Virus record (IMG/VR): IMGVR_UViG_3300039016_000025
Span: 1 to 45,876 of that record
Reading direction: 5' to 3' (one strand)
Length of the DNA stretch: 45,876 nucleotides
DNA from: a virus
The notes below the pieces were generated by a model that saw only the letters and a list, made by a program, of their open reading frames with translations, was not told where the DNA came from and did not search any database. Made by a program: the position numbers and the translations under genes. This document shows positions 1-45,876 of the stretch, piece by piece. Positions within the stretch are counted from its first letter, which is position 1. Every line of letters begins with the position of its first letter.

Positions 1-127
1 GCTTCACGAATTACATTGCCTTCTTCGTCCAGTTCGTCCGGCCAGGTTTCGACAATCTCTTCTTGCTCCGACCATTCGTCATAACAGAAAAGGGCGTATT
101 TGCTCGGGTCAAGCTTGTATTTCTTGA
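1..127. repeat. Exact 127-bp direct repeat with 45750-45876 (circular-assembly overlap or terminal redundancy)
   Basis: Both window ends read base by base: same string gcttcacgaattacattgcc ... gcttgtatttcttga. Confidence 0.95.
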
Positions 128-2483
128 AGACCTCGACAACGCTTTGGGCGCCGACGCCAAAGTGATAGCGGGCACCGTCGGCGCCTTTTTCGGCAATAGC
201 GTCATTAAACTGGAATTTACGAATCAGCTTTTTAAGTTCCAAGGCGACTTTGGTTTCGGCGTCCATGATGTCGCTAAAGGTCTTTTCTCGTTCGTCCGAC
301 GTGTTGATAGTCCCCGTGCCGGCATATACAACCGACCAACGAGTCGACACGCTGCCAAGAGTGCGGGCGTTATCGGAAACCGGTTGCAATCCGTCGCTAT
401 CCATCGTGTATTGATCGGCATTGCTTGACCGGAAGTAAATACGCGACGTCGGAAAGTAATAGTACAACTCCCCTTCCAAATTTGCGCCGCCGGCTTTGGC
501 AAAGGCGAGGCCGGCAGAATTGGACGCTCCGGCGGCCAAGGTAATTAAGTTATCTGCTGCTGAATCGACAAACATGCGGGTATTGCTGTTCGGGGAAATA
601 CCGGATACGGAATATTCAAAATGGAACGGGACTTGCGGCGTCGCAATCGCGTTGCCGCCCCATTTGAAACGGTTGTTTGTCTTGTCGTATTGGGATTTGT
701 AGGAATCTGAGCCTTGCTCAAAGCATCCGCCACCATGGGCAAAATTGCGCGTGGACGAAAACGTGTTAGTAATCGTCGTGTCATTGTACCAAGTCGACGC
801 CCCCTCGCATTCCACGTCGGCCACACTAGCGCCGGAACACGCGCAACCCATGACATGCGCCCGGCTTACGTTGGTCAAATAGATATTGCGGGCATTATTT
901 TGCAAATCGGTGTAATCGATATGACCGAAGCCGCCCGCGAACCAAACGCCGGCCGTCGTGCAATTTTTGATTAGCGGACGGTTGTTTGTACCAACAGCAC
1001 CAGCGGCGCCGCCGTAACCGACCGTGACCGTGGAATATCCGTAGGCATTGAAACCATATTGACAAGTGTCGATAATGCCGCCGGACATTGCCACACGGGA
1101 ACACACGGACGCTTGAACGCCGTTATATCCGCCGTTGAGAATGTGGACGTTCGTCATCCAACCGACGCAATGGTAATCAAATTCCAAAGCCGTACCCGTG
1201 GCCGTGACGTTTTGCAATTTCACGTCTTGAACGGCCACGTTCATGTAACCTTGGAAATACAGCAGAATTCCGCGGCTTCCCGGCGTCGTTCCATCAATGA
1301 TTGCGGTCGGAACATTCGGAGAACCGCCGACACTAGGCCCTTTAAGATTGATCGAATTTTTGCTACGCAAGCCAAAAATATAGGTTTCGTCGGTGTACGT
1401 TCCCGCGGCAAGCTGCACGGTAAATATGCCGTTACGGAGCAAAGCGTCGGACCAATTGACCAACGCATCGAATGCGGATTGAACCGTCAGGCGTGGCAGG
1501 GTTGCAGTCAAGCCGTCGTTATTGTTGTCCCCCGTGGTGGCGACATAGAGCGTATGCGTTCCGGTTTTCCCGTTGATAAGCCAGGTGTCGGAGCCGCGTT
1601 TAATTACGCCGGGGCCGGTATGGGTAACATCATGGAAATGCGGGATATTCGCCGTGGACACGTATGTTCCGGCGTCCCAATTGATTTGCGCCCCGATGGC
1701 ATAAGCGTAAGCGACGACGGCTTCGATTCCAGCCTGATTGCTGGTCGTTCCATCGACTGCAGTTTGAATGAAATTGCGGGCACTTACAAAAAACTGGTTT
1801 TTGTTTGACCCGCTGGCGTAAATGTTGGTTGCGTCCCCGACCAGGCCCACAACGTTACCCGATTGCGTTTGAACGCCAGTACCCGCCGCGGTCTTTGCCG
1901 TAATGCTGTAGCCGCCGGTCGTTTGGTTGACCAAAACCCACTGGCTGTCGATATTGGGGAAAATCAAATTCAAATCGGAAGTCAACAGGCCAGATACCAC
2001 AATGATGGGCTTGCCGTATTGGACAGGGGTTAACGTAACGTTGGCGCTAGTCATGGTGACAGCGGCAGCGCCGGTCGTGAAGTCCGGCACCCAATCCGCC
2101 GCGGCACCGCTGTCGGGGTCCGTGGTGTTTCCGTCGACGGTATTGAACCAGTAGCCGGAGCCGTCAGCGCGAAGGACGCGGGCACCCTTCGGGTATCCAG
2201 TAACGTTGCTGTCCGTTGCGAAGTCCGCGTCGTAAGGATAACCGCCCCCGGCGTTCGCCCAACGCACTACGGCCGACATTTCGTACAGAATGCCGTTCAT
2301 GTCGAGGCCGGAAGGCGGGACGCCGCCAGCCGCGACGGGCGTCATTGTGAGAGGCGGGAACCCATCGGCTAGCGATGCCGCACCAGGCGTAATGCCGATT
2401 TGGGAAGTTACCGGAATTCCGTTTTTGTTCCCGGAAGCGGCGAAAGGCAAAACCAGTTTGCCGGGGCGGTTAGATAGTTGCAT
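1..2483 (-). CDS. Tail fibre/tailspike, N-terminal 827 codons. The ORF runs off position 1 and continues at 45749 down to 45656, about 858 aa in total
   Basis: ATG at 2483 overlaps the upstream stop by 14 nt. Hand translation gives MQLSNRPGKLVLPFAASGNKNGIPV...GFPPLTMTPVAAGGVPPSGLDMNGILYE (conserved phage fibre N-terminus). The middle has a YVATTGDNNNDGLTATLPRLTVQSAF pectin-lyase-like beta-helix signature. The C-terminal part has INTSDEREK. This ORF is missing from the track because it hits the window edge. Confidence 0.8.
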   Translation of the reverse strand, partial: MQLSNRPGKLVLPFAASGNKNGIPVTSQIGITPGAASLADGFPPLTMTPVAAGGVPPSGLDMNGILYEMSAVVRWANAGGGYPYDADFATDSNVTGYPKGARVLRADGSGYWFNTVDGNTTDPDSGAAADWVPDFTTGAAAVTMTSANVTLTPVQYGKPIIVVSGLLTSDLNLIFPNIDSQWVLVNQTTGGYSITAKTAAGTGVQTQSGNVVGLVGDATNIYASGSNKNQFFVSARNFIQTAVDGTTSNQAGIEAVVAYAYAIGAQINWDAGTYVSTANIPHFHDVTHTGPGVIKRGSDTWLINGKTGTHTLYVATTGDNNNDGLTATLPRLTVQSAFDALVNWSDALLRNGIFTVQLAAGTYTDETYIFGLRSKNSINLKGPSVGGSPNVPTAIIDGTTPGSRGILLYFQGYMNVAVQDVKLQNVTATGTALEFDYHCVGWMTNVHILNGGYNGVQASVCSRVAMSGGIIDTCQYGFNAYGYSTVTVGYGGAAGAVGTNNRPLIKNCTTAGVWFAGGFGHIDYTDLQNNARNIYLTNVSRAHVMGCACSGASVADVECEGASTWYNDTTITNTFSSTRNFAHGGGCFEQGSDSYKSQYDKTNNRFKWGGNAIATPQVPFHFEYSVSGISPNSNTRMFVDSAADNLITLAAGASNSAGLAFAKAGGANLEGELYYYFPTSRIYFRSSNADQYTMDSDGLQPVSDNARTLGSVSTRWSVVYAGTGTINTSDEREKTFSDIMDAETKVALELKKLIRKFQFNDAIAEKGADGARYHFGVGAQSVVEVFKKYKLDPSKYALFCYDEWSEQEEIVETWPDELDEEGNVIRE

Positions 2484-3135
2484 GAATGGCTCCTAATGGC
2501 ATAAATACACCTTGCCCGAATGGTACAGCAGATGGCCCAGCTTCGGCAAAACCGAAAAGCGGAAGTGCGCTATTGAACATTGACGTTTCGACGCCAGCCG
2601 GGTGCGGCATCGCGCCTGATTGCGTAATTATCGCCCATTCGTAGGCGGTTAAGTCGAACTCAAACGTATACCTTAAGCGCATGCCCCCCATATCGTTGAC
2701 GTAGCATCGTCCGCGAGCGCCGAAGAGATTTTGCAAAAGTTGATTTAAGGTCGGTGCATTTGTGGCCGAAATGTTCGCCAAGGCTTTGACTAAAATCAAT
2801 TGACGATAGGCGTCGTCGTTAAGAATGTAGGTTTCAGAAACCGGAGGAATGCCGTTATAAAAGGGCTTGTCATTAAACGGAAACGACCCCGGGCTGGCTT
2901 GGCTAAATCCGAAATATTCGACCGGGGGAGGTATCAAGAGCGTCCGGTCGATATCTACGATACGCCCCCAAATGTCCAGGCCGAAGCCTTGCGCCGTATC
3001 AACGTTCCACACGTAGTCGAAGAACGCGTCGAAGTCCGCCCGCGGGTCCAAGTACGCATTCATATTCTGAACGAGTTGGAGAATCGTCGGGCTGTTCCCG
3101 TACTGGCTGATTATGGTTTTCTCAAAATCAATCAT
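2470..3135 (-). CDS. Baseplate/tail-fibre-associated protein, DUF2612-like
   Basis: 221-aa ORF, MIDFEKTIISQYGNSPTILQLVQNMNAYLDP N-terminus typical of DUF2612. Sits just after baseplate J. Confidence 0.65.
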   Translation of the reverse strand: MIDFEKTIISQYGNSPTILQLVQNMNAYLDPRADFDAFFDYVWNVDTAQGFGLDIWGRIVDIDRTLLIPPPVEYFGFSQASPGSFPFNDKPFYNGIPPVSETYILNDDAYRQLILVKALANISATNAPTLNQLLQNLFGARGRCYVNDMGGMRLRYTFEFDLTAYEWAIITQSGAMPHPAGVETSMFNSALPLFGFAEAGPSAVPFGQGVFMPLGAIHATI

Positions 3136-4346
3136 ACGAGGTTCACCGTGATATCGGACGCGCTCAACGTGGGGCGCTGGTCAATGCCGACGTCGACCTT
3201 GGTCAAAGTGGGCGTGCTGGTGCCAATCAGGATTGAAACGACGGCCACGTTGGCCGCAACGGCGGACACGGGGGCATAGTATCGGCTTGCAAAAATCGAC
3301 GCCCCGATGCGTTCCCGGGCGGTTCCGTCCGAACCGTTGAACCTGGCAATAATCGCGGCCTTGACCAAATCAACAATATTGGACGGCAACGAAGAGTCGT
3401 TGAGTATATTTACGGCGTACTTAATGGGCAGGTTCGCCGGCCGGTTGAATTTCACAGTGTAGGTCGGCAAGGGGAAATTGTAGCCAGCACCGTCGGTGAC
3501 GGTAACGGAAGTATTCCCGTTGTAATCGCAACCCAAATCCTTTTTGGTCCAAATGGCTTGCGCGATATCCGCGTCGGCGCCGCCAACGACCGCAACATAG
3601 ACCGAATGGGCGGCCATGGGGTAATTGGTCACGCCCTTGTTCACCGTGGTGCCGGCCGGGTTGTCGATAACGTAGCAATCAAGCACGTCGGCCAGGTTGA
3701 AGACTGCCGCATAAATGGCGCCGTTCGTGCCTTCGGCATTCAGGGCGACCGAATTCTTCCGGCGGTATTCAAAATCCGCCCGGCTTTCAACGTCCGACCC
3801 CATTGTGCCGTCGGCCGCGTTCGTGATTGCGTCCCAGCCCGGGACCGCTTGGTACACTTGGGTAAGCGTGCCGGCGGCGCAAGGAATCGGGCCGGTTTGG
3901 GTATTTTGGAATTCTGCAATTACCGTACCAGTTGACCCAATCGTGGCGTTACCCGCGCAAACGTAGGTATTCCCCGACGTGTCTTGCGCCAGGGTGCCGG
4001 CCGGAACAACGGTGCCGGAAAGGCCGGTAAGCGTGGCCTGCACCGTGGTCGGCGTGGCCGGCTTGCGTGTCAGGAAGTAAATGCGGGCAATGGCATCTTG
4101 GAAGCGGTCGGCGGAATATTGCGGGTCGACTTGATTCACGAATAATGCAAATTCGTTATTCTTGTCTCCGATAATCGCGGCCTGGCTGGAAGCAAGTTGG
4201 CCTTGCGGCGTTTCAAGCGCCGGATTGAGCCCGCCCCCAAAGGCGGCGTTAATGTCGTCTTGAACGCCCGCCAATACGGCAGTTTCCGCGGGAATGACAA
4301 GGCCAGCCGGCGTAAACTGGATTTTTGGAACGCTAGAAAGTGACAT
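3132..4346 (-). CDS. Baseplate J-like (gp47/JayE family) protein
   Basis: ORF 3132..4370. Preferred start is ATG 4346 (MSLSSVPKIQF), preceded by GGGAG about 9 nt upstream; the 4370 start is TTG. Long conserved baseplate J-like N-terminal half. Confidence 0.75.
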   Translation of the reverse strand: MSLSSVPKIQFTPAGLVIPAETAVLAGVQDDINAAFGGGLNPALETPQGQLASSQAAIIGDKNNEFALFVNQVDPQYSADRFQDAIARIYFLTRKPATPTTVQATLTGLSGTVVPAGTLAQDTSGNTYVCAGNATIGSTGTVIAEFQNTQTGPIPCAAGTLTQVYQAVPGWDAITNAADGTMGSDVESRADFEYRRKNSVALNAEGTNGAIYAAVFNLADVLDCYVIDNPAGTTVNKGVTNYPMAAHSVYVAVVGGADADIAQAIWTKKDLGCDYNGNTSVTVTDGAGYNFPLPTYTVKFNRPANLPIKYAVNILNDSSLPSNIVDLVKAAIIARFNGSDGTARERIGASIFASRYYAPVSAVAANVAVVSILIGTSTPTLTKVDVGIDQRPTLSASDITVNLV

Positions 4347-4692
4347 TGTTAGCCGCTCCCGTTTCGTCAATAAATTGGATTTGCCCCGTAATTTCGCGGG
4401 AGTCGAATGCCGAAATTATACATTGAGCGGACACGACGCCGGGAACTGTTAGCGCCGCTTTCTCAATGTAGCCCGTCATAAGTGACAGCGGCGGCAAGTG
4501 CCCTAGCACGTCTTCAAAGTACGGAATGCCCTTTTTCGTGGAGTACCACAGTTCCCCCAGGAACAGGCGCACGGCGCTTGCAACGTCTTGGGCCAAGGCG
4601 TAAGGGGGCGTCGCCATGGCGATATTGCCGGCGCTGTCTATGACCAAATCCCATTGCCCTTGGTCAAGCAAAAGCGTGTTGTATTGCGTCAT
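4333..4692 (-). CDS. Small baseplate wedge protein (function by position)
   Basis: 119-aa ORF between the spike-like and baseplate J-like genes, overlapping both. Confidence 0.45.
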   Translation of the reverse strand: MTQYNTLLLDQGQWDLVIDSAGNIAMATPPYALAQDVASAVRLFLGELWYSTKKGIPYFEDVLGHLPPLSLMTGYIEKAALTVPGVVSAQCIISAFDSREITGQIQFIDETGAANNVTF

Positions 4693-5450
4693 ACTGGCGC
4701 CCCTGTGTTACCGCCCCCGGTTTGAACTCCCCCGTGGACGTGATTATGAAGGCTCTTGCCCTGTCCAACAACATCGTTGACGACGTTGAGTGGTCCAAGC
4801 ATTTCACAGGCGCCCCCGGCACTCCCTTTGCCTTGGCTCAAGGGTCCGTTAAGCACGGTTGAACCGTTGACCGTGAAGGTTGGCGTATTGACAGTGCAAG
4901 ACGTAGCGGCGTCGATTTCAACGACCGGGGCATCAATGACCACGGCCGTCGGGGAATGAATTTTGATGCCCGCGGCGCTGAATTGGACGTATTGCGTCGG
5001 CGTACCGTTGAGCATGCCGCCAAGGTACATGCCGTCGGCAAAGCTGTATTGGCGATGGCTCCCCGGGTTGCCTTGCTTCTTGGTCGACTTGACTTGCGAA
5101 ATGTCACGGGACGCGAAGACGGCGACGCCAATGTCCCCTTTTTGCGGGTCAATAATGATGCCGTTCGCGCCGCCCTGCAGCCGGAAATAGGGCACGTTGT
5201 AAATTGTCACATGGGGCGTCGGGTTGCCCTGGCCGTCAAGCTGGTTGATCATGGGCGTGACGTCGACATATCCAACGGGGGACAGGCCGCCCGCGTTCGT
5301 GCAAGCCTCAATCCGGACCAGGGTCGCGGTTTGCATCTTCCCTAGTGCCTGTTGCACCATGAAAGCCATATTGTTGAATTCGCCCCAAGTGCTGGCCGCT
5401 TTAAGCTGGCCGCTTGGGATTCCGTTAGCGTCCGACGACGGCGAGGCCAT
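4689..5450 (-). CDS. Baseplate central spike / assembly protein V-like (Mu gp45-like)
   Basis: 253 aa. Has an OB-like segment TATLVRIEAC...VDVTPMINQLDGQG and a Gly/His-rich C-terminal tip HNHVHGGVQTGGGNTGAPV. Confidence 0.55.
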   Translation of the reverse strand: MASPSSDANGIPSGQLKAASTWGEFNNMAFMVQQALGKMQTATLVRIEACTNAGGLSPVGYVDVTPMINQLDGQGNPTPHVTIYNVPYFRLQGGANGIIIDPQKGDIGVAVFASRDISQVKSTKKQGNPGSHRQYSFADGMYLGGMLNGTPTQYVQFSAAGIKIHSPTAVVIDAPVVEIDAATSCTVNTPTFTVNGSTVLNGPLSQGKGSAGGACEMLGPLNVVNDVVGQGKSLHNHVHGGVQTGGGNTGAPV

Positions 5451-6300
5451 TAGCGTTACCCCTTACATTTGAAAACCAGGCGCCGCCCGGCTTTTCGGAT
5501 TCCAGCCGATGGCCGACCGAAGTTACAACCCATTCCCCGGCCGCTTGTTGCACGTCCGTTACCAGCTTGACGGAGCCCCCAAAGGTAATTGCCGGATTGA
5601 ATAGGGTTTGAAAATTGACGCCCACACCGTCAAAGGTTGGATAGCCAACCAAGCCGGACGCTGGCGAAATGAGCGGAATAATTACCTTGCGGGGCACGTT
5701 CGGGGGCGTGATTGCCAATATCTTGTCGTCAAGGTACAGGTCGCACCCGGCGGCCCGTGCAAGGTCTTTGGCCTGTTCCATGCCGGTATTGGGCAGATAC
5801 ACGTCGACCAGTTGCGTAGTAACGCCGTTGTTCTCGAAAGTGTAGCCCAGGTCGCGGGCAATCTGCCCCATGACCGTGGCAACATCGACGCGCCCCTTGA
5901 AGCTCCGGGGCGGTACAGCCTTCAAGGTATTGAAGAAGGCGGATTGCGCCTGAATGTGGAGGAAGACGTCGGGCATGCCTTGATAATCAGCCCAGGCGTT
6001 AACGATGTTGCCGGCGAATACCAGCGTTTCCGCGGCGCCGTCAATGGCGTAGACTTCCACGGTGTTGGGAATGAGCGTACCGGGCTTCCATTGCAGCGTC
6101 GTAACGCTGTTCATATCGGCTTGCGCGACGCCGTAAATTTTGGCGCGTAGGGTGCCCATCATCATGCCGCCGGCCTTGTCAATGTCCGCAATTGCGCGGA
6201 AGCCCTGCAGCGTAATGGTGTCATTATCGGACGACCCAAACTTCCCCGTTCCCAAGGTAATGACGAAGCGGAGCGCCTTTTTATTTTCAAATGAGGGCAT
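5425..6300 (-). CDS. Putative baseplate hub protein
   Basis: 291-aa ORF between the tape-measure-proximal genes and the spike. Assigned by synteny only. Confidence 0.4.
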   Translation of the reverse strand: MPSFENKKALRFVITLGTGKFGSSDNDTITLQGFRAIADIDKAGGMMMGTLRAKIYGVAQADMNSVTTLQWKPGTLIPNTVEVYAIDGAAETLVFAGNIVNAWADYQGMPDVFLHIQAQSAFFNTLKAVPPRSFKGRVDVATVMGQIARDLGYTFENNGVTTQLVDVYLPNTGMEQAKDLARAAGCDLYLDDKILAITPPNVPRKVIIPLISPASGLVGYPTFDGVGVNFQTLFNPAITFGGSVKLVTDVQQAAGEWVVTSVGHRLESEKPGGAWFSNVRGNANGLAVVGR

Positions 6301-6595
6301 ATTCTTCCGCCGTCAAATAGACCATGGCAAAGCGGTCGCCTAAGCCGGAATAGCTGGGGTCGTCGCTCCCTTGGGAATCAATAAAAAGTAAGTTTCCGGC
6401 AAACCCGGCGTACTCCCGGCACACCAGCGGGACCGCGTCGCGGGCGATGGTTGCCACAGCCACGTCGACGCCATTTACCGCAACATCAACAAAGACGCCT
6501 TGCGGCTTTTGGTACACAAGAATTTGGCAATTCTGGCCGCCTAAAACCACTTTGACGGATTGGGACGGCACGGGCTGTAACGGTACGGCTTGCAT
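6287..6595 (-). CDS. Hypothetical tail/baseplate protein
   Basis: 102-aa ORF, overlaps and is co-oriented with its neighbours in the tail module. Confidence 0.5.
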   Translation of the reverse strand: MQAVPLQPVPSQSVKVVLGGQNCQILVYQKPQGVFVDVAVNGVDVAVATIARDAVPLVCREYAGFAGNLLFIDSQGSDDPSYSGLGDRFAMVYLTAEEYALI

Positions 6596-7350
6596 TATTT
6601 CACCAACCCTTGCAGGTAGGAACTTGCCTTATCAGCAAGCCCCGGGAGTTTATCGGCCAAGCTCTTGAGCGTTGAGGGCTTGGGCGTTTGGGCCTGCACC
6701 TTGCCATTATCGACTTGGGGTGTTGCTCCGGCGTCTTTCGGTGCGTCAACTTGCCCCTTGTCCGATATCGAATAGGCTGCCGATACCTGGCGGATTTCCT
6801 TCAAGGTGATTTCCACAAGAAGAAGGGTCGCCCCCTTGCTGTTGCGGCGCTGGTAGTTGTACCGCTCGACGCTGTAGTCAATATAGGTAACTTCGGGCGT
6901 TACAACGCTGTACAGGTCCGTCGATTTGCAGGCGGCGTCGATGGCGTCCAAAAAGGTGCGGCGGTTCTTTTCGCTCCCCGTCAGGCACAAGGTAACGGTC
7001 GGCGCCGCGGGGGCTTCGACCTTGTTGTAGCTGGCAAAGCTGCCTTGCTCAATCGGGAAGTCGCTTACGCGGGTTTCCTTGGAATACTCCACGGCGTTGG
7101 TGGACAGCGTGGAGCCCAGGCCGGCGGCGTCCAAGGCGTTACCAATGAGCCCGGTGAACTTGGCCGGGTCGCCAAGGGGCTTGCCTTGACTGTCAAAGAT
7201 GCCCCAACGGGTTTCAACTTGGAAGATGCGCCAAAGCATACCCTGTACCAGCCCCAGGCCAGCGCGAACGGCCGGCGGGAAGTTTGGCGACCGGGGAAGC
7301 GCCGGCACGCCTGGCAACTTCGGTACGTTGGGGAAAGGGATAAGCGCCAT
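6595..7350 (-). CDS. Tail/baseplate protein distal to the tape measure (DNA-circulation-like position)
   Basis: 251-aa ORF immediately downstream of the tape measure gene. Confidence 0.45.
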   Translation of the reverse strand: MALIPFPNVPKLPGVPALPRSPNFPPAVRAGLGLVQGMLWRIFQVETRWGIFDSQGKPLGDPAKFTGLIGNALDAAGLGSTLSTNAVEYSKETRVSDFPIEQGSFASYNKVEAPAAPTVTLCLTGSEKNRRTFLDAIDAACKSTDLYSVVTPEVTYIDYSVERYNYQRRNSKGATLLLVEITLKEIRQVSAAYSISDKGQVDAPKDAGATPQVDNGKVQAQTPKPSTLKSLADKLPGLADKASSYLQGLVK

Positions 7351-7351
7351 A

Positions 7352-9304
7352 TTAGGTCAACCCGTAATTTGCTTGAGAGGTAAAGAGGTAATCCAGGGAC
7401 TTGCCCATATCCTTGGCAATGCCGTTGGCGTCCGTGGCGGCCGTGTATACCTTGACCTCCCCAATGTGGGTTTCAACGCTCTTGGACGTGGCGCCAGGGG
7501 CCGCGGCGGCGTTTGCTTGGGCAACCTGCACCGCACCAGCCCCGACGGCCGCCTGAGAGGCGCCAGGCACGCCCCCGAGCATTGCAAGGGCCATTTGTCC
7601 CCGCTTGGCCGCTTCACCCTCCCGGTCAGCCGGGCGTTCGTAGTGCTTGGACACGATGGCCGCGGCTTCGTCCGCCCGCGTCGCACCTTTAAGCAAGTTT
7701 CCGGCTTTGCGTTCGTTACCTTGGGTCAATTCATATTGCATGAAGGCCATTTGCTCTTCAATTGACGACCCTTGAATCGGTTTGCCAAAGACCTTTTGGA
7801 AGACGGCTTGCCGGTCGGGGTGCCATTGGCCGATGCCATACGCCTTGCCGTTGTCGCCCACGGCGTCCGCCCTAAAGGCGCTTTCCCGCTTGATGTTGGC
7901 GGCCAAGCCTGCAGCCTGCTCCCGCGACCAGCCTTGGGCCTGAAAATAGGCCATTGCGGCTTGCTCTTCCTTGGCGCCGCCGGCCGGGCTCTTGCCGGTG
8001 GAATTGACAGTACCGGAGGGGGCGGCGGCCGGGCTCTTGCCGGTGGAATTGACAGTACCGGAGGGGGCGGCGGCCGGAGCCGGGGAACCGGGGGCGCCCG
8101 GGGGTGCTGGGGCTTCTTCGGCGCCATACTTCTTGCCGTTGCCGCTCAAGAATTCCCCGGCGGCGAACTTGGCCCGCTTCCAATCGCGTTCAAACACGGC
8201 GGACAGCACGTCGGCCGCGGCAATTGCACGGTACACCATGTCGCCCAACAAGTCCTTAAGCCATTTGATTGCCTGGCCGGCGGCCTTAAATCCGGGTTCC
8301 CATTTGCCCCAATCAATGAAGCTATCGCCCCCGCGTTTCCACGTTTGGTAATCTTGCCACAGGGCGGCGATTGCGGCGGCCAGTGCCAGCACGGCGACCA
8401 CAGTCAGGTTAATGGGAATCGTAGCCGCGGCGATGCCCGCCAGGCCGACGACAATGATGGTAAGGAACGTTTGCACGAATTCCTTATTTTCCCGAATCCA
8501 GGCGCCGAAGTCCGCGAAAATGGCAAACATTTTTTCCAGCGCCGGAGTAGCGGCCGACAGCAATTCGCGGCCGAACGCTTCAAAGCTTTGCCGGCTGGAA
8601 ACCATGGCGTTACGCAAGCGGCTGGCCTCTTCGGCTTGCTGCTTGGTTACGGCCCCGTACTCCTTTTGCCGGGCAATCATCAATTCAACTTCCGACCGCC
8701 CCTTAAGCAAAAGTTGCATGGTGCCTTGGTCAATACCCATCATGCGGCCCATGTTGTTGGCCGTGGTCCGGTCCATCTTACTAAAGCGGTCGGACAGGTC
8801 TAGCAACAGGTCATTGACGGGGCGGGCTTTGCCTTGCGTATCGGCCAGGCTCATGCCCAGCGCGGAGAAATACGGGATAAGGGAGGATTGCCCGGTAAGC
8901 TGCAATTCAGTTTGCGACTTACTGAGCATGTCCATAGTGCCTTGCAAGCCTTCCCCGGTCCCGCCGGCCAGTTCGGCGGCATTGGACCATGCGGAAATGC
9001 TATTGACACTTTGGTCGAGGTTTTGCGCGAAGCGGTCAAGGGCCGCGTTTGCTTCTATCTGGTTTTCAATGAACCGCTTTACGGCCATTGTCCCGCCGAT
9101 GATGGCAAGGAATTTGGCGGCGCTTTTGGCTACATTCTCAAAGCCGTCGGCGCCGTCCTTTCCGGACTTCTTGAGTTTCGACCCGGTCTTTTCCGCTTCG
9201 GCGCCGGTATCCTTAAGGCCCTTGTCGACCTTGGACTTCTTGGCCTCAAACTCCGAAGAGTCAAGGCCAAGTTTTACCAGTAAGCTGTCGATAATTGTAG
9301 CCAT
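7352..9304 (-). CDS. Tape measure protein with C-terminal tail-lysozyme-like domain
   Basis: 650 aa. Has a coiled-coil N-terminus and a hydrophobic block FLTIIVVGLAGIAAATIPINLTVVAVLALAAAIAALW. The C-terminal block YFQAQGWSREQAAGLAANIKRESAFRADAVGDNGKAYGIGQWHPDRQ resembles phage tail lysozyme domains. Confidence 0.8.
   Translation of the reverse strand: MATIIDSLLVKLGLDSSEFEAKKSKVDKGLKDTGAEAEKTGSKLKKSGKDGADGFENVAKSAAKFLAIIGGTMAVKRFIENQIEANAALDRFAQNLDQSVNSISAWSNAAELAGGTGEGLQGTMDMLSKSQTELQLTGQSSLIPYFSALGMSLADTQGKARPVNDLLLDLSDRFSKMDRTTANNMGRMMGIDQGTMQLLLKGRSEVELMIARQKEYGAVTKQQAEEASRLRNAMVSSRQSFEAFGRELLSAATPALEKMFAIFADFGAWIRENKEFVQTFLTIIVVGLAGIAAATIPINLTVVAVLALAAAIAALWQDYQTWKRGGDSFIDWGKWEPGFKAAGQAIKWLKDLLGDMVYRAIAAADVLSAVFERDWKRAKFAAGEFLSGNGKKYGAEEAPAPPGAPGSPAPAAAPSGTVNSTGKSPAAAPSGTVNSTGKSPAGGAKEEQAAMAYFQAQGWSREQAAGLAANIKRESAFRADAVGDNGKAYGIGQWHPDRQAVFQKVFGKPIQGSSIEEQMAFMQYELTQGNERKAGNLLKGATRADEAAAIVSKHYERPADREGEAAKRGQMALAMLGGVPGASQAAVGAGAVQVAQANAAAAPGATSKSVETHIGEVKVYTAATDANGIAKDMGKSLDYLFTSQANYGLT
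7982..8071. repeat. Perfect 45-bp tandem duplication inside the tape measure gene (APSGTVNSTGKSPAA x2)
   Basis: 7982-8026 and 8027-8071 are identical when read base by base, and in frame. Confidence 0.9.
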
Positions 9305-9309
9305 GTGGA

Positions 9310-9920
9310 TTATTCCCGGTTCGCCAAGGCGTTATTGTAGTCGTCTATCGTTACTACCTCTAGCATATCGTAGACGTCTTGGACCCCATAGACCGTATCC
9401 AATTCATGCAACGTTGCCATGCGTTTGGACAGTAGCGTCGCTATGGGGGCCGAAATGTTCACGTATTCCGCGAACCCTTTTTGCTGGCCGCCGCCGGCCG
9501 GGAGCCTTCGGAGATTGAGTGGACGACGGCCTTCAAAAAACCCGTATGCAACTTCCACACTTCGGCCCGTAGCTTGATGCGGGTCGTAATCTCTTCTATG
9601 TCATCTTCAATGAGATTGCGGATAACGTGCGGCTTCGTGGGGTCCGGCATGATTTGAACGCACGACCACATTTCGGCTAGGAGCGGTTCCGCAACCTCCC
9701 ATTTCAGGCCGACAAGGGCCTTAATGCCCATTTCAGCCATTGCGGCCATGCCCATGCGGTCAAAGCCTGGCGGGACTTCCACACCGCCAGCCATGAGGGC
9801 CAGAAGCGCCCGCATTGCCCAGGATTCCGCCCGGCTGGCGGGCATTTCCGTAAGTACAAAAACCTTGCCTTGGTCCCGACCTTCGTCGGTAACGGTGTAA
9901 TTCGCTGTATTGCGTGCCAT
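9310..9920 (-). CDS. Frameshift-extended tail assembly chaperone (GT-like, about 203 aa, via -1 shift at 9537-9543)
   Basis: ORF 9310..9558 is in the -1 frame relative to 9459..9920. The two overlap across GGGTTTTTTG. Confidence 0.6.
9459..9920 (-). CDS. Tail assembly chaperone (G-like, zero-frame product)
   Basis: 153-aa ORF between the tube and tape measure genes. Confidence 0.7.
   Translation of the reverse strand: MARNTANYTVTDEGRDQGKVFVLTEMPASRAESWAMRALLALMAGGVEVPPGFDRMGMAAMAEMGIKALVGLKWEVAEPLLAEMWSCVQIMPDPTKPHVIRNLIEDDIEEITTRIKLRAEVWKLHTGFLKAVVHSISEGSRPAAASKKGSRNT
9534..9543 (-). promoter_or_regulatory. Slippery site for -1 programmed ribosomal frameshift (G_GGT_TTT followed by T_TTT_TTG)
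   Basis: Zero frame reads ACG GGT TTT TTG AAG. The -1 frame reads GGG TTT TTT GAA and stays open to 9310. Confidence 0.6.
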
Positions 9921-10024
9921 GGTGATACCTCTCCGTATCGTGAACCTCTCCTTGGTGATAGGTGCCCCGGGCGTGCGTCGGGAGAGGGCAACGCGGCTTT
10001 GTGGGCCTGCCCGGGGCTAACTGG

Positions 10025-10462
10025 TTACAGCAAGGAGCGGTTGACCGACTCCCAGGTAATGACGTAGTCGACCGGCTGCAAGACCTTTTGCGCGTCCGGA
10101 ATCTGCTTGGCGTTCGTCAGCACACCGCGGGTAAGCGTAAAGGATTCGCCGGTCGAAGGTAACGAAATGGAACCGGAGATATAGAACACTTCCCGGGCCG
10201 TCTTCATGGCCTGCACGATTGCGGCAAAAATGTCCTTGCTGGGGCTGTCAGCCTGCAGCGTAACGGTTTGCTTCGTGGGGTTGGGGACATAGCCCGCCGT
10301 CATACGCCCGTCGACGCCCATTTGGACCTCTGCCAGGTCGACCGCTTCCGTGGTGAAAGCCTTGTCGCTGGCGTAGCCCTTGAGTTGAACGGGTGACGGG
10401 AAGAGGCCCGCAACCACGATGGTAAAAACGCTGTTCGCGCTGGTGATAGTGGAATTGTCCAT
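10025..10462 (-). CDS. Tail tube protein (DUF3277-like)
   Basis: 145-aa ORF directly after the sheath gene. Confidence 0.65.
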   Translation of the reverse strand: MDNSTITSANSVFTIVVAGLFPSPVQLKGYASDKAFTTEAVDLAEVQMGVDGRMTAGYVPNPTKQTVTLQADSPSKDIFAAIVQAMKTAREVFYISGSISLPSTGESFTLTRGVLTNAKQIPDAQKVLQPVDYVITWESVNRSLL

Positions 10463-10477
10463 TTTGCTGGCCCCCGA

Positions 10478-11953
10478 TTACATAATGTCGATGGATGCGA
10501 CGGTAATCTTCTGCACGGCGCCGCCGTCCGTGTACCAGAAGTTAATTACCGGCGTGCCGCGGTTGCCGCGAACTTGGGCGCCCGGGTCAAGGATTTGCAA
10601 GTGATAGCCTTGCTGTTCGATGATGGTCGAAACGTCCAGGCCGGCGGCTTGGTTAACCTGCGCCTTTTGGGAAGCCGACATGCTGATGCCCGCACGGATG
10701 GCGCCGAAATTCAGGGCCGCCGTAATCGGGTCAATCATGGCCGCACGAATCAGGCTATAGCCGCTTTCGTTGTACGGAATCGACTTGACCTGAGTAAGCA
10801 GGGTCATAAGCGCAAGTTGGAATTGGCTGTTCAAGTAGACTTGGTCCACGAAGGTGTCCAGCCACTTCCATTTGCCGGTCATTTGGCCGTTATACAGGAA
10901 GTTGAAATTGTCATTGGCCGTCGCGTAGGCGCCATAGAAGCTATAGCCGTTCGCCAAGAGGTTGGCGGCAATCTGCTGGTCGGTCACAGTGGCCGTAAAG
11001 CCCGGTTGGGACTTGAAGGCGGCCGTAATGCGACCATTGGTGCGGCTAAAGTCGATGGACGCCACGGAGCCCAGCACGAAGGCCGCAAGCTCCTTGGTGT
11101 TGTAGACCGGGACGACGCCGTCGTATGCCGCGGTTTTCGCCAAGTATCCGAAGTTCGTAGTCGAACCGTTGATAATGGCTTGCGCGTCGGTGTCCCAAAC
11201 GATATAGGCGTAACGCTGATTTTGCGCGTTCGTCCAAACGGCAAAGTTAGTTTTGTCCGCGGTCACGGGCTCCCAAATGGTCATGAAGTCGACCCAATTT
11301 TGGGTTTTGCTCTTGACCATATCCATGCAGGTTGCCGGCGTATCAACGTCGTCGCCTTGGGAAAGGAGCATGCCGGTCGCGCTGGTCAGCTTGAGGCCGG
11401 CGGACAGGGTGCCGGTCGCTTCGGTCATGGTGGAAGCGGCGCCCGTGGTGCTGGAAGTCAGAATGAAAACGGACCTGATAGCGTCCCAGGTGACGGTCGG
11501 GCCGCCAGTGAAGCCGGCGGCAATCTTCGTGGCCGCGTCGCTGAAACTGGTAGCCGTTGCCAGGTTGATACTGGTCGACGTCTTCACGGTGCCGTTCATG
11601 GTTACAGTAAGGATGCCGGAAAGGGCTTGCAGTTGCGCCAGGGTCATGCCGACCAGGGAACCGGATTGCAGCCAGGCCGCACGGGCGGTCGCCACGAACG
11701 GCGCAAAAAGCAGGGTGCCGGGCTTGACGGTCGAATTATCGAAGCCCAGGAAGTAGGTTTGCGCTAGTGCGTACTCCGCGGAAGCGGGGCCGAAAAAGGC
11801 GCTTACGGCGTCCGCGCTGGCGAAGGATTGCACAGCGTTGGTCGGAAGGTATGCCGATTGGGAAAGCATGACGCCGTTAAGAGCCAGCGGATTACCGCCG
11901 GAACCAACGACGCCGGGGTTGACGACAACAATGTCACTGGCCGGGATAGTCAT
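10478..11953 (-). CDS. Tail sheath protein (DUF3383-like)
   Basis: 491-aa ORF with GAGGTG RBS. Sits between the connector and tube genes. N-terminus is MTIPASDIVVVNPGVVGSGG. Confidence 0.7.
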   Translation of the reverse strand: MTIPASDIVVVNPGVVGSGGNPLALNGVMLSQSAYLPTNAVQSFASADAVSAFFGPASAEYALAQTYFLGFDNSTVKPGTLLFAPFVATARAAWLQSGSLVGMTLAQLQALSGILTVTMNGTVKTSTSINLATATSFSDAATKIAAGFTGGPTVTWDAIRSVFILTSSTTGAASTMTEATGTLSAGLKLTSATGMLLSQGDDVDTPATCMDMVKSKTQNWVDFMTIWEPVTADKTNFAVWTNAQNQRYAYIVWDTDAQAIINGSTTNFGYLAKTAAYDGVVPVYNTKELAAFVLGSVASIDFSRTNGRITAAFKSQPGFTATVTDQQIAANLLANGYSFYGAYATANDNFNFLYNGQMTGKWKWLDTFVDQVYLNSQFQLALMTLLTQVKSIPYNESGYSLIRAAMIDPITAALNFGAIRAGISMSASQKAQVNQAAGLDVSTIIEQQGYHLQILDPGAQVRGNRGTPVINFWYTDGGAVQKITVASIDIM

Positions 11954-11987
11954 TTGTTCACCTCGTTAAATAAGTGGTAATCCGCAA

Positions 11988-12500
11988 TCACGGTGCCACC
12001 ACGTCGGCCGGCAAAATCTTGTTTGGAACAAGAACGTCGGCAAAGTCTTGGGGAACCGTAACAATTGGATTGTATTGCAAAGATGCCGTTAACGTCCATC
12101 GGCTTTCGTACTGCTGTTCCCCCGTAACAAGCGGGGCTTGAATGCCGTCGGACGTGTACAGCGGCTTAATGTTCGCCGGAAAATGCGAGAATCCCCAATG
12201 CGAACGGAAAGCGGTTTTCACGGTTTTGCAAAACTCGCTTGCTTGCTCCCCGTAAAAGTCAATTTGAACGTCGATGCGCGTCGGCCCCTTGATTGTGGCT
12301 GTGCTGTCGTCCGGTTGGTATTCGGTATCCGGAACGCTCAAGTCGACTTGGTTCAATTCGGTAAGCACGATGCCCGGATTTGACGGCATGGGAACCCGGT
12401 TAACTTGAGCCCGGACGATTTGGGCGGCCGGCACGAAGGGCGCCAGGAAGTCCGCCAGGGCGTCAATTACTTGGTCAACGGTAATGCTTGAACTGTACAT
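11988..12500 (-). CDS. Tail terminator / tail completion-like protein
   Basis: Track ORF is 11988..12578. Preferred start is ATG 12500 (MYSSSITVDQ), which overlaps the upstream TAA as TAATG. Confidence 0.5.
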   Translation of the reverse strand: MYSSSITVDQVIDALADFLAPFVPAAQIVRAQVNRVPMPSNPGIVLTELNQVDLSVPDTEYQPDDSTATIKGPTRIDVQIDFYGEQASEFCKTVKTAFRSHWGFSHFPANIKPLYTSDGIQAPLVTGEQQYESRWTLTASLQYNPIVTVPQDFADVLVPNKILPADVVAP

Positions 12501-12874
12501 TATGCCCCCGGCATTTGTAGAACAATGGCGGCCTTGGTCCAAGTGGGCCAGCCTTCCAGCACCTTGACGACAAGCCAATCTTGCCCGGCAATTTGGACAA
12601 TATCGCCGCCGGTTCCGTCCGGACGAATAACGCCCGCAAGATTGCCGCGCAAGTAGATTGCCCGGATGGTGCCTTGAACGTTGAGGCCGTCAAGCTGCTT
12701 TATATCGTTGGCGTCGAGGGCTTGAATCTGCCCGGGGCCGGTCACGGGGGCGGCGTAGCTGGGAACCTGGCGGCGGCCGGCGCCAATGGTATAACCCGTC
12801 GACCGCAAGACGGTAACGGTTTGGTTCGGGTTGACCGTGCTGGTCACACCATTGGCGATGCCGCGCAAGTCCAT
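12500..12874 (-). CDS. Head-tail connector / neck protein (by position)
   Basis: 124-aa ORF, translationally coupled on both sides. Confidence 0.45.
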   Translation of the reverse strand: MDLRGIANGVTSTVNPNQTVTVLRSTGYTIGAGRRQVPSYAAPVTGPGQIQALDANDIKQLDGLNVQGTIRAIYLRGNLAGVIRPDGTGGDIVQIAGQDWLVVKVLEGWPTWTKAAIVLQMPGA

Positions 12875-12877
12875 GGC

Positions 12878-13117
12878 TTACTTTGCGTCCTTGACGGGGG
12901 CGGGCTCAACTTCGGCCGGCGCCGTGGCTTCAAGGTGCGCCCCGATAGCGGCGGCCAGGTTCGCCAGTTCGTCCCGCGGCATTTCGATAAACGACGCCGT
13001 TTGGGCGCCATTGCTACGCACGGCCACGGTAAGGCGGTCGTCATCTTCGCGGTTGACGGAAATATACGCCGGGTTTGCGTTGCCGGCCGGGGTGTAAGCA
13101 AAAATATTGGTTCTCAT
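12878..13117 (-). CDS. Hypothetical virion-module protein
   Basis: 79-aa ORF, ATGA-coupled to the upstream gene. Confidence 0.45.
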   Translation of the reverse strand: MRTNIFAYTPAGNANPAYISVNREDDDRLTVAVRSNGAQTASFIEMPRDELANLAAAIGAHLEATAPAEVEPAPVKDAK

Positions 13118-13584
13118 GATTTGTTGACCTCATAGGCTACTGAATTGAGCATGTGCGAAGTATCAATAAGGGGCTTCGCAAACCCCTTGGCTTCTATGGT
13201 ACTCGGGGCCAGCGGGGGCGACTGAAGCTCGTTGATACTTTTTTGCAAGGCGCCTTTGATATCTTCGCCCATGAGGGCCAGCACACGGTCGCCGTCGTAA
13301 TCGGTTGCCTTTGCCAGCTTCACCATTTTACCCGGCCATGTGGGCGACTCCGCGGCAATCATTTGGCGGAAGAAAGGGCGGGGCATTTGAAAATAATTGC
13401 CCTCTTCGCTTTGAACGCCCTTGCCAAACTCATTCCAGAAGGCCACGGCGGCGACTGGCGTTCCATCGGGATACGTTGCGCCTTCCATGAAGCCGACCGC
13501 AACTTCCCCGCCGCCCATCTTGCGGGCGATATCTTCAAGGGCCTTCATGACCCCGTCGGCGCCGCTCAATACCTTGTCGGGCAT
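13114..13584 (-). CDS. HK97 gp10-like head-tail connector protein
   Basis: 156 aa. C-terminal PLAPSTIEAKGFAKPLIDTSHMLNSV matches the gp10-family pattern. Confidence 0.6.
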   Translation of the reverse strand: MPDKVLSGADGVMKALEDIARKMGGGEVAVGFMEGATYPDGTPVAAVAFWNEFGKGVQSEEGNYFQMPRPFFRQMIAAESPTWPGKMVKLAKATDYDGDRVLALMGEDIKGALQKSINELQSPPLAPSTIEAKGFAKPLIDTSHMLNSVAYEVNKS

Positions 13585-13970
13585 GGTATGTACCGCATGC
13601 CGCGCAAGCTGCTTGTCGCTTGCCAGAAGGCGGCCCCGTATTGGGTTTGCCGGAACCAGGCGCCGGAACCAGGCGTCGCCGCTACGTCATCAAAGGAAGC
13701 CGATACCGACCCCTCACTGGCTTGCGAAACGCGCCCCACGGGCCGCGGCATGCCGTCCGCGCTTAGAAGGCCGCCAAGATAGGCGACGTGCGCGGTCAGC
13801 ATGTTAAAAAGGGTCGCCCGGCGGGTAAGATTCTGCACGGGCGAATTGTCCGCATTGGACAGATACAAGCCGGCTTCCATGAAGCAGGCCGTAAGCGTAG
13901 CGTCAGGAACCGCCGCGAATTCGGGGTAACGCGCTTTGAATGCGGTCGGGTCGAATACAACGGCGGCCAT
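13566..13970 (-). CDS. DUF4054-like head-tail adaptor
   Basis: 134 aa. N-terminus FDPTAFKARYPEFAAV is typical of DUF4054. Confidence 0.55.
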   Translation of the reverse strand: MAAVVFDPTAFKARYPEFAAVPDATLTACFMEAGLYLSNADNSPVQNLTRRATLFNMLTAHVAYLGGLLSADGMPRPVGRVSQASEGSVSASFDDVAATPGSGAWFRQTQYGAAFWQATSSLRGMRYIPCPTRY

Positions 13971-13975
13971 TTCGC

Positions 13976-14314
13976 TTACTCCTTGGTATCAGCAACCTTG
14001 ACGCCCATAGCCTCTTGCGGCATGGCTTCAAAGCCGGTTTTTTCTTCATTCAATTCTTTGGCCTTGGCCTTGACCTCTTCGGTCGTGCGGGCTTCAAAGA
14101 TGGCACCGGACTTGATGGCCGGATGGTCCTTGTGGACGGTCTTCCAGGTTTCCCAAAACTCACCGTCGACCGGGGTCGTGGCGCAATCGGCGCCAATGAT
14201 GATTGCTTTGTTCAAGCCGGCAAGTTCCACTTTCTTGGACACGTCCAAGGGGTGGTCGAGAATGAGGCCGTGGGGCAGTTTGCAGCAAATCAGCACAGTT
14301 TTTACGGTAGCCAT
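13976..14314 (-). CDS. Hypothetical head-module protein
   Basis: 112-aa ORF directly downstream of the capsid gene. Confidence 0.5.
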   Translation of the reverse strand: MATVKTVLICCKLPHGLILDHPLDVSKKVELAGLNKAIIIGADCATTPVDGEFWETWKTVHKDHPAIKSGAIFEARTTEEVKAKAKELNEEKTGFEAMPQEAMGVKVADTKE

Positions 14315-14371
14315 GTTCGTTACTCTCCTAGATGGTGAAAAGCCCGGGAGCCGAAGCCCCCGGGTTGCTGC

Positions 14372-15415
14372 TTAGATTGCCAGCATTTGGGCAATCAGGA
14401 ACGGGCGGAAAATGACCGTGCCCCAGGTGCCTTGCGACTTCTTCTGCTTGAAACTGGAAGCGCCGACCACAATCGGATGCGCCCGCATTTTTTCGGTGAA
14501 GCCGCAAGACGCGGTGCGCTGGCCTTCCATGTCGTCCACAATCAGTTGGGCCAATTCGCCCGAAACGGTGGAGTATTCCGGCGCGGTCTTGATTGTCAGG
14601 TTGGGGAAATTCTTTTTCAGAATGTCCGCGACGTTGACGTTAAAGTCCGTGGTCTTGGTCAAATACACTTCCGAAATTGGCGAGATTGCCAAAGTCATTT
14701 TGGTATCGAGTTCGACCAGGCCGTTGGCTTGGGTTTGAAGCTGCTTGTACAGCTTTTGAATGTCGGCGTTAATTTCTTGCGCCGTAGCGTTCGCCCAACT
14801 GGTGCCGCCAGCGATTTTGGTAATCGGACTTACAGCGGCGGACAGGCCGGGGTCGTTCAGCAAGCCATAGTTTTGCAGGCCCGAAACGCCGAAGAAGTAC
14901 GTTTTGTTTTGGTACTTGTTCAGGGTCAGAGCGGACGCGATGTTGACGCGGTTGGCCCAATCAATACGGGCCAGGCCGGCGCGTTCCAGCTCACGTTCAC
15001 CCCATTGGGTCATGACTTGGTAATGGAACGACTGGCGTTGCGGGAAGTTGGAGTTCACCCCGGCATTACCGCTTTCGCTGTAATCGCCATAGGCGGACGT
15101 AACGCCCGTGGATTCCACGACCGGGAACATTGCCGTTTCGGTGGTCCAATCGCCCTTTTTGACTTCGTCGCCCACGATTTCGGCCGCCTTCATGGGCGAT
15201 ACCAAAACCTCAATCAGCTTGGGGTCGATGTAGGTCGAGAGGAACGCCGGAATGCCGGCATTGCTGGTGGTAATCAGGGTCGGCTGTGCATCGCAGGCGA
15301 AACCGTCTTGCGCGTAGCGAAGGCCCATTGCGGCGCCCTCCGCTTGGAAGTCGGCGTTGACGCCCATGAAGTGGATACCGGCACGGCCCATCAGAGCTTG
15401 GAGAATCGGGTTCAT
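14372..15415 (-). CDS. Major capsid protein (DUF2184-like, HK97 fold expected)
   Basis: 347-aa ORF in a DUF1073 portal / DUF2213 / DUF2184-type head module. Confidence 0.75.
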   Translation of the reverse strand: MNPILQALMGRAGIHFMGVNADFQAEGAAMGLRYAQDGFACDAQPTLITTSNAGIPAFLSTYIDPKLIEVLVSPMKAAEIVGDEVKKGDWTTETAMFPVVESTGVTSAYGDYSESGNAGVNSNFPQRQSFHYQVMTQWGERELERAGLARIDWANRVNIASALTLNKYQNKTYFFGVSGLQNYGLLNDPGLSAAVSPITKIAGGTSWANATAQEINADIQKLYKQLQTQANGLVELDTKMTLAISPISEVYLTKTTDFNVNVADILKKNFPNLTIKTAPEYSTVSGELAQLIVDDMEGQRTASCGFTEKMRAHPIVVGASSFKQKKSQGTWGTVIFRPFLIAQMLAI

Positions 15416-15427
15416 GCTGGTCGCTCC

Positions 15428-16114
15428 TTAAAAGGACATGACCGCCAGTTCACCGGATGCCGAATCACGGGAACAAGCAAAGTCGGTTTCAATGTAGCTG
15501 GTTGCCGTCGCGGCGCCGCTGGAAACGGTTTGCGAAACACTCAGCGTATAGGTGCCGGTACTGCCCGCGGTGCCGGTCAGTTGGGCGGTGATGTAAGCCG
15601 GGGTGCCGCTGGCTTGCGTGACCCGATCGCCAACACTCAGGGCGCCGGAGCCAACGGCGGAAACCGTAAGCGTCGTGCCAGATTGTGCGGCGGTGATGGA
15701 AGCGGAAGCGGGGGCGGACGCGGTCGGCTCAAAGCGGACGGAACCGTCTTGGAACTTGGCGTAAGCCTTTTCACCCTTGGCCGCGGCGGAACCATTCGCC
15801 AGGGCGTAGTAATCGCCGGTACGCATGAGCGTGACGGGGAAGCCGACCGGAATCAGGTTGCCGCTTTCGGCCAGGTAGGTCGAAATAAGCGCCTGTTGGT
15901 CGCGGTGAATGAAGCCGTCGGGTTTGCCGGTGCCGGTATTCAGCACGGTAACGCCGTCGGATTGAATCCAGGCGAAGCGGCCAACGGTGACGCCAGCGGC
16001 GCCAGCAACAAAGCCGCCTTCCGGGGACACGGTAGCCGCCCGGGGATTGGCCGAAGCGAAGTCGCCAGCGCAAGCCGGGGCCTGCTGTGCGTTAACTTGA
16101 GTTTGAAAGCCCAT
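15428..16114 (-). CDS. Head decoration / cement-like protein
   Basis: 228-aa ORF between the scaffold and capsid genes. C-terminal half is Gly/Ala/Thr-rich. Confidence 0.45.
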   Translation of the reverse strand: MGFQTQVNAQQAPACAGDFASANPRAATVSPEGGFVAGAAGVTVGRFAWIQSDGVTVLNTGTGKPDGFIHRDQQALISTYLAESGNLIPVGFPVTLMRTGDYYALANGSAAAKGEKAYAKFQDGSVRFEPTASAPASASITAAQSGTTLTVSAVGSGALSVGDRVTQASGTPAYITAQLTGTAGSTGTYTLSVSQTVSSGAATATSYIETDFACSRDSASGELAVMSF

Positions 16115-16129
16115 GGTATTTACCTCCTA

Positions 16130-17377
16130 TTATGCGTGGCTGAAACGTGCGGCGCCCGGGAACTTCGCGGCCAGGCCGGCGGAGTCTTGAGCAACATGCA
16201 CGGGCGACGCGACCTTGTGGGCGGCGGCAACCTTGAACAAGGCGCGAAGGGCCGGGGCACCTTCCACACCAGCGCGGTCGACCTTCATGTGGTCCAGGGC
16301 GAAGCCATAGACCGCGGCGGCGGAATCCATACCCATGACGTCGCCAACGACGGCGCGAACGTCGCGGCGGGCTTCTTCGGCTTCGCGCAATTCCTTACGC
16401 AAACCGTCCATGGCGGCGTCGACTTCTTCCTTCTTCATGCCCGGTTCCGGCTTTTCGTCGGCGGCCGGGGCAGCCAGAAGACCGCAAGCGGCTTCAAGCG
16501 TGGCGTCGTCAACCTTGCCGGCCAGGAGGGCGCGAAGCTTGTCGGCGGGCGATTCGTCCGCGGCGGCGGCCGGGGTTTCGACCGGCTTCGGGTCTTGCTC
16601 CACGTCCAGAATTGCGTCGAGAACGGCGTCGAGTTGATTGGAGTCGATGGACGCGTCGAGGGCCAGCAGCTTGGCCTTAACATCATCCTTCTTGAAGGTC
16701 TTGCGGTTGGCATTGCCTACCAGCGCCGGCAAGGCGGAATCCGCCGCAAGCACAGGAGAGGCCGCGCACAATGCCGCAAAGAGGGCTTTGCCCAGCTTGC
16801 TCATTTTCATGGCGGATTCCTTGAGTATGAAAGGGTTTCGGTCGGCCACTACCACGTCGGACCCGGCACGGCCAACCTCAACTAATGCCAGGTGATTGCC
16901 CTGTATTTCCGTCATGCGTCCGTCGTAGGGCTGGCCTTCAAATTCGCCGGGCTCCATAACGGGTACGTAACGATACGCACAGGATAATTCGCGTACTTTA
17001 TCAGTTTCTATGCCCGCGATGGCCGTCGCGTCCCAAACACAAAGGTCGGCGTCGAGATACGGGGCCGTAAAAACAACTTCGGAGCCGATGGCGCCGACGA
17101 CCAAATCAGGCCGCGGGGCTTCAACGGTAACGGGTACATGCTCGGAAAGAATGGGGAGCCGGGCGAATGTGGCCGCCCCGCGCTCCAATTCCACAGGGTC
17201 GCGGAACAAGCGGTAAACCGTATCCGGCTGCAGGCCCAAGGCTTCATAGCCCGGAATCTCCTTGCCGTAATACGGGTTGACCGTGGCCTTTGAAATATGG
17301 GAGCGGTCGACGTGAAGCCGTCCGTCGGCATCAATCCGGCGGGCGCTTCGGTCAAAGGCTAATTTCATGGTCGGCAT
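16130..17377 (-). CDS. Prohead scaffold/protease-like protein (DUF2213-like)
   Basis: 415 aa. The N-terminal domain RIDADGRLHVDRSHISKATVNPYYGKEIP matches the DUF2213 pattern. The C-terminal tail is Ala/Asp/Glu-rich and helical, as in scaffold proteins. Confidence 0.65.
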   Translation of the reverse strand: MPTMKLAFDRSARRIDADGRLHVDRSHISKATVNPYYGKEIPGYEALGLQPDTVYRLFRDPVELERGAATFARLPILSEHVPVTVEAPRPDLVVGAIGSEVVFTAPYLDADLCVWDATAIAGIETDKVRELSCAYRYVPVMEPGEFEGQPYDGRMTEIQGNHLALVEVGRAGSDVVVADRNPFILKESAMKMSKLGKALFAALCAASPVLAADSALPALVGNANRKTFKKDDVKAKLLALDASIDSNQLDAVLDAILDVEQDPKPVETPAAAADESPADKLRALLAGKVDDATLEAACGLLAAPAADEKPEPGMKKEEVDAAMDGLRKELREAEEARRDVRAVVGDVMGMDSAAAVYGFALDHMKVDRAGVEGAPALRALFKVAAAHKVASPVHVAQDSAGLAAKFPGAARFSHA

Positions 17378-17552
17378 AATGTTGGATTATGAGCATTAAA
17401 GGCTGTAGGCGCAATATATACCGTACCAGTCACCAGGCGGAAGGTCGAAATACGTCGCCGCTCCGCTGGCCGTCCAGTAAAACGGCCAACTTAGTTGCAT
17501 GCGTAAATTTATGGTCATCGTGCTGAGATTGTCGAAATTTGAATCGAGGGGA

Positions 17553-19022
17553 TTAGAAACCGAACTGTTGAGCAGCCTCGCCAAACGGCAAGCAATCAAC
17601 CTCACCGCTGCGCACCTTCCCGGCTAGGTACGCCATCGCCGTATCAAGGTCAGCGTTCAATACCTGAAGGGCAGCGGGGGCAGTGATGACAGAACGATGC
17701 AAGGTAATAACAGCCCACTCACCCCGCGATATTGCCCAATTGACTACATTTTGAAAGTCTGTCACGGTTGTGGTGTTCGTCACCCCAAGCGCCCCCTGAA
17801 CGAGCAGTGGGTCGAACGCTCCGCAAATTGGCTGAGTACGGTTATAGACCGGACTCATCAACCGTATCGCCTTTATTCCCGCCGCTTCATAAGCCGCTGA
17901 GACTAAATCCTGACGCGCTTGCGCCACGGTTTGCGCAAAAGGACAGGTGTAGCCATGCACCGCATAATTCAGGCCGCGAGATAGGCCGCGAGAGCTACGC
18001 CACGCTTGCGATGCAACGATGTCGTTGTAAATACTGGATTGCGTAGGCCAGTCAGTAGCGTTCGCGTACCCATTCACCTTGCTGTTATCAAAGGTGTGAT
18101 GGATTAACTCATGCCCTCGGTTGTACGCAGCAATGATCTGCGCCTCATTCATGTAGGTCGTGCTAAGGCCGATATTCCCACCAACAAGCGCCAACGATGA
18201 GCGCAAACCATAGCCGTCAAGGATTGGCAGGATGTAGTCCCGCTGGCTTGCGTACTCGCCGTCATTGACGATTGATACCATGCCCTTGCGCCGTGCATTT
18301 TTCATCAACGGCCCGATTTCAACTGTCACCCCGTCAGCCGTTGCCGGTACAGTCGCGAAGATACGAAGCCGGGTAACAATTTCAGCGTCAAGGTCAGTCG
18401 TTGCAGTCCATCCACCAGCAAATGACCAGCCTTCAGTCGCGGCACCAGCAGCAAAACTAATCATGTTCCATTTGTTTGCTCGAAGATTTCCAAGTTCAAT
18501 CCGCGCCTTCGCTGATTTCGTAAAGTCTGCCGAGTAAATCCAGATTTGAATAGGATTGACCCCGTCGACAAATCCGACATTGCTCGAAAACTTGAACGGG
18601 ATTTGCATTGTGCGCAACTGCGCAAAGCTAACACCAGTGGTCAGGTTGAATTCAGCGTTGTAAGACGTGCTGGCTTTGAACGTGCATTTCAGCGGCGCGG
18701 CCTTGATTGCATCGCTGTAGTCGCCTCGCCCGACGGCTTCAGGCGCACCATTTACAGAGATAAGCGCGAGAGTGCCTTCCGATGCCGCCCACGACACAAG
18801 CGGAGCCGCGACGGCTACTTGCGCTTCGCCAACGTCAGTGATCGAAAATCTATTCCTCCCGGTGAGAGGGTTGGTTTTCGACGTAACCGGGAGCCCGTCG
18901 GTTTGAGTATCCTGCCCGGCCAGGTAAGTTACGTCGTTCACCCCTTTCGGCGCGATACCGATAAGCCGCCCGGTGTCGAGGTTAAAAACCCCCGTAATGT
19001 CTGCAGTAGTAATGTTGCTCAT
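17553..19022 (-). CDS. Two-domain protein with C-terminal polysaccharide deacetylase (NodB/CE4)-like domain
   Basis: 489 aa. Has IVNDGEY (TFDDG-like), HELIHHTF (HxxxH) and a late ITLH motif. GC is lower than in the flanks. Confidence 0.55.
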   Translation of the reverse strand: MSNITTADITGVFNLDTGRLIGIAPKGVNDVTYLAGQDTQTDGLPVTSKTNPLTGRNRFSITDVGEAQVAVAAPLVSWAASEGTLALISVNGAPEAVGRGDYSDAIKAAPLKCTFKASTSYNAEFNLTTGVSFAQLRTMQIPFKFSSNVGFVDGVNPIQIWIYSADFTKSAKARIELGNLRANKWNMISFAAGAATEGWSFAGGWTATTDLDAEIVTRLRIFATVPATADGVTVEIGPLMKNARRKGMVSIVNDGEYASQRDYILPILDGYGLRSSLALVGGNIGLSTTYMNEAQIIAAYNRGHELIHHTFDNSKVNGYANATDWPTQSSIYNDIVASQAWRSSRGLSRGLNYAVHGYTCPFAQTVAQARQDLVSAAYEAAGIKAIRLMSPVYNRTQPICGAFDPLLVQGALGVTNTTTVTDFQNVVNWAISRGEWAVITLHRSVITAPAALQVLNADLDTAMAYLAGKVRSGEVDCLPFGEAAQQFGF

Positions 19023-19035
19023 GGGATATTCCTAT

Positions 19036-19851
19036 CTAAATTGGCAGTATCGGCCGACTTGTGCATCGGCAATTTATTTCCTCTCCGGGCTGGATATGCT
19101 CCCCGGAAATTAGGCAACCTTCCGCGATTTTATACCTTTTCCCGTTTGCTGTCACATGGTCAGGGCGCGGATTCTTCCCGGCGTGGCTGTGCATCCAAAT
19201 GGCTTCCGTTATTCCAAGTTCCATTTGCCTTGCGCGGTTGACGACGGCGTTCGCTTTGTTCGATTGGTCCCGGGCTATCAATTCCGCCCGATGGCTGGCC
19301 GCCGGGTAAAGTTGCTTTAGCTCCTTGACCATGGTCGCCAGGTCACGGCCGGCGCTGTAGGAGCGCATTACCGTTCCCTCTACCTGTTGCAAATACTTTT
19401 CAGGAATAGAGCGAATCAAGCCGACGTTTTCCTCAAGGCTGGCATTGAAGGCGTCGCGTACCGCGGGCGTCATCTTGAATTCAACGGACCAACCGGCTTC
19501 CTTGAGGGCTTGCCGGAACGCGGAGTCGCTGGCCTTGAACATGCCTTGCAAATAGGCTTCCGCCAGCTTGGGGGCGTAGTCTTCAAACCGCTTGGTCCAC
19601 CGGCGGGCCAGTTCGTCCAATATCTTTTTGATTTTGGCGGACGGGCTGGCGTCAGCACCTAGCAAGATGGCGTCTTGCGCCTGTTCAACCAAGGCGGCCA
19701 TGCGCGGCGGGTCTTTGCGATAAGCCGCGGTTAGCCAGTATTCGACCGACGCGTGCATTTCCGCAATGAGCCGCTGCAGGGCCTTACGGTATTTGGCTTC
19801 AATACCGCGATTGGCCGGGACCGCCCGGCACGTCTTAGGCTGTTGCGCCAC
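19036..19851 (-). CDS. Head morphogenesis protein, Mu F / SPP1 gp7 family
   Basis: The C-terminus AIWMHSHAGKNPRPDHVTANGKRYKIAEG...INCRCTSRPI is the MuF signature. Start placed at GTG 19851, an 17-nt overlap with the portal gene; exact start uncertain. Confidence 0.75.
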   Translation of the reverse strand: MAQQPKTCRAVPANRGIEAKYRKALQRLIAEMHASVEYWLTAAYRKDPPRMAALVEQAQDAILLGADASPSAKIKKILDELARRWTKRFEDYAPKLAEAYLQGMFKASDSAFRQALKEAGWSVEFKMTPAVRDAFNASLEENVGLIRSIPEKYLQQVEGTVMRSYSAGRDLATMVKELKQLYPAASHRAELIARDQSNKANAVVNRARQMELGITEAIWMHSHAGKNPRPDHVTANGKRYKIAEGCLISGEHIQPGEEINCRCTSRPILPI

Positions 19852-21358
19852 TGGCGGCCCCCGGTTGGTCTTCAAGTCCCGGCGGCGGCGCTTCGCCCGG
19901 GGCGGGCTCCGGATTCGGCGGGACCAGTTCGACGGAAGTATCCAGCCCCATAAATCCGCTGTTCGGGTCTTTCGCCAGGCGTTCCCGGACTTCGGACGGG
20001 TCGACCACACCGGCCGCGATATAGGCGCAATCCGCCTGGCTATCGGAAAGCCTAATTTCGCTTTCTTCCTTCGGCGTCATTTGGTACAGCGGGACAAAGT
20101 TAAAGCCGATATCCGGGTCGATTTCCCCGAATAGTGAAAGCTGTACGGCCTTCAAAATAACTTCCAGCGGTTCCCGCCAATGGGCTTCCTGTTGGGCCGC
20201 AATCCAATCGTAGAAAATGCGGATTTCGCCGTCGCTGGAAGCATTCAAGCCGCTGGGAGAAATGCCGGTAAGAACAATGGCCGGCATGCGGGACACGCTG
20301 CACATTTGTTCTTGGCTTTGGGCTTGGAGTTCGTGCAGGCCGGAAAGCGGGGTATTGATTTGTACCAATTCCTCCCGGTCCTTGTCCAAGAGCATTAAGC
20401 CCTTGTTGCTCCGCGTGGCCGTGAAGAGTTCGGCCCGTGCGAACAAATCGCCGCCGTCGTCGTCCCCCTGCAGCACTTGGTCCATACTCGTGGCAAGCGC
20501 GGTAATGCTGAAATTGTTTAGCAGGTCCGACACGCTTTGACGGGTCCGGAGCCAGTTGTCGACATAAGGCTCCGCAAGCTGGGAAAGGGACATACCCGCG
20601 AAGTTAAACGCCGGCTTGAGAATGTCCGGAAGCGGCCGGGTTACGATGGTCATAAGGCGGGACGCGTGGACCTCTTGGCCCAGCATGAACCACTTGGACG
20701 GCTTGTAAAAATCAGGCGCCACGGGGTCCAAGGCGTTATAGCCGGCCGGGGTGGTCCACACAGCTTCGACCGGGATGATGCGCGTAAAGCTGCCCTTGGC
20801 AATCGTGCGGGGGTCAAGGATAAGTGGGGTCGAACGGTCGGCGCCGGTAATCTCCAAGAAGATTTGAGCCCGGCCAAAATAGCAATCATGTTCCGTTCCC
20901 GTTTGGATTGCCCCGCGAACGTTGAGCCGCTTAAATTCTTCCTCAATAGCTTTGATTTTCTCCGCGGTATCCGTGTCGTCGTCTTGCTTGCTGGTGAATT
21001 CCAGCCATTCCCGGGTCAACTCCGTTGCCAGCGCGGAAGCCATTTGCCGGAATTCGGCGCGGGTCGCCAGTTGGGAGAGGTACGCGAAGCCAGGGAAGCC
21101 GCCGCCGGGGAACGTTTGGGCCGCGTAGGCGTATTGGTTGGAGTCTTGCGCCATTACGGGGGCGGTCACACCAGCCGGGACGACGCCGGGCGCCAGTTCC
21201 GGAGGCTTGACCGGGAAGGCGTAGGATTTGGCGGCGCTGGCACCAGCCTTGGCCCGCTCCGCTGCACGACGCAAACCGTCCCCCTTGGGCTTGGCGGGGG
21301 CGTCAACTTTGGGGGTCTTACGAGGCCGACCCACGGGGCGCTTGACGATAGGTTCCAT
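19835..21358 (-). CDS. Portal protein (DUF1073-like)
   Basis: 507-aa ORF upstream of the MuF-like gene. Has a basic N-terminus and an acidic C-terminal tail. Confidence 0.75.
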   Translation of the reverse strand: MEPIVKRPVGRPRKTPKVDAPAKPKGDGLRRAAERAKAGASAAKSYAFPVKPPELAPGVVPAGVTAPVMAQDSNQYAYAAQTFPGGGFPGFAYLSQLATRAEFRQMASALATELTREWLEFTSKQDDDTDTAEKIKAIEEEFKRLNVRGAIQTGTEHDCYFGRAQIFLEITGADRSTPLILDPRTIAKGSFTRIIPVEAVWTTPAGYNALDPVAPDFYKPSKWFMLGQEVHASRLMTIVTRPLPDILKPAFNFAGMSLSQLAEPYVDNWLRTRQSVSDLLNNFSITALATSMDQVLQGDDDGGDLFARAELFTATRSNKGLMLLDKDREELVQINTPLSGLHELQAQSQEQMCSVSRMPAIVLTGISPSGLNASSDGEIRIFYDWIAAQQEAHWREPLEVILKAVQLSLFGEIDPDIGFNFVPLYQMTPKEESEIRLSDSQADCAYIAAGVVDPSEVRERLAKDPNSGFMGLDTSVELVPPNPEPAPGEAPPPGLEDQPGAASGATA

Positions 21359-21364
21359 GGGTTT

Positions 21365-21393
21365 ATTTTACGGGAAAATAATTATTTTTGCAA
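21365..21393 (-). promoter_or_regulatory. Candidate sigma70-type promoter for the portal operon (TTGCAA-17-TAAAAT) ending 6 nt before the ATG
   Basis: Minus strand reads ttgcaa aaataattattttcccg taaaat aaaccc ATG. No Shine-Dalgarno. Confidence 0.4.
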
Positions 21394-21401
21394 AATATCT
21401 G

Positions 21402-21430
21402 TTGACGTAGATAAATTATTTATCTAATAT
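21402..21430 (+). promoter_or_regulatory. Early promoter cassette copy 1 (TTGACG-17-TAATAT, spacer palindrome TAGATAAATTATTTATCTA)
   Basis: Hexamers and 17-nt spacer read directly. The same spacer occurs at five other sites. Confidence 0.7.
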
Positions 21431-21464
21431 AGGAAGCGTCAACCACTTCTTTGGAGTTCCCGCC

Positions 21465-21728
21465 ATGTCCCTCAAGCTTCCCGCTTCTTCCAGCCCTCTC
21501 CGCGAACTCTTTGACATTGCCGACTTGGCGGCCCTGGCCGATATTCAAGCCCGCACCAAGTTACCGACCTTACATCAAGCGAAAATGACTGCACGCAACG
21601 TTTTTGCAACCGACAATGCCGTCAAGCAAGTCAACATGCTGGTAATTCGAGCAAACGGCGATTTGCACTTGACCGCGTTTGGACCACGCGGAGGCGTTAC
21701 GCGACTTTGGAACTTCGGGAAACTCTAA
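21465..21728 (+). CDS. Hypothetical 87-aa protein, antisense-oriented inside the late gene block
   Basis: ORF has its own early-type promoter and a downstream hairpin terminator. Confidence 0.6.
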   Translation: MSLKLPASSSPLRELFDIADLAALADIQARTKLPTLHQAKMTARNVFATDNAVKQVNMLVIRANGDLHLTAFGPRGGVTRLWNFGKL

Positions 21729-21735
21729 GCACCCC

Positions 21736-21758
21736 AAAGGCCCCGCAAGGGGCCTTTT
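21736..21758. terminator. Bidirectional intrinsic terminator (9-bp stem aaaggcccc/ggggccttt, GCAA loop)
   Basis: Perfect hairpin between the convergent stops at 21728 and 21760. T-run on the plus side. Confidence 0.7.
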
Positions 21759-21759
21759 G

Positions 21760-23208
21760 CTATGCGCGCCCCATGGCTTTATCGAGCGCCGCTTGGCTAA
21801 TCTTCAACTTGTTGAACAGCGGATACAGGCGGCGCAATGCTTGGGTAAGGGCGTCGACTTGGTCATCATTGGCCGCCGCCGGGAATCCGGTCAACTCCCC
21901 GACCAAGTCTTTCACCCATGGCGCCGTGTCCGGATGCGGAAGCCACACGTTACCCGCTTCCCAATAGCTGGTTACGGCGTGCGCCCGTGCCAGCTTGGAG
22001 CCGTCCGGTTCAATCGGGATGATGCCCGAAACGGAGCCCTTTAGGGTGTCGATAACCGCCGGCCCGTTGGCCTTGTCTTCTATCAGAATTTCCCGGACCT
22101 TGGGCCATTCGTTCTTTAGCTTGATGACTTCCCCGACGGTCTTGGTAAAGGACATGCGGGCGCGAACCTGGCCCAGCAAGTAGGCATTGGCGCCAGCCTT
22201 GCCCCATACCTGGCCGACGACAAAGTCCGTGCCGTCCGTGTCCTTAAAGGTGCAATCCCAGGAAGCCAAGACCTTGTCGAATTTGGCCGGCAAGTCCTTG
22301 GGGAAGTAGTAGCGCAAACCGCTTTCCTTGAAGACGTTGCCACCCAGCGCCCGCGGGCATTGCTGGTACATGGCCGCCCACCAGTAGTCGCTAAACAGGC
22401 TTTTGACTTCTTGCAGGAATGCCAGGCTTTTGAGTTCCGGGACCAGCGGGCCGCGGGGCAAGTTCGGGTTATAGCCAACTTCCCCGGGTTCATTGATGGC
22501 CGGGAAGCGCAAGACGGTAAGCCGCGGGTCGCCGGCAAAGTGTTTGCAAATCCGGGCGGGCAAATCGTCTTCCGCCCATGACGTTGCCATGATGATTTGC
22601 CCGGAGTTTTCCGATAACCGCGTCGTGAAAACGGTTTGATACCAGTTCCAATGCCCTTCCTTGACCGTTGGTGACAAGGCTTCCTTTTCGTTCTTCACCG
22701 GGTCGTCAATGATGCCGATATCGACCGGGCGTCCCGTCAGGCCAGCACCCACACCGACGCCAAGATAGCCGCCCGCCCCGCCTGGCGCCGTAAATTCTCC
22801 CGTGCGGTTGACGTCATAGCGGCGTTTCTCCGCGGGCTGGGGGAATAGCCGCCGATGCTTGTCGTCGGCCAGGTTGCGCCGCACGTCTTGGGCCATGGCG
22901 TTTGCCAGTTCGTCCGAATAGGACGCGGCGCCGACCCGCCAATCCGGGAAGCGCCCCAGGATATAGGCCGGCAATTTGCGGCTCACAATCTCCGACTTAC
23001 CGTGCTGGGGCGGGGCCTGCAAAATCAGAATGGGCCGCTTGCCCGCTTGCATGTCATCAAGGAACAGGTCGAGGGCAGCGCAAACCGCGGCACTAAAGCC
23101 GCTTTGTTTGTACTTCGGGTTCGTGAAGAGGATATAGGCAGCCAGTTGGCGCCGGGCATCCCTACGCCTCAACAGTTCGGCGGCGGCCTCACGCTTCGTC
23201 GGGAGCAT
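21760..23208 (-). CDS. terL: Terminase large subunit
   Basis: 482 aa. Walker A-like LQAPPQHGKSE, Walker B-like VDIGIIDDP, nuclease-half motifs. Confidence 0.85.
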   Translation of the reverse strand: MLPTKREAAAELLRRRDARRQLAAYILFTNPKYKQSGFSAAVCAALDLFLDDMQAGKRPILILQAPPQHGKSEIVSRKLPAYILGRFPDWRVGAASYSDELANAMAQDVRRNLADDKHRRLFPQPAEKRRYDVNRTGEFTAPGGAGGYLGVGVGAGLTGRPVDIGIIDDPVKNEKEALSPTVKEGHWNWYQTVFTTRLSENSGQIIMATSWAEDDLPARICKHFAGDPRLTVLRFPAINEPGEVGYNPNLPRGPLVPELKSLAFLQEVKSLFSDYWWAAMYQQCPRALGGNVFKESGLRYYFPKDLPAKFDKVLASWDCTFKDTDGTDFVVGQVWGKAGANAYLLGQVRARMSFTKTVGEVIKLKNEWPKVREILIEDKANGPAVIDTLKGSVSGIIPIEPDGSKLARAHAVTSYWEAGNVWLPHPDTAPWVKDLVGELTGFPAAANDDQVDALTQALRRLYPLFNKLKISQAALDKAMGRA

Positions 23209-23917
23209 CGGTCGCCCTGAGAATCGCGGCCAGTTGGGCGTCGGTCAAGTCGTCCGCCGTTAAATTCGCCATGGGAATGGGGCCGCCGCCGGGGCCGCTG
23301 AATTCCTTTTTATCGACCAGCATGCCCAGGTATCGGGCCAAGTTGGCGACCGCGGCGTCCTTGTCCCGCATGTGAATCTTGATGCCGTTGCGGGTCCGTT
23401 CGGCGCCAGCATAAAGCACCTTTGCCGGCCCGCGTAGCTTCCGGGTATCCGCGACGTGGACGTCTTCAATCCCCAGGCCGCCGCATTCGGGGCAATCGGA
23501 GTTTGGCGCCGCGTTCGGGTTGAACCCAAAGCCGCCCATGCCGTCGGGAGCGGGCTTCCCGGAATCCACAGCCCGGTCGACGGCGACGCTGTATTCCGCT
23601 TCCGTCCATTGGTATTGATGGCCGAAGCCATGACAATGGCGGCAACAGGTCCGGCGAACTTGAACGATTGAGTTAGGGTCGGCCGTTGCAATCTTGGCCC
23701 ATTGGCCGACGACCCATTCTGGCGTAATGCTGGCAGCGACGGCGCATTCTTTCATTCGTTCGGCTATCGCTTCTTGAATTTTTATAATTTTCAATAGCAA
23801 ATGGCCCTGCTGTCCCGCCCCGTTTTCTGAGTATCCAGCGCGTATGGCGGCCTGCGTCGCGTTTTCATCGACGCAATACTCGTTCACGAATCGGCGTTGT
23901 TTAGGTGTAAGGCTCAT
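23189..23917 (-). CDS. terS: Terminase small subunit (P27/Terminase_2-like)
   Basis: N-terminus MSLTPKQRRFVNEYCVDENATQAAIRAGYS is the classic family signature. Confidence 0.8.
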   Translation of the reverse strand: MSLTPKQRRFVNEYCVDENATQAAIRAGYSENGAGQQGHLLLKIIKIQEAIAERMKECAVAASITPEWVVGQWAKIATADPNSIVQVRRTCCRHCHGFGHQYQWTEAEYSVAVDRAVDSGKPAPDGMGGFGFNPNAAPNSDCPECGGLGIEDVHVADTRKLRGPAKVLYAGAERTRNGIKIHMRDKDAAVANLARYLGMLVDKKEFSGPGGGPIPMANLTADDLTDAQLAAILRATDAPDEA

Positions 23918-23926
23918 AGTGTCTTA

Positions 23927-23955
23927 ATTCTAGCCCTTGGCGGCCACAATTGCAA
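23927..23955 (-). promoter_or_regulatory. Candidate promoter for the terminase operon (TTGCAA-17-TAGAAT) ending 9 nt before the ATG
   Basis: Minus strand reads ttgcaa ttgtggccgccaagggc tagaat taagacact ATG. No Shine-Dalgarno. Confidence 0.35.
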
Positions 23956-24239
23956 CCACAACGGGGCGTCGCTCTTGGTTCGGTGCCCTTTACCCTGTTA
24001 CCCCATTGGCTAAAATTACGGGGTGGGTACTCTAACCCTTTGATTCTATTACTCTATTTTATATAATACCCCTATACCCCGTAATAATAGAACGCTGTAC
24101 ACCTTAGACCCTCTTACATTACAGTAAGGTTATTATAATAATCATATCTTACGTTAAGATGGTCTACAGTGCCGTAGGATTGCAAGCGTGCGGGGAATGC
24201 GACCCGGGGTTCTTACTTTCGCCGGGGGTTATGTCTTAC
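23956..24239. promoter_or_regulatory. AT-rich, repeat-dense non-coding region (TACCCC/GGGGTA and TCTTAC/GTAAGA motifs). Candidate pac/cos or regulator-binding region
   Basis: Largest non-coding gap in the genome. TCTTAC at 24112, 24147, 24211 and 24234. GTAAGA at 24252. attacggggt and accccgtaat are in inverted orientation. Confidence 0.5.
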
Positions 24240-24268
24240 TTGCGGCGGCGGGTAAGATGCGCTAAAAT
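24240..24268 (+). promoter_or_regulatory. Candidate promoter TTGCGG-17-TAAAAT for gene 24297
   Basis: Hexamers and spacing read directly. A TCTTAC/GTAAGA inverted repeat brackets the -35. Confidence 0.4.
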
Positions 24269-24296
24269 CATAACGTCAATTTTAGGAGCGTAAACC

Positions 24297-24806
24297 ATGC
24301 AAAATTACACCAGCCGGGCCGACGCGAAGGTAAGAGGCCAAAGCCAATATTTTACGGGGATTCCCTGCAAGAACGGCCATTTAACCTATAGGTACACTTC
24401 TAGCGGTTCTTGTAGCGGTTGCATCCGGGCGCACAATCGGCCGTCGAGTGACCAAGCGACCGTCGAACGCAAGGAAGCAAAGGCGCTTTTGGTGCAAGTT
24501 CGCTTGCGTTGCTATGAGGTTGACCGGGACGCCCTGGCGGCGGCCGTGTGGTCCTTCGCCGTCATGCGTAACCCGGTTATCACGCTGGGGGACGTCGACC
24601 CGCGTTTGCTACCCCAAGACAAGACCGCGGGCACGGGACTTTATGCGTTCTATTGCCATTCGGAAGACGTGCCCCAAGTCCGCCAACTGGCCGACGGCAT
24701 GCTCAACGGCCACAGTATCGACGCGAACGCTGGCAGGGCCAAAGCCATTGCAGCGGCCCAACGTTACGTCGAAGCGGATACGACGCCCCCTATGTCCTTC
24801 AAGTAG
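24297..24806 (+). CDS. Hypothetical protein with N-terminal Cys/His zinc-ribbon-like motif (possible regulator)
   Basis: 169 aa, AGGAG RBS. Motif YFTGIPCKNGHLTYRYTSSGSCSGC. Confidence 0.55.
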   Translation: MQNYTSRADAKVRGQSQYFTGIPCKNGHLTYRYTSSGSCSGCIRAHNRPSSDQATVERKEAKALLVQVRLRCYEVDRDALAAAVWSFAVMRNPVITLGDVDPRLLPQDKTAGTGLYAFYCHSEDVPQVRQLADGMLNGHSIDANAGRAKAIAAAQRYVEADTTPPMSFK

Positions 24807-24811
24807 CCGCG

Positions 24812-24831
24812 GGAGCCCTTGGCGGGGCTCC
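24812..24831. terminator. Hairpin between convergent genes (ggagccc ttggcg gggctcc)
   Basis: 7-bp perfect stem. No strong T-run. Confidence 0.4.
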
Positions 24832-24849
24832 GTGTGGCATTCGGGCTGG

Positions 24850-25137
24850 TCAGCCTATCCAATAGGTAATGCGCTCTTTGCCGGCCGATTCGTAGCGGGT
24901 GACGTTGATCGGTACACGGGCGCCGCGTTCCTCAAGTTTCGGGATGATGTAGTCGGCCACAATGCGGGCAGCTTCGGCCCGGCTCAAGCGCACATAGCCG
25001 CCAGCGCAACCAATGAACGCTTTGTCGTCTTCCCCTTCAATTGGGGCGTCGTTGCGGACGTGCAGGCAAAAGGAAGTGCCGGCCTTGGCGTTCTTTACGA
25101 ACTTAACGGCATCGGCGGTCTTGAATAGTTGGCTCAT
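24850..25137 (-). CDS. Hypothetical 95-aa early protein
   Basis: ORF with its own early promoter cassette and the CA-rich leader ending in ccGGAG. Confidence 0.6.
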   Translation of the reverse strand: MSQLFKTADAVKFVKNAKAGTSFCLHVRNDAPIEGEDDKAFIGCAGGYVRLSRAEAARIVADYIIPKLEERGARVPINVTRYESAGKERITYWIG

Positions 25138-25172
25138 GGTTTGCGCTCCGGTTGTTTGTGTTGACGCCCTAG

Positions 25173-25201
25173 ATATTAGATAAATAATTTACCTATGTCA
25201 A
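25173..25201 (-). promoter_or_regulatory. Early promoter cassette copy 2 (TTGACA-17-TAATAT)
   Basis: Minus strand reads ttgaca taggtaaattatttatc taatat. Confidence 0.7.
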
Positions 25202-25205
25202 CAAG

Positions 25206-25228
25206 AAAAAGCCCGCACTCGGCGGGCC
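25206..25228 (-). terminator. Intrinsic terminator after the pentapeptide-repeat gene
   Basis: Minus strand reads gcccgc cgagt gcgggc followed by ttttt. Confidence 0.7.
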
Positions 25229-25248
25229 TATAAATTGCGCTTGGTTAT

Positions 25249-26106
25249 TTAGGATTCCGCCGGGGCTTCCTCTTCGACCACGGTAGCCGGCCAGACGTTG
25301 TAATGGGCTTCAACCAGCACCAGCGCGGCCCGGTATTCAACGGCATGCACGTTGTCGCCGTGTTCCCCTTGCAGCTTGTCCCGGAACTCTTCCACGGTGC
25401 CAAAGAAGCAACCGGCACGAAGGTAAACGCCCTTTTCCGTGAGGAATGCCGTCAAAATGTCTTGCCGAGAACCGATCGGGCCGACCGCGAAATAGGGACG
25501 GTCGCCCGTCAGTTTACCCGCGTCGCGAAGGTCCGCGCCGCAAAGGTTCGCGCCGCAAAGGTCCGCGCCGCAAAGGTTCGCGCCGTAAAGGTCCGCGCCG
25601 CAAAGGTCCGCGCCGCAAAGGTCCGCGCTGCGAAGGTTCGCGCTGCGAAGGTTCGCGCTGCGAAGGTTCGCGCCGTAAAGGTTCGCGCTGCGAAGGTCCG
25701 CGCCGTAAAGGTTCGCGCTGCGAAGGTCCGCGCCGTAAAGGTTCGCGCCGTAAAGGTTCGCGCCGCAAAGGTTCGCGCCGTAAAGGTTCGCGCTGCGAAG
25801 GTCCGCGCCGTAAAGGTTCGCGCCGCAAAGGTCCGCGCCGTAAAGGTTCGCGCCGTAAAGGTTCGCGCTGCGAAGGTCCGCGCCGTAAAGGTTCGCGTCG
25901 CGAAGGTCCGCGCTGCGAAGGTCCGCGCCGTAAAGGTCCGCGCTGCGAAGGTCCGCGCCGTAAAGGTTCGCGCTGCGAAGGTCCGCGCCGTAAAGGTTCG
26001 CTTTTGCGTTTATCGCGGCGGCCAACGTAATTGCGTCGCTGTTGTTTTCGCATTCGTGGCTAAAAAGAATTTCCAGCGAAAAGCGGGATTTGATTTCAAT
26101 TTTCAT
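25249..26106 (-). CDS. Pentapeptide-repeat protein (32 consecutive A[ND]L[YRC][GSD] units plus a non-repeat C-terminal domain of about 90 aa)
   Basis: 285-aa ORF, GGAGAGG RBS, own promoter and terminator. Repeats read directly from the translation. Confidence 0.85.
   Translation of the reverse strand: MKIEIKSRFSLEILFSHECENNSDAITLAAAINAKANLYGADLRSANLYGADLRSADLYGADLRSADLRDANLYGADLRSANLYGANLYGADLCGANLYGADLRSANLYGANLCGANLYGANLYGADLRSANLYGADLRSANLYGANLRSANLRSANLRSADLCGADLCGADLYGANLCGADLCGANLCGADLRDAGKLTGDRPYFAVGPIGSRQDILTAFLTEKGVYLRAGCFFGTVEEFRDKLQGEHGDNVHAVEYRAALVLVEAHYNVWPATVVEEEAPAES
25522..26001. repeat. About 480 bp of contiguous 15-bp-periodic tandem repeat (the coding repeat of the pentapeptide protein)
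   Basis: Units such as gcgccgtaaaggttc and gcgctgcgaaggtcc are iterated without spacers. Several alternative frames are open across it. Confidence 0.9.
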
Positions 26107-26148
26107 GGTGTGTACCTCTCCAGGTGAATTAAGGATGCTACGGGCCTA

Positions 26149-26177
26149 ACTATAGATAAATAATTTACCGTCGGCAA
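26149..26177 (-). promoter_or_regulatory. Early promoter cassette copy 3 (TTGCCG-17-TATAGT)
   Basis: Minus strand reads ttgccg acggtaaattatttatc tatagt. Confidence 0.6.
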
Positions 26178-26180
26178 CGG

Positions 26181-26306
26181 TTATTTCTCGACTTCAAACT
26201 TAATGCCCCAGCGGAAAACCGCGGCATATAGGGCGCCGGCCGCAAACAAAAGCGGCTTTGTCCACCAGCGGGATTTAACGCTTACGGTGATTGATAGCTC
26301 CGTCAT
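26181..26306 (-). CDS. Possible 41-aa hydrophobic peptide, ATGA-coupled to the ParB-like gene
   Basis: Hand translation gives MTELSITVSVKSRWWTKPLLFAAGALYAAVFRWGIKFEVEK. Below the track size cut-off. Confidence 0.35.
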   Translation of the reverse strand: MTELSITVSVKSRWWTKPLLFAAGALYAAVFRWGIKFEVEK

Positions 26307-27142
26307 TTCTTCATGCTCTCCAACAGGTCGACAAGCGCCTTTTGGAACTTGGTGGACAATTGCTTGTAGCCCGGGTCGTCCATGAGCGTGGTCAACATTT
26401 GGTGCATGGGTTCCGCCTGTTTGCGTAGCACCTTCTTAAATTCGGCTTGCGGCAAGTGCTTGGCGGTAACGCGGCCGGTCCCCGACTTGACCATGGCAGC
26501 CAGTAACACGTCGCCCGCCTTGTCCCCGTGCTTCTTGATACTGTCAATTGCTAATGTGGCCGATATGACCGACTCCATTACCATGCGGCGAACCGGGAGC
26601 GGCGCCGATGCCAGGGACAACAGGGCGTCGACGTATTGTGCCCCGGAGTATCCCAAGCGGCGGGCAATCTCTTTGGACTCCCAGCCGAAGGCGGCCAGGC
26701 GCTTGCACACGACGGCTTGTTCGTAGGTGGTCAGGGGTTCCCCTTCGTTGCCCGTGACAAGGTCAACGGTAAGGTCTTCCATGCTGGTGCCGCGGGGCTT
26801 GATTACCACGGGCACGGCGGCCACTTCCACACCTTCCGAAAGCGCCAGCAATACCGCTTCGTGCCGGCGGTGCCCCCCGGTGACGTAGATAACTTCCGTG
26901 CCCTCTTCCAGCGCCACGAAGCCGGTCAACGGCTTGTCCCTGTAATAGCCGTTTGCCTTGATGCTGTCAGCAATCCAGCGCACGCGGCCGGCATACGCTT
27001 CATTTTTGACGCGGGCGTTAAAGCCCTCAAGGATGCGGAGCCGGGTCGGTTCCACTTGCCACAGGTCCGCACTTACGGCGCCGACGGCTTTCATGGCGGC
27101 TTTCATGTTGCCGGGGGTCAGTTCGCGGGTAAAGTCTTCCAT
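26303..27142 (-). CDS. ParB/KorB-like protein (ParB N-terminal domain plus HTH)
   Basis: 279 aa. Has the GGHRRH arginine-finger motif and an HTH-like WESKEIARRLGYSGAQYV. Confidence 0.7.
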   Translation of the reverse strand: MEDFTRELTPGNMKAAMKAVGAVSADLWQVEPTRLRILEGFNARVKNEAYAGRVRWIADSIKANGYYRDKPLTGFVALEEGTEVIYVTGGHRRHEAVLLALSEGVEVAAVPVVIKPRGTSMEDLTVDLVTGNEGEPLTTYEQAVVCKRLAAFGWESKEIARRLGYSGAQYVDALLSLASAPLPVRRMVMESVISATLAIDSIKKHGDKAGDVLLAAMVKSGTGRVTAKHLPQAEFKKVLRKQAEPMHQMLTTLMDDPGYKQLSTKFQKALVDLLESMKK

Positions 27143-27165
27143 TGGTTCACCTCTCCAAGTGATAG

Positions 27166-27188
27166 AGTAAAAGCCCCTTGCGGGGCGG
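27166..27188 (-). terminator. Intrinsic terminator/attenuator between the 69-aa gene and the ParB-like gene
   Basis: Minus strand reads gcccc gcaa ggggc tttt. Confidence 0.6.
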
Positions 27189-27192
27189 TTGG

Positions 27193-27402
27193 TTATCTGT
27201 ACTGCTTTACCATAAATTCGTCTTGGGCATAACCGAATAAGTTGACATACTTGCCGGTCGCATAGTTGAAACCGTCGTTAAACTTCGGATGATTTGGGTC
27301 GCCGTCGTCGAACTGCCCTTTCTTGTGCTGTGCCCGCAGTTCGTTGTCACATTCGCGCATTGCTTGTTTTGCTAGCTTTTTCGGCAGGTTGTACGTCTTC
27401 AT
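27193..27402 (-). CDS. Hypothetical 69-aa early protein
   Basis: ORF with its own early promoter cassette and CA-rich leader. Confidence 0.6.
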   Translation of the reverse strand: MKTYNLPKKLAKQAMRECDNELRAQHKKGQFDDGDPNHPKFNDGFNYATGKYVNLFGYAQDEFMVKQYR

Positions 27403-27435
27403 GTTCGTCGTTCCGGTTGTTGAGTTGATGAACGG

Positions 27436-27464
27436 AGTATAGATAAATTATTTATCTATGTCAA
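27436..27464 (-). promoter_or_regulatory. Early promoter cassette copy 4 (TTGACA-17-TATACT, perfect 19-bp palindrome in the spacer)
   Basis: Plus strand shows tatagataaattatttatctatgtcaa. Confidence 0.7.
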
Positions 27465-27500
27465 CACAAATTCAAAAGATTTTTGCACGGGCTCCGGCTT

Positions 27501-29885
27501 CTATGGGTGGACGGGGAACGGCACGCGGCTATGGTTGTTCGCCTGTTCGTAAGCCTTGGCGGCTTCGGCGGCGCCTTGAATGTGGCGGGCCTGGCTGTCC
27601 TTATGGATGAACAAGCGGGGCTTGCCGCCGTCCGGAAGTACCAGATTGTTGACGCGGCCTTCCACAAGGGCGGGATGGTAGGAGTAGCCCATCACTTCCA
27701 ACATTTCTTTGCGCTTGGAGTGCGTGACGCGGCGGGCAACCCCCAGGCGTTCCAGCATGCGGTCGAGTTGGATAGAAGATATCCAGCCGCCGCAAAAGCC
27801 GGGGAGCCCTTGGGCTATCGCTTCGTTGACTTCCTGTTCGACGCCGCCCGTGCTGGCCGCAATGGCAAGCGCCGTCGACGTGGTGACGGGGGCACGCTGG
27901 CAACTGGTCGCCGGGTTGTATTCGTCCGGGATTGGGAAAGAATGGAGCAATTCGGAAACGATGGCATAGCCGTCGCCCTTGAGCCAGTCATAGAGCCTCG
28001 GGAAGTAATCGCCGCTCATGCCGTCCCGGGTCAAGTCTTCGGCCTGTTGTTGGGCGCAAAACAAAATGGCAATCCGGCGGTCGTTTTGGGTCTTCCGCAC
28101 GGCGTCTTTATGGTTGCTGTTGAGCATGAAATTACCGCACACGTCCGCGGAGATTTGGTCGACGCCCTTGCCTTCAATCTCAAGGCCGTCGCCCCCGGTA
28201 ATCATCGGCTTCAATTCTTCAAAGACTTCCGCCCGGCTGTCCGGAATGTAGATATCTTCCACGCCATAGAAGACTTTACCAAGCATCCATGAATTGAATT
28301 GCGCGGCTAGCTTGGACGCCTTCGGCCAATGGACATACCGGCGCCCCACGGCTTCCGCAACGCAACGGGTGAACAAGGTTTTGCCGTTCCCTTCGACGCC
28401 CTGCAGCAAGGGTGCCCATTGAAACTTTACGCCCTTGTGCTGTACGCATGCGGCCATGTAGCAAAGCAGAATCAGGCGGTCGCGGTCGTCCGGCAAGACC
28501 TTTGCCAAATGGACCAAGAAGGGCGTCGGGTCCCCAACTTTGCGGGGCACGTCGACCGGCCAATAGGTGTTGACAAATACCTGGCCGCCGCGGTGAATGA
28601 GGGCGCCGGGCTGTTCGTCAGGGCGGAAGCAAGGCGCATTGGCCCGGGGGCATCGGTAGGCTTGGCTTTGCGTGAAGGCTTCCCAGGCGTCCCGGGTTGT
28701 CTTTTCGTTCGCTGTGTCCATGGTGAAGGTGTACCCACCATAAGCAACTTTGAATTGCTCCGGCTTTAGCATGACGCCGCCGGGGACCAAGACCCGGTGC
28801 AAATCCTGTATATACACGCACCCCGCGAAAAGGCGCAATTGCTCTTCATTGTTGGCGAAGGTGGAGCCCGTGACCAAGGTCGGCTTGGGCGGTTCGTTCG
28901 TGGCGCTGGGGGCGGGGCTGTCAGGGGCGCCGGCCACAGGTTCCGGGGCCTTGTCCGTCAGCACTTCAAATTGACGCCCTACGGCCCCCAGGATGGTGCG
29001 GGGCAAGTAGTCTTCCCGGTCCCATTTATCCCGGACCAATGCGGACTTTTCCATAAGCCGCTTGATGCGTTCGCAATCCTTCCCGGTCCAAAAGGCCAAG
29101 TGTTGGGCCAGGGCCGCGTCGGCGCTGCTGGCGTCATAGGCCCGCACGGGGTCCGGATAGCAACGCTGCAGGGCGTCAAGGTTCCCGGTCCACAGGTCCG
29201 CAAAACTGGCCCGGCCGCCAAATGCCGCCGCGGTTGATTGTGACCGCAACGCCCGCCGGATAAGTTCGTCGTCGTCGGCTGGTCCGCGCCATTCGGCCGC
29301 GGGGCCTTCGGTCCAACCCTGTTCCAAGGATTGCACGGCGTCCGGCGGAAAGTAGTTGGCAACCAGGGCGGGCAATATCGCGGAACAGTCCGTCGCGGAA
29401 TCGCCCGCGGCGCTAGTGCCGGTCAGGGCAACGAAGCGGCCCGTATGGTAGAACTCAAGGCCCAAGGCTTCGTTCTTGCAACCGTGCAGTGGCGGGCGCC
29501 CGGTCCCGAAGATATGCAGGCCCCGGCCGCTTTGGCTTACCTCAACGGCGGCCCCGGCAAACGCTCCGCAAAGTTGCTTTGCCAGCGGGGACCAATCGGA
29601 GCCGTCGGCCAGCAAGCAACCGTCGATGTCGAGGAACCAGAAGGGGTCGGCTTCCGTGAAGACGAAGCCCACACCGTAGGAGCCGCCGAACTGTACCGCC
29701 GCGGCGATGGCCGTCGCGTGGTCCGTCCAAAATTGGGGGTCGTGCGCCGATACCACACGGCCCGAGCGGAAGTCGGCGGGGAACTTGTCAGTTTTGCCGG
29801 GCCGGCTCCGGCTTGGTTGGGACACGTAGACAATAAATTGTCGATACGCGCCCATTGCCGCTAGGGCTGGTGGTAACTCTCGCAT
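27501..29885 (-). CDS. Primase-helicase (prim-pol-like N-terminus, D5/P4-type NTPase C-terminus)
   Basis: 794 aa. Has FVFTEADPFWFLDIDGC acidic motifs and Walker A GVEGNGKT. Confidence 0.75.
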   Translation of the reverse strand: MRELPPALAAMGAYRQFIVYVSQPSRSRPGKTDKFPADFRSGRVVSAHDPQFWTDHATAIAAAVQFGGSYGVGFVFTEADPFWFLDIDGCLLADGSDWSPLAKQLCGAFAGAAVEVSQSGRGLHIFGTGRPPLHGCKNEALGLEFYHTGRFVALTGTSAAGDSATDCSAILPALVANYFPPDAVQSLEQGWTEGPAAEWRGPADDDELIRRALRSQSTAAAFGGRASFADLWTGNLDALQRCYPDPVRAYDASSADAALAQHLAFWTGKDCERIKRLMEKSALVRDKWDREDYLPRTILGAVGRQFEVLTDKAPEPVAGAPDSPAPSATNEPPKPTLVTGSTFANNEEQLRLFAGCVYIQDLHRVLVPGGVMLKPEQFKVAYGGYTFTMDTANEKTTRDAWEAFTQSQAYRCPRANAPCFRPDEQPGALIHRGGQVFVNTYWPVDVPRKVGDPTPFLVHLAKVLPDDRDRLILLCYMAACVQHKGVKFQWAPLLQGVEGNGKTLFTRCVAEAVGRRYVHWPKASKLAAQFNSWMLGKVFYGVEDIYIPDSRAEVFEELKPMITGGDGLEIEGKGVDQISADVCGNFMLNSNHKDAVRKTQNDRRIAILFCAQQQAEDLTRDGMSGDYFPRLYDWLKGDGYAIVSELLHSFPIPDEYNPATSCQRAPVTTSTALAIAASTGGVEQEVNEAIAQGLPGFCGGWISSIQLDRMLERLGVARRVTHSKRKEMLEVMGYSYHPALVEGRVNNLVLPDGGKPRLFIHKDSQARHIQGAAEAAKAYEQANNHSRVPFPVHP

Positions 29886-29889
29886 GGAA

Positions 29890-30201
29890 TCAGCCCGCCA
29901 AAGTGTTGAGGGCGCGGGCTTTCAGTTCGGGGTCGGCCTTTTGGGCGCACTTATCGCCGGCCGCCAGCCCTTGGGCAATTACGCCCAATTCTTCGGCAAC
30001 GATGGCGGCCCGCATGATGGCACGTCGGAAGGCGACCATGGTGCCAAAGTATTTTGATGGCAAGCCTTCCGCGCAACCGGCTTCCTTGGCGACGGCGGCC
30101 CGGGTCAGCTTGGACCAGCCGCCGGGTCGACCGGCGACCTTGATTGCAGCGTTCAAAATTTCCAGCTTACGGTCGTCGGGCAAAAGGCGCTTTTTAGTCA
30201 T
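29890..30201 (-). CDS. TetR_N-type HTH protein with no ligand-binding domain (103 aa)
   Basis: EILNAAIKVAGRPGGWSKLTRAAVAKEAGCAEGLPSKYF fits the TetR N-terminal HTH pattern. Confidence 0.6.
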   Translation of the reverse strand: MTKKRLLPDDRKLEILNAAIKVAGRPGGWSKLTRAAVAKEAGCAEGLPSKYFGTMVAFRRAIMRAAIVAEELGVIAQGLAAGDKCAQKADPELKARALNTLAG

Positions 30202-30266
30202 GGCTGTCTACTCAAGAAAATTAGAGGGTATTGTGGGGCGTAATGACGGGAGCATCAACGATAAAG

Positions 30267-30752
30267 TTACAGGGTGCCGATTCCGGTGCAGAAGGCAGCA
30301 TCGCCGCCGCCCGACGTAACCAGTTGAGCCCAAGCCAATTGCGCTTGCTCATGGTCGTCGCCGGTATAGCGCCAGCCAACTTTTTTACATTCGCGGGACA
30401 CGAAGAGCGCAACGCATTGGCCGACGTGCCGCTGTTCAATCAGCATTGGGCGCCAGCCTATCAGGTCCGCGGACTTCATGACTTCGTTAACCTGCTTTGA
30501 CTCATTCGCCAGTCCATAGCGCACGGGGACGCCCCGGGAATCAATCAGGGCGCCGACGTTGTTGCGGAATAGACGTACCCCTTTGCGGGCGGCTTCCAGG
30601 CGCACGGCGGCTTGTACCGCGGCTTCACTGGTGCCCTTCACTTCCGGCGGTAGGTCGTGGCCGCCGTGCATGCCAAAGAGTCCGGCAAGCTCTTGGAGTG
30701 CGGCCATAGTGACCCCGTGTCGCACGGCCCATTGGTAGACGGCCGGGCTCAC
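30267..30752 (-). CDS. VRR-NUC domain nuclease
   Basis: 161 aa, GTG start in a GTGA overlap. Has SADLIGW ... FVSRECKK (D...E.K). Confidence 0.65.
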   Translation of the reverse strand: MSPAVYQWAVRHGVTMAALQELAGLFGMHGGHDLPPEVKGTSEAAVQAAVRLEAARKGVRLFRNNVGALIDSRGVPVRYGLANESKQVNEVMKSADLIGWRPMLIEQRHVGQCVALFVSRECKKVGWRYTGDDHEQAQLAWAQLVTSGGGDAAFCTGIGTL

Positions 30753-31192
30753 TGTTCGACCCGCTCAAAAATAACCGTCATGCCCAAGCGTTCCGCGACG
30801 TGAAGCTCCAACGTTGCGCCCTTGGATTCTTTCCAACCGGACAGCATAAAAATTGCTTCGCACTTGACCAGTTCAGCAAGGTCTTTCCGCATGCAGCAAG
30901 ACCATGGGCGGTCGACTTCGATTGCGTCCGCGTTGATTTCCGCGGGGCTGAATACCGTCCACCCCTTTTCGCGCAAGAACTTGGCCGCCGCATGAAACGT
31001 CAGGTAATTGTGGTCGACCTTCCCGCTCATGGGTCCGGCAATGTAAATGGAATTTTCTTGGGTAAATATCTCCGGCGGTTTGGCCCTTTTTCGCCAATAG
31101 CAAACGTCGCAAAGGTCAAGGTCGACCCCGGCGTCGCGCCCGTGGCGATTGGGATTTATGGCGTAACTTCCACAGTTTTTACATCGGGGCAT
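30749..31192 (-). CDS. DUF4406 / nucleoside 2-deoxyribosyltransferase-like protein with N-terminal zinc ribbon
   Basis: 147 aa. Has CKNCGS...CDVC, then IYIAGPMSG ... CEAIFMLSGWKESKGATLE. Confidence 0.6.
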   Translation of the reverse strand: MPRCKNCGSYAINPNRHGRDAGVDLDLCDVCYWRKRAKPPEIFTQENSIYIAGPMSGKVDHNYLTFHAAAKFLREKGWTVFSPAEINADAIEVDRPWSCCMRKDLAELVKCEAIFMLSGWKESKGATLELHVAERLGMTVIFERVEQ

Positions 31193-31195
31193 CGG

Positions 31196-32950
31196 TCAGG
31201 CTCCTTGCGTTGAAAAATAGGCCGCGGCGTCCACGGTCCCGTCAATGCCGAACTCGGCAAGCTCCGCGGCCACACGGCCGGCAAGCTCCGCGGCTTCCTT
31301 GGCGTTGAGGGTTTGCGCGTTCGCAACGTCGACCCCGAAGCGATGATAAAAGCGGCGGTAGCTTTCGGACTCCCCGCGGCCTTGGGCATTCTCAAGCCCA
31401 GCCCACCAGGCAATAACGTTCCGCAAGGCCCTTTGACCTTCCCGGCGTTCCCAATGCCGGCGGCGGACAGCGCCCGCAACCTCCGGGGCGGCGCCGTAGG
31501 GAATAACCGGGTCGCCGTCAATGCGGGCAATTTCCCCGCGCAAAGCGGCCAGGGTTTCCGGGTCAAGCTCCAACAGGTCGCCGTCGACAAACTCCGGGGC
31601 GCTCCGGCTTGGCGGGGGCGGGTAGTGGCCGCAATAGGGGCAGCATTTGTAAATCCGCTCATAGGGTTGGATGCACTCCGGGTTGACGCAAACCCGCATT
31701 GGGATGGCGTCCGACTTGCCGTTGCTTCGGCGCTCCCGGCGGTCTAGTGACCATTCCCGGCGGGCGTCCGGGAGCCCGTGCCGGAGTACGTTGTTCACAT
31801 GGTCAATGATGTAGGCGACGGGCTTTTCGCTGGCCGCAATTGCCGCCCGGCGCTGTTCGTCCGTCAAGTGGGCATGTACGGCCGCGGCTTCCTTGGACAG
31901 CATAAGGCGCAACGCCCGGCCGAACTGTTGGCAGAAGAGCGCGAAGGATTCCGTCGGCCTGGCGAACGACACGACTTCAATTGCTGGAAGGTCGAAGCCT
32001 TCCCCGAACAAATCCACATTGACAAGCTGCAGGATTTCCCGGGCCTTGAAGCGCCGGAGAATTTGGGAGCGGAGCGCGTCCGGGGTCTTGGCGCTGACAA
32101 CTTCGGCAGGCACGCCAGCAGCCCGGAACGCCCCGGCAATTTCGGTTGCAGCTTCAACGTCGACGGCGAAGGTGACGCCCAATTTACCCCGGGCCAACTT
32201 GAGGTAATGCGCCACCACGTCCCCGGTAATATGGGACTTGTGGACCGCCTTGCGTAGCTGGTCCGCGTTGTAATCCCCGGTCGCCTGGCTCAGTGCCACG
32301 GCCGATAGGTCAAGGTCGGACGGCGGCGCAAAAATGCGGTAATCCGTCAAATACCCCATGTTGATAATGTCCCGCATGGAAGGCGCCAAGACCATGGCGT
32401 CGACCAGTCCGTCCGCGTGCCGCCCCAGCCCCTTGCCGTCCGCACGTAGCGGCGTGGCCGTTGGGAGTAGCGACCGGGCGTTCGGGAACATGCTGGCGGC
32501 AATGCCCCACTTGTTGGCCTTTAGGACGTGGTGCGCTTCGTCTTGGACGACCAAGCGGGTTTGCATGAAGAAGGGGTCGGCCGGGTCCATGCGTATGACG
32601 GTATCAACCCCGCCGACGCCGGTCTTCGCGTTCGGGTCAAAGAAGGAATAGCCAAGCTCCGCAACCTGTAGGGCGCTGATAATCCGTATCAGGTTCGACC
32701 CCTTCTTGGCGCCAAGGATGCGATGCCGCACGCCGTTACGGGCCAGGGCAATAGAAATTTGGCTTACCAGTTCTTGACGGTGCGCGATGGCCGCCGACGC
32801 GCCCGGTTCGTCGTAAAGTACCTTTGAGAGAATCACGGTTTTACCGGACCCCGTGGCCGCCACGGGCATGACGTTGACGGCGCCGCTGTTCCACGCTTGG
32901 TAAATCTCCGATTCTAGCGCGGCTTGGAAGGGTCTTAGGGGTACGGGCAT
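31196..32950 (-). CDS. SF2 DEAD/DEAH-box helicase with C-terminal zinc ribbon
   Basis: 584 aa. Motif I is AATGSGKT, motif II is DEAH, and it also has CVNPEC...CCPYC. Confidence 0.8.
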   Translation of the reverse strand: MPVPLRPFQAALESEIYQAWNSGAVNVMPVAATGSGKTVILSKVLYDEPGASAAIAHRQELVSQISIALARNGVRHRILGAKKGSNLIRIISALQVAELGYSFFDPNAKTGVGGVDTVIRMDPADPFFMQTRLVVQDEAHHVLKANKWGIAASMFPNARSLLPTATPLRADGKGLGRHADGLVDAMVLAPSMRDIINMGYLTDYRIFAPPSDLDLSAVALSQATGDYNADQLRKAVHKSHITGDVVAHYLKLARGKLGVTFAVDVEAATEIAGAFRAAGVPAEVVSAKTPDALRSQILRRFKAREILQLVNVDLFGEGFDLPAIEVVSFARPTESFALFCQQFGRALRLMLSKEAAAVHAHLTDEQRRAAIAASEKPVAYIIDHVNNVLRHGLPDARREWSLDRRERRSNGKSDAIPMRVCVNPECIQPYERIYKCCPYCGHYPPPPSRSAPEFVDGDLLELDPETLAALRGEIARIDGDPVIPYGAAPEVAGAVRRRHWERREGQRALRNVIAWWAGLENAQGRGESESYRRFYHRFGVDVANAQTLNAKEAAELAGRVAAELAEFGIDGTVDAAAYFSTQGA

Positions 32951-32952
32951 GG

Positions 32953-34092
32953 TTAAGCCGACTCCTTCATGCTGGTGCGTGCAGCCTCCAATCGTGCATT
33001 GGCGATGGCGGTATATTGCGGGTCCAATTCAAAGCCAATGAATTGGAAACCCTCGAGAATCGCCGCCTTGCCAGTGCTTCCCGACCCAGCGAACGGGTCG
33101 ACGATCAGCCCCCCGGGCGGCGTGACCAGGCGGCACAGGTAGCGCATAAGCTCCGTCGGCTTAACGGTCGGGTGCGGGTTTTTTGCATCGGCGTTCATGT
33201 TGCGTGGGGAGCCGTCGCCATTTTTCGACAAGCCAGTGCCGGCCGCAAAATTAGCCATGACCGCGTCGAACGCTTCCAAGCCTTCATTGCGGTCGCGCTT
33301 GCTAGCCTTGGCGCAATAGAAGAAGCGTGCCGCGGAGCCCGTGCCGCAATCGACCTTGGTGCGTTCGCCACCCAAGTATTCAGCGGAGCCCGTGCCGACC
33401 GCCCCGTCCCCATAGCCGCTAATTTTGACGTTCGGCACGCTGCCCCCCGACCCGGCGCTGTCAGGGAACATTGCCACAACCTCGTCGCTTCCGTCGTGGA
33501 TCAAGTTCGCAGGGTAGCGACCGGCAGGCGATCCCGGCTTATTCTCATAGTCGGGCAATTCGTAACTGCTCCCATTTCCAACGATGCCCCCGCCGTGCCG
33601 CGTGCGACCTTCGGGGGCATCGTTGGATAACACACGGCACGCGTCGATATTGAGCAACGTCGCCACCTTCGCCGGCTTGCGGGCCATGGTTATGGGCTCC
33701 AAGGCTGGCTTTAAGCTGCTCCGGTGCTTGGGGTATCCGCTGCCGTAGACCCAAGCGATCATGTCGCGGATTTCAAAGCCGGAAATTTGCAAACCTAGCG
33801 CCATTAGGTGCTGTGTCCGTGTACCGGCGAACGCCAGGAGATACCCGCCGGGCTTGAGTACCCGCCAGCATTCGCGCCACATCGACGGCTGGGGCACAAA
33901 AGCGTCCCATTCTTTACCCATAAAGCCGCTCTTGCTTTTGTGGACATAGTCTTTACCGTTCATCCATGCTTGTAGCATCGCCAGCGCGTCGGGCTCTTTG
34001 CCTAGCCCGTACATGGGGTCGCAAACTATCGCGTCGACGCTGTTGTCCGGGAGCATCGCAAGGCCGTGTCGGCAATCCAAGTTCAAAATCAT
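32953..34092 (-). CDS. Orphan DNA methyltransferase, beta-class N6A/N4C family (motif IV DPMY)
   Basis: 379 aa. Has DPMYGLG early and VDPFAGSGSTG late. No adjacent nuclease. Confidence 0.8.
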   Translation of the reverse strand: MILNLDCRHGLAMLPDNSVDAIVCDPMYGLGKEPDALAMLQAWMNGKDYVHKSKSGFMGKEWDAFVPQPSMWRECWRVLKPGGYLLAFAGTRTQHLMALGLQISGFEIRDMIAWVYGSGYPKHRSSLKPALEPITMARKPAKVATLLNIDACRVLSNDAPEGRTRHGGGIVGNGSSYELPDYENKPGSPAGRYPANLIHDGSDEVVAMFPDSAGSGGSVPNVKISGYGDGAVGTGSAEYLGGERTKVDCGTGSAARFFYCAKASKRDRNEGLEAFDAVMANFAAGTGLSKNGDGSPRNMNADAKNPHPTVKPTELMRYLCRLVTPPGGLIVDPFAGSGSTGKAAILEGFQFIGFELDPQYTAIANARLEAARTSMKESA

Positions 34093-34106
34093 TTTTATCT
34101 ACCCTG

Positions 34107-34135
34107 TTGACGTGTTCGTCATTATCGGCTACAAT
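34107..34135 (+). promoter_or_regulatory. Rightward early promoter TTGACG-17-TACAAT
   Basis: Hexamers and spacing read directly in the 91-bp divergent intergenic region. Confidence 0.6.
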
Positions 34136-34150
34136 GGCACCTGTAGTCAA
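34121..34150 (-). promoter_or_regulatory. Candidate leftward promoter TTGACT-18-GATAAT overlapping the rightward one
   Basis: Minus strand reads ttgact acaggtgccattgtagcc gataat. Confidence 0.35.
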
Positions 34151-34183
34151 TGCCCTTCATCAACTTTCGGAGAACCTTACATC

Positions 34184-35179
34184 ATGAGTATGCAAATCAG
34201 CGTCGACCCTGCAGCCCTGTCCCAAGAGCAACGCGAAGCGGTCGCCGGTTTTATTCTGGCCTATCCCGGCAAGGCTTGTTCCGGAACGTGCGGCCACGCC
34301 GTCGCGGAGATTCACGCCCACGCGCACGCCGCCCCGGTTGCCGCTGGCGCCACTACTGCCCCGGCGCTCGACCCGGAGATTGCGGCCCTTGTCAAAGACG
34401 ACGGCGAGTTCCAAGCGTCCGTCGCATTTGGCGGTCACGGTTCCCCGGCGCTTGATGCCGACGCGGCAAAATTGAATGCCATTTTCGGACAGGGTGCCGC
34501 CGGCCCCACACTTGCCGACGTGGGTCTTGCTCCGGCCGCGGCCTTCGGAGTGCCCCCCGTCCCTTTGGTCGTTTCCACCCCCGCAATTGCGGCGGGCGCT
34601 ATCGTTGCCCCGCCGCCCCCGGCGAATACTGCCCCGATTACGACGACGCCTGGCGTTGCCTCTTCGGTCGCGGGTGTCGATTTGGACGCAAAGGGGTTCC
34701 CTTGGGATAACCGCATTCATGCTGGCACCAAGCGCAAGAACGCCGACGGTTCTTGGATGGCCAAGCGTGGCGTTGACCCGGCGCTGGTTGCCGCGGTTGA
34801 AGCCCAATTGCGCCAGGTCATGGGGGCCGCACCCGCCCCTTTGGCCCAAGGCGTTGCACCTGCTCCGACTGGCGCTGTCCCCCAGCCGGTAGCGCCCCCG
34901 CCCGCTCCCGTCCCTGTAGCTGGTGCGGCACCTTCCATGCCGGCGGCCCCGAGTGCTGCCCCCGCGGGTGAAGTGCCCCAGGATGCCCGGCAACAATTCG
35001 TCGGGCTGGTTGGGCGTGCCTCCGCGGCTATCCAGGGCCAGAAGGTCACGCAAGCCGAAGTCACCCAGATTTGCGCCGACTCCGGTATCCCGGCCCTCCC
35101 GTTGCTGGCAAACCGGCTGGATTTGGTTGCCACGGTTGCGTCGCGTATCGACGCCCTGATTGCGGCCCGTAGCCAATGA
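34184..35179 (+). CDS. Ala/Pro-rich early protein of unknown function
   Basis: Track ORF is 33998..35179. Preferred start is ATG 34184, after GGAGA and downstream of the promoter. Conserved island GFPWDNRIHAGTKRKNADGSWMAKRG. Confidence 0.6.
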   Translation: MSMQISVDPAALSQEQREAVAGFILAYPGKACSGTCGHAVAEIHAHAHAAPVAAGATTAPALDPEIAALVKDDGEFQASVAFGGHGSPALDADAAKLNAIFGQGAAGPTLADVGLAPAAAFGVPPVPLVVSTPAIAAGAIVAPPPPANTAPITTTPGVASSVAGVDLDAKGFPWDNRIHAGTKRKNADGSWMAKRGVDPALVAAVEAQLRQVMGAAPAPLAQGVAPAPTGAVPQPVAPPPAPVPVAGAAPSMPAAPSAAPAGEVPQDARQQFVGLVGRASAAIQGQKVTQAEVTQICADSGIPALPLLANRLDLVATVASRIDALIAARSQ

Positions 35180-36312
35180 GCGGCGCCCATTCAATCCTTC
35201 CGCCCTCCGGGGCGGGGGCTTGGAAGTTGTGCGCCCTTTGGGTCGCAATGAACCAGGCTTACCCGCAAGCGGACACGCCGGAAACGCTGGAAGGCAACGC
35301 GGCCCATTGGGTCTTTGCGGAAATGCTGGCCGGGCGCCAAGTGTCCGAAGGCATGCAAGCGCCCAATGGTGTTTTCATTACCGACGAAATGATCGAAGGC
35401 GCCAAACTTGTGGTTGACACGGTTCGCGCCAGGATTCCCGCCGGTACAGTCTTGCATGTTGAAGAGCCCGTCGCAATCCCGCGGATTCACGCGCAATGCT
35501 GGGGCACGCCTGATATTTGGGCGTTCGTACAGGATGCGCTAACCCTTGAGGTTATCGACTACAAGTTCGGGCACCGCTTTGTCGATGAATACGAAAACGA
35601 CCAGGGCGTGGCCTGCACCGCGGGCATTCTTGACCATTTGGCGGACGTGCTGGGGAAAGGCCCCGGGCTTCTTGACCAGGCCATAAAAGTTAATTTTACG
35701 GTCGTGCAACCGCGTTGCTTCTACAAGGGGTCGCCGGTTCGTACTTGGTCGGTCATGGCTTCGGACCTTCGCGCCCACATTAACCAGCTTGCCAACGCGG
35801 CCGGGGTTGCCCTGGCGCCGAATCCGCCGGCCGTTACCAATTCGGAATGCGTGGATTGCCCCGGCCGTCATGCGTGCCCGGCCCTGCAGCAAGCCGCGTA
35901 CCACGACGCGGAGTTCGCCGTAAGGTCTTCCCCCGTGGAATTGCCGCCGGTCGCCGCAAGCCTTGAATTGCGAATGATGGAACGGGCCTTAGAGCGGCTA
36001 CAAGCCCGCGTCGAGGGCATGCGGGAAGCCGTGGCGACGTACATTCGCCAAGGTCATTCCGTGCCGTACCATCGGGCGGAACAAGGTTACGGTCGCCAGC
36101 AATGGACGATGCCCGTCGACCAAGTGCTGGCAATGGGTCAACTCATGGGCGTCGACCTCTCCAAGCCCGGAGTTAAGACGCCGAAGCAGGCGCAAAAAGC
36201 CGGTGTTGACGAAGCCGTCATTAAGGCTTACAGTGTTATCCCCATGGGGTCGGTAAAATTGGTCCCTGACAATCCAGCCGACGCCCGCCGGGTATTCGGT
36301 ACAACCTACTAG
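35176..36312 (+). CDS. PD-(D/E)XK Cas4/RecB-like nuclease (DUF2800-like)
   Basis: 378 aa, ATGA-coupled. Has VIDYKFG plus a Cys cluster (an N-terminal C and CVDCPGRHAC). Confidence 0.65.
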   Translation: MSGAHSILPPSGAGAWKLCALWVAMNQAYPQADTPETLEGNAAHWVFAEMLAGRQVSEGMQAPNGVFITDEMIEGAKLVVDTVRARIPAGTVLHVEEPVAIPRIHAQCWGTPDIWAFVQDALTLEVIDYKFGHRFVDEYENDQGVACTAGILDHLADVLGKGPGLLDQAIKVNFTVVQPRCFYKGSPVRTWSVMASDLRAHINQLANAAGVALAPNPPAVTNSECVDCPGRHACPALQQAAYHDAEFAVRSSPVELPPVAASLELRMMERALERLQARVEGMREAVATYIRQGHSVPYHRAEQGYGRQQWTMPVDQVLAMGQLMGVDLSKPGVKTPKQAQKAGVDEAVIKAYSVIPMGSVKLVPDNPADARRVFGTTY

Positions 36313-36326
36313 GAAAGGTGTAGACG

Positions 36327-36551
36327 ATGGACAATCAACATAAACACATTAAGGGATACCGCGATTTGACGGCGGAAGAAATTGCCCTGATGAATGAAAT
36401 TAAAGCGCAAGGTGAACAACTTGGCGCATTGGTCGAAAAGCTCCGCGCAACTAGCCTGCTCGACCAACGTTGGGTAAGCATCGGCGCGACCGATCTGCAA
36501 ATGGGCATCATGGCGCTTGTTCGTGGTGTTGCCCAACCAACGACGTTTTAA
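36327..36551 (+). CDS. Conserved small phage protein, unknown function
   Basis: 74 aa. HKHIKGYRDLTAEEIALMNEIKAQGE ... RWVSIGATDLQMG. Confidence 0.55.
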   Translation: MDNQHKHIKGYRDLTAEEIALMNEIKAQGEQLGALVEKLRATSLLDQRWVSIGATDLQMGIMALVRGVAQPTTF

Positions 36552-36584
36552 GCCACTCGCACCACAATCTAAGGAGTTTTCCAC

Positions 36585-37646
36585 ATGGCACAAAAAGTTA
36601 ACATCACTTCGCCCGTCGGCCGTATCGTCATGGGTTCCCTGTATGACCCGTCGACCACGGACGCCGAAGGCAAGCCGCTGGTCGTCAAGACCGGCCCGAA
36701 CGCCGGCCAGCCCCGCGTCAACTACTTTTTCGCCCTGGCAATCCCCAAGGGTGTGGAACCGCATTGGGCGCACACGCCTTGGGGGCAACAGATTTGGAAC
36801 GTCGGCAATCAGGCTTTCCCGAACGCCGCGCAATCCCCGGCCTTCGCGTGGAAGATTGAAGACGGCGACAGCCAGATTCCCAACAAGAAGGGCCGGAAGC
36901 CGTGCGATAACGAAGGCTGGCGCGGGCATTGGATTCTGAAATTCTCCGGCGGCTTCGCCCCGAAGGTGTACCAGCAAGAGGGCGCCGGCTATGTTCAAGT
37001 CATGCAAAAAGACTTCTGCAAACCTGGCTACTTCGTGGAAGTTGCCTTTAGCGTCGAGGGTAACGGTAGCCAATCGCAACCGGGCGTCTACCTCAATCAT
37101 TCCATGGTTTGCTTCCGCGCCTACGGCCAGGAAATTACCTTTGGTCCCGACGTGGCTTCCGCTGGCTTCGGCGCAGCTCCGTTGCCCGCTGGCGCCAGCA
37201 TGACGCCGCCGGCCGGTGCCATTCCGATGCCCCAGGCCCCCGCCGCCGCTCCGGCCCTTCCCGGCGCCCCGGCTGGCTATGCACCGCCTCCGGTGCCCGG
37301 CATGATGCCCCAGGCCCCCGCCGCCGCTCCCGTGGCCTATGCGCCGCCCCCGGGCGTTCCGCAAGTACCTGGCGTGGCTCCGGCCCCTTTGGCGCCCGCT
37401 GGTTTTGCGCCGACGCCCTCCGTCCCTGTCCCGGGTGCGCCTGCGCCCATCCCGGTTACTCCTAACCCGGGCTTTGTGCAGGTTCCGCCGCCGGCCGCCG
37501 CTCCGGCACCGATGGCGCCCCCGCCCGCTCCGGTCGCCCCCGTGCGTCAAATGACGGCAGCTGCGCAAGGCGTGACCTATGACGCCTACGTCGCCGCCGG
37601 CTGGTCCGACGCTCAGTTGGTCCAAAACGGTTTGATGTTGGCTTAA
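36585..37646 (+). CDS. ssDNA-binding protein, DUF2815-like, with a long Pro/Ala linker and a conserved C-terminal tail
   Basis: 353 aa, AAGGAG RBS. The OB-like N-terminal 190 aa are followed by about 130 aa of P/A-rich linker. The tail is GWSDAQLVQNGLMLA. Confidence 0.65.
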   Translation: MAQKVNITSPVGRIVMGSLYDPSTTDAEGKPLVVKTGPNAGQPRVNYFFALAIPKGVEPHWAHTPWGQQIWNVGNQAFPNAAQSPAFAWKIEDGDSQIPNKKGRKPCDNEGWRGHWILKFSGGFAPKVYQQEGAGYVQVMQKDFCKPGYFVEVAFSVEGNGSQSQPGVYLNHSMVCFRAYGQEITFGPDVASAGFGAAPLPAGASMTPPAGAIPMPQAPAAAPALPGAPAGYAPPPVPGMMPQAPAAAPVAYAPPPGVPQVPGVAPAPLAPAGFAPTPSVPVPGAPAPIPVTPNPGFVQVPPPAAAPAPMAPPPAPVAPVRQMTAAAQGVTYDAYVAAGWSDAQLVQNGLMLA

Positions 37647-37653
37647 CGCAACC

Positions 37654-37685
37654 GCCTGGCCCTTCGGGGCCGGGCATTTTTATTT
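37654..37685 (+). terminator. Intrinsic terminator (9-bp stem, UUCG loop, T-run)
   Basis: gcctggccc ttcg gggccgggc atttttattt. Confidence 0.8.
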
Positions 37686-37696
37686 GTTTCGGGGTG

Positions 37697-37725
37697 TTGA
37701 CATAGGTAAATTATTTATCTAAAAT
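37697..37725 (+). promoter_or_regulatory. Early promoter cassette copy 5 (TTGACA-17-TAAAAT)
   Basis: ttgaca taggtaaattatttatc taaaat. Confidence 0.75.
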
Positions 37726-37759
37726 CACTCCATCAACTCAACAAACCGGAGCAAATCAA

Positions 37760-38014
37760 ATGTCTAAATTCTCTTGCCAGTGCGGACGGTGTGGCGGTAG
37801 TGGCAAATATGACCGCGGCTCCTGTTTTGACTGCAATGGGCTTGGCTTTAAGAATGTTGCCCGTAAGCCGACGTTACTCGCTCACGTTCTGACTGTCACT
37901 TACAGCAATGGGAGCGTCAACACGGTTACGATTTACGCCAGCCTTCGCGCTGTTGCTGTGGAAATCGTTTCGCGGCAATTGAAAATCAAAGGTTGGATTG
38001 GTGAAGTTAAATGA
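37760..38014 (+). CDS. Small protein with DnaJ-type CxxCxGxG zinc-finger repeats
   Basis: 84 aa. CGRCGGSGK and CFDCNGLGF. Confidence 0.6.
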   Translation: MSKFSCQCGRCGGSGKYDRGSCFDCNGLGFKNVARKPTLLAHVLTVTYSNGSVNTVTIYASLRAVAVEIVSRQLKIKGWIGEVK

Positions 38015-38214
38015 AAAAGCGCGACCCCTTTGCTGCGGCCGAACAAAAGGGTCGCCGAGCGGCCCGCGACGGCCTTCCTATTACGGCATGCCCTTACGCC
38101 GATATCAGGAAGCCGTCGGGTAAATTGTCATGGTCAAGAGCGTGGCGTAACACTTGGATTATCGCGTATGAATCCGAACGCGTTAACATGGGTCACAAAC
38201 CCCCTTTTAGATGA
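38011..38214 (+). CDS. Rmf/CrpP-fold-like small protein
   Basis: 67 aa, ATGA-coupled. Pattern is GRRAARDGLPITACPY ... W. Confidence 0.45.
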   Translation: MKKRDPFAAAEQKGRRAARDGLPITACPYADIRKPSGKLSWSRAWRNTWIIAYESERVNMGHKPPFR

Positions 38215-38223
38215 GCGTGAATT

Positions 38224-38376
38224 ATGAGCAAATGGGATAGCCGTTTTATGGACCTTGCCCGGCTGGTTGCCAGTTGGAGTAAAGACCAGTCGACCCAAGT
38301 TGGCGCCGTCATTGTCGACCAAGACAAGCGCATAGTTTCAACCGGATTTAACGGCTTTCCCCGTTGCGTCAAATGA
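38224..38376 (+). pseudogene. Truncated dCMP/CMP deaminase (first 50 codons only; zinc-binding HAE/PCxxC motifs absent)
   Basis: MSKWDSRFMDLARLVASWSKDQSTQVGAVIVDQDKRIVSTGFNGFP matches the deaminase N-terminus. It is followed by a premature TGA at the junction with the duplicated segment. Confidence 0.6.
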
Positions 38377-38498
38377 CGGCCGCGGCGCAAGGCATCCCCT
38401 ATGAATCCTACATTCAACAGGGGTGGACCGACGCCATGCTGGTACAAAACGGGCTGATGCTGGCCTAATCGCAACCGCCTGGCCCTTCGGGGCCGGGC
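38366..38498 (+). repeat. Diverged second copy of the SSB 3-prime end plus terminator hairpin (copy 1 is 37544-37675)
   Basis: Aligned by eye. The hairpin is identical. The coding part encodes MTAAAQGIPYESYIQQGWTDAMLVQNGLMLA, against copy 1 MTAAAQGVTYDAYVAAGWSDAQLVQNGLMLA. Confidence 0.85.
38373..38468 (+). CDS. Possible 31-aa free-standing copy of the SSB tail peptide (ATGA-coupled to the deaminase remnant)
   Basis: The ATG overlaps the TGA of the remnant. The last 9 codons differ from copy 1 only synonymously. Confidence 0.3.
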   Translation: MTAAAQGIPYESYIQQGWTDAMLVQNGLMLA

Positions 38499-38509
38499 GC
38501 CCCTTTTGA
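38477..38509 (+). terminator. Second copy of the UUCG-loop hairpin, with a weaker T-run
   Basis: gcctggccc ttcg gggccgggc gcccctttt. Confidence 0.5.
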
Positions 38510-38519
38510 AGACGATTTA

Positions 38520-39440
38520 ATGCTGATATTCAAAAATAACAATGTGGCAAGCGTGATGATTGGCGATTGCTTAACGTCGCTTGCCACACTGCCTGAACGC
38601 TCGGTTAATTGCTGCGTTACTTCGCCGCCCTATTATGGCTTGCGCGACTACGGTGTCGACGGACAAATCGGCCTTGAAGACTCCCCCGACGCCTACGTCG
38701 CTAGATTGGTCGAAGTGTTCCGCGAAGTCCGTCGGGTACTGACTGACGACGGCACGCTATGGCTAAATATCGGTGACAGTTACGCCAGCAACCCGGCCAG
38801 CGGTGGCAATCGGTCTAGCAAAATGACAGGTGGCGAACATAAGCGCACGCCAACCGAGCACAAATATCGGCGACCCGACGGCCTCAAACCCAAAGACCTT
38901 ATAGGGATTCCCTGGCTATTGGCGTTTGCCTTACGTGCGGACGGGTGGTATTTGCGCCAGGATATTATTTGGCACAAGCCAAACCCGATGCCGGAATCAG
39001 TGCGCGACCGATGCACGAAGGCGCATGAATATTTATTTTTACTTTCAAAATCCGAACGGTATTTTTTCGATAGCGATGCGATGCAGGAACCGTCCAAAGG
39101 TCGCACCGATATGGGCCGAATGAATGGAATTGGTCGGATAAATGAAGGTGGATGGTGTACGGAAGAGCCAAAAGAAAAATTAACCCGCAACCGCCGAAGC
39201 GTATGGACAGTAACGCCAAAACCTTACAAGGGAGCACATTTCGCCGTCTACCCGCCCGAACTTATTGAACCTTGCGTATTGGCCGGATGCCCGGAGGGGG
39301 GCACTGTTTTAGACCCTTTCGGCGGCTCCGGCACGACGGGCGGCGTGGCCTTGAAGCATGGTAGAAACGCCGTTCTTTGCGAACTTAGCCCGGATTACGT
39401 GGCACTCATGCCCGCACGAATTGAGTCGATAGCATGCTGA
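38520..39440 (+). CDS. Orphan DNA methyltransferase, beta-class (motif IV SPPY, suggesting N4-cytosine or N6-adenine)
   Basis: 306 aa. Has TSPPYYGLRDY early and LDPFGGSGTTG late. GC is markedly lower than in the neighbours. Confidence 0.8.
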   Translation: MLIFKNNNVASVMIGDCLTSLATLPERSVNCCVTSPPYYGLRDYGVDGQIGLEDSPDAYVARLVEVFREVRRVLTDDGTLWLNIGDSYASNPASGGNRSSKMTGGEHKRTPTEHKYRRPDGLKPKDLIGIPWLLAFALRADGWYLRQDIIWHKPNPMPESVRDRCTKAHEYLFLLSKSERYFFDSDAMQEPSKGRTDMGRMNGIGRINEGGWCTEEPKEKLTRNRRSVWTVTPKPYKGAHFAVYPPELIEPCVLAGCPEGGTVLDPFGGSGTTGGVALKHGRNAVLCELSPDYVALMPARIESIAC

Positions 39441-41458
39441 TTGCCCCACCCCCGCCGCCGGCCACAGCGGCCCGCCCCGTGGCCTTCTACGATACGGAAT
39501 GCTTCCCCAACTATTGGTTGCTCAAGTTCCGCCCCCGCGGCGGTCAAGCGTACAGCTTCCGGCTACGGGCGGGGCAAGCGTTCGACCTTGTTACCGCGTC
39601 CCGCATTCGGCTGTTGTTCGACGCCTATTGCTCCGTCAGTTTCAACGGCAACTATTACGACGTCCCCATGATTACCGCGGCGCTGTCCGGCTACACCGCG
39701 GAGCAATTGAAATGGCTTAACGACCGCATCATCGTTGAAAAGGTGAAGCCTTGGGAACTTGGCTTGCCGGAGTGGCGCCCCGCGGACCATATCGACGTCA
39801 TGGAAGTCGCCCCGGGCGCCGGTTCCCAAAAGCAGTACGCCGGCCGGATTCACTGTAAGACAATGCGCGACCTCCCCTATGACCCGGGCCACTACGTCAC
39901 GGAAGCGGAGATTGTGGAAGTCGACACGTATTGCGAAAACGACCTTGCCGTGCTGGAAGCCCTCTTTGACGCCCTGCAGCCGATGATTGAACAGCGGGAA
40001 GCCTTGGGCAATCGCTACGGCTTGGACCTCCGGAGCAAGTCCGATGCCCAAGTCGCGGAGGCTGTACTTAAGCGCCGTTGTGAACAGGCCCTTGGGCAAC
40101 GCATTTACAAGCCGGAAATTGATTGGAATTTAGCGTTTCGGTACAAGGTGCCGCCGTTCATTTCCTACACGCTCCCGCAACTGCAAAGGGCCTTGGAACT
40201 GGTCCGCGAATCCGTCTTTAGGCTAGGGCCGTCCGGCGCCGTGGAAATGCCGCCACAGCTTGAAGGGCTGGAAATTACCGTCAACCGTTCGACCTATAAA
40301 ATGGGCATTGGGGGCTTGCACAGCCAGGAGAAAAAACTAGTCGCCGTGAGTGGTCCGAACAACCAAATACGGATGCCGGACGTCGCCAGCTATTACCCAA
40401 ATCTAATTTTGAATTCCGGCGAGTGGCCGCCCGCCCTTGGGCCGACCTTCCTCAAAGAGTACGAATCCATTAAGGATGAACGCCTAGCCGCCAAAGCCTT
40501 GCAAGGGAAATTAAAGAAGGCCGGCGACACAAAGAGCCATGAATATGCCGAAGCCAGGGTCGGCAACGAAGGTGGCAAGATTATGATTAACGGGACTTTT
40601 GGAAAGACCGGGAGCCCGTACAGCGTTCTTTTTGCGCCGACCATGTTGATTCAAACAACAGTAACCGGGCAATTGTCCCTTTTGATGCTGATTGAATGGC
40701 ACGAACTTTACGGAATCCCGGTTATTTCGGCCAATACCGACGGCATAGTCATTGACTGCCCGCGGGATAAGCTGCAGGTCAGTGAATACCTTATTGCTGA
40801 ATGGCAACGCCGCACGGGCTTGGAAATGGAAACGGACGATTACGTCGCCCTCTATGCCCGGGACGTGAACAACTATTTTGCAATCAAGACCCCGGACGAC
40901 GTGAAGCGCAAAGGGGAATATGCCAAAGCCGGTTTGGCTGAAAAGAAAAACCCCGACGTCGAGATTTGCGCGGACGCCGTGGCGGAATTCTTGGCAAAGG
41001 GTGTGCCCGTGGAATACACCATTGCCGCGTGCCGTGATATTCGCAAGTTCGTTACCATCCAGAAGGTCAACGGGGGCGGCGTCAAAATGTGGGGCGAAGG
41101 GCCGCGCAAGGGTGCCAGGGTCATGGATATGGTCGGCACGTTGCAGGCCAACGGATGGACCAAGGAGGGCCGCAAGTGGCGCCGCGGGGACATGCTGGCA
41201 CCAGCGGCCACAGCATACGCCGCGTGCTTCCAGCCCCAAACGCCGGAATACTTGGGAAAGGTGGTGCGCTGGTACTACAGCACGCAAGCGCCTGGCCCCA
41301 TCGTCTACGCCAGTAACGGCAACACGGTAAGCCTTTCCTATGGTGCCCGGCCGTGCATGACGCTACCGGACGAATTCCCGGACGATATCGACTACGCTTG
41401 GTACGTCGGCAAGGCCGAAGCGATGTTGCGGGACGTTGGATATTATCAGTTGACATAG
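39434..41458 (+). CDS. Family B DNA polymerase with 3-5 exonuclease domain
   Basis: 674 aa. Exo I is FYDTECF, motif A DVASYYPN, motif B KIMINGTFGK, motif C SANTDGIV. Confidence 0.8.
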   Translation: MLIAPPPPPATAARPVAFYDTECFPNYWLLKFRPRGGQAYSFRLRAGQAFDLVTASRIRLLFDAYCSVSFNGNYYDVPMITAALSGYTAEQLKWLNDRIIVEKVKPWELGLPEWRPADHIDVMEVAPGAGSQKQYAGRIHCKTMRDLPYDPGHYVTEAEIVEVDTYCENDLAVLEALFDALQPMIEQREALGNRYGLDLRSKSDAQVAEAVLKRRCEQALGQRIYKPEIDWNLAFRYKVPPFISYTLPQLQRALELVRESVFRLGPSGAVEMPPQLEGLEITVNRSTYKMGIGGLHSQEKKLVAVSGPNNQIRMPDVASYYPNLILNSGEWPPALGPTFLKEYESIKDERLAAKALQGKLKKAGDTKSHEYAEARVGNEGGKIMINGTFGKTGSPYSVLFAPTMLIQTTVTGQLSLLMLIEWHELYGIPVISANTDGIVIDCPRDKLQVSEYLIAEWQRRTGLEMETDDYVALYARDVNNYFAIKTPDDVKRKGEYAKAGLAEKKNPDVEICADAVAEFLAKGVPVEYTIAACRDIRKFVTIQKVNGGGVKMWGEGPRKGARVMDMVGTLQANGWTKEGRKWRRGDMLAPAATAYAACFQPQTPEYLGKVVRWYYSTQAPGPIVYASNGNTVSLSYGARPCMTLPDEFPDDIDYAWYVGKAEAMLRDVGYYQLT

Positions 41459-41478
41459 ATAAATTATTTAGCTACAGT
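41450..41478 (+). promoter_or_regulatory. Early promoter cassette copy 6 (TTGACA-17-TACAGT). The -35 lies in the last polymerase codons
   Basis: ttgaca tagataaattatttagc tacagt. Confidence 0.65.
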
Positions 41479-41509
41479 ACACCTATACCAACCAACCGGA
41501 GATTTAAAA

Positions 41510-42082
41510 GTGATTACCGTAAAAACTCAATCTATCAAAGCTGCTTGCGGAATGGCATCGACAAAGGATGTACGTTATTACTTGGTCGGCGTGCAAATTC
41601 TAGTGCGAGATGACGGCGCCGTTCATGTCCGCGCTACCGACGGGTCTTTGGCATTTGACGACTTGATGCCTGAAAAATCAGCATTCGCCCCGGCCGACTT
41701 CATCATCCCTTTGGATACCGCCAAGCTGATCGCCAAAAGCAAATTGCAGACTGTTGAAATTACCATCGCGCCGGACGGTCGATACGAATGCGCCGGGCAA
41801 ATTTTCAAACCGATCGACGGTAGATTTCCAGACTGCGACCGGGTGCTGCCGACCCGCGACAGTCAATTTGATGCCGCCGTAAATCAATATGACGCTGAAC
41901 TGCTGGCGCGATGCCAAACTGCCATGCGGATTGCCACGGGTTTGAGCAAAGCATTCTTCAAGATGCAGAACTCCCCATGCGGACTCATGCACCGTGAGAA
42001 CGACACGTATCCGCGGTGTGCTGTGATGCCGTTGCGCGACCGTGCTTTTTTGGACAATTATGAGCCCACACCATGCGCGTAA
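41510..42082 (+). CDS. Short DnaN (beta sliding clamp)-like protein, 190 aa
   Basis: GTG start after GGAGA. Three segments match hallmark stretches of E. coli DnaN domains II-III. KDVRYYLVGV matches QDVRYYLNGM. ATDGSLAF matches ATDGHRLA. IDGRFPDCDRVLP matches VDGRFPDYRRVLP. The C-terminal AVMPLR matches VVMPMRL. Confidence 0.65.
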   Translation: MITVKTQSIKAACGMASTKDVRYYLVGVQILVRDDGAVHVRATDGSLAFDDLMPEKSAFAPADFIIPLDTAKLIAKSKLQTVEITIAPDGRYECAGQIFKPIDGRFPDCDRVLPTRDSQFDAAVNQYDAELLARCQTAMRIATGLSKAFFKMQNSPCGLMHRENDTYPRCAVMPLRDRAFLDNYEPTPCA

Positions 42083-42399
42083 TTCTCTTGATACTGGCCG
42101 CCCTTGTGGCATGTAGCAACGCCCAGGCGTCCGACAATTCCTGTTTGCAAGGGGTCCGCGTGGCCCATGAGACTTATAGGCTTGTGACGCTCGACCCCGC
42201 CAATCCGCCTTTGCCGGCGTATCGGGCTGCCTTTGAATATCGAATGAAGCGGCAACCGTTCCCAGCAAACCGGGAGCATGCCGCAAACGCCTTGATTTAC
42301 ATTATTACCCGCCTGAAAAATGCCGACATGGTTCCTTTTGAGGAATGGCAAGTCGATTGGGCGGCCCAGGAATACATTACAAAGGAGTGCAACAAGTGA
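42073..42399 (+). CDS. Lipoprotein (lipobox LVAC)
   Basis: 108 aa. Signal MRVILLILAALVAC followed by SNAQ. Confidence 0.65.
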   Translation: MRVILLILAALVACSNAQASDNSCLQGVRVAHETYRLVTLDPANPPLPAYRAAFEYRMKRQPFPANREHAANALIYIITRLKNADMVPFEEWQVDWAAQEYITKECNK

Positions 42400-42806
42400 T
42401 TTACAAGACCGGAACGAAACTTACCGACCGGGAATCCGGCGCCGTGTTTGTGGTCAGCGGGTCCAATGCGGAGGAAACCAGTTACCAAGGGGCCAGCGGC
42501 CGGGGGACTATCAAGACCGCCGAAGTCGCGTCGATGTTTGAAGTCGACGGCGAACCGCTCCGCACGGTGGACGAACATTTGTCGGCGCTGGATACCCAGG
42601 TCGGCGGGGACCATTACAAGAAGCTTGGCGCCTATCAGCCGTGGGAAGTCTTGCGCCACTGGCTCACGCCCGAAGAATTCCGCGGGTACATGAAGGGCAC
42701 GGCCATTGCGTACTTGGCCCGGGAGCAAGACAAGGGGGGCATGCTGGATATCCGCAAAGCCGGCCACACGCTGCAGGGCCTTGTCGAACTGTTGGGGGCT
42801 GAATAA
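42396..42806 (+). CDS. DUF3310-like protein
   Basis: Track ORF is 42345..42806. Preferred start is GTG 42396, after AAGGAG and in a GTGA overlap. Has GGDHYKK...QPWEV...GTAIAYLAREQDKGG. Confidence 0.6.
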   Translation: MIYKTGTKLTDRESGAVFVVSGSNAEETSYQGASGRGTIKTAEVASMFEVDGEPLRTVDEHLSALDTQVGGDHYKKLGAYQPWEVLRHWLTPEEFRGYMKGTAIAYLAREQDKGGMLDIRKAGHTLQGLVELLGAE

Positions 42807-42964
42807 TGGCCGCCCGCGAATCCGCCGCAATGGTCAAGGCCCGCAAGATGGTGACGGAACAGGGCGTAACGCCCTACGCCGCCGCGCAAAAGGTTGGCTT
42901 GACCCGCTCCGCAATCTACGTGGCCCCTTGGTACAAGGAATGGAAGAAGGAGCAAAAGAAATGA
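42806..42964 (+). CDS. 52-aa helix-turn-helix protein
   Basis: Hand translation gives MAARESAAMVKARKMVTEQGVTPYAAAQKVGLTRSAIYVAPWYKEWKKEQKK. TAATG coupling. Confidence 0.45.
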   Translation: MAARESAAMVKARKMVTEQGVTPYAAAQKVGLTRSAIYVAPWYKEWKKEQKK

Positions 42965-43050
42965 TTGCCGGCGCCGTTGCCCTTTGGTTGCTGGTCGGCA
43001 TCGGCGTCGCCCAGCTTTTCCGAATCAACCCGCGGGACGACCAGCCATGA
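42961..43050 (+). CDS. Possible 29-aa single-TM peptide
   Basis: MIAGAVALWLLVGIGVAQLFRINPRDDQP, with ATGA overlaps at both ends. Confidence 0.35.
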   Translation: MIAGAVALWLLVGIGVAQLFRINPRDDQP

Positions 43051-43352
43051 AGCGCCACGATTGCCAGGCCCGCCAGTACGGCGACCAGATGATTTGCGCC
43101 CCGTGCGGGCTCACTTGGGACACGAACGACCCGGAGCCGCCGGAGTGCCGCAAGAACATCAAGCGGGCCGCGGCCAAGGTCGCCAAGTTTGAAGCGGAAA
43201 CGGCCCCCCTAAAGCCCAAGGCAAAGGGGTTGCCGGTCATGCTCCCGGACGAAGTGGCCGTCGAAATGGTCAAGACCTACCAGGCGAACGCCGGTGGACT
43301 CTCCGGCATGCGTGCGGCTTACCGTTTATTTTTGGATAGGGTAGAACTATGA
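43047..43352 (+). CDS. Hypothetical protein with Cys-rich N-terminus
   Basis: Track ORF is 42984..43352. Preferred start is ATG 43047 (MKRHDCQARQYGDQMICAPCG). Confidence 0.5.
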   Translation: MKRHDCQARQYGDQMICAPCGLTWDTNDPEPPECRKNIKRAAAKVAKFEAETAPLKPKAKGLPVMLPDEVAVEMVKTYQANAGGLSGMRAAYRLFLDRVEL

Positions 43353-43540
43353 GTCGTTACCGAATTGCCGCCATTGCGACGGCGCTGGTGTTGTTGCTTG
43401 GGCTTGCTGGTCATATGGATTACGAAGACCAGCAAGCCGAACAGGCGCATTATTGCGATATGGTCAAGGCCGGATACTGGCCGGACTTCCAAGGGACGTA
43501 CCGGAGCGAATGCCGGACGCCCAAGAGCGTGCCACGTTGA
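43349..43540 (+). CDS. 63-aa membrane-anchored protein
   Basis: ATGA-coupled. TM segment is IAAIATALVLLLGLAG. Confidence 0.5.
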   Translation: MSRYRIAAIATALVLLLGLAGHMDYEDQQAEQAHYCDMVKAGYWPDFQGTYRSECRTPKSVPR

Positions 43541-44000
43541 GCCCTACGGCGTCCGCGTCGCCTTCTGCAATGAGTCCCGTAACTGCTTCGTCAAACTGTT
43601 GTAACGTTCGCTCAAGGTCGGCCCGGTCGAAGCAGGCAAGGTCAACACTTCGGGAACCGGCGGGGGCGGCGGGCACGAAACGGCTACGGGCACGGTCGTC
43701 GCGCATGCGCTTAATGTCAGCATTAAGGCCGGCAATAGTTGTTTGATAGTCATGGTCGGAACTCTCCTTTTTCCGTTTGTCTTCGGCGGCCGTAGCTTCG
43801 GCCAATTTCGTTGCGGCTTCCCCTTCGGCTTTGACCGTGGCAACAAACCCGTCGTACTTCGCTTGCACCGCGTCAAGGCGTAGTCCTTGGACCCACCAGG
43901 CGCCCCCGGCGCCGGACGATAGCCCCAGCACGAACGCGGCGCAAGCAATCCACAGCAACAAGGCGGGATTGCCCGTAATCATGCCGACCAGGCGGTTCAT
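43464..44000 (-). CDS. i-spanin (Rz-like)
   Basis: 178 aa. Has an N-terminal TM and a charged coiled-coil region. ATGA-coupled to the endolysin gene and contains an embedded lipoprotein ORF. Confidence 0.7.
   Translation of the reverse strand: MNRLVGMITGNPALLLWIACAAFVLGLSSGAGGAWWVQGLRLDAVQAKYDGFVATVKAEGEAATKLAEATAAEDKRKKESSDHDYQTTIAGLNADIKRMRDDRARSRFVPAAPAGSRSVDLACFDRADLERTLQQFDEAVTGLIAEGDADAVGLNVARSWASGIRSGTSLGSPASIRP
43544..43753 (-). CDS. o-spanin (Rz1-like), fully embedded in the i-spanin gene
   Basis: ATG 43753 follows AAGGAGAG. Sequence is MTIKQLLPALMLTLSAC (lipobox LSAC), then the Pro-rich CPPPPPVPEV. Confidence 0.7.
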   Translation of the reverse strand: MTIKQLLPALMLTLSACATTVPVAVSCPPPPPVPEVLTLPASTGPTLSERYNSLTKQLRDSLQKATRTP

Positions 44001-44929
44001 GACATGGCCCCGACGTACTTGGCCCGGCGCACCAAAAACACGTTATGCACATGCTCCCGGTTGATATCGCACGCCGAACGGCCGCCGTAAAGGGGTTGCC
44101 GGGACTTTAGGCAATGCGCGGCAACATGACCGAACCATTGGGAAGGGTCACAGCCCGCGGACAGCTTGCAGGCCCGTCGTTCCTTCTGCACGCCAGCGAC
44201 GCCGCCGTTATATCCAGCATCCCCGAAGGCCAGCCAGGCGGGCGAACCGCGGAACGGTCGGGCAGCGTCCCGGGACATAAGGACCACGGCCCGCAATTGC
44301 AGGTCGGGACGTTGATAGACGCTATCCCAAGACAGCCCGGCCAGGTCCGCGCCGTACTGGTTGCGAAGGTCCGCCAAGGCATCAAAGCGCACGGAGCCGT
44401 CGGCACGGTACGCCCGGGTAAGTTGGCCCATGCCGGCGCCCTCTTCTCGGGAAGTCTTGAGCCTGGCGCCGGGATTCCAGCACGCGGCACGGCTGGCGCA
44501 CGACTCTTGCTCAACCAGGGCGGCCAGCGCCGCGGGGTCAGGATGGCCGGGCCAGTACGCCCGCTGTTCGGCTTTCAGAATCGGCCCATATGTGGCGAAA
44601 CCGGCCGGCAAGGTGTCAGCATGCGCCCGCGGGGCGAAGACCAGCAGAAGGCCGACAATCAGGATTGCCAGGGCAATAAGCGCCAGGCCGGCGCCGGTCG
44701 ATTCCTCGGACGCCTTGGCGAACAAGCGCCGCATGTCGGCTTCCGGGTAGTCCGTCAGAGCTTTGCGGCCCCAATGTGCGGCGGCCACGGCCCAAACGCC
44801 TTGCACGATAGCCAGGCCGCCCAGCAGCGTAGACAAGCCGCTGTCGGGGTCGGTGTATAAAGAGGCGATGGCGGCCAGGATGGCGCCGCCGATTAGGAAC
44901 AAATGCCGATGGCGGAAAAGGACTTTCAC
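43997..44929 (-). CDS. Lytic transglycosylase-type endolysin with three N-terminal transmembrane segments
   Basis: 310 aa, GTG start in a GTGA overlap. SLT-like motifs are LVEQESCAS, GMGQLT and AGYNGG. There are three hydrophobic helices in the first 100 aa and an AHA-D signal-peptidase-like site. Confidence 0.7.
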   Translation of the reverse strand: MKVLFRHRHLFLIGGAILAAIASLYTDPDSGLSTLLGGLAIVQGVWAVAAAHWGRKALTDYPEADMRRLFAKASEESTGAGLALIALAILIVGLLLVFAPRAHADTLPAGFATYGPILKAEQRAYWPGHPDPAALAALVEQESCASRAACWNPGARLKTSREEGAGMGQLTRAYRADGSVRFDALADLRNQYGADLAGLSWDSVYQRPDLQLRAVVLMSRDAARPFRGSPAWLAFGDAGYNGGVAGVQKERRACKLSAGCDPSQWFGHVAAHCLKSRQPLYGGRSACDINREHVHNVFLVRRAKYVGAMS

Positions 44930-45351
44930 GGTTTACCCTCCTTGTGTTGCTGTTCGATTTGCACGACGCGTTGATTCAAGAGCAATAGGGCGTCTTCGGC
45001 GGTGCGAATGTGCGTAAAGGTGTAGGCGATGGAACCAAGCAACGCGGCTTGCGCCAGGGAACCCAGGATAAGCAACGTCGACCAGGCGCCACGGGCCTTG
45101 TTGATATACTCGTCGGCCTTCTTGTCGACCGCTTCCGTGGCCTTGAGCTGGTCGTCTATCTTCTTCCATTGGGTTTGAATTTCGCGGACGGTTTGCTGGT
45201 GGTGAACCGAAAGCTCCGCGATTGTCCGGTCGAGGCCCAAAACCTCTTTTACTGCCGACTTGATTTCGTCCACAGAATTGCTCATAGAAGCCATTTGTTG
45301 TCGCAATTCGGCCAATTGAACCAACATTTCTTTTTCTTCCTGCCCTGGCAT
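44926..45351 (-). CDS. Lysis-cassette membrane protein (holin or lysis-regulator candidate)
   Basis: 141 aa. Has a coiled-coil N-terminus and one TM, AWSTLLILGSLAQAALLGSIAYTF. Confidence 0.45.
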   Translation of the reverse strand: MPGQEEKEMLVQLAELRQQMASMSNSVDEIKSAVKEVLGLDRTIAELSVHHQQTVREIQTQWKKIDDQLKATEAVDKKADEYINKARGAWSTLLILGSLAQAALLGSIAYTFTHIRTAEDALLLLNQRVVQIEQQHKEGKP

Positions 45352-45355
45352 GATG

Positions 45356-45655
45356 TTATTTCCAACTGAATATTAAGAGGGTGGCGACCGATGAAACCGC
45401 GGGAAAATACAAATCAAGCTGCCGCCACTTATCCCAGGTCCATGGGAGCCAGCCGACCGACCAAGTTGAAACCGGGTTTTGATCGTGGCCGGCAAGCATT
45501 TCAATTTCCAACTTCTTGCGGGACCAATACCACGCGATAACGGCCACGGTGCCCGCCGTCAGCCCAAACAACAAGGCGACTGGAATCTGGATCAAAAGCC
45601 CTTCAAAGCAATGCGAAAGGCTTAAGCGCCAGCGGGCACCGTTGAACCATTCCAT
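45356..45655 (-). CDS. Small multi-TM membrane protein (holin candidate)
   Basis: 99 aa, hydrophobic and Trp-rich. First gene after the tail fibre. Confidence 0.45.
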   Translation of the reverse strand: MEWFNGARWRLSLSHCFEGLLIQIPVALLFGLTAGTVAVIAWYWSRKKLEIEMLAGHDQNPVSTWSVGWLPWTWDKWRQLDLYFPAVSSVATLLIFSWK

Positions 45656-45876
45656 TTACATAGCCCCTACGATGAAGCAAAGCAATTCGTCATAGCGAAT
45701 ACCAAAACGATTGCCAGCCGCTCGGTATGGTTCAACGACACGGCTTCCGGCTTCACGAATTACATTGCCTTCTTCGTCCAGTTCGTCCGGCCAGGTTTCG
45801 ACAATCTCTTCTTGCTCCGACCATTCGTCATAACAGAAAAGGGCGTATTTGCTCGGGTCAAGCTTGTATTTCTTGA
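45656..45876 (-). CDS. 3-prime end of the tail-fibre gene (continues the ORF that leaves the window at position 1)
   Basis: Frame continuity checked through the 127-bp repeat. Ends ...RYDELLCFIVGAM then TAA at 45656-45658. Confidence 0.8.
   Translation of the reverse strand, partial: KKYKLDPSKYALFCYDEWSEQEEIVETWPDELDEEGNVIREAGSRVVEPYRAAGNRFGIRYDELLCFIVGAM
45750..45876. repeat. Second copy of the 127-bp terminal repeat
   Basis: Identical to 1-127. Confidence 0.95.

Follow-up and report, generated by a model that had tools for sequence, protein, structure and literature searches.

Six near-identical promoter cassettes with a conserved palindrome, the probable binding site of a small phage regulator, in an uncultured myovirus genome

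Introduction

Why should a phage start six separate groups of genes, on both strands, from what is almost the same promoter, and what is the palindrome inside that promoter for? The window analyzed here, the whole stretch of 45,876 nucleotides, is the complete circular genome (45,749 bp, 58% GC) of an uncultured myovirus. None of its close relatives is cultured, and uncultured ones are known from IMG/VR contigs; the host likely belongs to the Rhodocyclales. Judged from their sequence, six gene groups begin at near-identical promoter cassettes with a conserved 19-bp palindrome, to which a small phage regulator probably binds.

Results

A pattern search of the window recovered all six promoter copies of the preliminary description, at the same coordinates and on the same strands (Table 1). 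The sites fit TTGACR - 17 nt (TAGRTAAATWATTTAKC) - TAnnnT, for which the chance expectation in the window is 0.1, and the spacer is, as had been claimed, exactly 17 nt in 6/6. A search for the 17-mer TAGRTAAATWATTTATC that tolerated up to 3 mismatches gave 13 matches against 0.10 expected, these being the six loci on both strands each (the 17-mer is palindromic) plus a weak match at 538; 0 of 100 shuffles reached 13. Together with the first two -10 bases, the spacer forms a 19-bp dyad, TAGnTAAAT-W-ATTTAnCTA, and the recomputed dyad scores agree exactly with the mismatch counts first given for each copy. Start codons follow the -35 hexamer at 60-71 nt, each preceded by a GGAG ribosome-binding site 7-9 nt upstream. 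The leaders are C/A-rich (C[A/G]TCAAC...), their conservation begins at the predicted +1, and the leader sequences quoted earlier as similar proved correct. A simple sigma-70 scan of 20-40 kb found 25 promoter-like sites where 7.4 ± 2.4 were expected; scanning recovers 6/6 cassettes (C6 in a separate scan), with C4 and C5 as the top two matches (11/12). With at least 82 copies counted across the window and its relatives, the reading of the cassettes as host sigma-70 promoters is well supported at the sequence level.

Table 1. Cassettes and associated features of the window; dyad scores (of 9) refer to the spacer plus TA.
Feature	Position	Strand	-35	Spacer	-10	Palindrome (score)	Genes behind; remarks
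Cassette 1 (C1)	21402..21464	+	TTGACG (21402-21407)	TAGATAAATTATTTATC	TAATAT (21425-21430)	21408-21426 (perfect, 9/9)	leader with CGTCAAC and GGAG
87-aa accessory gene (phrog_15793) and bidirectional hairpin (21739-21757)	21465..21757	+					behind cassette 1
Cassette 2 (C2) and upstream terminator hairpin (25229-25209)	25138..25229	-	TTGACA (25201-25196)	TAGGTAAATTATTTATC	TAATAT (25178-25173)	25195-25177 (8/9)	95-aa gene (24850-25137)
Cassette 3 (C3), degenerate copy	26107..26177	-	TTGCCG	ACGGTAAATTATTTATC	TATAGT	26171-26153 (6/9)	pentapeptide-repeat gene (25249-26106)
Cassette 4 (C4)	27403..27464	-	TTGACA (27464-27459)	TAGATAAATAATTTATC	TATACT	27458-27440 (perfect, 9/9)	69-aa gene (27193-27402), then ParB-like gene (26303-27142)
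Module carrying cassette 5	37537..38498	+					bracketed by 140-nt direct repeat of SSB 3' end plus hairpin (37537-37675, 38359-38498)
Cassette 5 (C5) and upstream terminator hairpin (37654-37675)	37654..37759	+	TTGACA (37697-37702)	TAGGTAAATTATTTATC	TAAAAT	37703-37721 (8/9)	84-aa gene, RMF-like gene, truncated dCMP deaminase, methylase, DNA polymerase
Cassette 6 (C6)	41450..41509	+	TTGACA	TAGATAAATTATTTAGC	TACAGT	41456-41474 (8/9)	190-aa clamp-like gene, 108-aa gene, DUF3310, HTH52, 122-aa gene
HTH52	42806..42964	+					52-aa helix-turn-helix protein, cassette-6 operon
122-aa protein	42984..43352	+					predicted zinc ribbon; adjoins HTH52
Second promoter class: overlapping divergent promoters without AT palindrome (comparison set)	34107..34150	both					rightward TTGACG-17-TACAAT; leftward TTGACT-18-GATAAT
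Second promoter class: further copy	36206-36234	+
Second promoter class: further copy	30258-30230	-					directly upstream of 103-aa HTH gene (29890-30201)

The portal and TerL genes flank cassette 1, which is oriented against the late operon and, with the 87-aa gene and its hairpin, makes up a self-contained, moron-like promoter-gene-terminator unit. At cassette 6, the DNA polymerase gene runs into the promoter: its final codons form the -35 hexamer, and its stop codon is the first triplet of the palindrome (TAG, 41456-41458). We considered the palindrome itself as a terminator and rejected it: as RNA it forms a weak hairpin (-3.8 to -5.5 kcal/mol; z = -0.8 for C2) and lacks a U-tract, and separate GC-rich terminator hairpins stand directly upstream of C2 and C5. 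The window also holds a second promoter class, TTGACG-N4-CGTCATTA, to which the divergent promoters at 34107-34150 belong.

The window and related IMG/VR contigs together contain at least 82 distinct cassette copies, which may look more conserved than they are if the copies evolve in concert. The spacer is nearly invariant and the flanks are unconstrained, with information content near zero at -19 to -9 and +30 to +34. G3 and C17, which the search pattern left free so that their conservation was not imposed by the search, each occur in 80/82 copies, while conservation is lowest at the mirror pair 4/16 (position 4 G40/A31/C6/T5; position 16 T58/C14/G9/A1); the constraint is thus dyad-symmetric. 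No covariation is seen between positions 4 and 16, where G4 commonly occurs with T16. The promoter at 34107, which is non-palindromic, served as an internal control: its free spacer bases differ from relative to relative in the same set. Where the DNA polymerase gene ends, contigs L107 and L068 have an orthologous promoter with a TTGACR -35 and a GC-rich, non-palindromic spacer, and L107 also has a TAAAGT -10 and a CATCAAC leader. Promoter function alone is therefore insufficient to explain the palindrome. More distant relatives conserve the left arm (TAGGTAAAT) better than the right, a pattern also compatible with a monomer bound beside the -35.

The preliminary description had named helix-turn-helix proteins that might bind the palindrome. 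Among them HTH52 is our best candidate: a profile search found it in 20/20 palindrome-bearing loci and 0/24 loci without the palindrome, a co-occurrence that carries little statistical weight because it may be a single clade-level gain. Its absence from the 24 stands even at E ≤ 10, bar two noise hits. Loci anchored on HTH52 have the palindrome upstream wherever the sequence extends far enough, and the contig of a distant homolog (48% identity, L152) has none. The structure model is a four-helix HTH (pLDDT 84) whose best structural neighbours, the KorA-operator complex, ArdK and sigma region 4, are not significant (E > 1); in Pfam, 19-20 of 23 orthologs gave weak HTH_23 or HTH_3 matches. No dimerisation domain is evident in the 52 aa, and recognition-helix changes in orthologs track operator changes poorly (L053 has TAAS for TRSA and a standard operator). 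The neighbouring 122-aa gene accompanies the palindrome almost as well, if less strictly, in most loci, and its product may be a second regulator. The 103-aa HTH protein (29890-30201), also named earlier, is less favoured; its gene occurs in lineages with and without the palindrome and lies directly behind the other palindromic promoter class (TTGACG-N4-CGTCA) in the window and six relatives.

The suggestion that the cassettes act as recombination points is borne out by comparison with relatives, in which the genes behind them vary even between near-identical genomes. Genes right behind C1, C4 and C5 recur in at most one other locus, and flanking core genes in 10-22. Homology between the window and contigs L040/L021 (98%) stops at 21426, the final palindrome base, and restarts at 21733; in between, the -10, leader and gene all differ. 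Elsewhere one upstream context is joined to differing leader types and genes, and four contigs (L005, L013, L017, L023) have the pentapeptide and ParB-like genes in permuted order. The 140-nt repeat around the cassette-5 module is a footprint of insertion by recombination. Some indels near cassettes are not cassette-mediated and use other joints, for example a GATT microhomology deletion and the SSB 3'-end repeat. We found no recombinase, integrase or lysogeny module in the window; the phage does encode its own annealing and nuclease proteins (Gp2.5-like SSB, DUF2800).

Discussion

The anatomy, conservation pattern, co-occurrence and breakpoints described above were obtained directly; from them we infer transcription starts, protein binding, repression and timing. 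With slightly better than even confidence, we propose that the six sites are portable transcription-start cassettes, host-polymerase promoters carrying a phage repressor operator and doubling as exchange points. Each comprises an optional upstream terminator hairpin, a near-consensus sigma-70 promoter, a C/A-rich leader and a GGAG site. The 19-bp dyad would most likely be the operator of a phage-encoded regulator binding with two-fold symmetry; sitting between -35 and -10, such a protein would shut out RNA polymerase and lower all six units together. If HTH52, the best candidate and itself encoded behind cassette 6, is that regulator, it would exert negative feedback. The roughly 30-65 bp of repeated sequence would supply portable homology for the gain, loss and reordering of accessory genes among relatives, so that any captured gene would join the same control circuit. 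Expression of the units early in infection is presumed. Of the single dimeric phage or host regulator first envisaged for all six, the phage part gains indirect support from the two-fold symmetric conservation, the dispensability of the palindrome for the promoter in relatives and the co-occurrence of HTH52, and the host part is disfavoured.

It could be argued that these are plain, strong constitutive sigma-70 promoters whose AT-rich spacer helps RNA polymerase by bending or melting, with spacer near-identity due to recent spread and gene conversion and the dyad incidental. Near-consensus hexamers at 17-nt spacing require no activator, the copies do recombine, the phage has the annealing and nuclease proteins mentioned, and a sister lineage (L060/L067) repeats a different promoter cassette with a non-palindromic spacer, so repeated cassettes can occur without a palindrome. 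We nevertheless find this rather unlikely: polymerase contacts do not predict a constraint that fixes G3 and C17 and frees 4/16, the unconstrained flanks of the 82 copies indicate that they are not recent duplicates, orthologous promoters exist with GC-rich spacers, and a 9/9 dyad by chance is very improbable. A structural or recombination element, whether a stem-loop attenuating read-through as in T4-type phages, a cruciform, or a nuclease or recombinase site moving gene cassettes, would account for the breakpoint exactly at the palindrome end and for the differing genes behind cassettes, and the T4-type stem-loop mostly lies between -35 and -10 or overlaps -10 (PMC2839356). The weak hairpin beside separate GC-rich terminators, the failure to find a recombinase or integrase in the window and the other joints used by nearby indels make it the most improbable reading.

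The operator may be correctly identified and its phage-encoded binder be another: the 122-aa zinc-ribbon protein, the ParB-like protein (possibly with HTH52, in the manner of KorB/KorA), the 103-aa TetR_N-like protein or a 169-aa protein (24297-24806). For this speak the 122-aa gene in most palindrome-bearing loci, the ParB-like gene (a match to phrog_1033) behind cassette 4, the weak TetR_N match of the 103-aa protein and, not significantly, the likeness of HTH52 to KorA, whose partner KorB is of the ParB family (PMC2665229). The distribution and promoter of the 103-aa gene, and partial 122-aa homologs in palindrome-less loci (L070, L071, L089), leave us thinking it quite unlikely. A host protein, either a nucleoid-associated silencer or a transcription factor coupling phage expression to host physiology, is disfavoured and very unlikely. 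In a 58% GC genome the site stands out as a 19-bp AT island, TAGATAAATT agrees at 9/10 bases with the published H-NS high-affinity motif TCGATAAATT, and the dyad superficially resembles a Fur box; its GATAA-TTATC distance, however, is off by 2 bp from the Fur 7-1-7 arrangement. Relatives without HTH52 also lack the palindrome at the same promoters, a weak argument, and the -35-linked motif, a query blind to host sites without TTGACR, turned up once in 185,579 species genomes, in a phage-related island.

Among known systems, dyad operators that overlap the core promoter and are bound by a small phage repressor that stops early transcription, as predicted here, are typical of the Cro/CI and Arc/Mnt types. 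There, 1-6 operators cluster at one or two control regions, whereas here single operators are dispersed over six promoters and the window search found neither lysogeny module nor integrase. The cassette-1 unit, inserted between the conserved late genes portal and TerL with content that differs among relatives, recalls the morons of lambdoid phages, reportedly described by Juhala et al. in 2000. Morons, however, have no common promoter-operator and are typically expressed from the prophage, whereas cassette 1 shares its promoter-operator with the other cassettes. The stoperators of cluster A mycobacteriophages likewise repeat one repressor site many times across a phage genome (the repressor here being predicted), but their sites are 13 bp long and asymmetric, bind a monomer, block elongation and lie mostly outside promoters (PMC9283540, PMC6550527), unlike the symmetric site within the promoter seen here.

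A further parallel is offered by the KorA operators of the IncP plasmids RK2/RP4, seven of which (OA sites) occur in RP4 (PMC2665229, PMC4889941). In both, one short symmetric operator is repeated at several promoters of one replicon, perfect and imperfect copies stand side by side, a small HTH repressor (here the candidate HTH52, with KorA its top, non-significant structural neighbour) is encoded behind its own operator, and the genome also carries a ParB-family gene. The differences are that KorA is a plasmid system with a 12-bp operator of unrelated sequence, that KorA has 101 aa and a dimerisation domain, and that a sequence search detected no homology between KorA and HTH52.

The promoter-early stem-loop cassettes (PeSLs) of T4-type phages (Arbiol et al. 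2010, PMC2839356; Comeau et al. 2014, PMC4122927) are likewise small repeated intergenic cassettes with a strong sigma-70-like promoter, a stem-loop or terminator, a Shine-Dalgarno and start codon at the 3' end, a dyad often between -35 and -10, associated variable small genes, and exchange or indel breakpoints within the cassette. Here, however, the phage is an unrelated 46-kb myovirus of 58% GC, and the dyad is AT-rich, of near-fixed sequence and too weak to terminate, whereas PeSL stems are GC-rich and variable; GC-rich terminators are separate and upstream of the dyad. No protein operator has been proposed for PeSLs, and it is the fixed sequence and symmetric constraint of the dyad that point to one here. 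If the operator reading is true, all six units, captured accessory genes included, would be under joint phage control.

Promoter cassettes and their genomic setting

We scanned the window with the pattern TAGRTAAATWATTTATC, allowing up to 3 mismatches, and found 13 matches where 0.10 were expected, a number never reached in shuffles. The matches were the six cassette loci (C1 to C6), each on both strands because the pattern is a palindrome, and one weak site, so the six sites named in the preliminary description were confirmed. Read in its own orientation, each cassette consisted of TTGACR (TTGCCG in C3), a 17-nt spacer in all six, and TAnnnT, with 9-11 of the 12 sigma-70 hexamer positions matched; TTGAC and TAnnnT were also retained in the 82 copies counted in relatives. 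A simple sigma-70 scan recovered all six and gave its top two scores (11/12) to C4 and C5; between 20 and 40 kb it returned 25 promoter-like sites, compared with 7.4 ± 2.4 expected. A gene stood behind every cassette, preceded by a leader that included a ribosome-binding site: 31-42 nt separated the -10 from the start codon, and GGAG (GGAA in C4) lay 7-9 nt 5' of ATG or GTG. The leaders quoted earlier for the cassettes proved correct on re-reading of the sequence. The case is strong that C1-C6 are promoters, at which host RNA polymerase is predicted to start transcription 6-8 nt past the -10.

In relatives, the hairpin gcccgccgcgtgcgggc with its T-run ends at the cassette -35. C6 overlaps the DNA polymerase gene, whose final codons supply the -35 hexamer and whose stop codon is the first triplet of the palindrome (TAG). 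Inside C1 we observed a promoter-like site on the opposite strand (21415-21442, minus: TTGACG at 21442-21437, 16 nt, AATAAT at 21420-21415), directed toward the portal gene and with its -10 at the palindrome centre. As CGTCAA is also present in leaders that have no upstream gene, this element was tentatively read as part of the leader; the bidirectional hairpin at 21739-21757 separates TerL from portal, and the portal operon might therefore need its own start.

Coordinates of the cassettes, associated promoters and genes in the window, and of related islands
Feature	Position	Strand	Remark
C1	21402	+	between portal and TerL, opposing the late operon; 87-aa gene ending at bidirectional hairpin
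C2	25201	-	
C3	26177	-	
C4	27464	-	
C5	37697	+	84-aa, RMF-like, truncated dCMP deaminase, methylase, DNA polymerase genes
C6	41450	+	clamp-like 190-aa, 108-aa, DUF3310, HTH52, 122-aa protein genes
GC-rich terminator-like hairpin	25229-25209		abuts C2 upstream
GC-rich terminator-like hairpin	37654-37675		abuts C5 upstream
Class B promoter	34107-34135	+	
Class B promoter	36206-36234	+	
Class B promoter	30258-30230	-	
Overlapping divergent promoters	34107; 34150	+; -	start of both replication arms
Leftward arm			methylase, SNF2 helicase, DUF4406, endonuclease, 103-aa HTH, primase-polymerase; then C4, C3, C2 with 69-aa gene, ParB-like, pentapeptide repeat, 95-aa gene
Rightward arm			331-aa protein, DUF2800 nuclease, 74-aa gene, Gp2.5-like SSB; then C5 and C6 with their genes
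103-aa HTH protein	29890-30201		
HTH52 (52-aa HTH protein)	42806-42964	+	
122-aa protein	42984-43352		
Small and large terminase	23917-21760	-	late genes
Portal	21358-19835	-	late gene
Protease, major head protein, tail sheath, tape measure, baseplate		-	late genes
Lysis genes	45655-43464	-	late genes
Island L114 (CALJZP010000188.1)	3104-7999		~8-kb chromosomal island: P4-type integrase, small ORFs, hub homolog, primase-polymerase
Island L115	6963-14754		as L114
Islands L116, L117			as L114

The window ends (1-127 and 45750-45876) were 100% identical, so the window represents a whole genome, circular or permuted, with a length of 45,749 bp; its GC content is ~58%. Rfam covariance models gave no match at the gathering score over the whole window, leaders included, and family searches and tRNA scans found no integrase or tRNA. 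C1, its 87-aa gene and the hairpin form a moron-like unit. The rightward early operon opens with the gene at 34184-35179, whose 331-aa product matched no family; the ORFs at 34150-35159 on the plus strand are in the wrong frame and rich in Arg and Pro. A 380-bp AT-rich intergenic region (23917-24297), between the small terminase on the minus strand and a 169-aa gene on the plus strand, holds several promoter-like sites, such as TTGATT-16-TATAAT at 24040, and may contain the late promoter or the packaging site. The tape-measure gene carries a perfect 45-nt tandem duplication of 2.2 copies (7981-8077).

An exact-pattern scan of IMG/VR yielded 44 motif loci that were 69-98% identical to the window, and anchoring on the DNA polymerase yielded 74 loci with 36-99% protein identity. 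The nearest cultured phages shared at most 42% amino-acid identity in the DNA polymerase and 56% in TerL. When 21-31 kb was compared with records of cultured phages for near-identical DNA, nothing matched, and a distant search with the consensus cassette gave short chance-level matches only, so that the motif was seen in no described phage. A sister lineage that lacks HTH52 (L060 at 57-120 and 12061-12130; L067 at 12017) has a different repeated promoter-leader cassette of the form TTGCAT-17-CATAAT, in which TTGCATAA occurs as a direct repeat and the leader is of a similar CATC..GGAG type. Its DNA polymerase was 75-78% identical to that of the window while other replication proteins were 40-59% identical, which suggests exchange of the polymerase gene.

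Constraint on the palindromic spacer

The 17-nt spacer and the first two bases of the -10 form a 9-1-9 palindrome whose half-site centres are 10 bp apart, one helical turn. Copies 1-6 scored 9, 8, 6, 9, 8 and 8 out of 9 for dyad symmetry, reproducing the earlier scores exactly. We counted 82 distinct cassette copies by their 114-nt context in the window and all loci. In the flanks (-19 to -9 and +30 to +34) information content approached zero, so these copies are not recent duplicates; across them the -35, spacer and -10 were almost invariant, and conservation of the leader (CATCAACTCAAC...) began 6 nt past the -10, at the expected start site. Spacer positions G3 and C17, both free in the search pattern, were each kept in 80 of 82 copies (98%), and the most variable spacer positions were 4 and 16, which are mirror partners. 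The constraint is thus two-fold symmetric, which is not predicted from polymerase contacts.

A control promoter and orthologous promoters pointed the same way, to constraint beyond what a promoter needs. These relatives also conserve the promoter at 34107, which has no palindrome, but the unconstrained bases of its spacer differ among them (tgtt, gtag, attg, atgg, gatg). Of 30 distinct sequences of the orthologous promoter located where the DNA polymerase gene ends, 28 had the AT dyad in its usual or a variant form. In L107 this promoter reads TTGACA-TGGCGAACGCTGTGCGC-TAAAGT, followed by the CATCAAC leader of the palindromic copies, and in L068 it has a different GC-rich spacer; loss or absence of the palindrome is thus compatible with retention of promoter and leader.

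We weighed other explanations for the symmetry. A stem-loop at this place might act as an intrinsic terminator, and the palindrome does fold as RNA; its fold of -3.8 to -5.5 kcal/mol, with all pairs A-U except one and no U-tract, is too weak, and we rejected this explanation. We also looked for compensatory change between the mirror partners 4 and 16. Variants that keep the symmetry do occur there (C4/G16 in L057, G4/C16 in L055, and L051 with a further change at 6/14), but many copies have G4/T16 or A4/G16, and L052 has a hybrid form, so covariation was not accepted and the two positions were taken as unrecognised. In distant relatives, the left arm was better conserved than the right. The palindrome has an apparent likeness to the Fur box and to the H-NS motif; for Fur the spacing misfits. 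The best-supported reading is that the palindrome is a putative operator inside the core promoter.

Candidate regulators and a second promoter class

The preliminary description had listed several phage HTH proteins as possible binders of the palindrome, and among these the 52-aa protein HTH52 now leads. We scored its presence by tblastn and then by profile search with filters off, and found it in 20 of 20 palindrome-bearing and 0 of 24 palindrome-less loci anchored on the DNA polymerase; the palindrome-bearing group looks like one clade, so this contrast represents few independent events. Conversely, loci anchored on HTH52 had the palindrome or a lineage-specific variant upstream wherever the sequence reached that far. 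The 108 homologs in the database were all at least 71% identical, a small family limited to this clade. Pfam gave weak HTH_23 or HTH_3 matches in 19-20 of 23 orthologs, and a structure model made with database homologs was a four-helix HTH with pLDDT 84. The best neighbours in a fold search were a KorA-operator complex, ArdK, sigma region 4 and the DeoR DNA-binding domain, all with E > 1 as expected for only 52 residues, and a profile search of PDB sequences gave no meaningful match.

The HTH52 proteins that had diverged furthest tended to be paired with operators that had also diverged furthest (L063, L051, L057), with L053 as a counter-example, and helix residues did not cleanly track operator variants. 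The gene next to HTH52, encoding the 122-aa zinc-ribbon protein, co-occurred with the palindrome almost as well. Our strongest candidate for a protein that binds the palindrome is HTH52; because its gene lies within the C6 operon, negative feedback would be possible.

The 103-aa TetR_N-like protein, also among the listed candidates, is disfavoured as the palindrome binder, since its gene was found in loci with and without the palindrome alike and stands behind another promoter class. These class B promoters follow the form TTGACG-N4-CGTCATTA-N5-(T/C)ACA(A/G)T, in which the element is an inverted repeat of the -35 hexamer. The core TTGACG-N4-CGTCA(TTA) gave 9 strand-matches in the window compared with 0.8 expected. 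The copy at 30258 is followed by a 27-nt leader and then the 103-aa gene, and a class B copy also lay directly 5' of the 103-aa ortholog in six relative lineages. Relatives carried 3-9 copies per locus, with and without the AT palindrome. The class B element may be the operator of the 103-aa protein. An economical model would then have two regulator-operator pairs, the 103-aa protein acting at class B on core replication and HTH52 acting at the palindromic promoters (class A) on accessory genes and the right arm.

Cassettes as probable sites of gene exchange

It had been proposed that the cassettes could serve as recombination points that move small genes, and a comparison of the genes behind them among related genomes had been suggested. 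Variation was found: genes directly behind C1, C4 and C5 were present in at most one other locus, whereas flanking core genes were present in 10-22 loci. Compared with L040 and L021, which are 98% identical to the window, homology breaks at 21426, the last base of the C1 palindrome, and restarts at 21733; the stretch between these points carries a -10, a leader and a gene of a different subtype, with a leader like that of the window's C4. The portal-side upstream context was attached to at least 4 leader types and genes in different genomes, and the terminator-type context preceded at least 6 unrelated genes. The order of the pentapeptide and ParB-like genes was permuted relative to window 26303-27402 in L005, L013, L017 and L023, and L023 had three consecutive cassette-gene units where the window has one. 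The pentapeptide-repeat gene behind C3 contains a 32-copy tandem array of a 15-nt unit (25519-26001, 83% matches) whose length varies among relatives.

Some indels near cassettes use other joints. L047, which is 95-98% identical to the window, lacks 41517-42355, the first two genes behind C6 (joint at L047 4893), and we rejected cassette exchange for this loss because the joint is a GATT microhomology deletion. The C5 module is also absent from L047. In the window, C5 and three small genes lie between two direct copies, ~140 nt each, of the 3' end of the SSB gene with its terminator hairpin (37537-37675 and 38359-38498, 83-94% identical). Of the two, the second is closer to the L047 SSB 3' end, and it is joined to a truncated dCMP deaminase (38224-38376). 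Only some of the indels near cassettes are thus cassette-mediated; with the breakpoint at 21426, the permuted gene order and the variable genes, the role of cassettes as recombination points is supported.

Host lead and possible satellite

We searched 185,579 species genomes for the motif linked to its -35 and obtained one match, in an uncultured Azonexus genome bin. On this contig the housekeeping genes prs and pth come first, and next to them a P4-type integrase with small ORFs. Beyond these, the palindrome is flanked by a homolog of the baseplate hub (69% identity with window 5425-6300) on one side and a primase-polymerase on the other. Related ~8-kb islands adjoin argJ or gmk/rpoZ in other assemblies, and hub homologs of the islands had 67-70% amino-acid identity to the phage baseplate hub. 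Among islands, the palindrome was limited to the subclade of L114 (from the Azonexus bin) and L116 (a sequencing-run contig), in one copy each, 3' of the hub gene. Both copies had an intact dyad and a poor -10 (TAAATC), and in L116 the -35 was degenerate too (TTAATG). None of the islands examined encoded HTH52, and our literature search found no phages of the putative host genera.

These matches give a host lead, Azonexus/Rhodocyclales, and as a further lead the islands may be a satellite of this phage family. That the 19-bp palindrome is a regulatory signal common to phage and satellite, with HTH52 switching the satellite or being titrated by it and the cassettes acting as a plug-in system, seems to us quite improbable; if it were so, captured genes of phage or satellite would join one circuit via the cassettes.

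Significance and comparison with known systems

If our reading is correct, this phage clade packs three elements into a module of ~65 bp: a consensus promoter of the host type, an operator for a repressor, and a leader for translation. Accessory genes would be swapped at this module, so an acquired gene would come under the phage timing circuit immediately. The 52-aa protein with the 19-bp site is a candidate regulator-operator pair, and the 103-aa protein with TTGACG-N4-CGTCA is suggested as a second; both are compact and could be useful as synthetic-biology parts. The clade would also gain a host lead and a possible satellite.

Promoter early stem-loops (PeSLs) of T4-type phages combine a strong sigma-70-like promoter, a stem-loop that often lies between the -35 and -10, and a Shine-Dalgarno sequence, and they flank variable small genes and recombine (PMC2839356; PMC4122927). 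The window cassettes have the same composite make-up of strong promoter, stem-loop, Shine-Dalgarno and start codon, and likewise have variable accessory genes and a breakpoint within the cassette, at 21426. The PeSL phages are T4-type, whereas the window is a 45.7-kb myovirus that is not, and the cassettes are analogs of PeSLs rather than homologs. Promoter-cassette shuffling, so far described for T4-type phages, would thus extend to an unrelated phage group, with an operator component added. In that component the cassettes resemble the KorA system, with its dispersed operator, and the feature as a whole is best described as PeSL-like mobile regulatory cassettes that carry a KorA-like dispersed putative operator as well.

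What the first reader, a model, noticed from the sequence alone, without database searches (positions are those of the whole stretch)
25249..26106. Stand-alone early gene for a very regular pentapeptide-repeat protein: candidate DNA mimic
Seen: 32 uninterrupted pentapeptides A[ND]L[YRC][GSD] (160 aa). They follow a 35-aa N-terminal cap and precede a non-repeat C-terminal domain of about 90 aa (GDRPYFAVGPIGSRQDILTAFLTEKGVYLRAGCFFGTVEEFRDKL...). The gene is a self-contained unit with its own early promoter cassette (26149-26177), a GGAGAGG RBS and an intrinsic terminator (25206-25228). The 15-bp units are so similar at the DNA level that several alternative frames stay open.

Established: pentapeptide-repeat proteins such as Qnr, MfpA, AlbG and McbG fold as right-handed quadrilateral beta-helices that mimic B-DNA and act on DNA gyrase. 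Unrelated phage DNA mimics such as Ocr and ArdA block restriction systems.

Inference: this could be a DNA-mimic host-takeover or anti-defence factor targeting gyrase/topoisomerase, restriction enzymes or another DNA-binding defence protein. The C-terminal domain would supply specificity or dimerisation. The near-identical units also make copy number prone to slippage.
Basis: partly seen in the sequence, partly recalled or inferred. Interest (0 to 1): 0.75.

Follow-up and report, generated by a model that had tools for sequence, protein, structure and literature searches.

The report
Hypervariable pentapeptide-repeat phage accessory protein
A phage gene encodes a rod-shaped repeat protein whose repeat block differs in length and order between otherwise identical phages, while a small, undescribed end domain stays constant; its function is unknown, and DNA mimicry is not supported as the family's conserved function.

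Summary
Window 25249-26106 (-) encodes 285 aa: a 35-aa cap, 32 uninterrupted A[ND]L[YRC][GSD] units, and a 90-aa C-terminal domain, with its own sigma-70-like promoter, RBS and terminator.

AlphaFold predicts an 8-coil quadrilateral beta-helix that superposes on MfpA. However, the protein fails the Qnr and MfpA family cut-offs and its array is only weakly acidic (net -5 over 160 aa).

The cap and C-domain recur in relatives carrying 1 to about 38 units, so DNA mimicry of a fixed length is not the conserved property.

The conserved part is the C-domain, a four-strand, two-helix fold with no Pfam family, PDB sequence match or PDB fold match. It occurs in 3,363 protein clusters. It is also fused to a different solenoid type, the YdcK/hexapeptide repeats, in other phages (hhalign E 2e-27).

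Three public contigs are 99-100% identical to the window in the flanks. Two carry complete arrays, of 30 and 20 units in a different unit order; the third breaks inside its array. All differences fall at five nucleotide positions that encode outward-facing residues.

Best reading: an accessory protein, probably early, with a conserved effector head on a recombination-scrambled solenoid stalk. Its target is unknown.

The parts
26149..26177 (-). Sigma-70-type promoter cassette: -35 TTGCCG, a 17-nt spacer containing GGTAAATTATTTATC, and -10 TATAGT
   Evidence: Promoter scan. The motif is found at six sites in the window against 0.03 expected matches. It is conserved upstream of the orthologue in L001, L002, L004, L005 and L006.
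26115..26121 (-). Ribosome-binding site GGAGAGG, 8 nt upstream of the ATG
   Evidence: Read from the sequence. CCTGGAGAGGTACAC is identical in five relatives.
25249..26106 (-). Complete coding sequence, 285 aa plus stop
   Evidence: ORF list. PF00805 E 1.6e-70. phrog_7713 E 2e-60 and phrog_31265 E 3e-38, both of unknown function.
26002..26106 (-). N-terminal cap, aa 1-35 (MKIEIKSRFSLEILFSHECENNSDAITLAAAINAK): a beta-hairpin plus one helix
   Evidence: AlphaFold strands 2-7 and 13-18 and helix 24-33, pLDDT above 90. The cap is conserved in 134 of the 171 proteins returned by the two homologue searches.
25522..26001 (-). Array of 32 fifteen-bp units GCG-RAC-CTT-YRC-RRC, aa 36-195, forming an 8-coil quadrilateral beta-helix. 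This is the hypervariable part.
   Evidence: Tandem Repeats Finder. Unit table: seven DNA unit types equal seven peptide types, and Ala is always GCG and Leu always CTT. Fold. The array differs from L015 and L014 although the flanks are 99-100% identical.
25252..25521 (-). Conserved C-terminal domain, aa 196-285: four-strand meander plus two helices, with motifs GPIGSR, T, G, GCFFG, F, H and EY
   Evidence: AlphaFold model of the domain alone, pLDDT 91.7. No Pfam family, no PDB sequence match, and best PDB Foldseek E 0.9. 3,363 clusters at E <= 0.001. Homologous to the C-termini of YdcK-type phage solenoid proteins, hhalign probability 99.8%, E 2e-27.
25209..25229 (-). Intrinsic terminator hairpin (8 pairs, 6 G-C) followed by TTTTTCTTGTT
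   Evidence: Terminator scan. Conserved downstream of the orthologue in L001, L002 and L005.

Best explanation
The gene is a self-contained, host-RNA-polymerase-transcribed accessory unit. It encodes a member of a very large, uncharacterised family of phage and prophage proteins built as cap, beta-solenoid stalk, then a conserved 80-aa head of four strands and two helices.

Shown:
- The fold, the family and the architecture.
- The head is the conserved module and is shared between pentapeptide-type and YdcK/hexapeptide-type solenoids.
- The solenoid is a protein-coding minisatellite. Its unit number and unit order differ between genomes that are otherwise 99-100% identical.
- Variation is confined to five nucleotide positions, which encode the three outward-facing residues of each unit.
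- Each array uses a single codon for each inward-facing residue, which is the signature of concerted evolution.

Inferred:
- The head does the work. It binds, or possibly modifies, a conserved host or rival-element protein, probably early in infection, as a host-takeover or anti-defence function.
- The solenoid is a rigid, sequence-tolerant stalk, or simply bulk. Its length and surface are reshuffled by out-of-register recombination or slippage among near-identical 15-bp units.
- The solenoid is not a calibrated mimic of a DNA segment.
For: Architecture and fold.

The head is conserved and undescribed:
- No Pfam family, no PDB sequence match, and no PDB fold match (best E 0.9).
- 3,363 clusters at 50% identity; 135 of 147 top representatives carry pentapeptide repeats.
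- Invariant residues across distant members: G212, S213, T223, G226, G232, F234, H249, Y258, with C233 nearly invariant.

The head occurs on another solenoid class:
- BFVD structural hits to proteins annotated as hexapeptide, YdcK or bactofilin-like.
- tblastn hits to phiAGATE, Motura, Mannheimia 587AP2, Pd_22F, phiRM10 and Thanatos-2.
- Hexapeptide and YdcK HMM hits in phiAGATE and Mannheimia 587AP2, below the curated cut-offs apart from Pfam Hexapep in phiAGATE; no Pfam family for the Motura protein.
- hhalign probability 99.8%, E 2e-27.

A derivative with the head only sits directly after the primase gene in four contigs from three samples, with the domain intact.

Stalk length is unconstrained:
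- 1 to about 38 units with the same cap and head.
- No preference by remainder modulo 4: 83, 72, 90 and 78 proteins.

Hypervariability:
- L015 matches the window at 978/978, 179/179 and 273/273 flank bases, yet its array shows 33 mismatches and 60 gap columns. All mismatches fall at unit positions 4, 10, 11, 13 and 14 (Fisher p 5e-22).
- L014 has 20 units in a different order.
- Many contigs break inside the array.

Concerted evolution: Leu is CTT in every unit of most arrays but CTG in all 32 units of L017 and L019. Arrays essentially lack synonymous variants (one array, L018, has a single extra DNA unit type).

Setting:
- The promoter, RBS and terminator unit is conserved while the neighbouring genes vary.
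- Homologues lie in early, immunity or recombination regions in g341c, B025, Mannheimia 587AP2, phiRM10 and a Variovorax prophage.
Against: - No partner, activity or phenotype is known, and no paper on the family was found.
- The head could be only a C-terminal cap or a dimerisation module, as the C-terminal helices are in Qnr and MfpA. The solenoid would then be the active part.
- This particular allele has 8 coils, the same as an MfpA monomer, and the whole protein has a net charge of -12.
- Short alleles and the head-only derivative could be decaying genes.
- In Shewanella phage Thanatos-2 the homologue lies between the baseplate genes gp6 and gp7.
- Early timing is inferred from promoter type only.
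- Array differences come from short-read metagenome assemblies. Chimeric paths through mixed populations cannot be excluded, although the longest exact internal repeats (50-95 nt) are shorter than the usual largest k-mers.
Confidence: 0.4

Rival explanations
1. DNA mimic. The solenoid, probably dimerised through the C-terminal domain, imitates B-DNA and titrates gyrase or topoisomerase, RecBCD, or a restriction or defence nuclease.
For: - Quadrilateral beta-helix of 8 coils that superposes on MfpA (TM 0.72 normalised to the target, rmsd 2.9 A). QnrB1 and AlbG are also retrieved.
- The protein has a net charge of -12.
- The gene lies in accessory regions that in lambdoid phages hold ral or gam-type functions: after N in g341c, and beside RecT/Exo or Gam/SSAP genes in Mannheimia 587AP2, B025 and phiRM10.
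Against: - It fails the Qnr and MfpA curated cut-offs by a wide margin.
- It has no loops and no dimerising helix.
- The array has a net charge of only -5 over 160 aa. The family median is -0.16 per unit, and 29% of arrays are neutral or basic.
- Alleles with 1-5 units, about one coil or less, keep an intact cap and head.
- Faces are scrambled: the super-period is 5 units, not 4, and the unit order differs between identical phages.
- The same head sits on hexapeptide solenoids.
Confidence: 0.15
2. The C-terminal domain is a small enzyme that uses the conserved Cys-His (with Ser, Thr and Tyr) to modify a host target, and the solenoid serves as a substrate-docking rod.
For: C233 (nearly invariant), H249, S213, T223 and Y258 are conserved across distant pentapeptide-type members. 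Cys and His are largely kept in the YdcK-type homologues: Cys in all seven, His in six of seven.
Against: - The domain has only about 80 residues.
- No fold or sequence similarity to any known enzyme was found.
- The conserved glycines sit at turns, which suggests structural roles.
- The g341c-type variant lacks the equivalent His spacing.
Confidence: 0.12
3. The apparent array hypervariability is an assembly artefact, and the real phage carries one stable array.
For: - All alternative alleles come from short-read metagenome assemblies.
- Many contigs end inside the array.
- The L015 allele recurs in a second record, L058, which shows that a given array can be reproduced but not that the two records are independent.
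Against: - Arrays shorter than the k-mer or read length (1-8 units) cannot arise by collapse, and they differ among relatives.
- Longest exact internal repeats are 50-95 nt, so the arrays are resolvable at k of 99 or more.
- Differences are strictly in frame and limited to the five polymorphic positions.
- Lineage-wide CTT or CTG fixation shows real homogenisation.
Confidence: 0.15
4. Virion-associated or structural protein, for example a baseplate or fibre accessory, or an injected protein.
For: Beta-solenoids are common in tail proteins. The Thanatos-2 homologue lies between baseplate genes gp6 and gp7. There is a weak phrog_28766 tail-fibre hit, E 0.006.
Against: - The gene has its own host-type promoter and terminator, on the replication side between the primase/ParB-like genes and the terminase.
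- Most homologues sit in early operons.
- The protein is small, with no trimerisation or attachment domain.
Confidence: 0.05
5. The 15-bp array acts at the DNA level (iterons, origin, packaging or recombination site) and the ORF is incidental.
For: The array lies near the replication genes. Codons are identical across all units.
Against: - Unit number ranges from 1 to about 38 and is always in frame.
- One lineage has switched every Leu codon to CTG.
- Distant homologues keep the protein but not the DNA sequence.
- Inward-facing residues are fixed while outward-facing ones vary, as expected for a folded solenoid.
Confidence: 0.03

Closest known systems
Topoisomerase-interacting pentapeptide-repeat proteins (MfpA, QnrB1, AlbG, EfsQnr, McbG)
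   Same: Right-handed quadrilateral beta-helix of A(D/N)LXX units. This allele has 8 coils, like an MfpA monomer, and the structures superpose (2bm5_B TM 0.72 normalised to the target, rmsd 2.9 A).
   Different: - Scores far below the family cut-offs.
- No Qnr loops and no C-terminal dimerising helix; it has a four-strand, two-helix domain instead.
- Only weakly acidic.
- Coil number is not fixed.
- Phage-borne, with its own promoter and terminator.
Consensus-like pentapeptide solenoids (Nostoc Np275/Np276, HetL, Alr5209, synthetic 'Beta1' solenoids)
   Same: Very regular repeats. These are the best Foldseek hits (E 4e-13 to 2e-11, 40-53% identity), and the protein passes the Alr5209 NCBIfam cut-off on repeats alone (132 bits against 125).
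   Different: Those proteins lack this cap and C-terminal domain. Their functions are unrelated or unknown, so the similarity is due to the repeats only.
Phage YdcK/hexapeptide-type solenoid proteins carrying the same C-terminal domain (Bacillus phage phiAGATE gp031, Ruminococcus phage phiRM10 gp34, Mannheimia phage 587AP2 gp43, Achromobacter phage Motura gp241, Shewanella phage Thanatos-2 TH2_184)
   Same: Homologous C-terminal domain (hhalign probability 99.8%, E 2e-27). phiRM10 and Mannheimia 587AP2 also have near-identical tandem units. Most lie in early or recombination regions.
   Different: The solenoid is of a different type (six-residue units; hexapeptide and YdcK HMM hits), with a different and larger N-terminal domain. 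All are uncharacterised.
Acidic DNA-mimic anti-restriction proteins (T7 Ocr, ArdA)
   Same: Phage or mobile-element accessory proteins, expressed early in the case of Ocr. An elongated shape is plausible.
   Different: Unrelated folds. From my own knowledge, not tested here, those proteins carry dense negative charge laid out like a phosphate backbone. This array has a net charge of -5 over 160 aa with 12 Arg.
PHROG families 7713, 31265, 20532, 7964 and 37032
   Same: The protein matches these directly (E 2e-60 to 4e-8). They are the database groupings of this family and of its C-terminal domain.
   Different: All are labelled 'unknown function', so they add no mechanism.

Membership tests
Pentapeptide-repeat proteins (Pfam PF00805) | Tandem A(D/N)LXX units scoring above the Pfam gathering threshold | tested here: met
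   232.5 bits against a cut-off of 20.2, E 1.6e-70, seven stretches.
Pentapeptide-repeat proteins (Pfam PF00805) | Right-handed quadrilateral beta-helix with four units per coil | tested here: met
   The AlphaFold model has one short strand every five residues from residue 36 to 195, pLDDT above 90 for the first 13 blocks of ten residues. Foldseek finds solved pentapeptide proteins at E down to 4e-13. This is a prediction, not an experiment.
Qnr family | Score at or above the NCBIfam NF033086 cut-off | tested here: not met
   53.9 bits against 240. All Qnr subfamily models score 30-49 bits against cut-offs of 425-500.
Qnr family | Loops A and B interrupting the helix | tested here: not met
   The 32 units are uninterrupted, with no insertion.
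Qnr / MfpA / AlbG (topoisomerase-interacting) | Protects or inhibits DNA gyrase | not testable with these tools
   Needs supercoiling assays, quinolone MIC measurements or binding assays.
MfpA | Score at or above the NCBIfam NF000349 cut-off | tested here: not met
   65.2 bits against 360.
MfpA / Qnr | C-terminal helix that mediates tail-to-tail dimerisation | tested here: not met
   The C-terminus is a 90-aa four-strand, two-helix domain. Whether that domain dimerises was not testable here.
Acidic DNA mimics (Ocr / ArdA type) | Dense, DNA-like negative surface charge | tested here: not met
   The array has 17 Asp and 12 Arg, net -5 over 160 aa. The family median is -0.16 per unit and 29% of arrays are at or above zero. 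The three-dimensional charge pattern was not computed.
Unnamed phage family 'cap - pentapeptide array - four-strand, two-helix head' (PHROGs 7713/31265; C-domain PHROGs 20532/7964/37032) | N-terminal cap motif (K-I-E-I-K-x-R...L-F, then a helix) directly followed by the array | tested here: met
   Identical or near-identical caps in 134 of the 171 proteins returned by the two homologue searches.
Unnamed phage family 'cap - pentapeptide array - four-strand, two-helix head' (PHROGs 7713/31265; C-domain PHROGs 20532/7964/37032) | C-terminal domain with GPIGSR, T, G, GCFxG, F, H and EY | tested here: met
   All motifs are present. The profile finds 3,363 clusters. PHROG hits at E 1e-10, 4e-8 and 2.5e-16.
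Diversity-generating retroelement target | A template repeat elsewhere, plus a reverse transcriptase and adenine-specific changes | tested here: not met
   No second copy of the unit exists outside the array. No reverse transcriptase appears among the ORFs scanned. The changes are A/G and C/T alternatives among a few fixed unit types.
Known anti-phage defence proteins (PADLOC-DB) | Match to any PADLOC model | tested here: not met
   No hit at E <= 1 for the protein or for its C-domain.

The most novel reading that the evidence does not exclude
The four-strand, two-helix head defines a new, widespread phage effector domain that is mounted on interchangeable beta-solenoid stalks, either pentapeptide or hexapeptide. 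The stalk is a deliberately unstable coding minisatellite: recombination among 15-bp units continually changes its length and outward-facing residues. This would work as a contingency locus, letting an early phage protein escape recognition by a host immune sensor or retune its reach to a variable host target.
Probability: 0.18. Interest if true: 0.8.

Novelty: new variant of a known kind. Interest (0 to 1): 0.6.

Why it matters
Pentapeptide-repeat proteins in phages are usually annotated by analogy with Qnr or MfpA, as quinolone-resistance or gyrase-inhibiting proteins. This locus shows that a very large phage family (thousands of clusters) is something else.

Its constant part is an undescribed 80-residue domain. 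Its solenoid is exchangeable between repeat classes, and it varies in length and unit order between otherwise identical genomes.

If the variability is confirmed with long reads, it would be a clear case of a protein-coding minisatellite evolving orders of magnitude faster than its flanks in a phage accessory gene. That is the signature expected of a molecule in direct conflict with the host.

The finding also gives a concrete and cheap target for anti-defence or host-takeover screens, because natural 2-, 20-, 30- and 32-unit alleles and a head-only allele already exist. It is also a caution against calling phage pentapeptide proteins resistance genes.

Tried and rejected
1. Searching homologues with only the 94-aa C-terminal part, and again with its profile, returned only proteins of 165 aa or fewer. 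I first took this to mean that relatives have no more than 10 units and that the window is exceptional. The full-length query and the IMG/VR loci showed alleles of up to 315 aa and about 38 units, so the cap was a property of the search. The profile search therefore added nothing about other architectures.

2. Megablast of the region and of 25 kb of the window against GenBank phages found no relative.

3. The C-domain has no Pfam family, NCBIfam family or PDB sequence match, and no PDB fold match. The weak PDB Foldseek hits (enolase fragments, PUR repeats, leader protease; E 0.9 or worse) were rejected as noise.

4. PADLOC gave no hit.

5. Eight literature searches found no functional study of this family. 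The only mentions are annotation-level analogies to Qnr or gyrase inhibitors.

6. The first genome-collection scan, with a single sequence, confirmed nothing, and the 24-sequence alignment was too diverse to seed a scan. A 7-sequence alignment worked.

7. A DNA-level constraint on the unit, suggested by identical codons across lineages, was rejected. The L017/L019 lineage uses CTG in all 32 units, so concerted evolution explains the pattern.

8. Diversity-generating-retroelement mutagenesis was rejected: there is no template copy and no reverse transcriptase was found, and the variants are discrete.

9. A preference for whole coils (unit number a multiple of 4) was tested and not found.

10. 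The NCBIfam hit to 'Cys-every-fifth RiPP peptide CefA' (35.7 bits against a cut-off of 30) was rejected as a compositional match to the ADLCG/ANLCG run.
Full report
**Observation**

The ORF at 25249..26106 on the minus strand encodes 285 aa. It has three parts:
- Residues 1-35 form a non-repeat cap.
- Residues 36-195 are exactly 32 uninterrupted pentapeptides of seven types: ANLYG x11, ADLRS x7, ADLCG x4, ANLCG x3, ANLRS x3, ADLYG x2, ADLRD x2.
- Residues 196-285 are non-repeat.

Tandem Repeats Finder gives a 15-bp period with 32.2 copies at 25519-26001 and a 75-bp super-period. This is the only large tandem array in the window. Pfam PF00805 matches at E 1.6e-70. Three other reading frames stay open across the array, a trivial consequence of a stop-free unit.

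- A sigma-70-like promoter at 26177-26149.
- GGAGAGG 8 nt before the ATG.
- An 8-pair hairpin plus T-run at 25229-25209.

The promoter, leader and RBS are conserved upstream of the orthologue in five related contigs, and the terminator in three of them. 'Early' remains an inference. The cassette is one of six copies of a near-consensus host-type promoter in the window.

**Setting**

The window is a tailed-phage genome. On the minus strand the order is:
- DNA methyltransferase, helicase, DUF4406 protein
- NrS1-like primase-polymerase with a DUF5906 helicase domain
- a small ORF, a ParB-like gene, a 41-aa ORF
- this gene, then small ORFs
- small and large terminase, then structural genes.

No GenBank phage is close at the DNA level. 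Metagenomic contigs of 42-46 kb are syntenic. In these the gene always sits between the primase and the terminase, but its neighbours differ; for example, the ParB-like gene is absent from L004-L006. That is typical of an accessory region.

**Structure**

With a 32-sequence alignment, AlphaFold gives pLDDT 84.7. The model shows:
- a beta-hairpin plus helix cap
- one short strand every five residues through 36-195, which is 8 coils
- a C-terminal domain of four strands and two helices.

Confidence falls to 42-79 over residues 150-200, where the alignment is gappy.

Foldseek against the PDB finds synthetic consensus pentapeptide solenoids, Np275/276, HetL, MfpA (2bm5_B, TM 0.72 normalised to the target, rmsd 2.9 A over 160 columns), QnrB1 and AlbG.

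**Is it a Qnr/MfpA-type DNA mimic?**

Membership fails:
- Qnr scores 53.9 bits against a cut-off of 240. MfpA scores 65.2 against 360.
- There are no loops and no C-terminal dimerising helix.

The array carries 17 Asp and 12 Arg, net -5 over 160 aa. Across 323 family members the median is -0.16 charge per unit, and 29% of arrays are neutral or basic.

More importantly, the same cap and C-domain occur with very different unit numbers. The two protein searches that returned lists found 1 to at least 26 units. IMG/VR loci reach 32 units (L017, L019) and about 38 (L018, 315 aa). Alleles of 1-8 units are shorter than a read or the largest k-mer, so they cannot be collapse artefacts.

Unit number shows no preference for whole coils: counts by remainder modulo 4 are 83, 72, 90 and 78. 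The super-period is five units, not four, so the four faces of the helix have no fixed composition.

A rod of defined length and surface is therefore not what the family conserves. DNA mimicry is not excluded for long alleles, but it is not the best-supported reading.

**The conserved part**

The C-domain has:
- no Pfam or NCBIfam family
- no PDB sequence match
- no PDB fold match when modelled alone at pLDDT 91.7; the best Foldseek E-value is 0.9.

A profile of 24 diverse C-domains finds 3,363 clusters (50% identity representatives) at E <= 0.001, and 1,554 at E <= 1e-10. The domain is almost always C-terminal, and 135 of the 147 top representatives carry pentapeptide repeats.

Invariant residues are G212, S213, T223, G226, G232, F234, H249 and Y258, with C233 nearly invariant.

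Against predicted viral structures, the domain matches the C-termini of phage pentapeptide proteins. It also matches proteins annotated as hexapeptide transferase-like, YdcK, bactofilin-like or 'beta solenoid'. I followed this up:
- tblastn with the domain alone hits phiAGATE, Bobb, Bp8p, Motura, Pd_22F, phiRM10, phiKSUM, Thanatos and Mannheimia 587AP2.
- phiAGATE gp031 and Mannheimia gp43 give hexapeptide and YdcK solenoid HMM hits, below the curated cut-offs except Pfam Hexapep in phiAGATE. The Motura protein matches no Pfam family.
- The sequences show six-residue repeats, which are near-identical tandem units in phiRM10 gp34 and Mannheimia gp43.
- Profile-profile comparison of the two sets of C-domains gives probability 99.8%, E 2e-27.

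Listeria B025 gp51 also has the domain (probability 94%). The P22-like g341c/ST64T 'Orf-232' type and locus L030 have a possibly related variant (probability 59%).

One relative lineage has lost the promoter, cap and most of the array. It keeps an intact C-domain directly after the primase gene, in four contigs from three samples.

The picture is a conserved head on interchangeable solenoid stalks.

**Hypervariable array**

Within this array the seven DNA unit types correspond one-to-one to the seven peptide types. Ala is always GCG and Leu always CTT. All variation sits at unit positions 4, 10, 11, 13 and 14, which encode the three outward-facing residues.

The same holds in relatives, with one exception: L017 and L019 use CTG in all 32 units. 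This is classic concerted evolution, and it argues against a DNA-level function for the unit.

Three IMG/VR contigs are the same phage as the window:
- L015 is identical over 978 bases upstream, 179 bases of UTR plus cap, and 273 bases of C-domain, and 99.2% identical over 1,426 bases downstream.
- L014 is 99.3-100% identical in its flanks.
- L016 is 99.9-100% identical over the C-domain and downstream; its contig starts inside the array.

Yet the arrays differ in both number and order. Each letter below stands for one unit type:
- window, 32 units: YrYryrdYrYYcYrYCYYrYrYRRRccyCcCd
- L015, 30 units: cCgCrYrYGSRCyRrRcyCYrYgrrYrrCd
- L014, 20 units: RRrRYyRrrYRYyrrRyRR plus a final ANLRD
- L016 and P0083 end in a different last unit.

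The best alignment of the window and L015 arrays has 33 mismatches and 60 gap columns, against 0 mismatches in 1,430 adjacent flank bases (Fisher p 5e-22). Every mismatch falls at one of the five polymorphic positions.

Unit types are combinatorial (N/D x Y/R/C/H/G x G/S/D/C). This is what out-of-register recombination or slippage between near-identical units, with short conversion tracts, would produce.

Many contigs begin or end inside the array, including two of about 43 kb and one of about 45 kb. That fits within-sample heterogeneity.

Caveat: all alternative alleles come from short-read assemblies, and L058 may not be independent of L015. The longest exact internal repeats are 50-95 nt, so the arrays are resolvable at large k if the population is clonal. 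Chimeric paths through mixed populations cannot be excluded without long reads.

**Context elsewhere**

Homologues lie in these positions:
- just after N in the PL operon of a P22-like phage
- upstream of Gam-like and annealing-protein genes in Listeria B025 and Ruminococcus phiRM10
- after RecT and exonuclease in Mannheimia 587AP2
- between the immunity region and RecT in a Variovorax prophage
- among hypothetical genes of unknown function in phiAGATE, and between ligase and polynucleotide kinase in Motura.

The exception is Shewanella phage Thanatos-2, where the gene lies between baseplate genes gp6 and gp7.

Prophage copies occur in Comamonas, Variovorax, Azoarcus, Saccharibacter, Cruoricaptor and several metagenome-assembled genomes. 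The closest copy, 66% identical in the C-domain, is in a Comamonas genome.

**Mechanism**

What is shown is the fold, the architecture, the family, the conservation pattern and the evolutionary dynamics of the array. What is inferred is function.

I commit to the following, with confidence about 0.4. The head is the working part of a host-directed accessory protein, probably expressed early. It binds, or less likely modifies, a conserved host or rival-element component. The solenoid is a rigid, sequence-tolerant stalk or bulk whose length and surface are free to be reshuffled.

The rivals are:
- a DNA mimic (about 0.15)
- an enzymatic head (about 0.12, a variant of the main reading)
- assembly artefact, for the hypervariability claim only (about 0.15)
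- a structural protein (about 0.05)
- a DNA-level element (about 0.03).

**Novelty and verdict**

No paper on this family was found. Databases label it 'hypothetical' or 'pentapeptide repeat protein', and PHROGs marks it 'unknown function'.

The pentapeptide fold is known. New here are:
- the head domain, and its sharing between two solenoid classes
- the evidence that the array is a fast-evolving coding minisatellite.

I rate it a new variant of a known kind, with interest 0.6.

Noticed in passing
window 21408-21426, 25177-25195, 26153-26169, 27440-27458, 37703-37721, 41456-41474: Six copies of a near-consensus promoter: TTGACA, a spacer containing the partly palindromic TAGRTAAATTATTTATCTA, then a -10 of the TAnnnT type. 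Eleven strand-matches were found against 0.03 expected. The palindrome in the spacer looks like an operator for a phage regulator. Several copies share a leader, CATCAACTCAACAACCGGAG, but the pentapeptide gene has a different leader.
   Followed up: partly
window 25173-25201 (-): Directly after the terminator of the pentapeptide gene lies the next promoter cassette (TTGACA, 17 nt, TAATAT), which drives a 95-aa ORF (24850-25137) with no family match. The terminator-promoter junction is conserved in relatives L001, L002 and L005.
   Followed up: partly
window 26181-26306 (-): A 41-aa hydrophobic ORF (MTELSITVSVKSRWWTKPLLFAAGALYAAVFRWGIKFEVEK) ends just upstream of the promoter. Its 3' coding end is conserved in relatives L004 and L005, and an equivalent 41-aa gene is called in L004, although the ParB-like gene next to it is absent there.
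   Followed up: no
window 26303-27142 (-): The ParB-like gene (phrog_1033, E 6e-53; no Pfam hit) is present here, and a 284-aa gene with no family hit occupies the same position in L001. It is missing from L004, L005 and L006, where the pentapeptide gene follows the primase closely. The region is an accessory-gene hotspot.
   Followed up: partly
window 25522-25620 (protein residues 161-192): The run of ADLCG/ANLCG units places a Cys at every fifth residue, giving 7 probably surface-exposed Cys in all. It passes the NCBIfam cut-off for 'Cys-every-fifth RiPP peptide CefA' (35.7 bits against 30). I judged this a compositional coincidence. The same Cys-bearing units occur in allele L015 but not in L014.
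   Followed up: partly
L051/L052/L053 (contigs from ERZ650244, ERZ650240, SRR6231138): A deletion derivative of the gene. The promoter, cap and most of the array are gone, three remnant units have no in-frame ATG, and an intact C-domain ORF (called from a TTG start) begins about 75 nt after the primase stop. It was seen in four contigs from three samples.
   Followed up: partly
L004, L006, L024 (proteins P0074, P0085, P0130): In some relatives the C-domain continues into a different tail (…ERGEFEMIYGDRLAALFTEQTGFDTHL). In L004 and L006 the conserved terminator and next promoter are also absent downstream, so the 3' end of the unit has been remodelled.
   Followed up: no
L030 (IMGVR_UViG_3300025121_000080): This locus has the same type of cap and a pentapeptide array but a different C-terminal domain (…IKIGCEFHSTQEWIDFDDEKIAKMD…). 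That domain resembles the one in Salmonella phage g341c gp38 and in an unannotated ORF of Vibrio phage CP-T1. Heads as well as stalks appear to be exchanged.
   Followed up: partly
L056: Shewanella phage Thanatos-2, TH2_184: A 312-aa irregular solenoid protein carrying the same C-domain lies between the baseplate wedge genes gp6 and gp7 of a T4-like phage. This is the only structural-module context seen.
   Followed up: no
L012: Vibrio phage CP-T1, locus 3942-4422 (record about 12,910-13,390): An unannotated pentapeptide-repeat ORF lies in a gap of the RefSeq annotation, between gp15 and gp16.
   Followed up: no
window 7981-8077: A perfect 45-bp tandem repeat (2.2 copies) lies inside the 650-aa ORF 7352-9304 (-), which was not characterised. 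It is the only other notable tandem repeat in the window.
   Followed up: no
window 32953-34092 (-) and 38520-39440 (+): The phage carries two DNA methyltransferase genes (phrog_67; Pfam N6_N4_Mtase, E 9e-51). From general knowledge, such enzymes can protect phage DNA from restriction.
   Followed up: no
L033: Variovorax sp. N23 prophage, locus about 5700-5810: The pentapeptide array of the prophage homologue contains a run of N in the public genome collection copy (the collection masks a few stretches), so its unit number cannot be read.
   Followed up: no

Follow-up and report, generated by a model that had tools for sequence, protein, structure and literature searches.

The peptide-binding pocket of the bacterial beta clamp (DnaN) is a hub that organises the proteins of bacterial replication, repair and damage tolerance, and it is also an antibiotic target. 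For the Escherichia coli clamp, the residues of the pocket that receives the clamp-binding motif (CBM) and those of the dimer interface have both been listed, the ring-closing residues being I78, F106 and R103 in domain I and I272, L273, E298 and E304 in domain III (reviewed in PMC11139829). The closest described relatives of the protein considered here are short phage homologues of this clamp. Kazlauskas and Venclovas remarked in 2011 that, among phage polIII-beta homologues, 'five are shorter', and such short homologues have been said to span 'the second and third domains' (PMC3201878). Mentions of short phage copies go back to 2006 and 2011, and gp15 of phage Bcep781 carries the annotation 'DNA Pol III b subunit fragment'. 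In the literature that we searched, we found no characterised short clamp or clamp decoy and no published function for the short family.

Other phages encode longer relatives. Seuratvirus CAjan (gp33), phiAxp-1 (gp63) and Loki (gp23) carry a full-length beta-like 'processivity factor' of 317-346 amino acids, with three domains and presumably forming a ring, directly beside a family B DNA polymerase (PolB) (PMC4764938, PMC5313236). Clamp-fold processivity factors that are not rings form an established class, which includes the herpesvirus proteins UL42 (a monomer) and UL44/BMRF1 (C-shaped dimers); these function with neither ring closure nor a loader, and are bound by their partner on the side that corresponds to the clamp's pocket (PMC9690074, PMC3201878). 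The host clamp's pocket is itself exploited by phages, for example by MuC of phage Mu, which brings a CBM of its own (PMC12867686).

We analysed a window of 45,876 nucleotides that comprises positions 1 to 45,876 of the IMG/VR virus record IMGVR_UViG_3300039016_000025. It is a phage genome of the Bcep781/Aeromonas phage 56 type, in which genes for the portal, terminase, primase and lysis functions are present. A preliminary description had pointed to an open reading frame (ORF) on the plus strand at 41510-42082 as a half-length DnaN homologue with its own promoter. The ORF is real: it starts with GTG, encodes 190 amino acids and includes its stop codon within these coordinates. Immediately upstream, on the same strand, lies a promoter cassette (41449-41478) that overlaps the stop codon of the preceding polymerase gene and consists of a -35 element, TTGACA (41450-41455), a conserved 17-nt spacer and a -10 element, TACAGT (41473-41478). 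In a consensus scan, this sigma-70-type promoter matched 10 of 12 consensus positions. The cassette is a block of about 26 nt of which the window holds six, against 0.01 expected by chance (five copies with at most two mismatches to the 26-mer, and six of its 21-mer core with at most three), so the claim of a promoter cassette ahead of the ORF was borne out. The leader that follows (41479-41509, plus strand) is conserved as well, with a Shine-Dalgarno sequence, GGAG (41498-41501), 8 nt 5' of the GTG; when five cassette copies were aligned, CAACCGGAG was conserved and was followed by the start codon at a fixed distance.

The gene is 52.7% GC with a GC3 of 57.6%, in a window of 58.2% GC. GC3 was 68-73% in four of the five neighbouring genes checked, the fifth being a methylase at 56%, and an earlier hand count of 23 G+C in 41521-41580 was exact. 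Comparison with relatives gave a dN/dS of 0.07-0.10, indicating purifying selection. A near-identity DNA search with 39434-42400 against phage records returned no match, and relatives were found at the protein level only. The PADLOC defence-system models likewise gave no match to the protein at E <= 0.01.

The product of the 190-residue ORF is a true beta-clamp homologue, far beyond chance. Its sole Pfam match at E <= 1 was PF02767, the DnaN central domain (E 2.9e-4; 21.5 bits, under the gathering score of 27); the same scan gave no match to PF00712 (domain I) or PF02768 (domain III). Residues 1-177 matched positions 2-186 of the 190-position phage family profile phrog_3007 (E 1.7e-21). A family profile searched against solved structures retrieved beta clamps at E 2.6e-12, and hhalign against E. 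coli DnaN gave a probability of 99.3%. The DnaN family model TIGR00663 scored 25.2 bits, well under its curated cut-off of 137.65. An AlphaFold (AF2) model of the monomer was confident (pLDDT 88.6, pTM 0.85), and when it was searched with Foldseek against solved structures, the best 50 matches were all bacterial beta clamps; the better fits had TM scores of 0.6-0.69 across about 250 alignment columns for 190 residues, roughly 60 of them gap columns. The clamp fold was thus recovered from both the profile and the predicted monomer. At the level of motifs, the pairs that had been read by eye also hold against E. coli K-12 DnaN, namely KDVRYYLVGV with QDVRYYLNGM, ATDGSLAF with ATDGHRLA, and KPIDGRFPDCDRVLP with KLVDGRFPDYRRVLP.

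Profile, hhalign and AF2/Foldseek evidence agree that the protein corresponds to domain II and a shortened domain III, as first proposed. New here is its precise anatomy, in which DnaN domain II is joined to only the C-terminal half of domain III. Residues 1-112 (41510-41845, plus strand) form a clamp domain that is complete and corresponds to domain II of E. coli DnaN (approximately residues 125-250). They carry KDVRYYL (with R22 and L25), TDG (T43 and G45) and DGRFPDxDRV (P107, R111 and V112), and in the AF2 model they fold as beta-alpha-beta-beta-beta, twice. In this region, hhalign placed residues 12-154 of the window protein on 142-285 of E. coli DnaN at the probability given above, and the profile search against solved structures aligned positions 16-117 with chain residues 167-273. 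A linker of residues 113-126 (41846-41887) then replaces the first half of DnaN domain III (about 250-316 in E. coli); it has no regular secondary structure and the lowest AF2 confidence (block mean 78).

The half domain that follows, residues 127-176 (41888-42037), is a helix plus three strands in the AF2 model and corresponds to E. coli DnaN 318-366, the latter half of domain III, with YD in place of FN320, L131 in place of Y323, and an AVMPLR strand in place of V360-R365. The likeness of CAVMPLR to the DnaN C-terminus YVVMPMRL, which had been noted earlier, fits this placement: a profile of the C-terminal part matched beta clamps at their extreme C-termini only (7rzm 321-373 of 374, E 0.011; 333-366 of 367 in the Pseudomonas aeruginosa clamp). 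With hhalign, the same profile fell on E. coli DnaN 318-366 (E 5.7e-4, probability 30%), and in a local HMM test of domain III the second half scored 9.3 bits and the first half -0.0 bits. These scores are modest, yet all of the tests agree. Full-length HMM and hhalign alignments had suggested a co-linear placing of the C-terminal part on the first half of domain III. We rejected that mapping, since three independent tests with the profile of the C-terminal part by itself all favoured DnaN 318-366; an invariant M-P-x-R strand and an F/Y-N/D-x-x-L-L helix likewise fit the DnaN C-terminus and run counter to the co-linear placing. When ten C-terminal fragments were scanned against Pfam on their own, none matched DnaN domain III, and the HMMER filters probably drop such weak matches. 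Residues 177-190 (42038-42079) form a tail that extends past the end of DnaN. Within it, DRAFLDN is conserved in the subfamily, and the last seven residues, YEPTPCA, are an extension present in the window protein and in one relative (L006) that apparently arose by loss of a stop codon; most of the listed relatives stop at ...FLDN.

All CBM-pocket residues of E. coli beta fall within domain II and the C-terminal half of domain III, the two parts that the short protein retains. Domain I and the opening half of domain III are missing from it, and these are the two segments that form the dimer interface (PMC11139829). Judged from its sequence, the 190-residue protein cannot build the canonical dimeric ring alone, in line with the preliminary description. 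We examined conservation across 126 diverse family members and found the best-conserved positions to be those of the pocket (E. coli numbering): R152 in 97%, L155 in 98%, T172 in 91%, G174 in 98%, P242 in 98%, R246 in 90%, V247 in 83% (V or I in 94%), M362 in 91%, P363 in 83%, R365 in 70%, and N320 as N or D in 88%. Conservation of at least 90% was reached at 7 of 18 pocket positions, compared with 17 among all 183 positions (hypergeometric p 2.9e-4), and median conservation was 0.76 in the pocket and 0.36 at the remaining positions (Mann-Whitney p 4e-6). The window protein itself has the equivalents of R152, L155, T172, G174, P242, R246, V247, M362 and P363. At the equivalents of H175 and L177 it has S46 and A48, and its subfamily has S/T and A/V there, so the pocket of this subfamily is less canonical than the family consensus.

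Compared with bacterial DnaN, then, the protein shares fold and sequence homology in domain II and in the C-terminal half of domain III, together with the pocket motifs D-x-RYYL-x-G, TDG, DGxFPD-x-x-RV-x-P and VMP-x-R, but it is phage-encoded, has 190 residues instead of about 366 in three domains, and carries an additional C-terminal tail. In length and boundaries it matches the short polIII-beta homologues represented by Bcep781 gp15 and phrog_3007, of which it is a member; it departs from their published description in that only the C-terminal half of the third domain is present. CAjan gp33 and its counterparts in phiAxp-1 and Loki occupy the same place beside a homologous polymerase; CAjan gp33 has lost most of the DnaN pocket motifs, whereas the short family retains them.

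The family to which the window protein belongs (phrog_3007) is very large, with members of about 170-220 amino acids. At least 1,798 representative clusters (at 50% identity) matched it at E <= 1e-10; the best 150 of these 1,798 representatives were all short (109-266 amino acids, mostly 170-220), and most matched over nearly their full length. Similarly, the ORFs at 82 viral and metagenomic loci were mostly 171-232 amino acids long. A narrow-alignment genome scan gave seven weak loci only. In keeping with a family of proteobacterial tailed phages, relatives occur in phages of Burkholderia, Ralstonia, Acinetobacter, Vibrio and Pseudoalteromonas. Bcep781 gp15, which matches the family model at 1e-55, sits within the head module of its genome, and gene 36 of Acinetobacter phage Cato (185 amino acids, E 1.6e-27 to the family model) sits in a tail module, and its genome has no polymerase annotated. 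The preliminary description had missed both that this large family was already in the literature and that the part retained is precisely the peptide-binding pocket. Several RefSeq records and phrog_3007 itself bear the label 'RusA-like Holliday junction resolvase', with which the Pfam match and the DNA-clamp fold disagree; the true RusA of Bcep781 is a separate gene, gp22, and the label looks like an annotation error. We also considered AchV4 gp74 (200 amino acids, upstream of a related polymerase) as a short clamp and rejected it, as it does not match the clamp family model; its acidic C-terminal tail suggests a single-stranded DNA-binding protein (SSB).

The gene adjoining the short clamp gene in the window (39434-41458, plus strand) encodes a 674-residue DNA polymerase that matches phrog_1252 at E 1.5e-177. 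Its assignment to family B was upheld by a profile search against solved structures, whose matches were nearly all family B polymerases (1s5j at 7e-7, Pol alpha, KOD/Tgo); a single-sequence search against the same structures gave no match. On the other side, an ORF of 108 amino acids (42073-42399, plus strand) overlaps the 3' end of the clamp gene by 10 nt and begins with a lipoprotein-type signal, MRVILLILAALVAC... This ORF is kept 3' of the clamp gene in the related loci L006-L010, L013 and L014, and no family match was found for it. The tail of the SSB encoded in the window ends ...GWSDAQLVQNGLMLA. Among the window proteins scanned, none matched a clamp loader, and when we searched the window for another clamp-like ORF to contribute the one and a half domains that are missing, none was found.

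We propose, as a tentative reading to which we give slightly less than an even chance, that the gene product is a stand-alone version of the beta-clamp protein-binding pocket: a receptor for CBMs that is not a ring and whose likeliest ligands are host proteins. The groove is kept and the ring-closing parts are absent, and therefore the protein probably binds clamp-partner proteins instead of encircling DNA. It would form no canonical ring, would need no clamp loader, and would receive peptides of the CBM type (Q-L-x-L-F-like) as a soluble protein. Host CBM proteins (such as Pol III alpha and delta, Pol I, ligase, MutS/MutL, Hda and the translesion polymerases) would be the most likely ligands, because the pocket stays host-like in phages that have different polymerase families or none. 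Expression would come from a host-type promoter, alongside the other cassette-driven operons. Acting as a decoy, the protein would vie with the host clamp for CBM proteins and thereby shut off or redirect host replication or repair; acting as an adaptor, it would keep host CBM proteins at the phage replisome. We slightly prefer the competitor. A decoy that blocked Pol III would hurt phages that depend on it, Cato among them, so the replicase cannot be the host ligand in every member of the family. The host-like pocket motifs might also be kept partly for folding reasons. The same pocket-motif surface is at stake in the phage-host conflict involving Mu MuC (PMC12867686), but there the phage gives the peptide and the host gives the pocket, while here the phage gives the pocket.

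A different partner is conceivable in the phage's own polymerase, and although we consider it unlikely, this is an alternative of some weight: the protein would be a non-ring, UL42-like accessory subunit that tethers the adjacent PolB and raises its processivity without a clamp loader, possibly also binding the SSB tail. The preliminary description had drawn such a link, and part of it stands, as the clamp gene adjoins a polymerase gene in this genome and throughout the close relatives, whichever of the two comes first, and as homologous polymerases of other phages lie beside the full-length clamps described above (PMC4764938, PMC5313236). The clamp-loader result is consistent with this role, as is the conservation of basic residues on those helices which in beta form the channel lining (K72, K76, K78, the last in 92%, and R140), and herpesvirus factors provide a precedent. 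Several observations speak against a specific link to this polymerase. The clamp at locus L004 is 58% identical and shares the exonuclease and SSB genes as neighbours, but the polymerase beside it is an unrelated one of family A, and other members lie far from any polymerase, in structural modules and in the Cato genome. When we scanned the window proteins and the polymerases beside relatives for a canonical CBM, none was present at protein termini, those of either polymerase type included; the single match in the polymerases was an internal QLSLL in a hydrophobic stretch. Charge may also count against this role: the known non-ring factors have raised positive charge (PMC3201878), but the window protein has a net charge of -1 and a pI of 6.1, and the family median is 7.0 (45% of the family above pI 7.5; E. 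coli beta at 5.25). The herpesvirus proteins are PCNA-type, with two domains and a strongly basic DNA-binding face, and have no sequence-level homology to the window protein, which is beta-type with one and a half domains.

Action on the host clamp itself, with the domain II-like free edge capping a beta monomer and blocking ring closure or loading, appears improbable. In a protein of one and a half domains, the edge strands that normally touch neighbouring domains would be unpaired, and phages do exploit the host clamp, as MuC illustrates; but the residues of the natural beta-beta interface are exactly the missing ones (PMC11139829), selection has focused on the pocket rather than the edges, and such a poison would harm phages that rely on host Pol III. 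A ring with an unusual number of subunits is a reading that we regard as similarly improbable. Two copies would join through their half domains into an arc of three domains, and a pair of such arcs would complete a ring of six domains with D2 symmetry. Four copies of one and a half domains do make six domains, as in every known clamp (PMC9690074); the internal pseudo-twofold of a clamp domain could in principle let a second copy complete the half domain, whose surface facing the missing half would otherwise be left exposed. Were this true, the tetramer would be a third sliding-clamp stoichiometry beside 2 x 3 and 3 x 2, with pockets on both faces and with DNA entry that does not use the usual head-to-tail interface. 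The oligomer is itself only a proposal, however, and needs two identical domain II edges to meet strand to strand in a new interface; a loader match is lacking among the window proteins scanned, the conserved C-terminal tail, absent from DnaN, could cap the exposed surface instead, and the AF2 monomer is confident by itself. Finally, it is scarcely credible, and already close to refuted, that the gene is a functionless remnant left by the decay of a full-length dnaN from phage or host. The 'fragment' annotation of Bcep781 gp15 and a GC3 below that of most neighbouring genes would agree with decay, but the dN/dS of 0.07-0.10, the same length and domain boundaries across hundreds of diverged clusters, the gene's own promoter, Shine-Dalgarno sequence and conserved N-terminus, and the confidently folded AF2 model all argue against it.

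In phage databases this family is in part wrongly named a RusA-like resolvase, and a corrected label would be of use on its own account. Should the pocket-receptor reading prove right and the protein bind CBMs, it would offer a ready-made capture reagent for clamp-binding proteins and a minimal scaffold for work on pocket inhibitors. A very large phage family retains the pocket of the beta clamp and drops its ring; if CBM binding is true, its members would be natural soluble competitors or adaptors for the clamp hub, and would represent a new route by which phages redirect host replication and repair.

The short clamp gene, which a preliminary description had placed at 41510-42082 behind a promoter of its own, lies there on the + strand, with a GTG start and a product of 190 aa. 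All four motif pairs quoted in that description were correct when compared with the real E. coli K-12 dnaN, and its hand count of 23 G+C in 41521-41580 was exact. GC is 52.7% in the gene and 58.2% in the window; GC3 is 57.6% in the gene, compared with 68-73% in four out of five neighbouring genes examined. The promoter (41450-41478; TTGACA, 17 nt, TACAGT) is a good sigma-70 match and belongs to a conserved cassette that had also been described correctly, with six copies in the window where 0.01 would be expected by chance. These stand at 21401, 25177, 26157, 27440, 37696 and 41449, three per strand, in the order GTTGACATAG(A/G)TAAATTATTTATCTA, -10 hexamer, conserved leader (CATCAAC..CAACCGGAG), start codon. 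The invariance of the 17-nt spacer suggests that the cassette may hold a regulator-binding site besides the promoter. Before the clamp gene it runs into the conserved leader, with GGAG 8 nt ahead of the start codon, and this spacing, together with the N-terminus MITVKT conserved among homologues, fixes the GTG start.

A Pfam scan of the short clamp returned the DnaN central domain alone (E 2.9e-4, under the gathering score), and its NCBIfam match to DnaN, at 25 bits, fell far under the cut-off of 137.65. Among solved structures, beta clamps were matched at about 5e-7 by the single sequence and at E 2.6e-12 by a 29-sequence family profile, and hhalign paired the protein with E. coli DnaN at a probability of 99.3%. 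The AlphaFold2 model built from the family alignment was confident (pLDDT 88.6, pTM 0.85), and its best 50 Foldseek matches among solved structures were all bacterial beta clamps, bearing out both the homology and the fold proposed earlier. In a viral structure library, the model matched numerous short proteins from phages (160-250 aa), either called 'DNA polymerase III beta' or unnamed.

In the model, residues 1 to about 112 form a complete clamp domain (beta-alpha-beta-beta-beta twice), followed by a stretch without regular structure and a half domain of one helix and three strands (residues 129-172). The hhalign match of the N-terminal part to E. coli DnaN starts at the domain II boundary and extends through PDYRRVLP. 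Full-length alignments continued co-linearly, at low confidence, into the first half of domain III, a placement contradicted by a profile built from the C-terminal part by itself. Searched against all solved structures, this profile gave beta clamps as its five best matches, each at the extreme C-terminus, including 321-373 of 374 in 7rzm (E 0.011) and 333-366 of 367 in the P. aeruginosa clamp. Against full-length E. coli DnaN, hhalign chose 318-366 (E 5.7e-4), and a local HMM test scored the second half of domain III at 9.3 bits and its first half at -0.0 bits. The better Foldseek fits took about 250 columns for the 190-residue query, with roughly 60 gap columns, the size of the missing half domain. 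Because these modest but concordant results agree, the short clamp corresponds, as judged from profiles and model, to DnaN residues of about 125-250 and 318-366, with a short additional tail at its end. The earlier reading of domain II plus a shortened domain III therefore stands, the latter being the C-terminal half, and CAVMPLR had rightly been paired with the DnaN C-terminus.

In E. coli DnaN numbering, the clamp-binding-motif pocket comprises R152, L155, T172, G174, H175, R176, L177, P242, R246, V247, V360 and M362 (subsite I) and H175, N320, Y323, V344, M362, P363, M364 and R365 (subsite II), while the dimer interface involves I78, F106 and R103 in domain I and I272, L273, E298 and E304 in the first half of domain III (PMC11139829, a 2024 review). 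All of the pocket residues fall within the retained pieces, and all of the interface residues within the missing ones. Across 126 diverse family members (mean column identity 24%), conservation was 98% at the equivalents of L155, G174 and P242, 97% at R152, 91% at T172 and M362, 90% at R246, 83% at P363 and 70% at R365; V or I occupied V247 in 94% and V360 in 81%, and N or D occupied N320 in 88%. Conservation of at least 90% was found at 7 of 18 pocket positions versus 17 of 183 overall (p 2.9e-4), and pocket positions had a median conservation of 0.76, compared with 0.36 elsewhere (p 4e-6). The window's own subfamily has a somewhat less canonical pocket, since its H175 and L177 equivalents are S/T and A/V. 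Alignments and predicted model together show both the architecture and the conservation of the pocket.

Past the DnaN end, 43 of these 126 members carry [YFW]-x-G-[LFIWMV] in the short tail (2.7 expected from shuffled tails), in place of which the window's subfamily has (D/N)xAF(L/V)xN. Lying after the VVMPxR strand, the tail might cover the surface that the absent half domain leaves bare, or it might serve the pocket as a self-ligand. Most relatives listed end in ...FLDN; the proteins of the window (42059-42082) and of L006, a close relative's locus, are 7 residues longer (YEPTPCA), which looks like a recent stop codon loss.

The protein matched phrog_3007 over its full length (E 1.7e-21; profile length 190). 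Exhaustive profile searching of 1.84 billion representative proteins gave 8,104 matches at E <= 1e-3, of which 1,798 reached E <= 1e-10. The best 150 family matches were all short (109-266 aa), mostly near full-length matches of 170-220 aa, and ORFs in 82 viral and metagenomic loci were mostly 171-232 aa long. With dN/dS of 0.07-0.10 against relatives, the short clamp is, by these comparisons, a family member and not a fragment. phrog_3007 is labelled 'RusA-like Holliday junction resolvase', a name that RefSeq has taken over for Bcep781 gp15, Anchaing and C7 and that also stands in the GenBank record of Ab9 (records concerned: NC_004333.2, NC_054891.1, PP763254.1, NC_070824.1). We rejected this label, as it matches neither the fold nor any profile result; it seems to be a misannotation that has propagated among RefSeq phage records. 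Besides gp15, which its record names 'DNA Pol III b subunit fragment', Bcep781 has a separate, genuine RusA gene. In genome papers, genes of this kind are listed and not discussed further, and our literature search found neither a functional or structural study of the family nor a described clamp decoy, so the window ORF joins an already known, uncharacterised family.

The window represents nearly the whole genome of a phage of the Bcep781 / Aeromonas phage 56 type and encodes terminase, primase-helicase, a second helicase, two methyltransferases, a ParB-like protein, exonuclease, a gp2.5-like SSB and lysis genes. The two DNA methyltransferase genes and a nucleoside 2-deoxyribosyltransferase-like gene (30749-31192, 32953-34092, 38520-39440) may reflect DNA modification. 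An ORF of 108 aa at 42073-42399, carrying a lipoprotein-type signal (MRVILLILAALVAC...), overlaps the clamp gene end by 10 nt and is kept downstream of it in close relatives; it has no family match. The SSB (36585-37646) has a proline/alanine-rich linker of roughly 150 residues with repeats and ends in a conserved hydrophobic tail, GW(S/T)DAQL(V/I)QNGLM(L/V)A (...EQMRA(S/Q)GYL(L/A) in loci L004 and L005). Unlike the acidic tails of T7 gp2.5 and E. coli SSB, this tail is non-acidic; it has a loose similarity to C-terminal clamp-binding motifs (QLVLGL, for example) and is a candidate ligand of the short clamp. The SSB gene 3' end and terminator hairpin (37537-37675) are duplicated 822 nt downstream (38359-38498; 83% and 94% identity), the second copy reading ...RQMTAAAQGIPYESYIQQGWTDAMLVQNGLMLA* with stop codons upstream. 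The ~820-nt block between the copies contains the promoter cassette at 37696 and small ORFs (37760-38214), and it looks like an insertion or recombination scar because L006 has an SSB tail with the exact second-copy sequence directly upstream of the methylase.

The adjoining gene at 39434-41458 encodes, as proposed, a family B polymerase (PolB; phrog_1252 at E 1.5e-177), and the solved structures matched by its profile are almost exclusively family B polymerases. The clamp gene always adjoins the polymerase in the close lineage, downstream in the window, L006-L011, L013-L015 and L026 and upstream in L005 and L012. Full-length clamps also stand beside homologous PolB genes in CAjan (gp33, 317 aa, 'processivity factor'), phiAxp-1 (gp63, 346 aa; PMC4764938) and Loki (gp23; PMC5313236), which together with the close-lineage adjacency supports a clamp-polymerase link. 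In L009, L010 and L015 the PolB gene lies in two ORFs (389 and 322 aa) about 600 nt apart, suggesting insertion (intron, intein or homing endonuclease) or disruption.

This adjacency makes a UL42-like accessory subunit of the phage polymerase a serious rival for the role of the short clamp, but several observations make a specific link less likely. In L004, a clamp sharing 58% identity with that of the window, with the same exonuclease and SSB neighbours, adjoins an unrelated family A-type polymerase (788 aa, 6556-8922) in place of PolB. This replacement and P0036, a 289-aa gene call with an N-terminal family A-type polymerase fragment fused in frame upstream of a short clamp, point to rearrangement at the junction. 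At other loci a family A-type polymerase lies 3.5-6 kb off on the other strand, and among the 47 loci of at least 9 kb only 16 have either type within 8 kb. Many short clamp genes diverge from apparent terminase genes; Bcep781 gp15 is encoded within the head module but on the opposite strand; and gene 36 of Acinetobacter phage Cato (185 aa; E 1.6e-27 against the family model) is flanked by tail and baseplate genes in a genome whose deposited annotation has no polymerase, only a DnaB-type helicase (one genome of one genus, Obolenskvirus). The termini of the polymerases and of other window proteins showed no canonical clamp-binding motif. Known non-ring clamp-fold factors are, moreover, markedly basic (PMC3201878), whereas the short clamp has a pI of 6.1 (family median 7.0). 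As for the remaining rivals, nothing in our analysis supports a ring of four 1.5-domain subunits or the capping of host beta monomers, both of which we regard as very unlikely.

The pocket is complete, both ring-closing surfaces are absent, no clamp loader was matched among the window proteins scanned, and no second clamp-like ORF able to supply the missing parts was found in the window. The short clamp is therefore most likely a non-ring receptor for clamp-binding-motif peptides, a role predicted from sequence and modelling. Its pocket stays DnaN-like in phages with PolB, with family A polymerases or without annotated polymerase, whereas the full-length CAjan gp33, tied to its own polymerase, has drifted from the DnaN pocket motifs; an invariant host motif would thus be a more likely ligand than a phage-specific peptide. 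New here are the exact anatomy, in which the pocket is made up of domain II and the C-terminal half of domain III, the selection acting on this pocket throughout the family, how large the family is, and the finding that it is not bound to one particular polymerase. As a non-ring receptor, the short clamp could act as a decoy competing with the host clamp or as an adaptor recruiting to the phage replisome.
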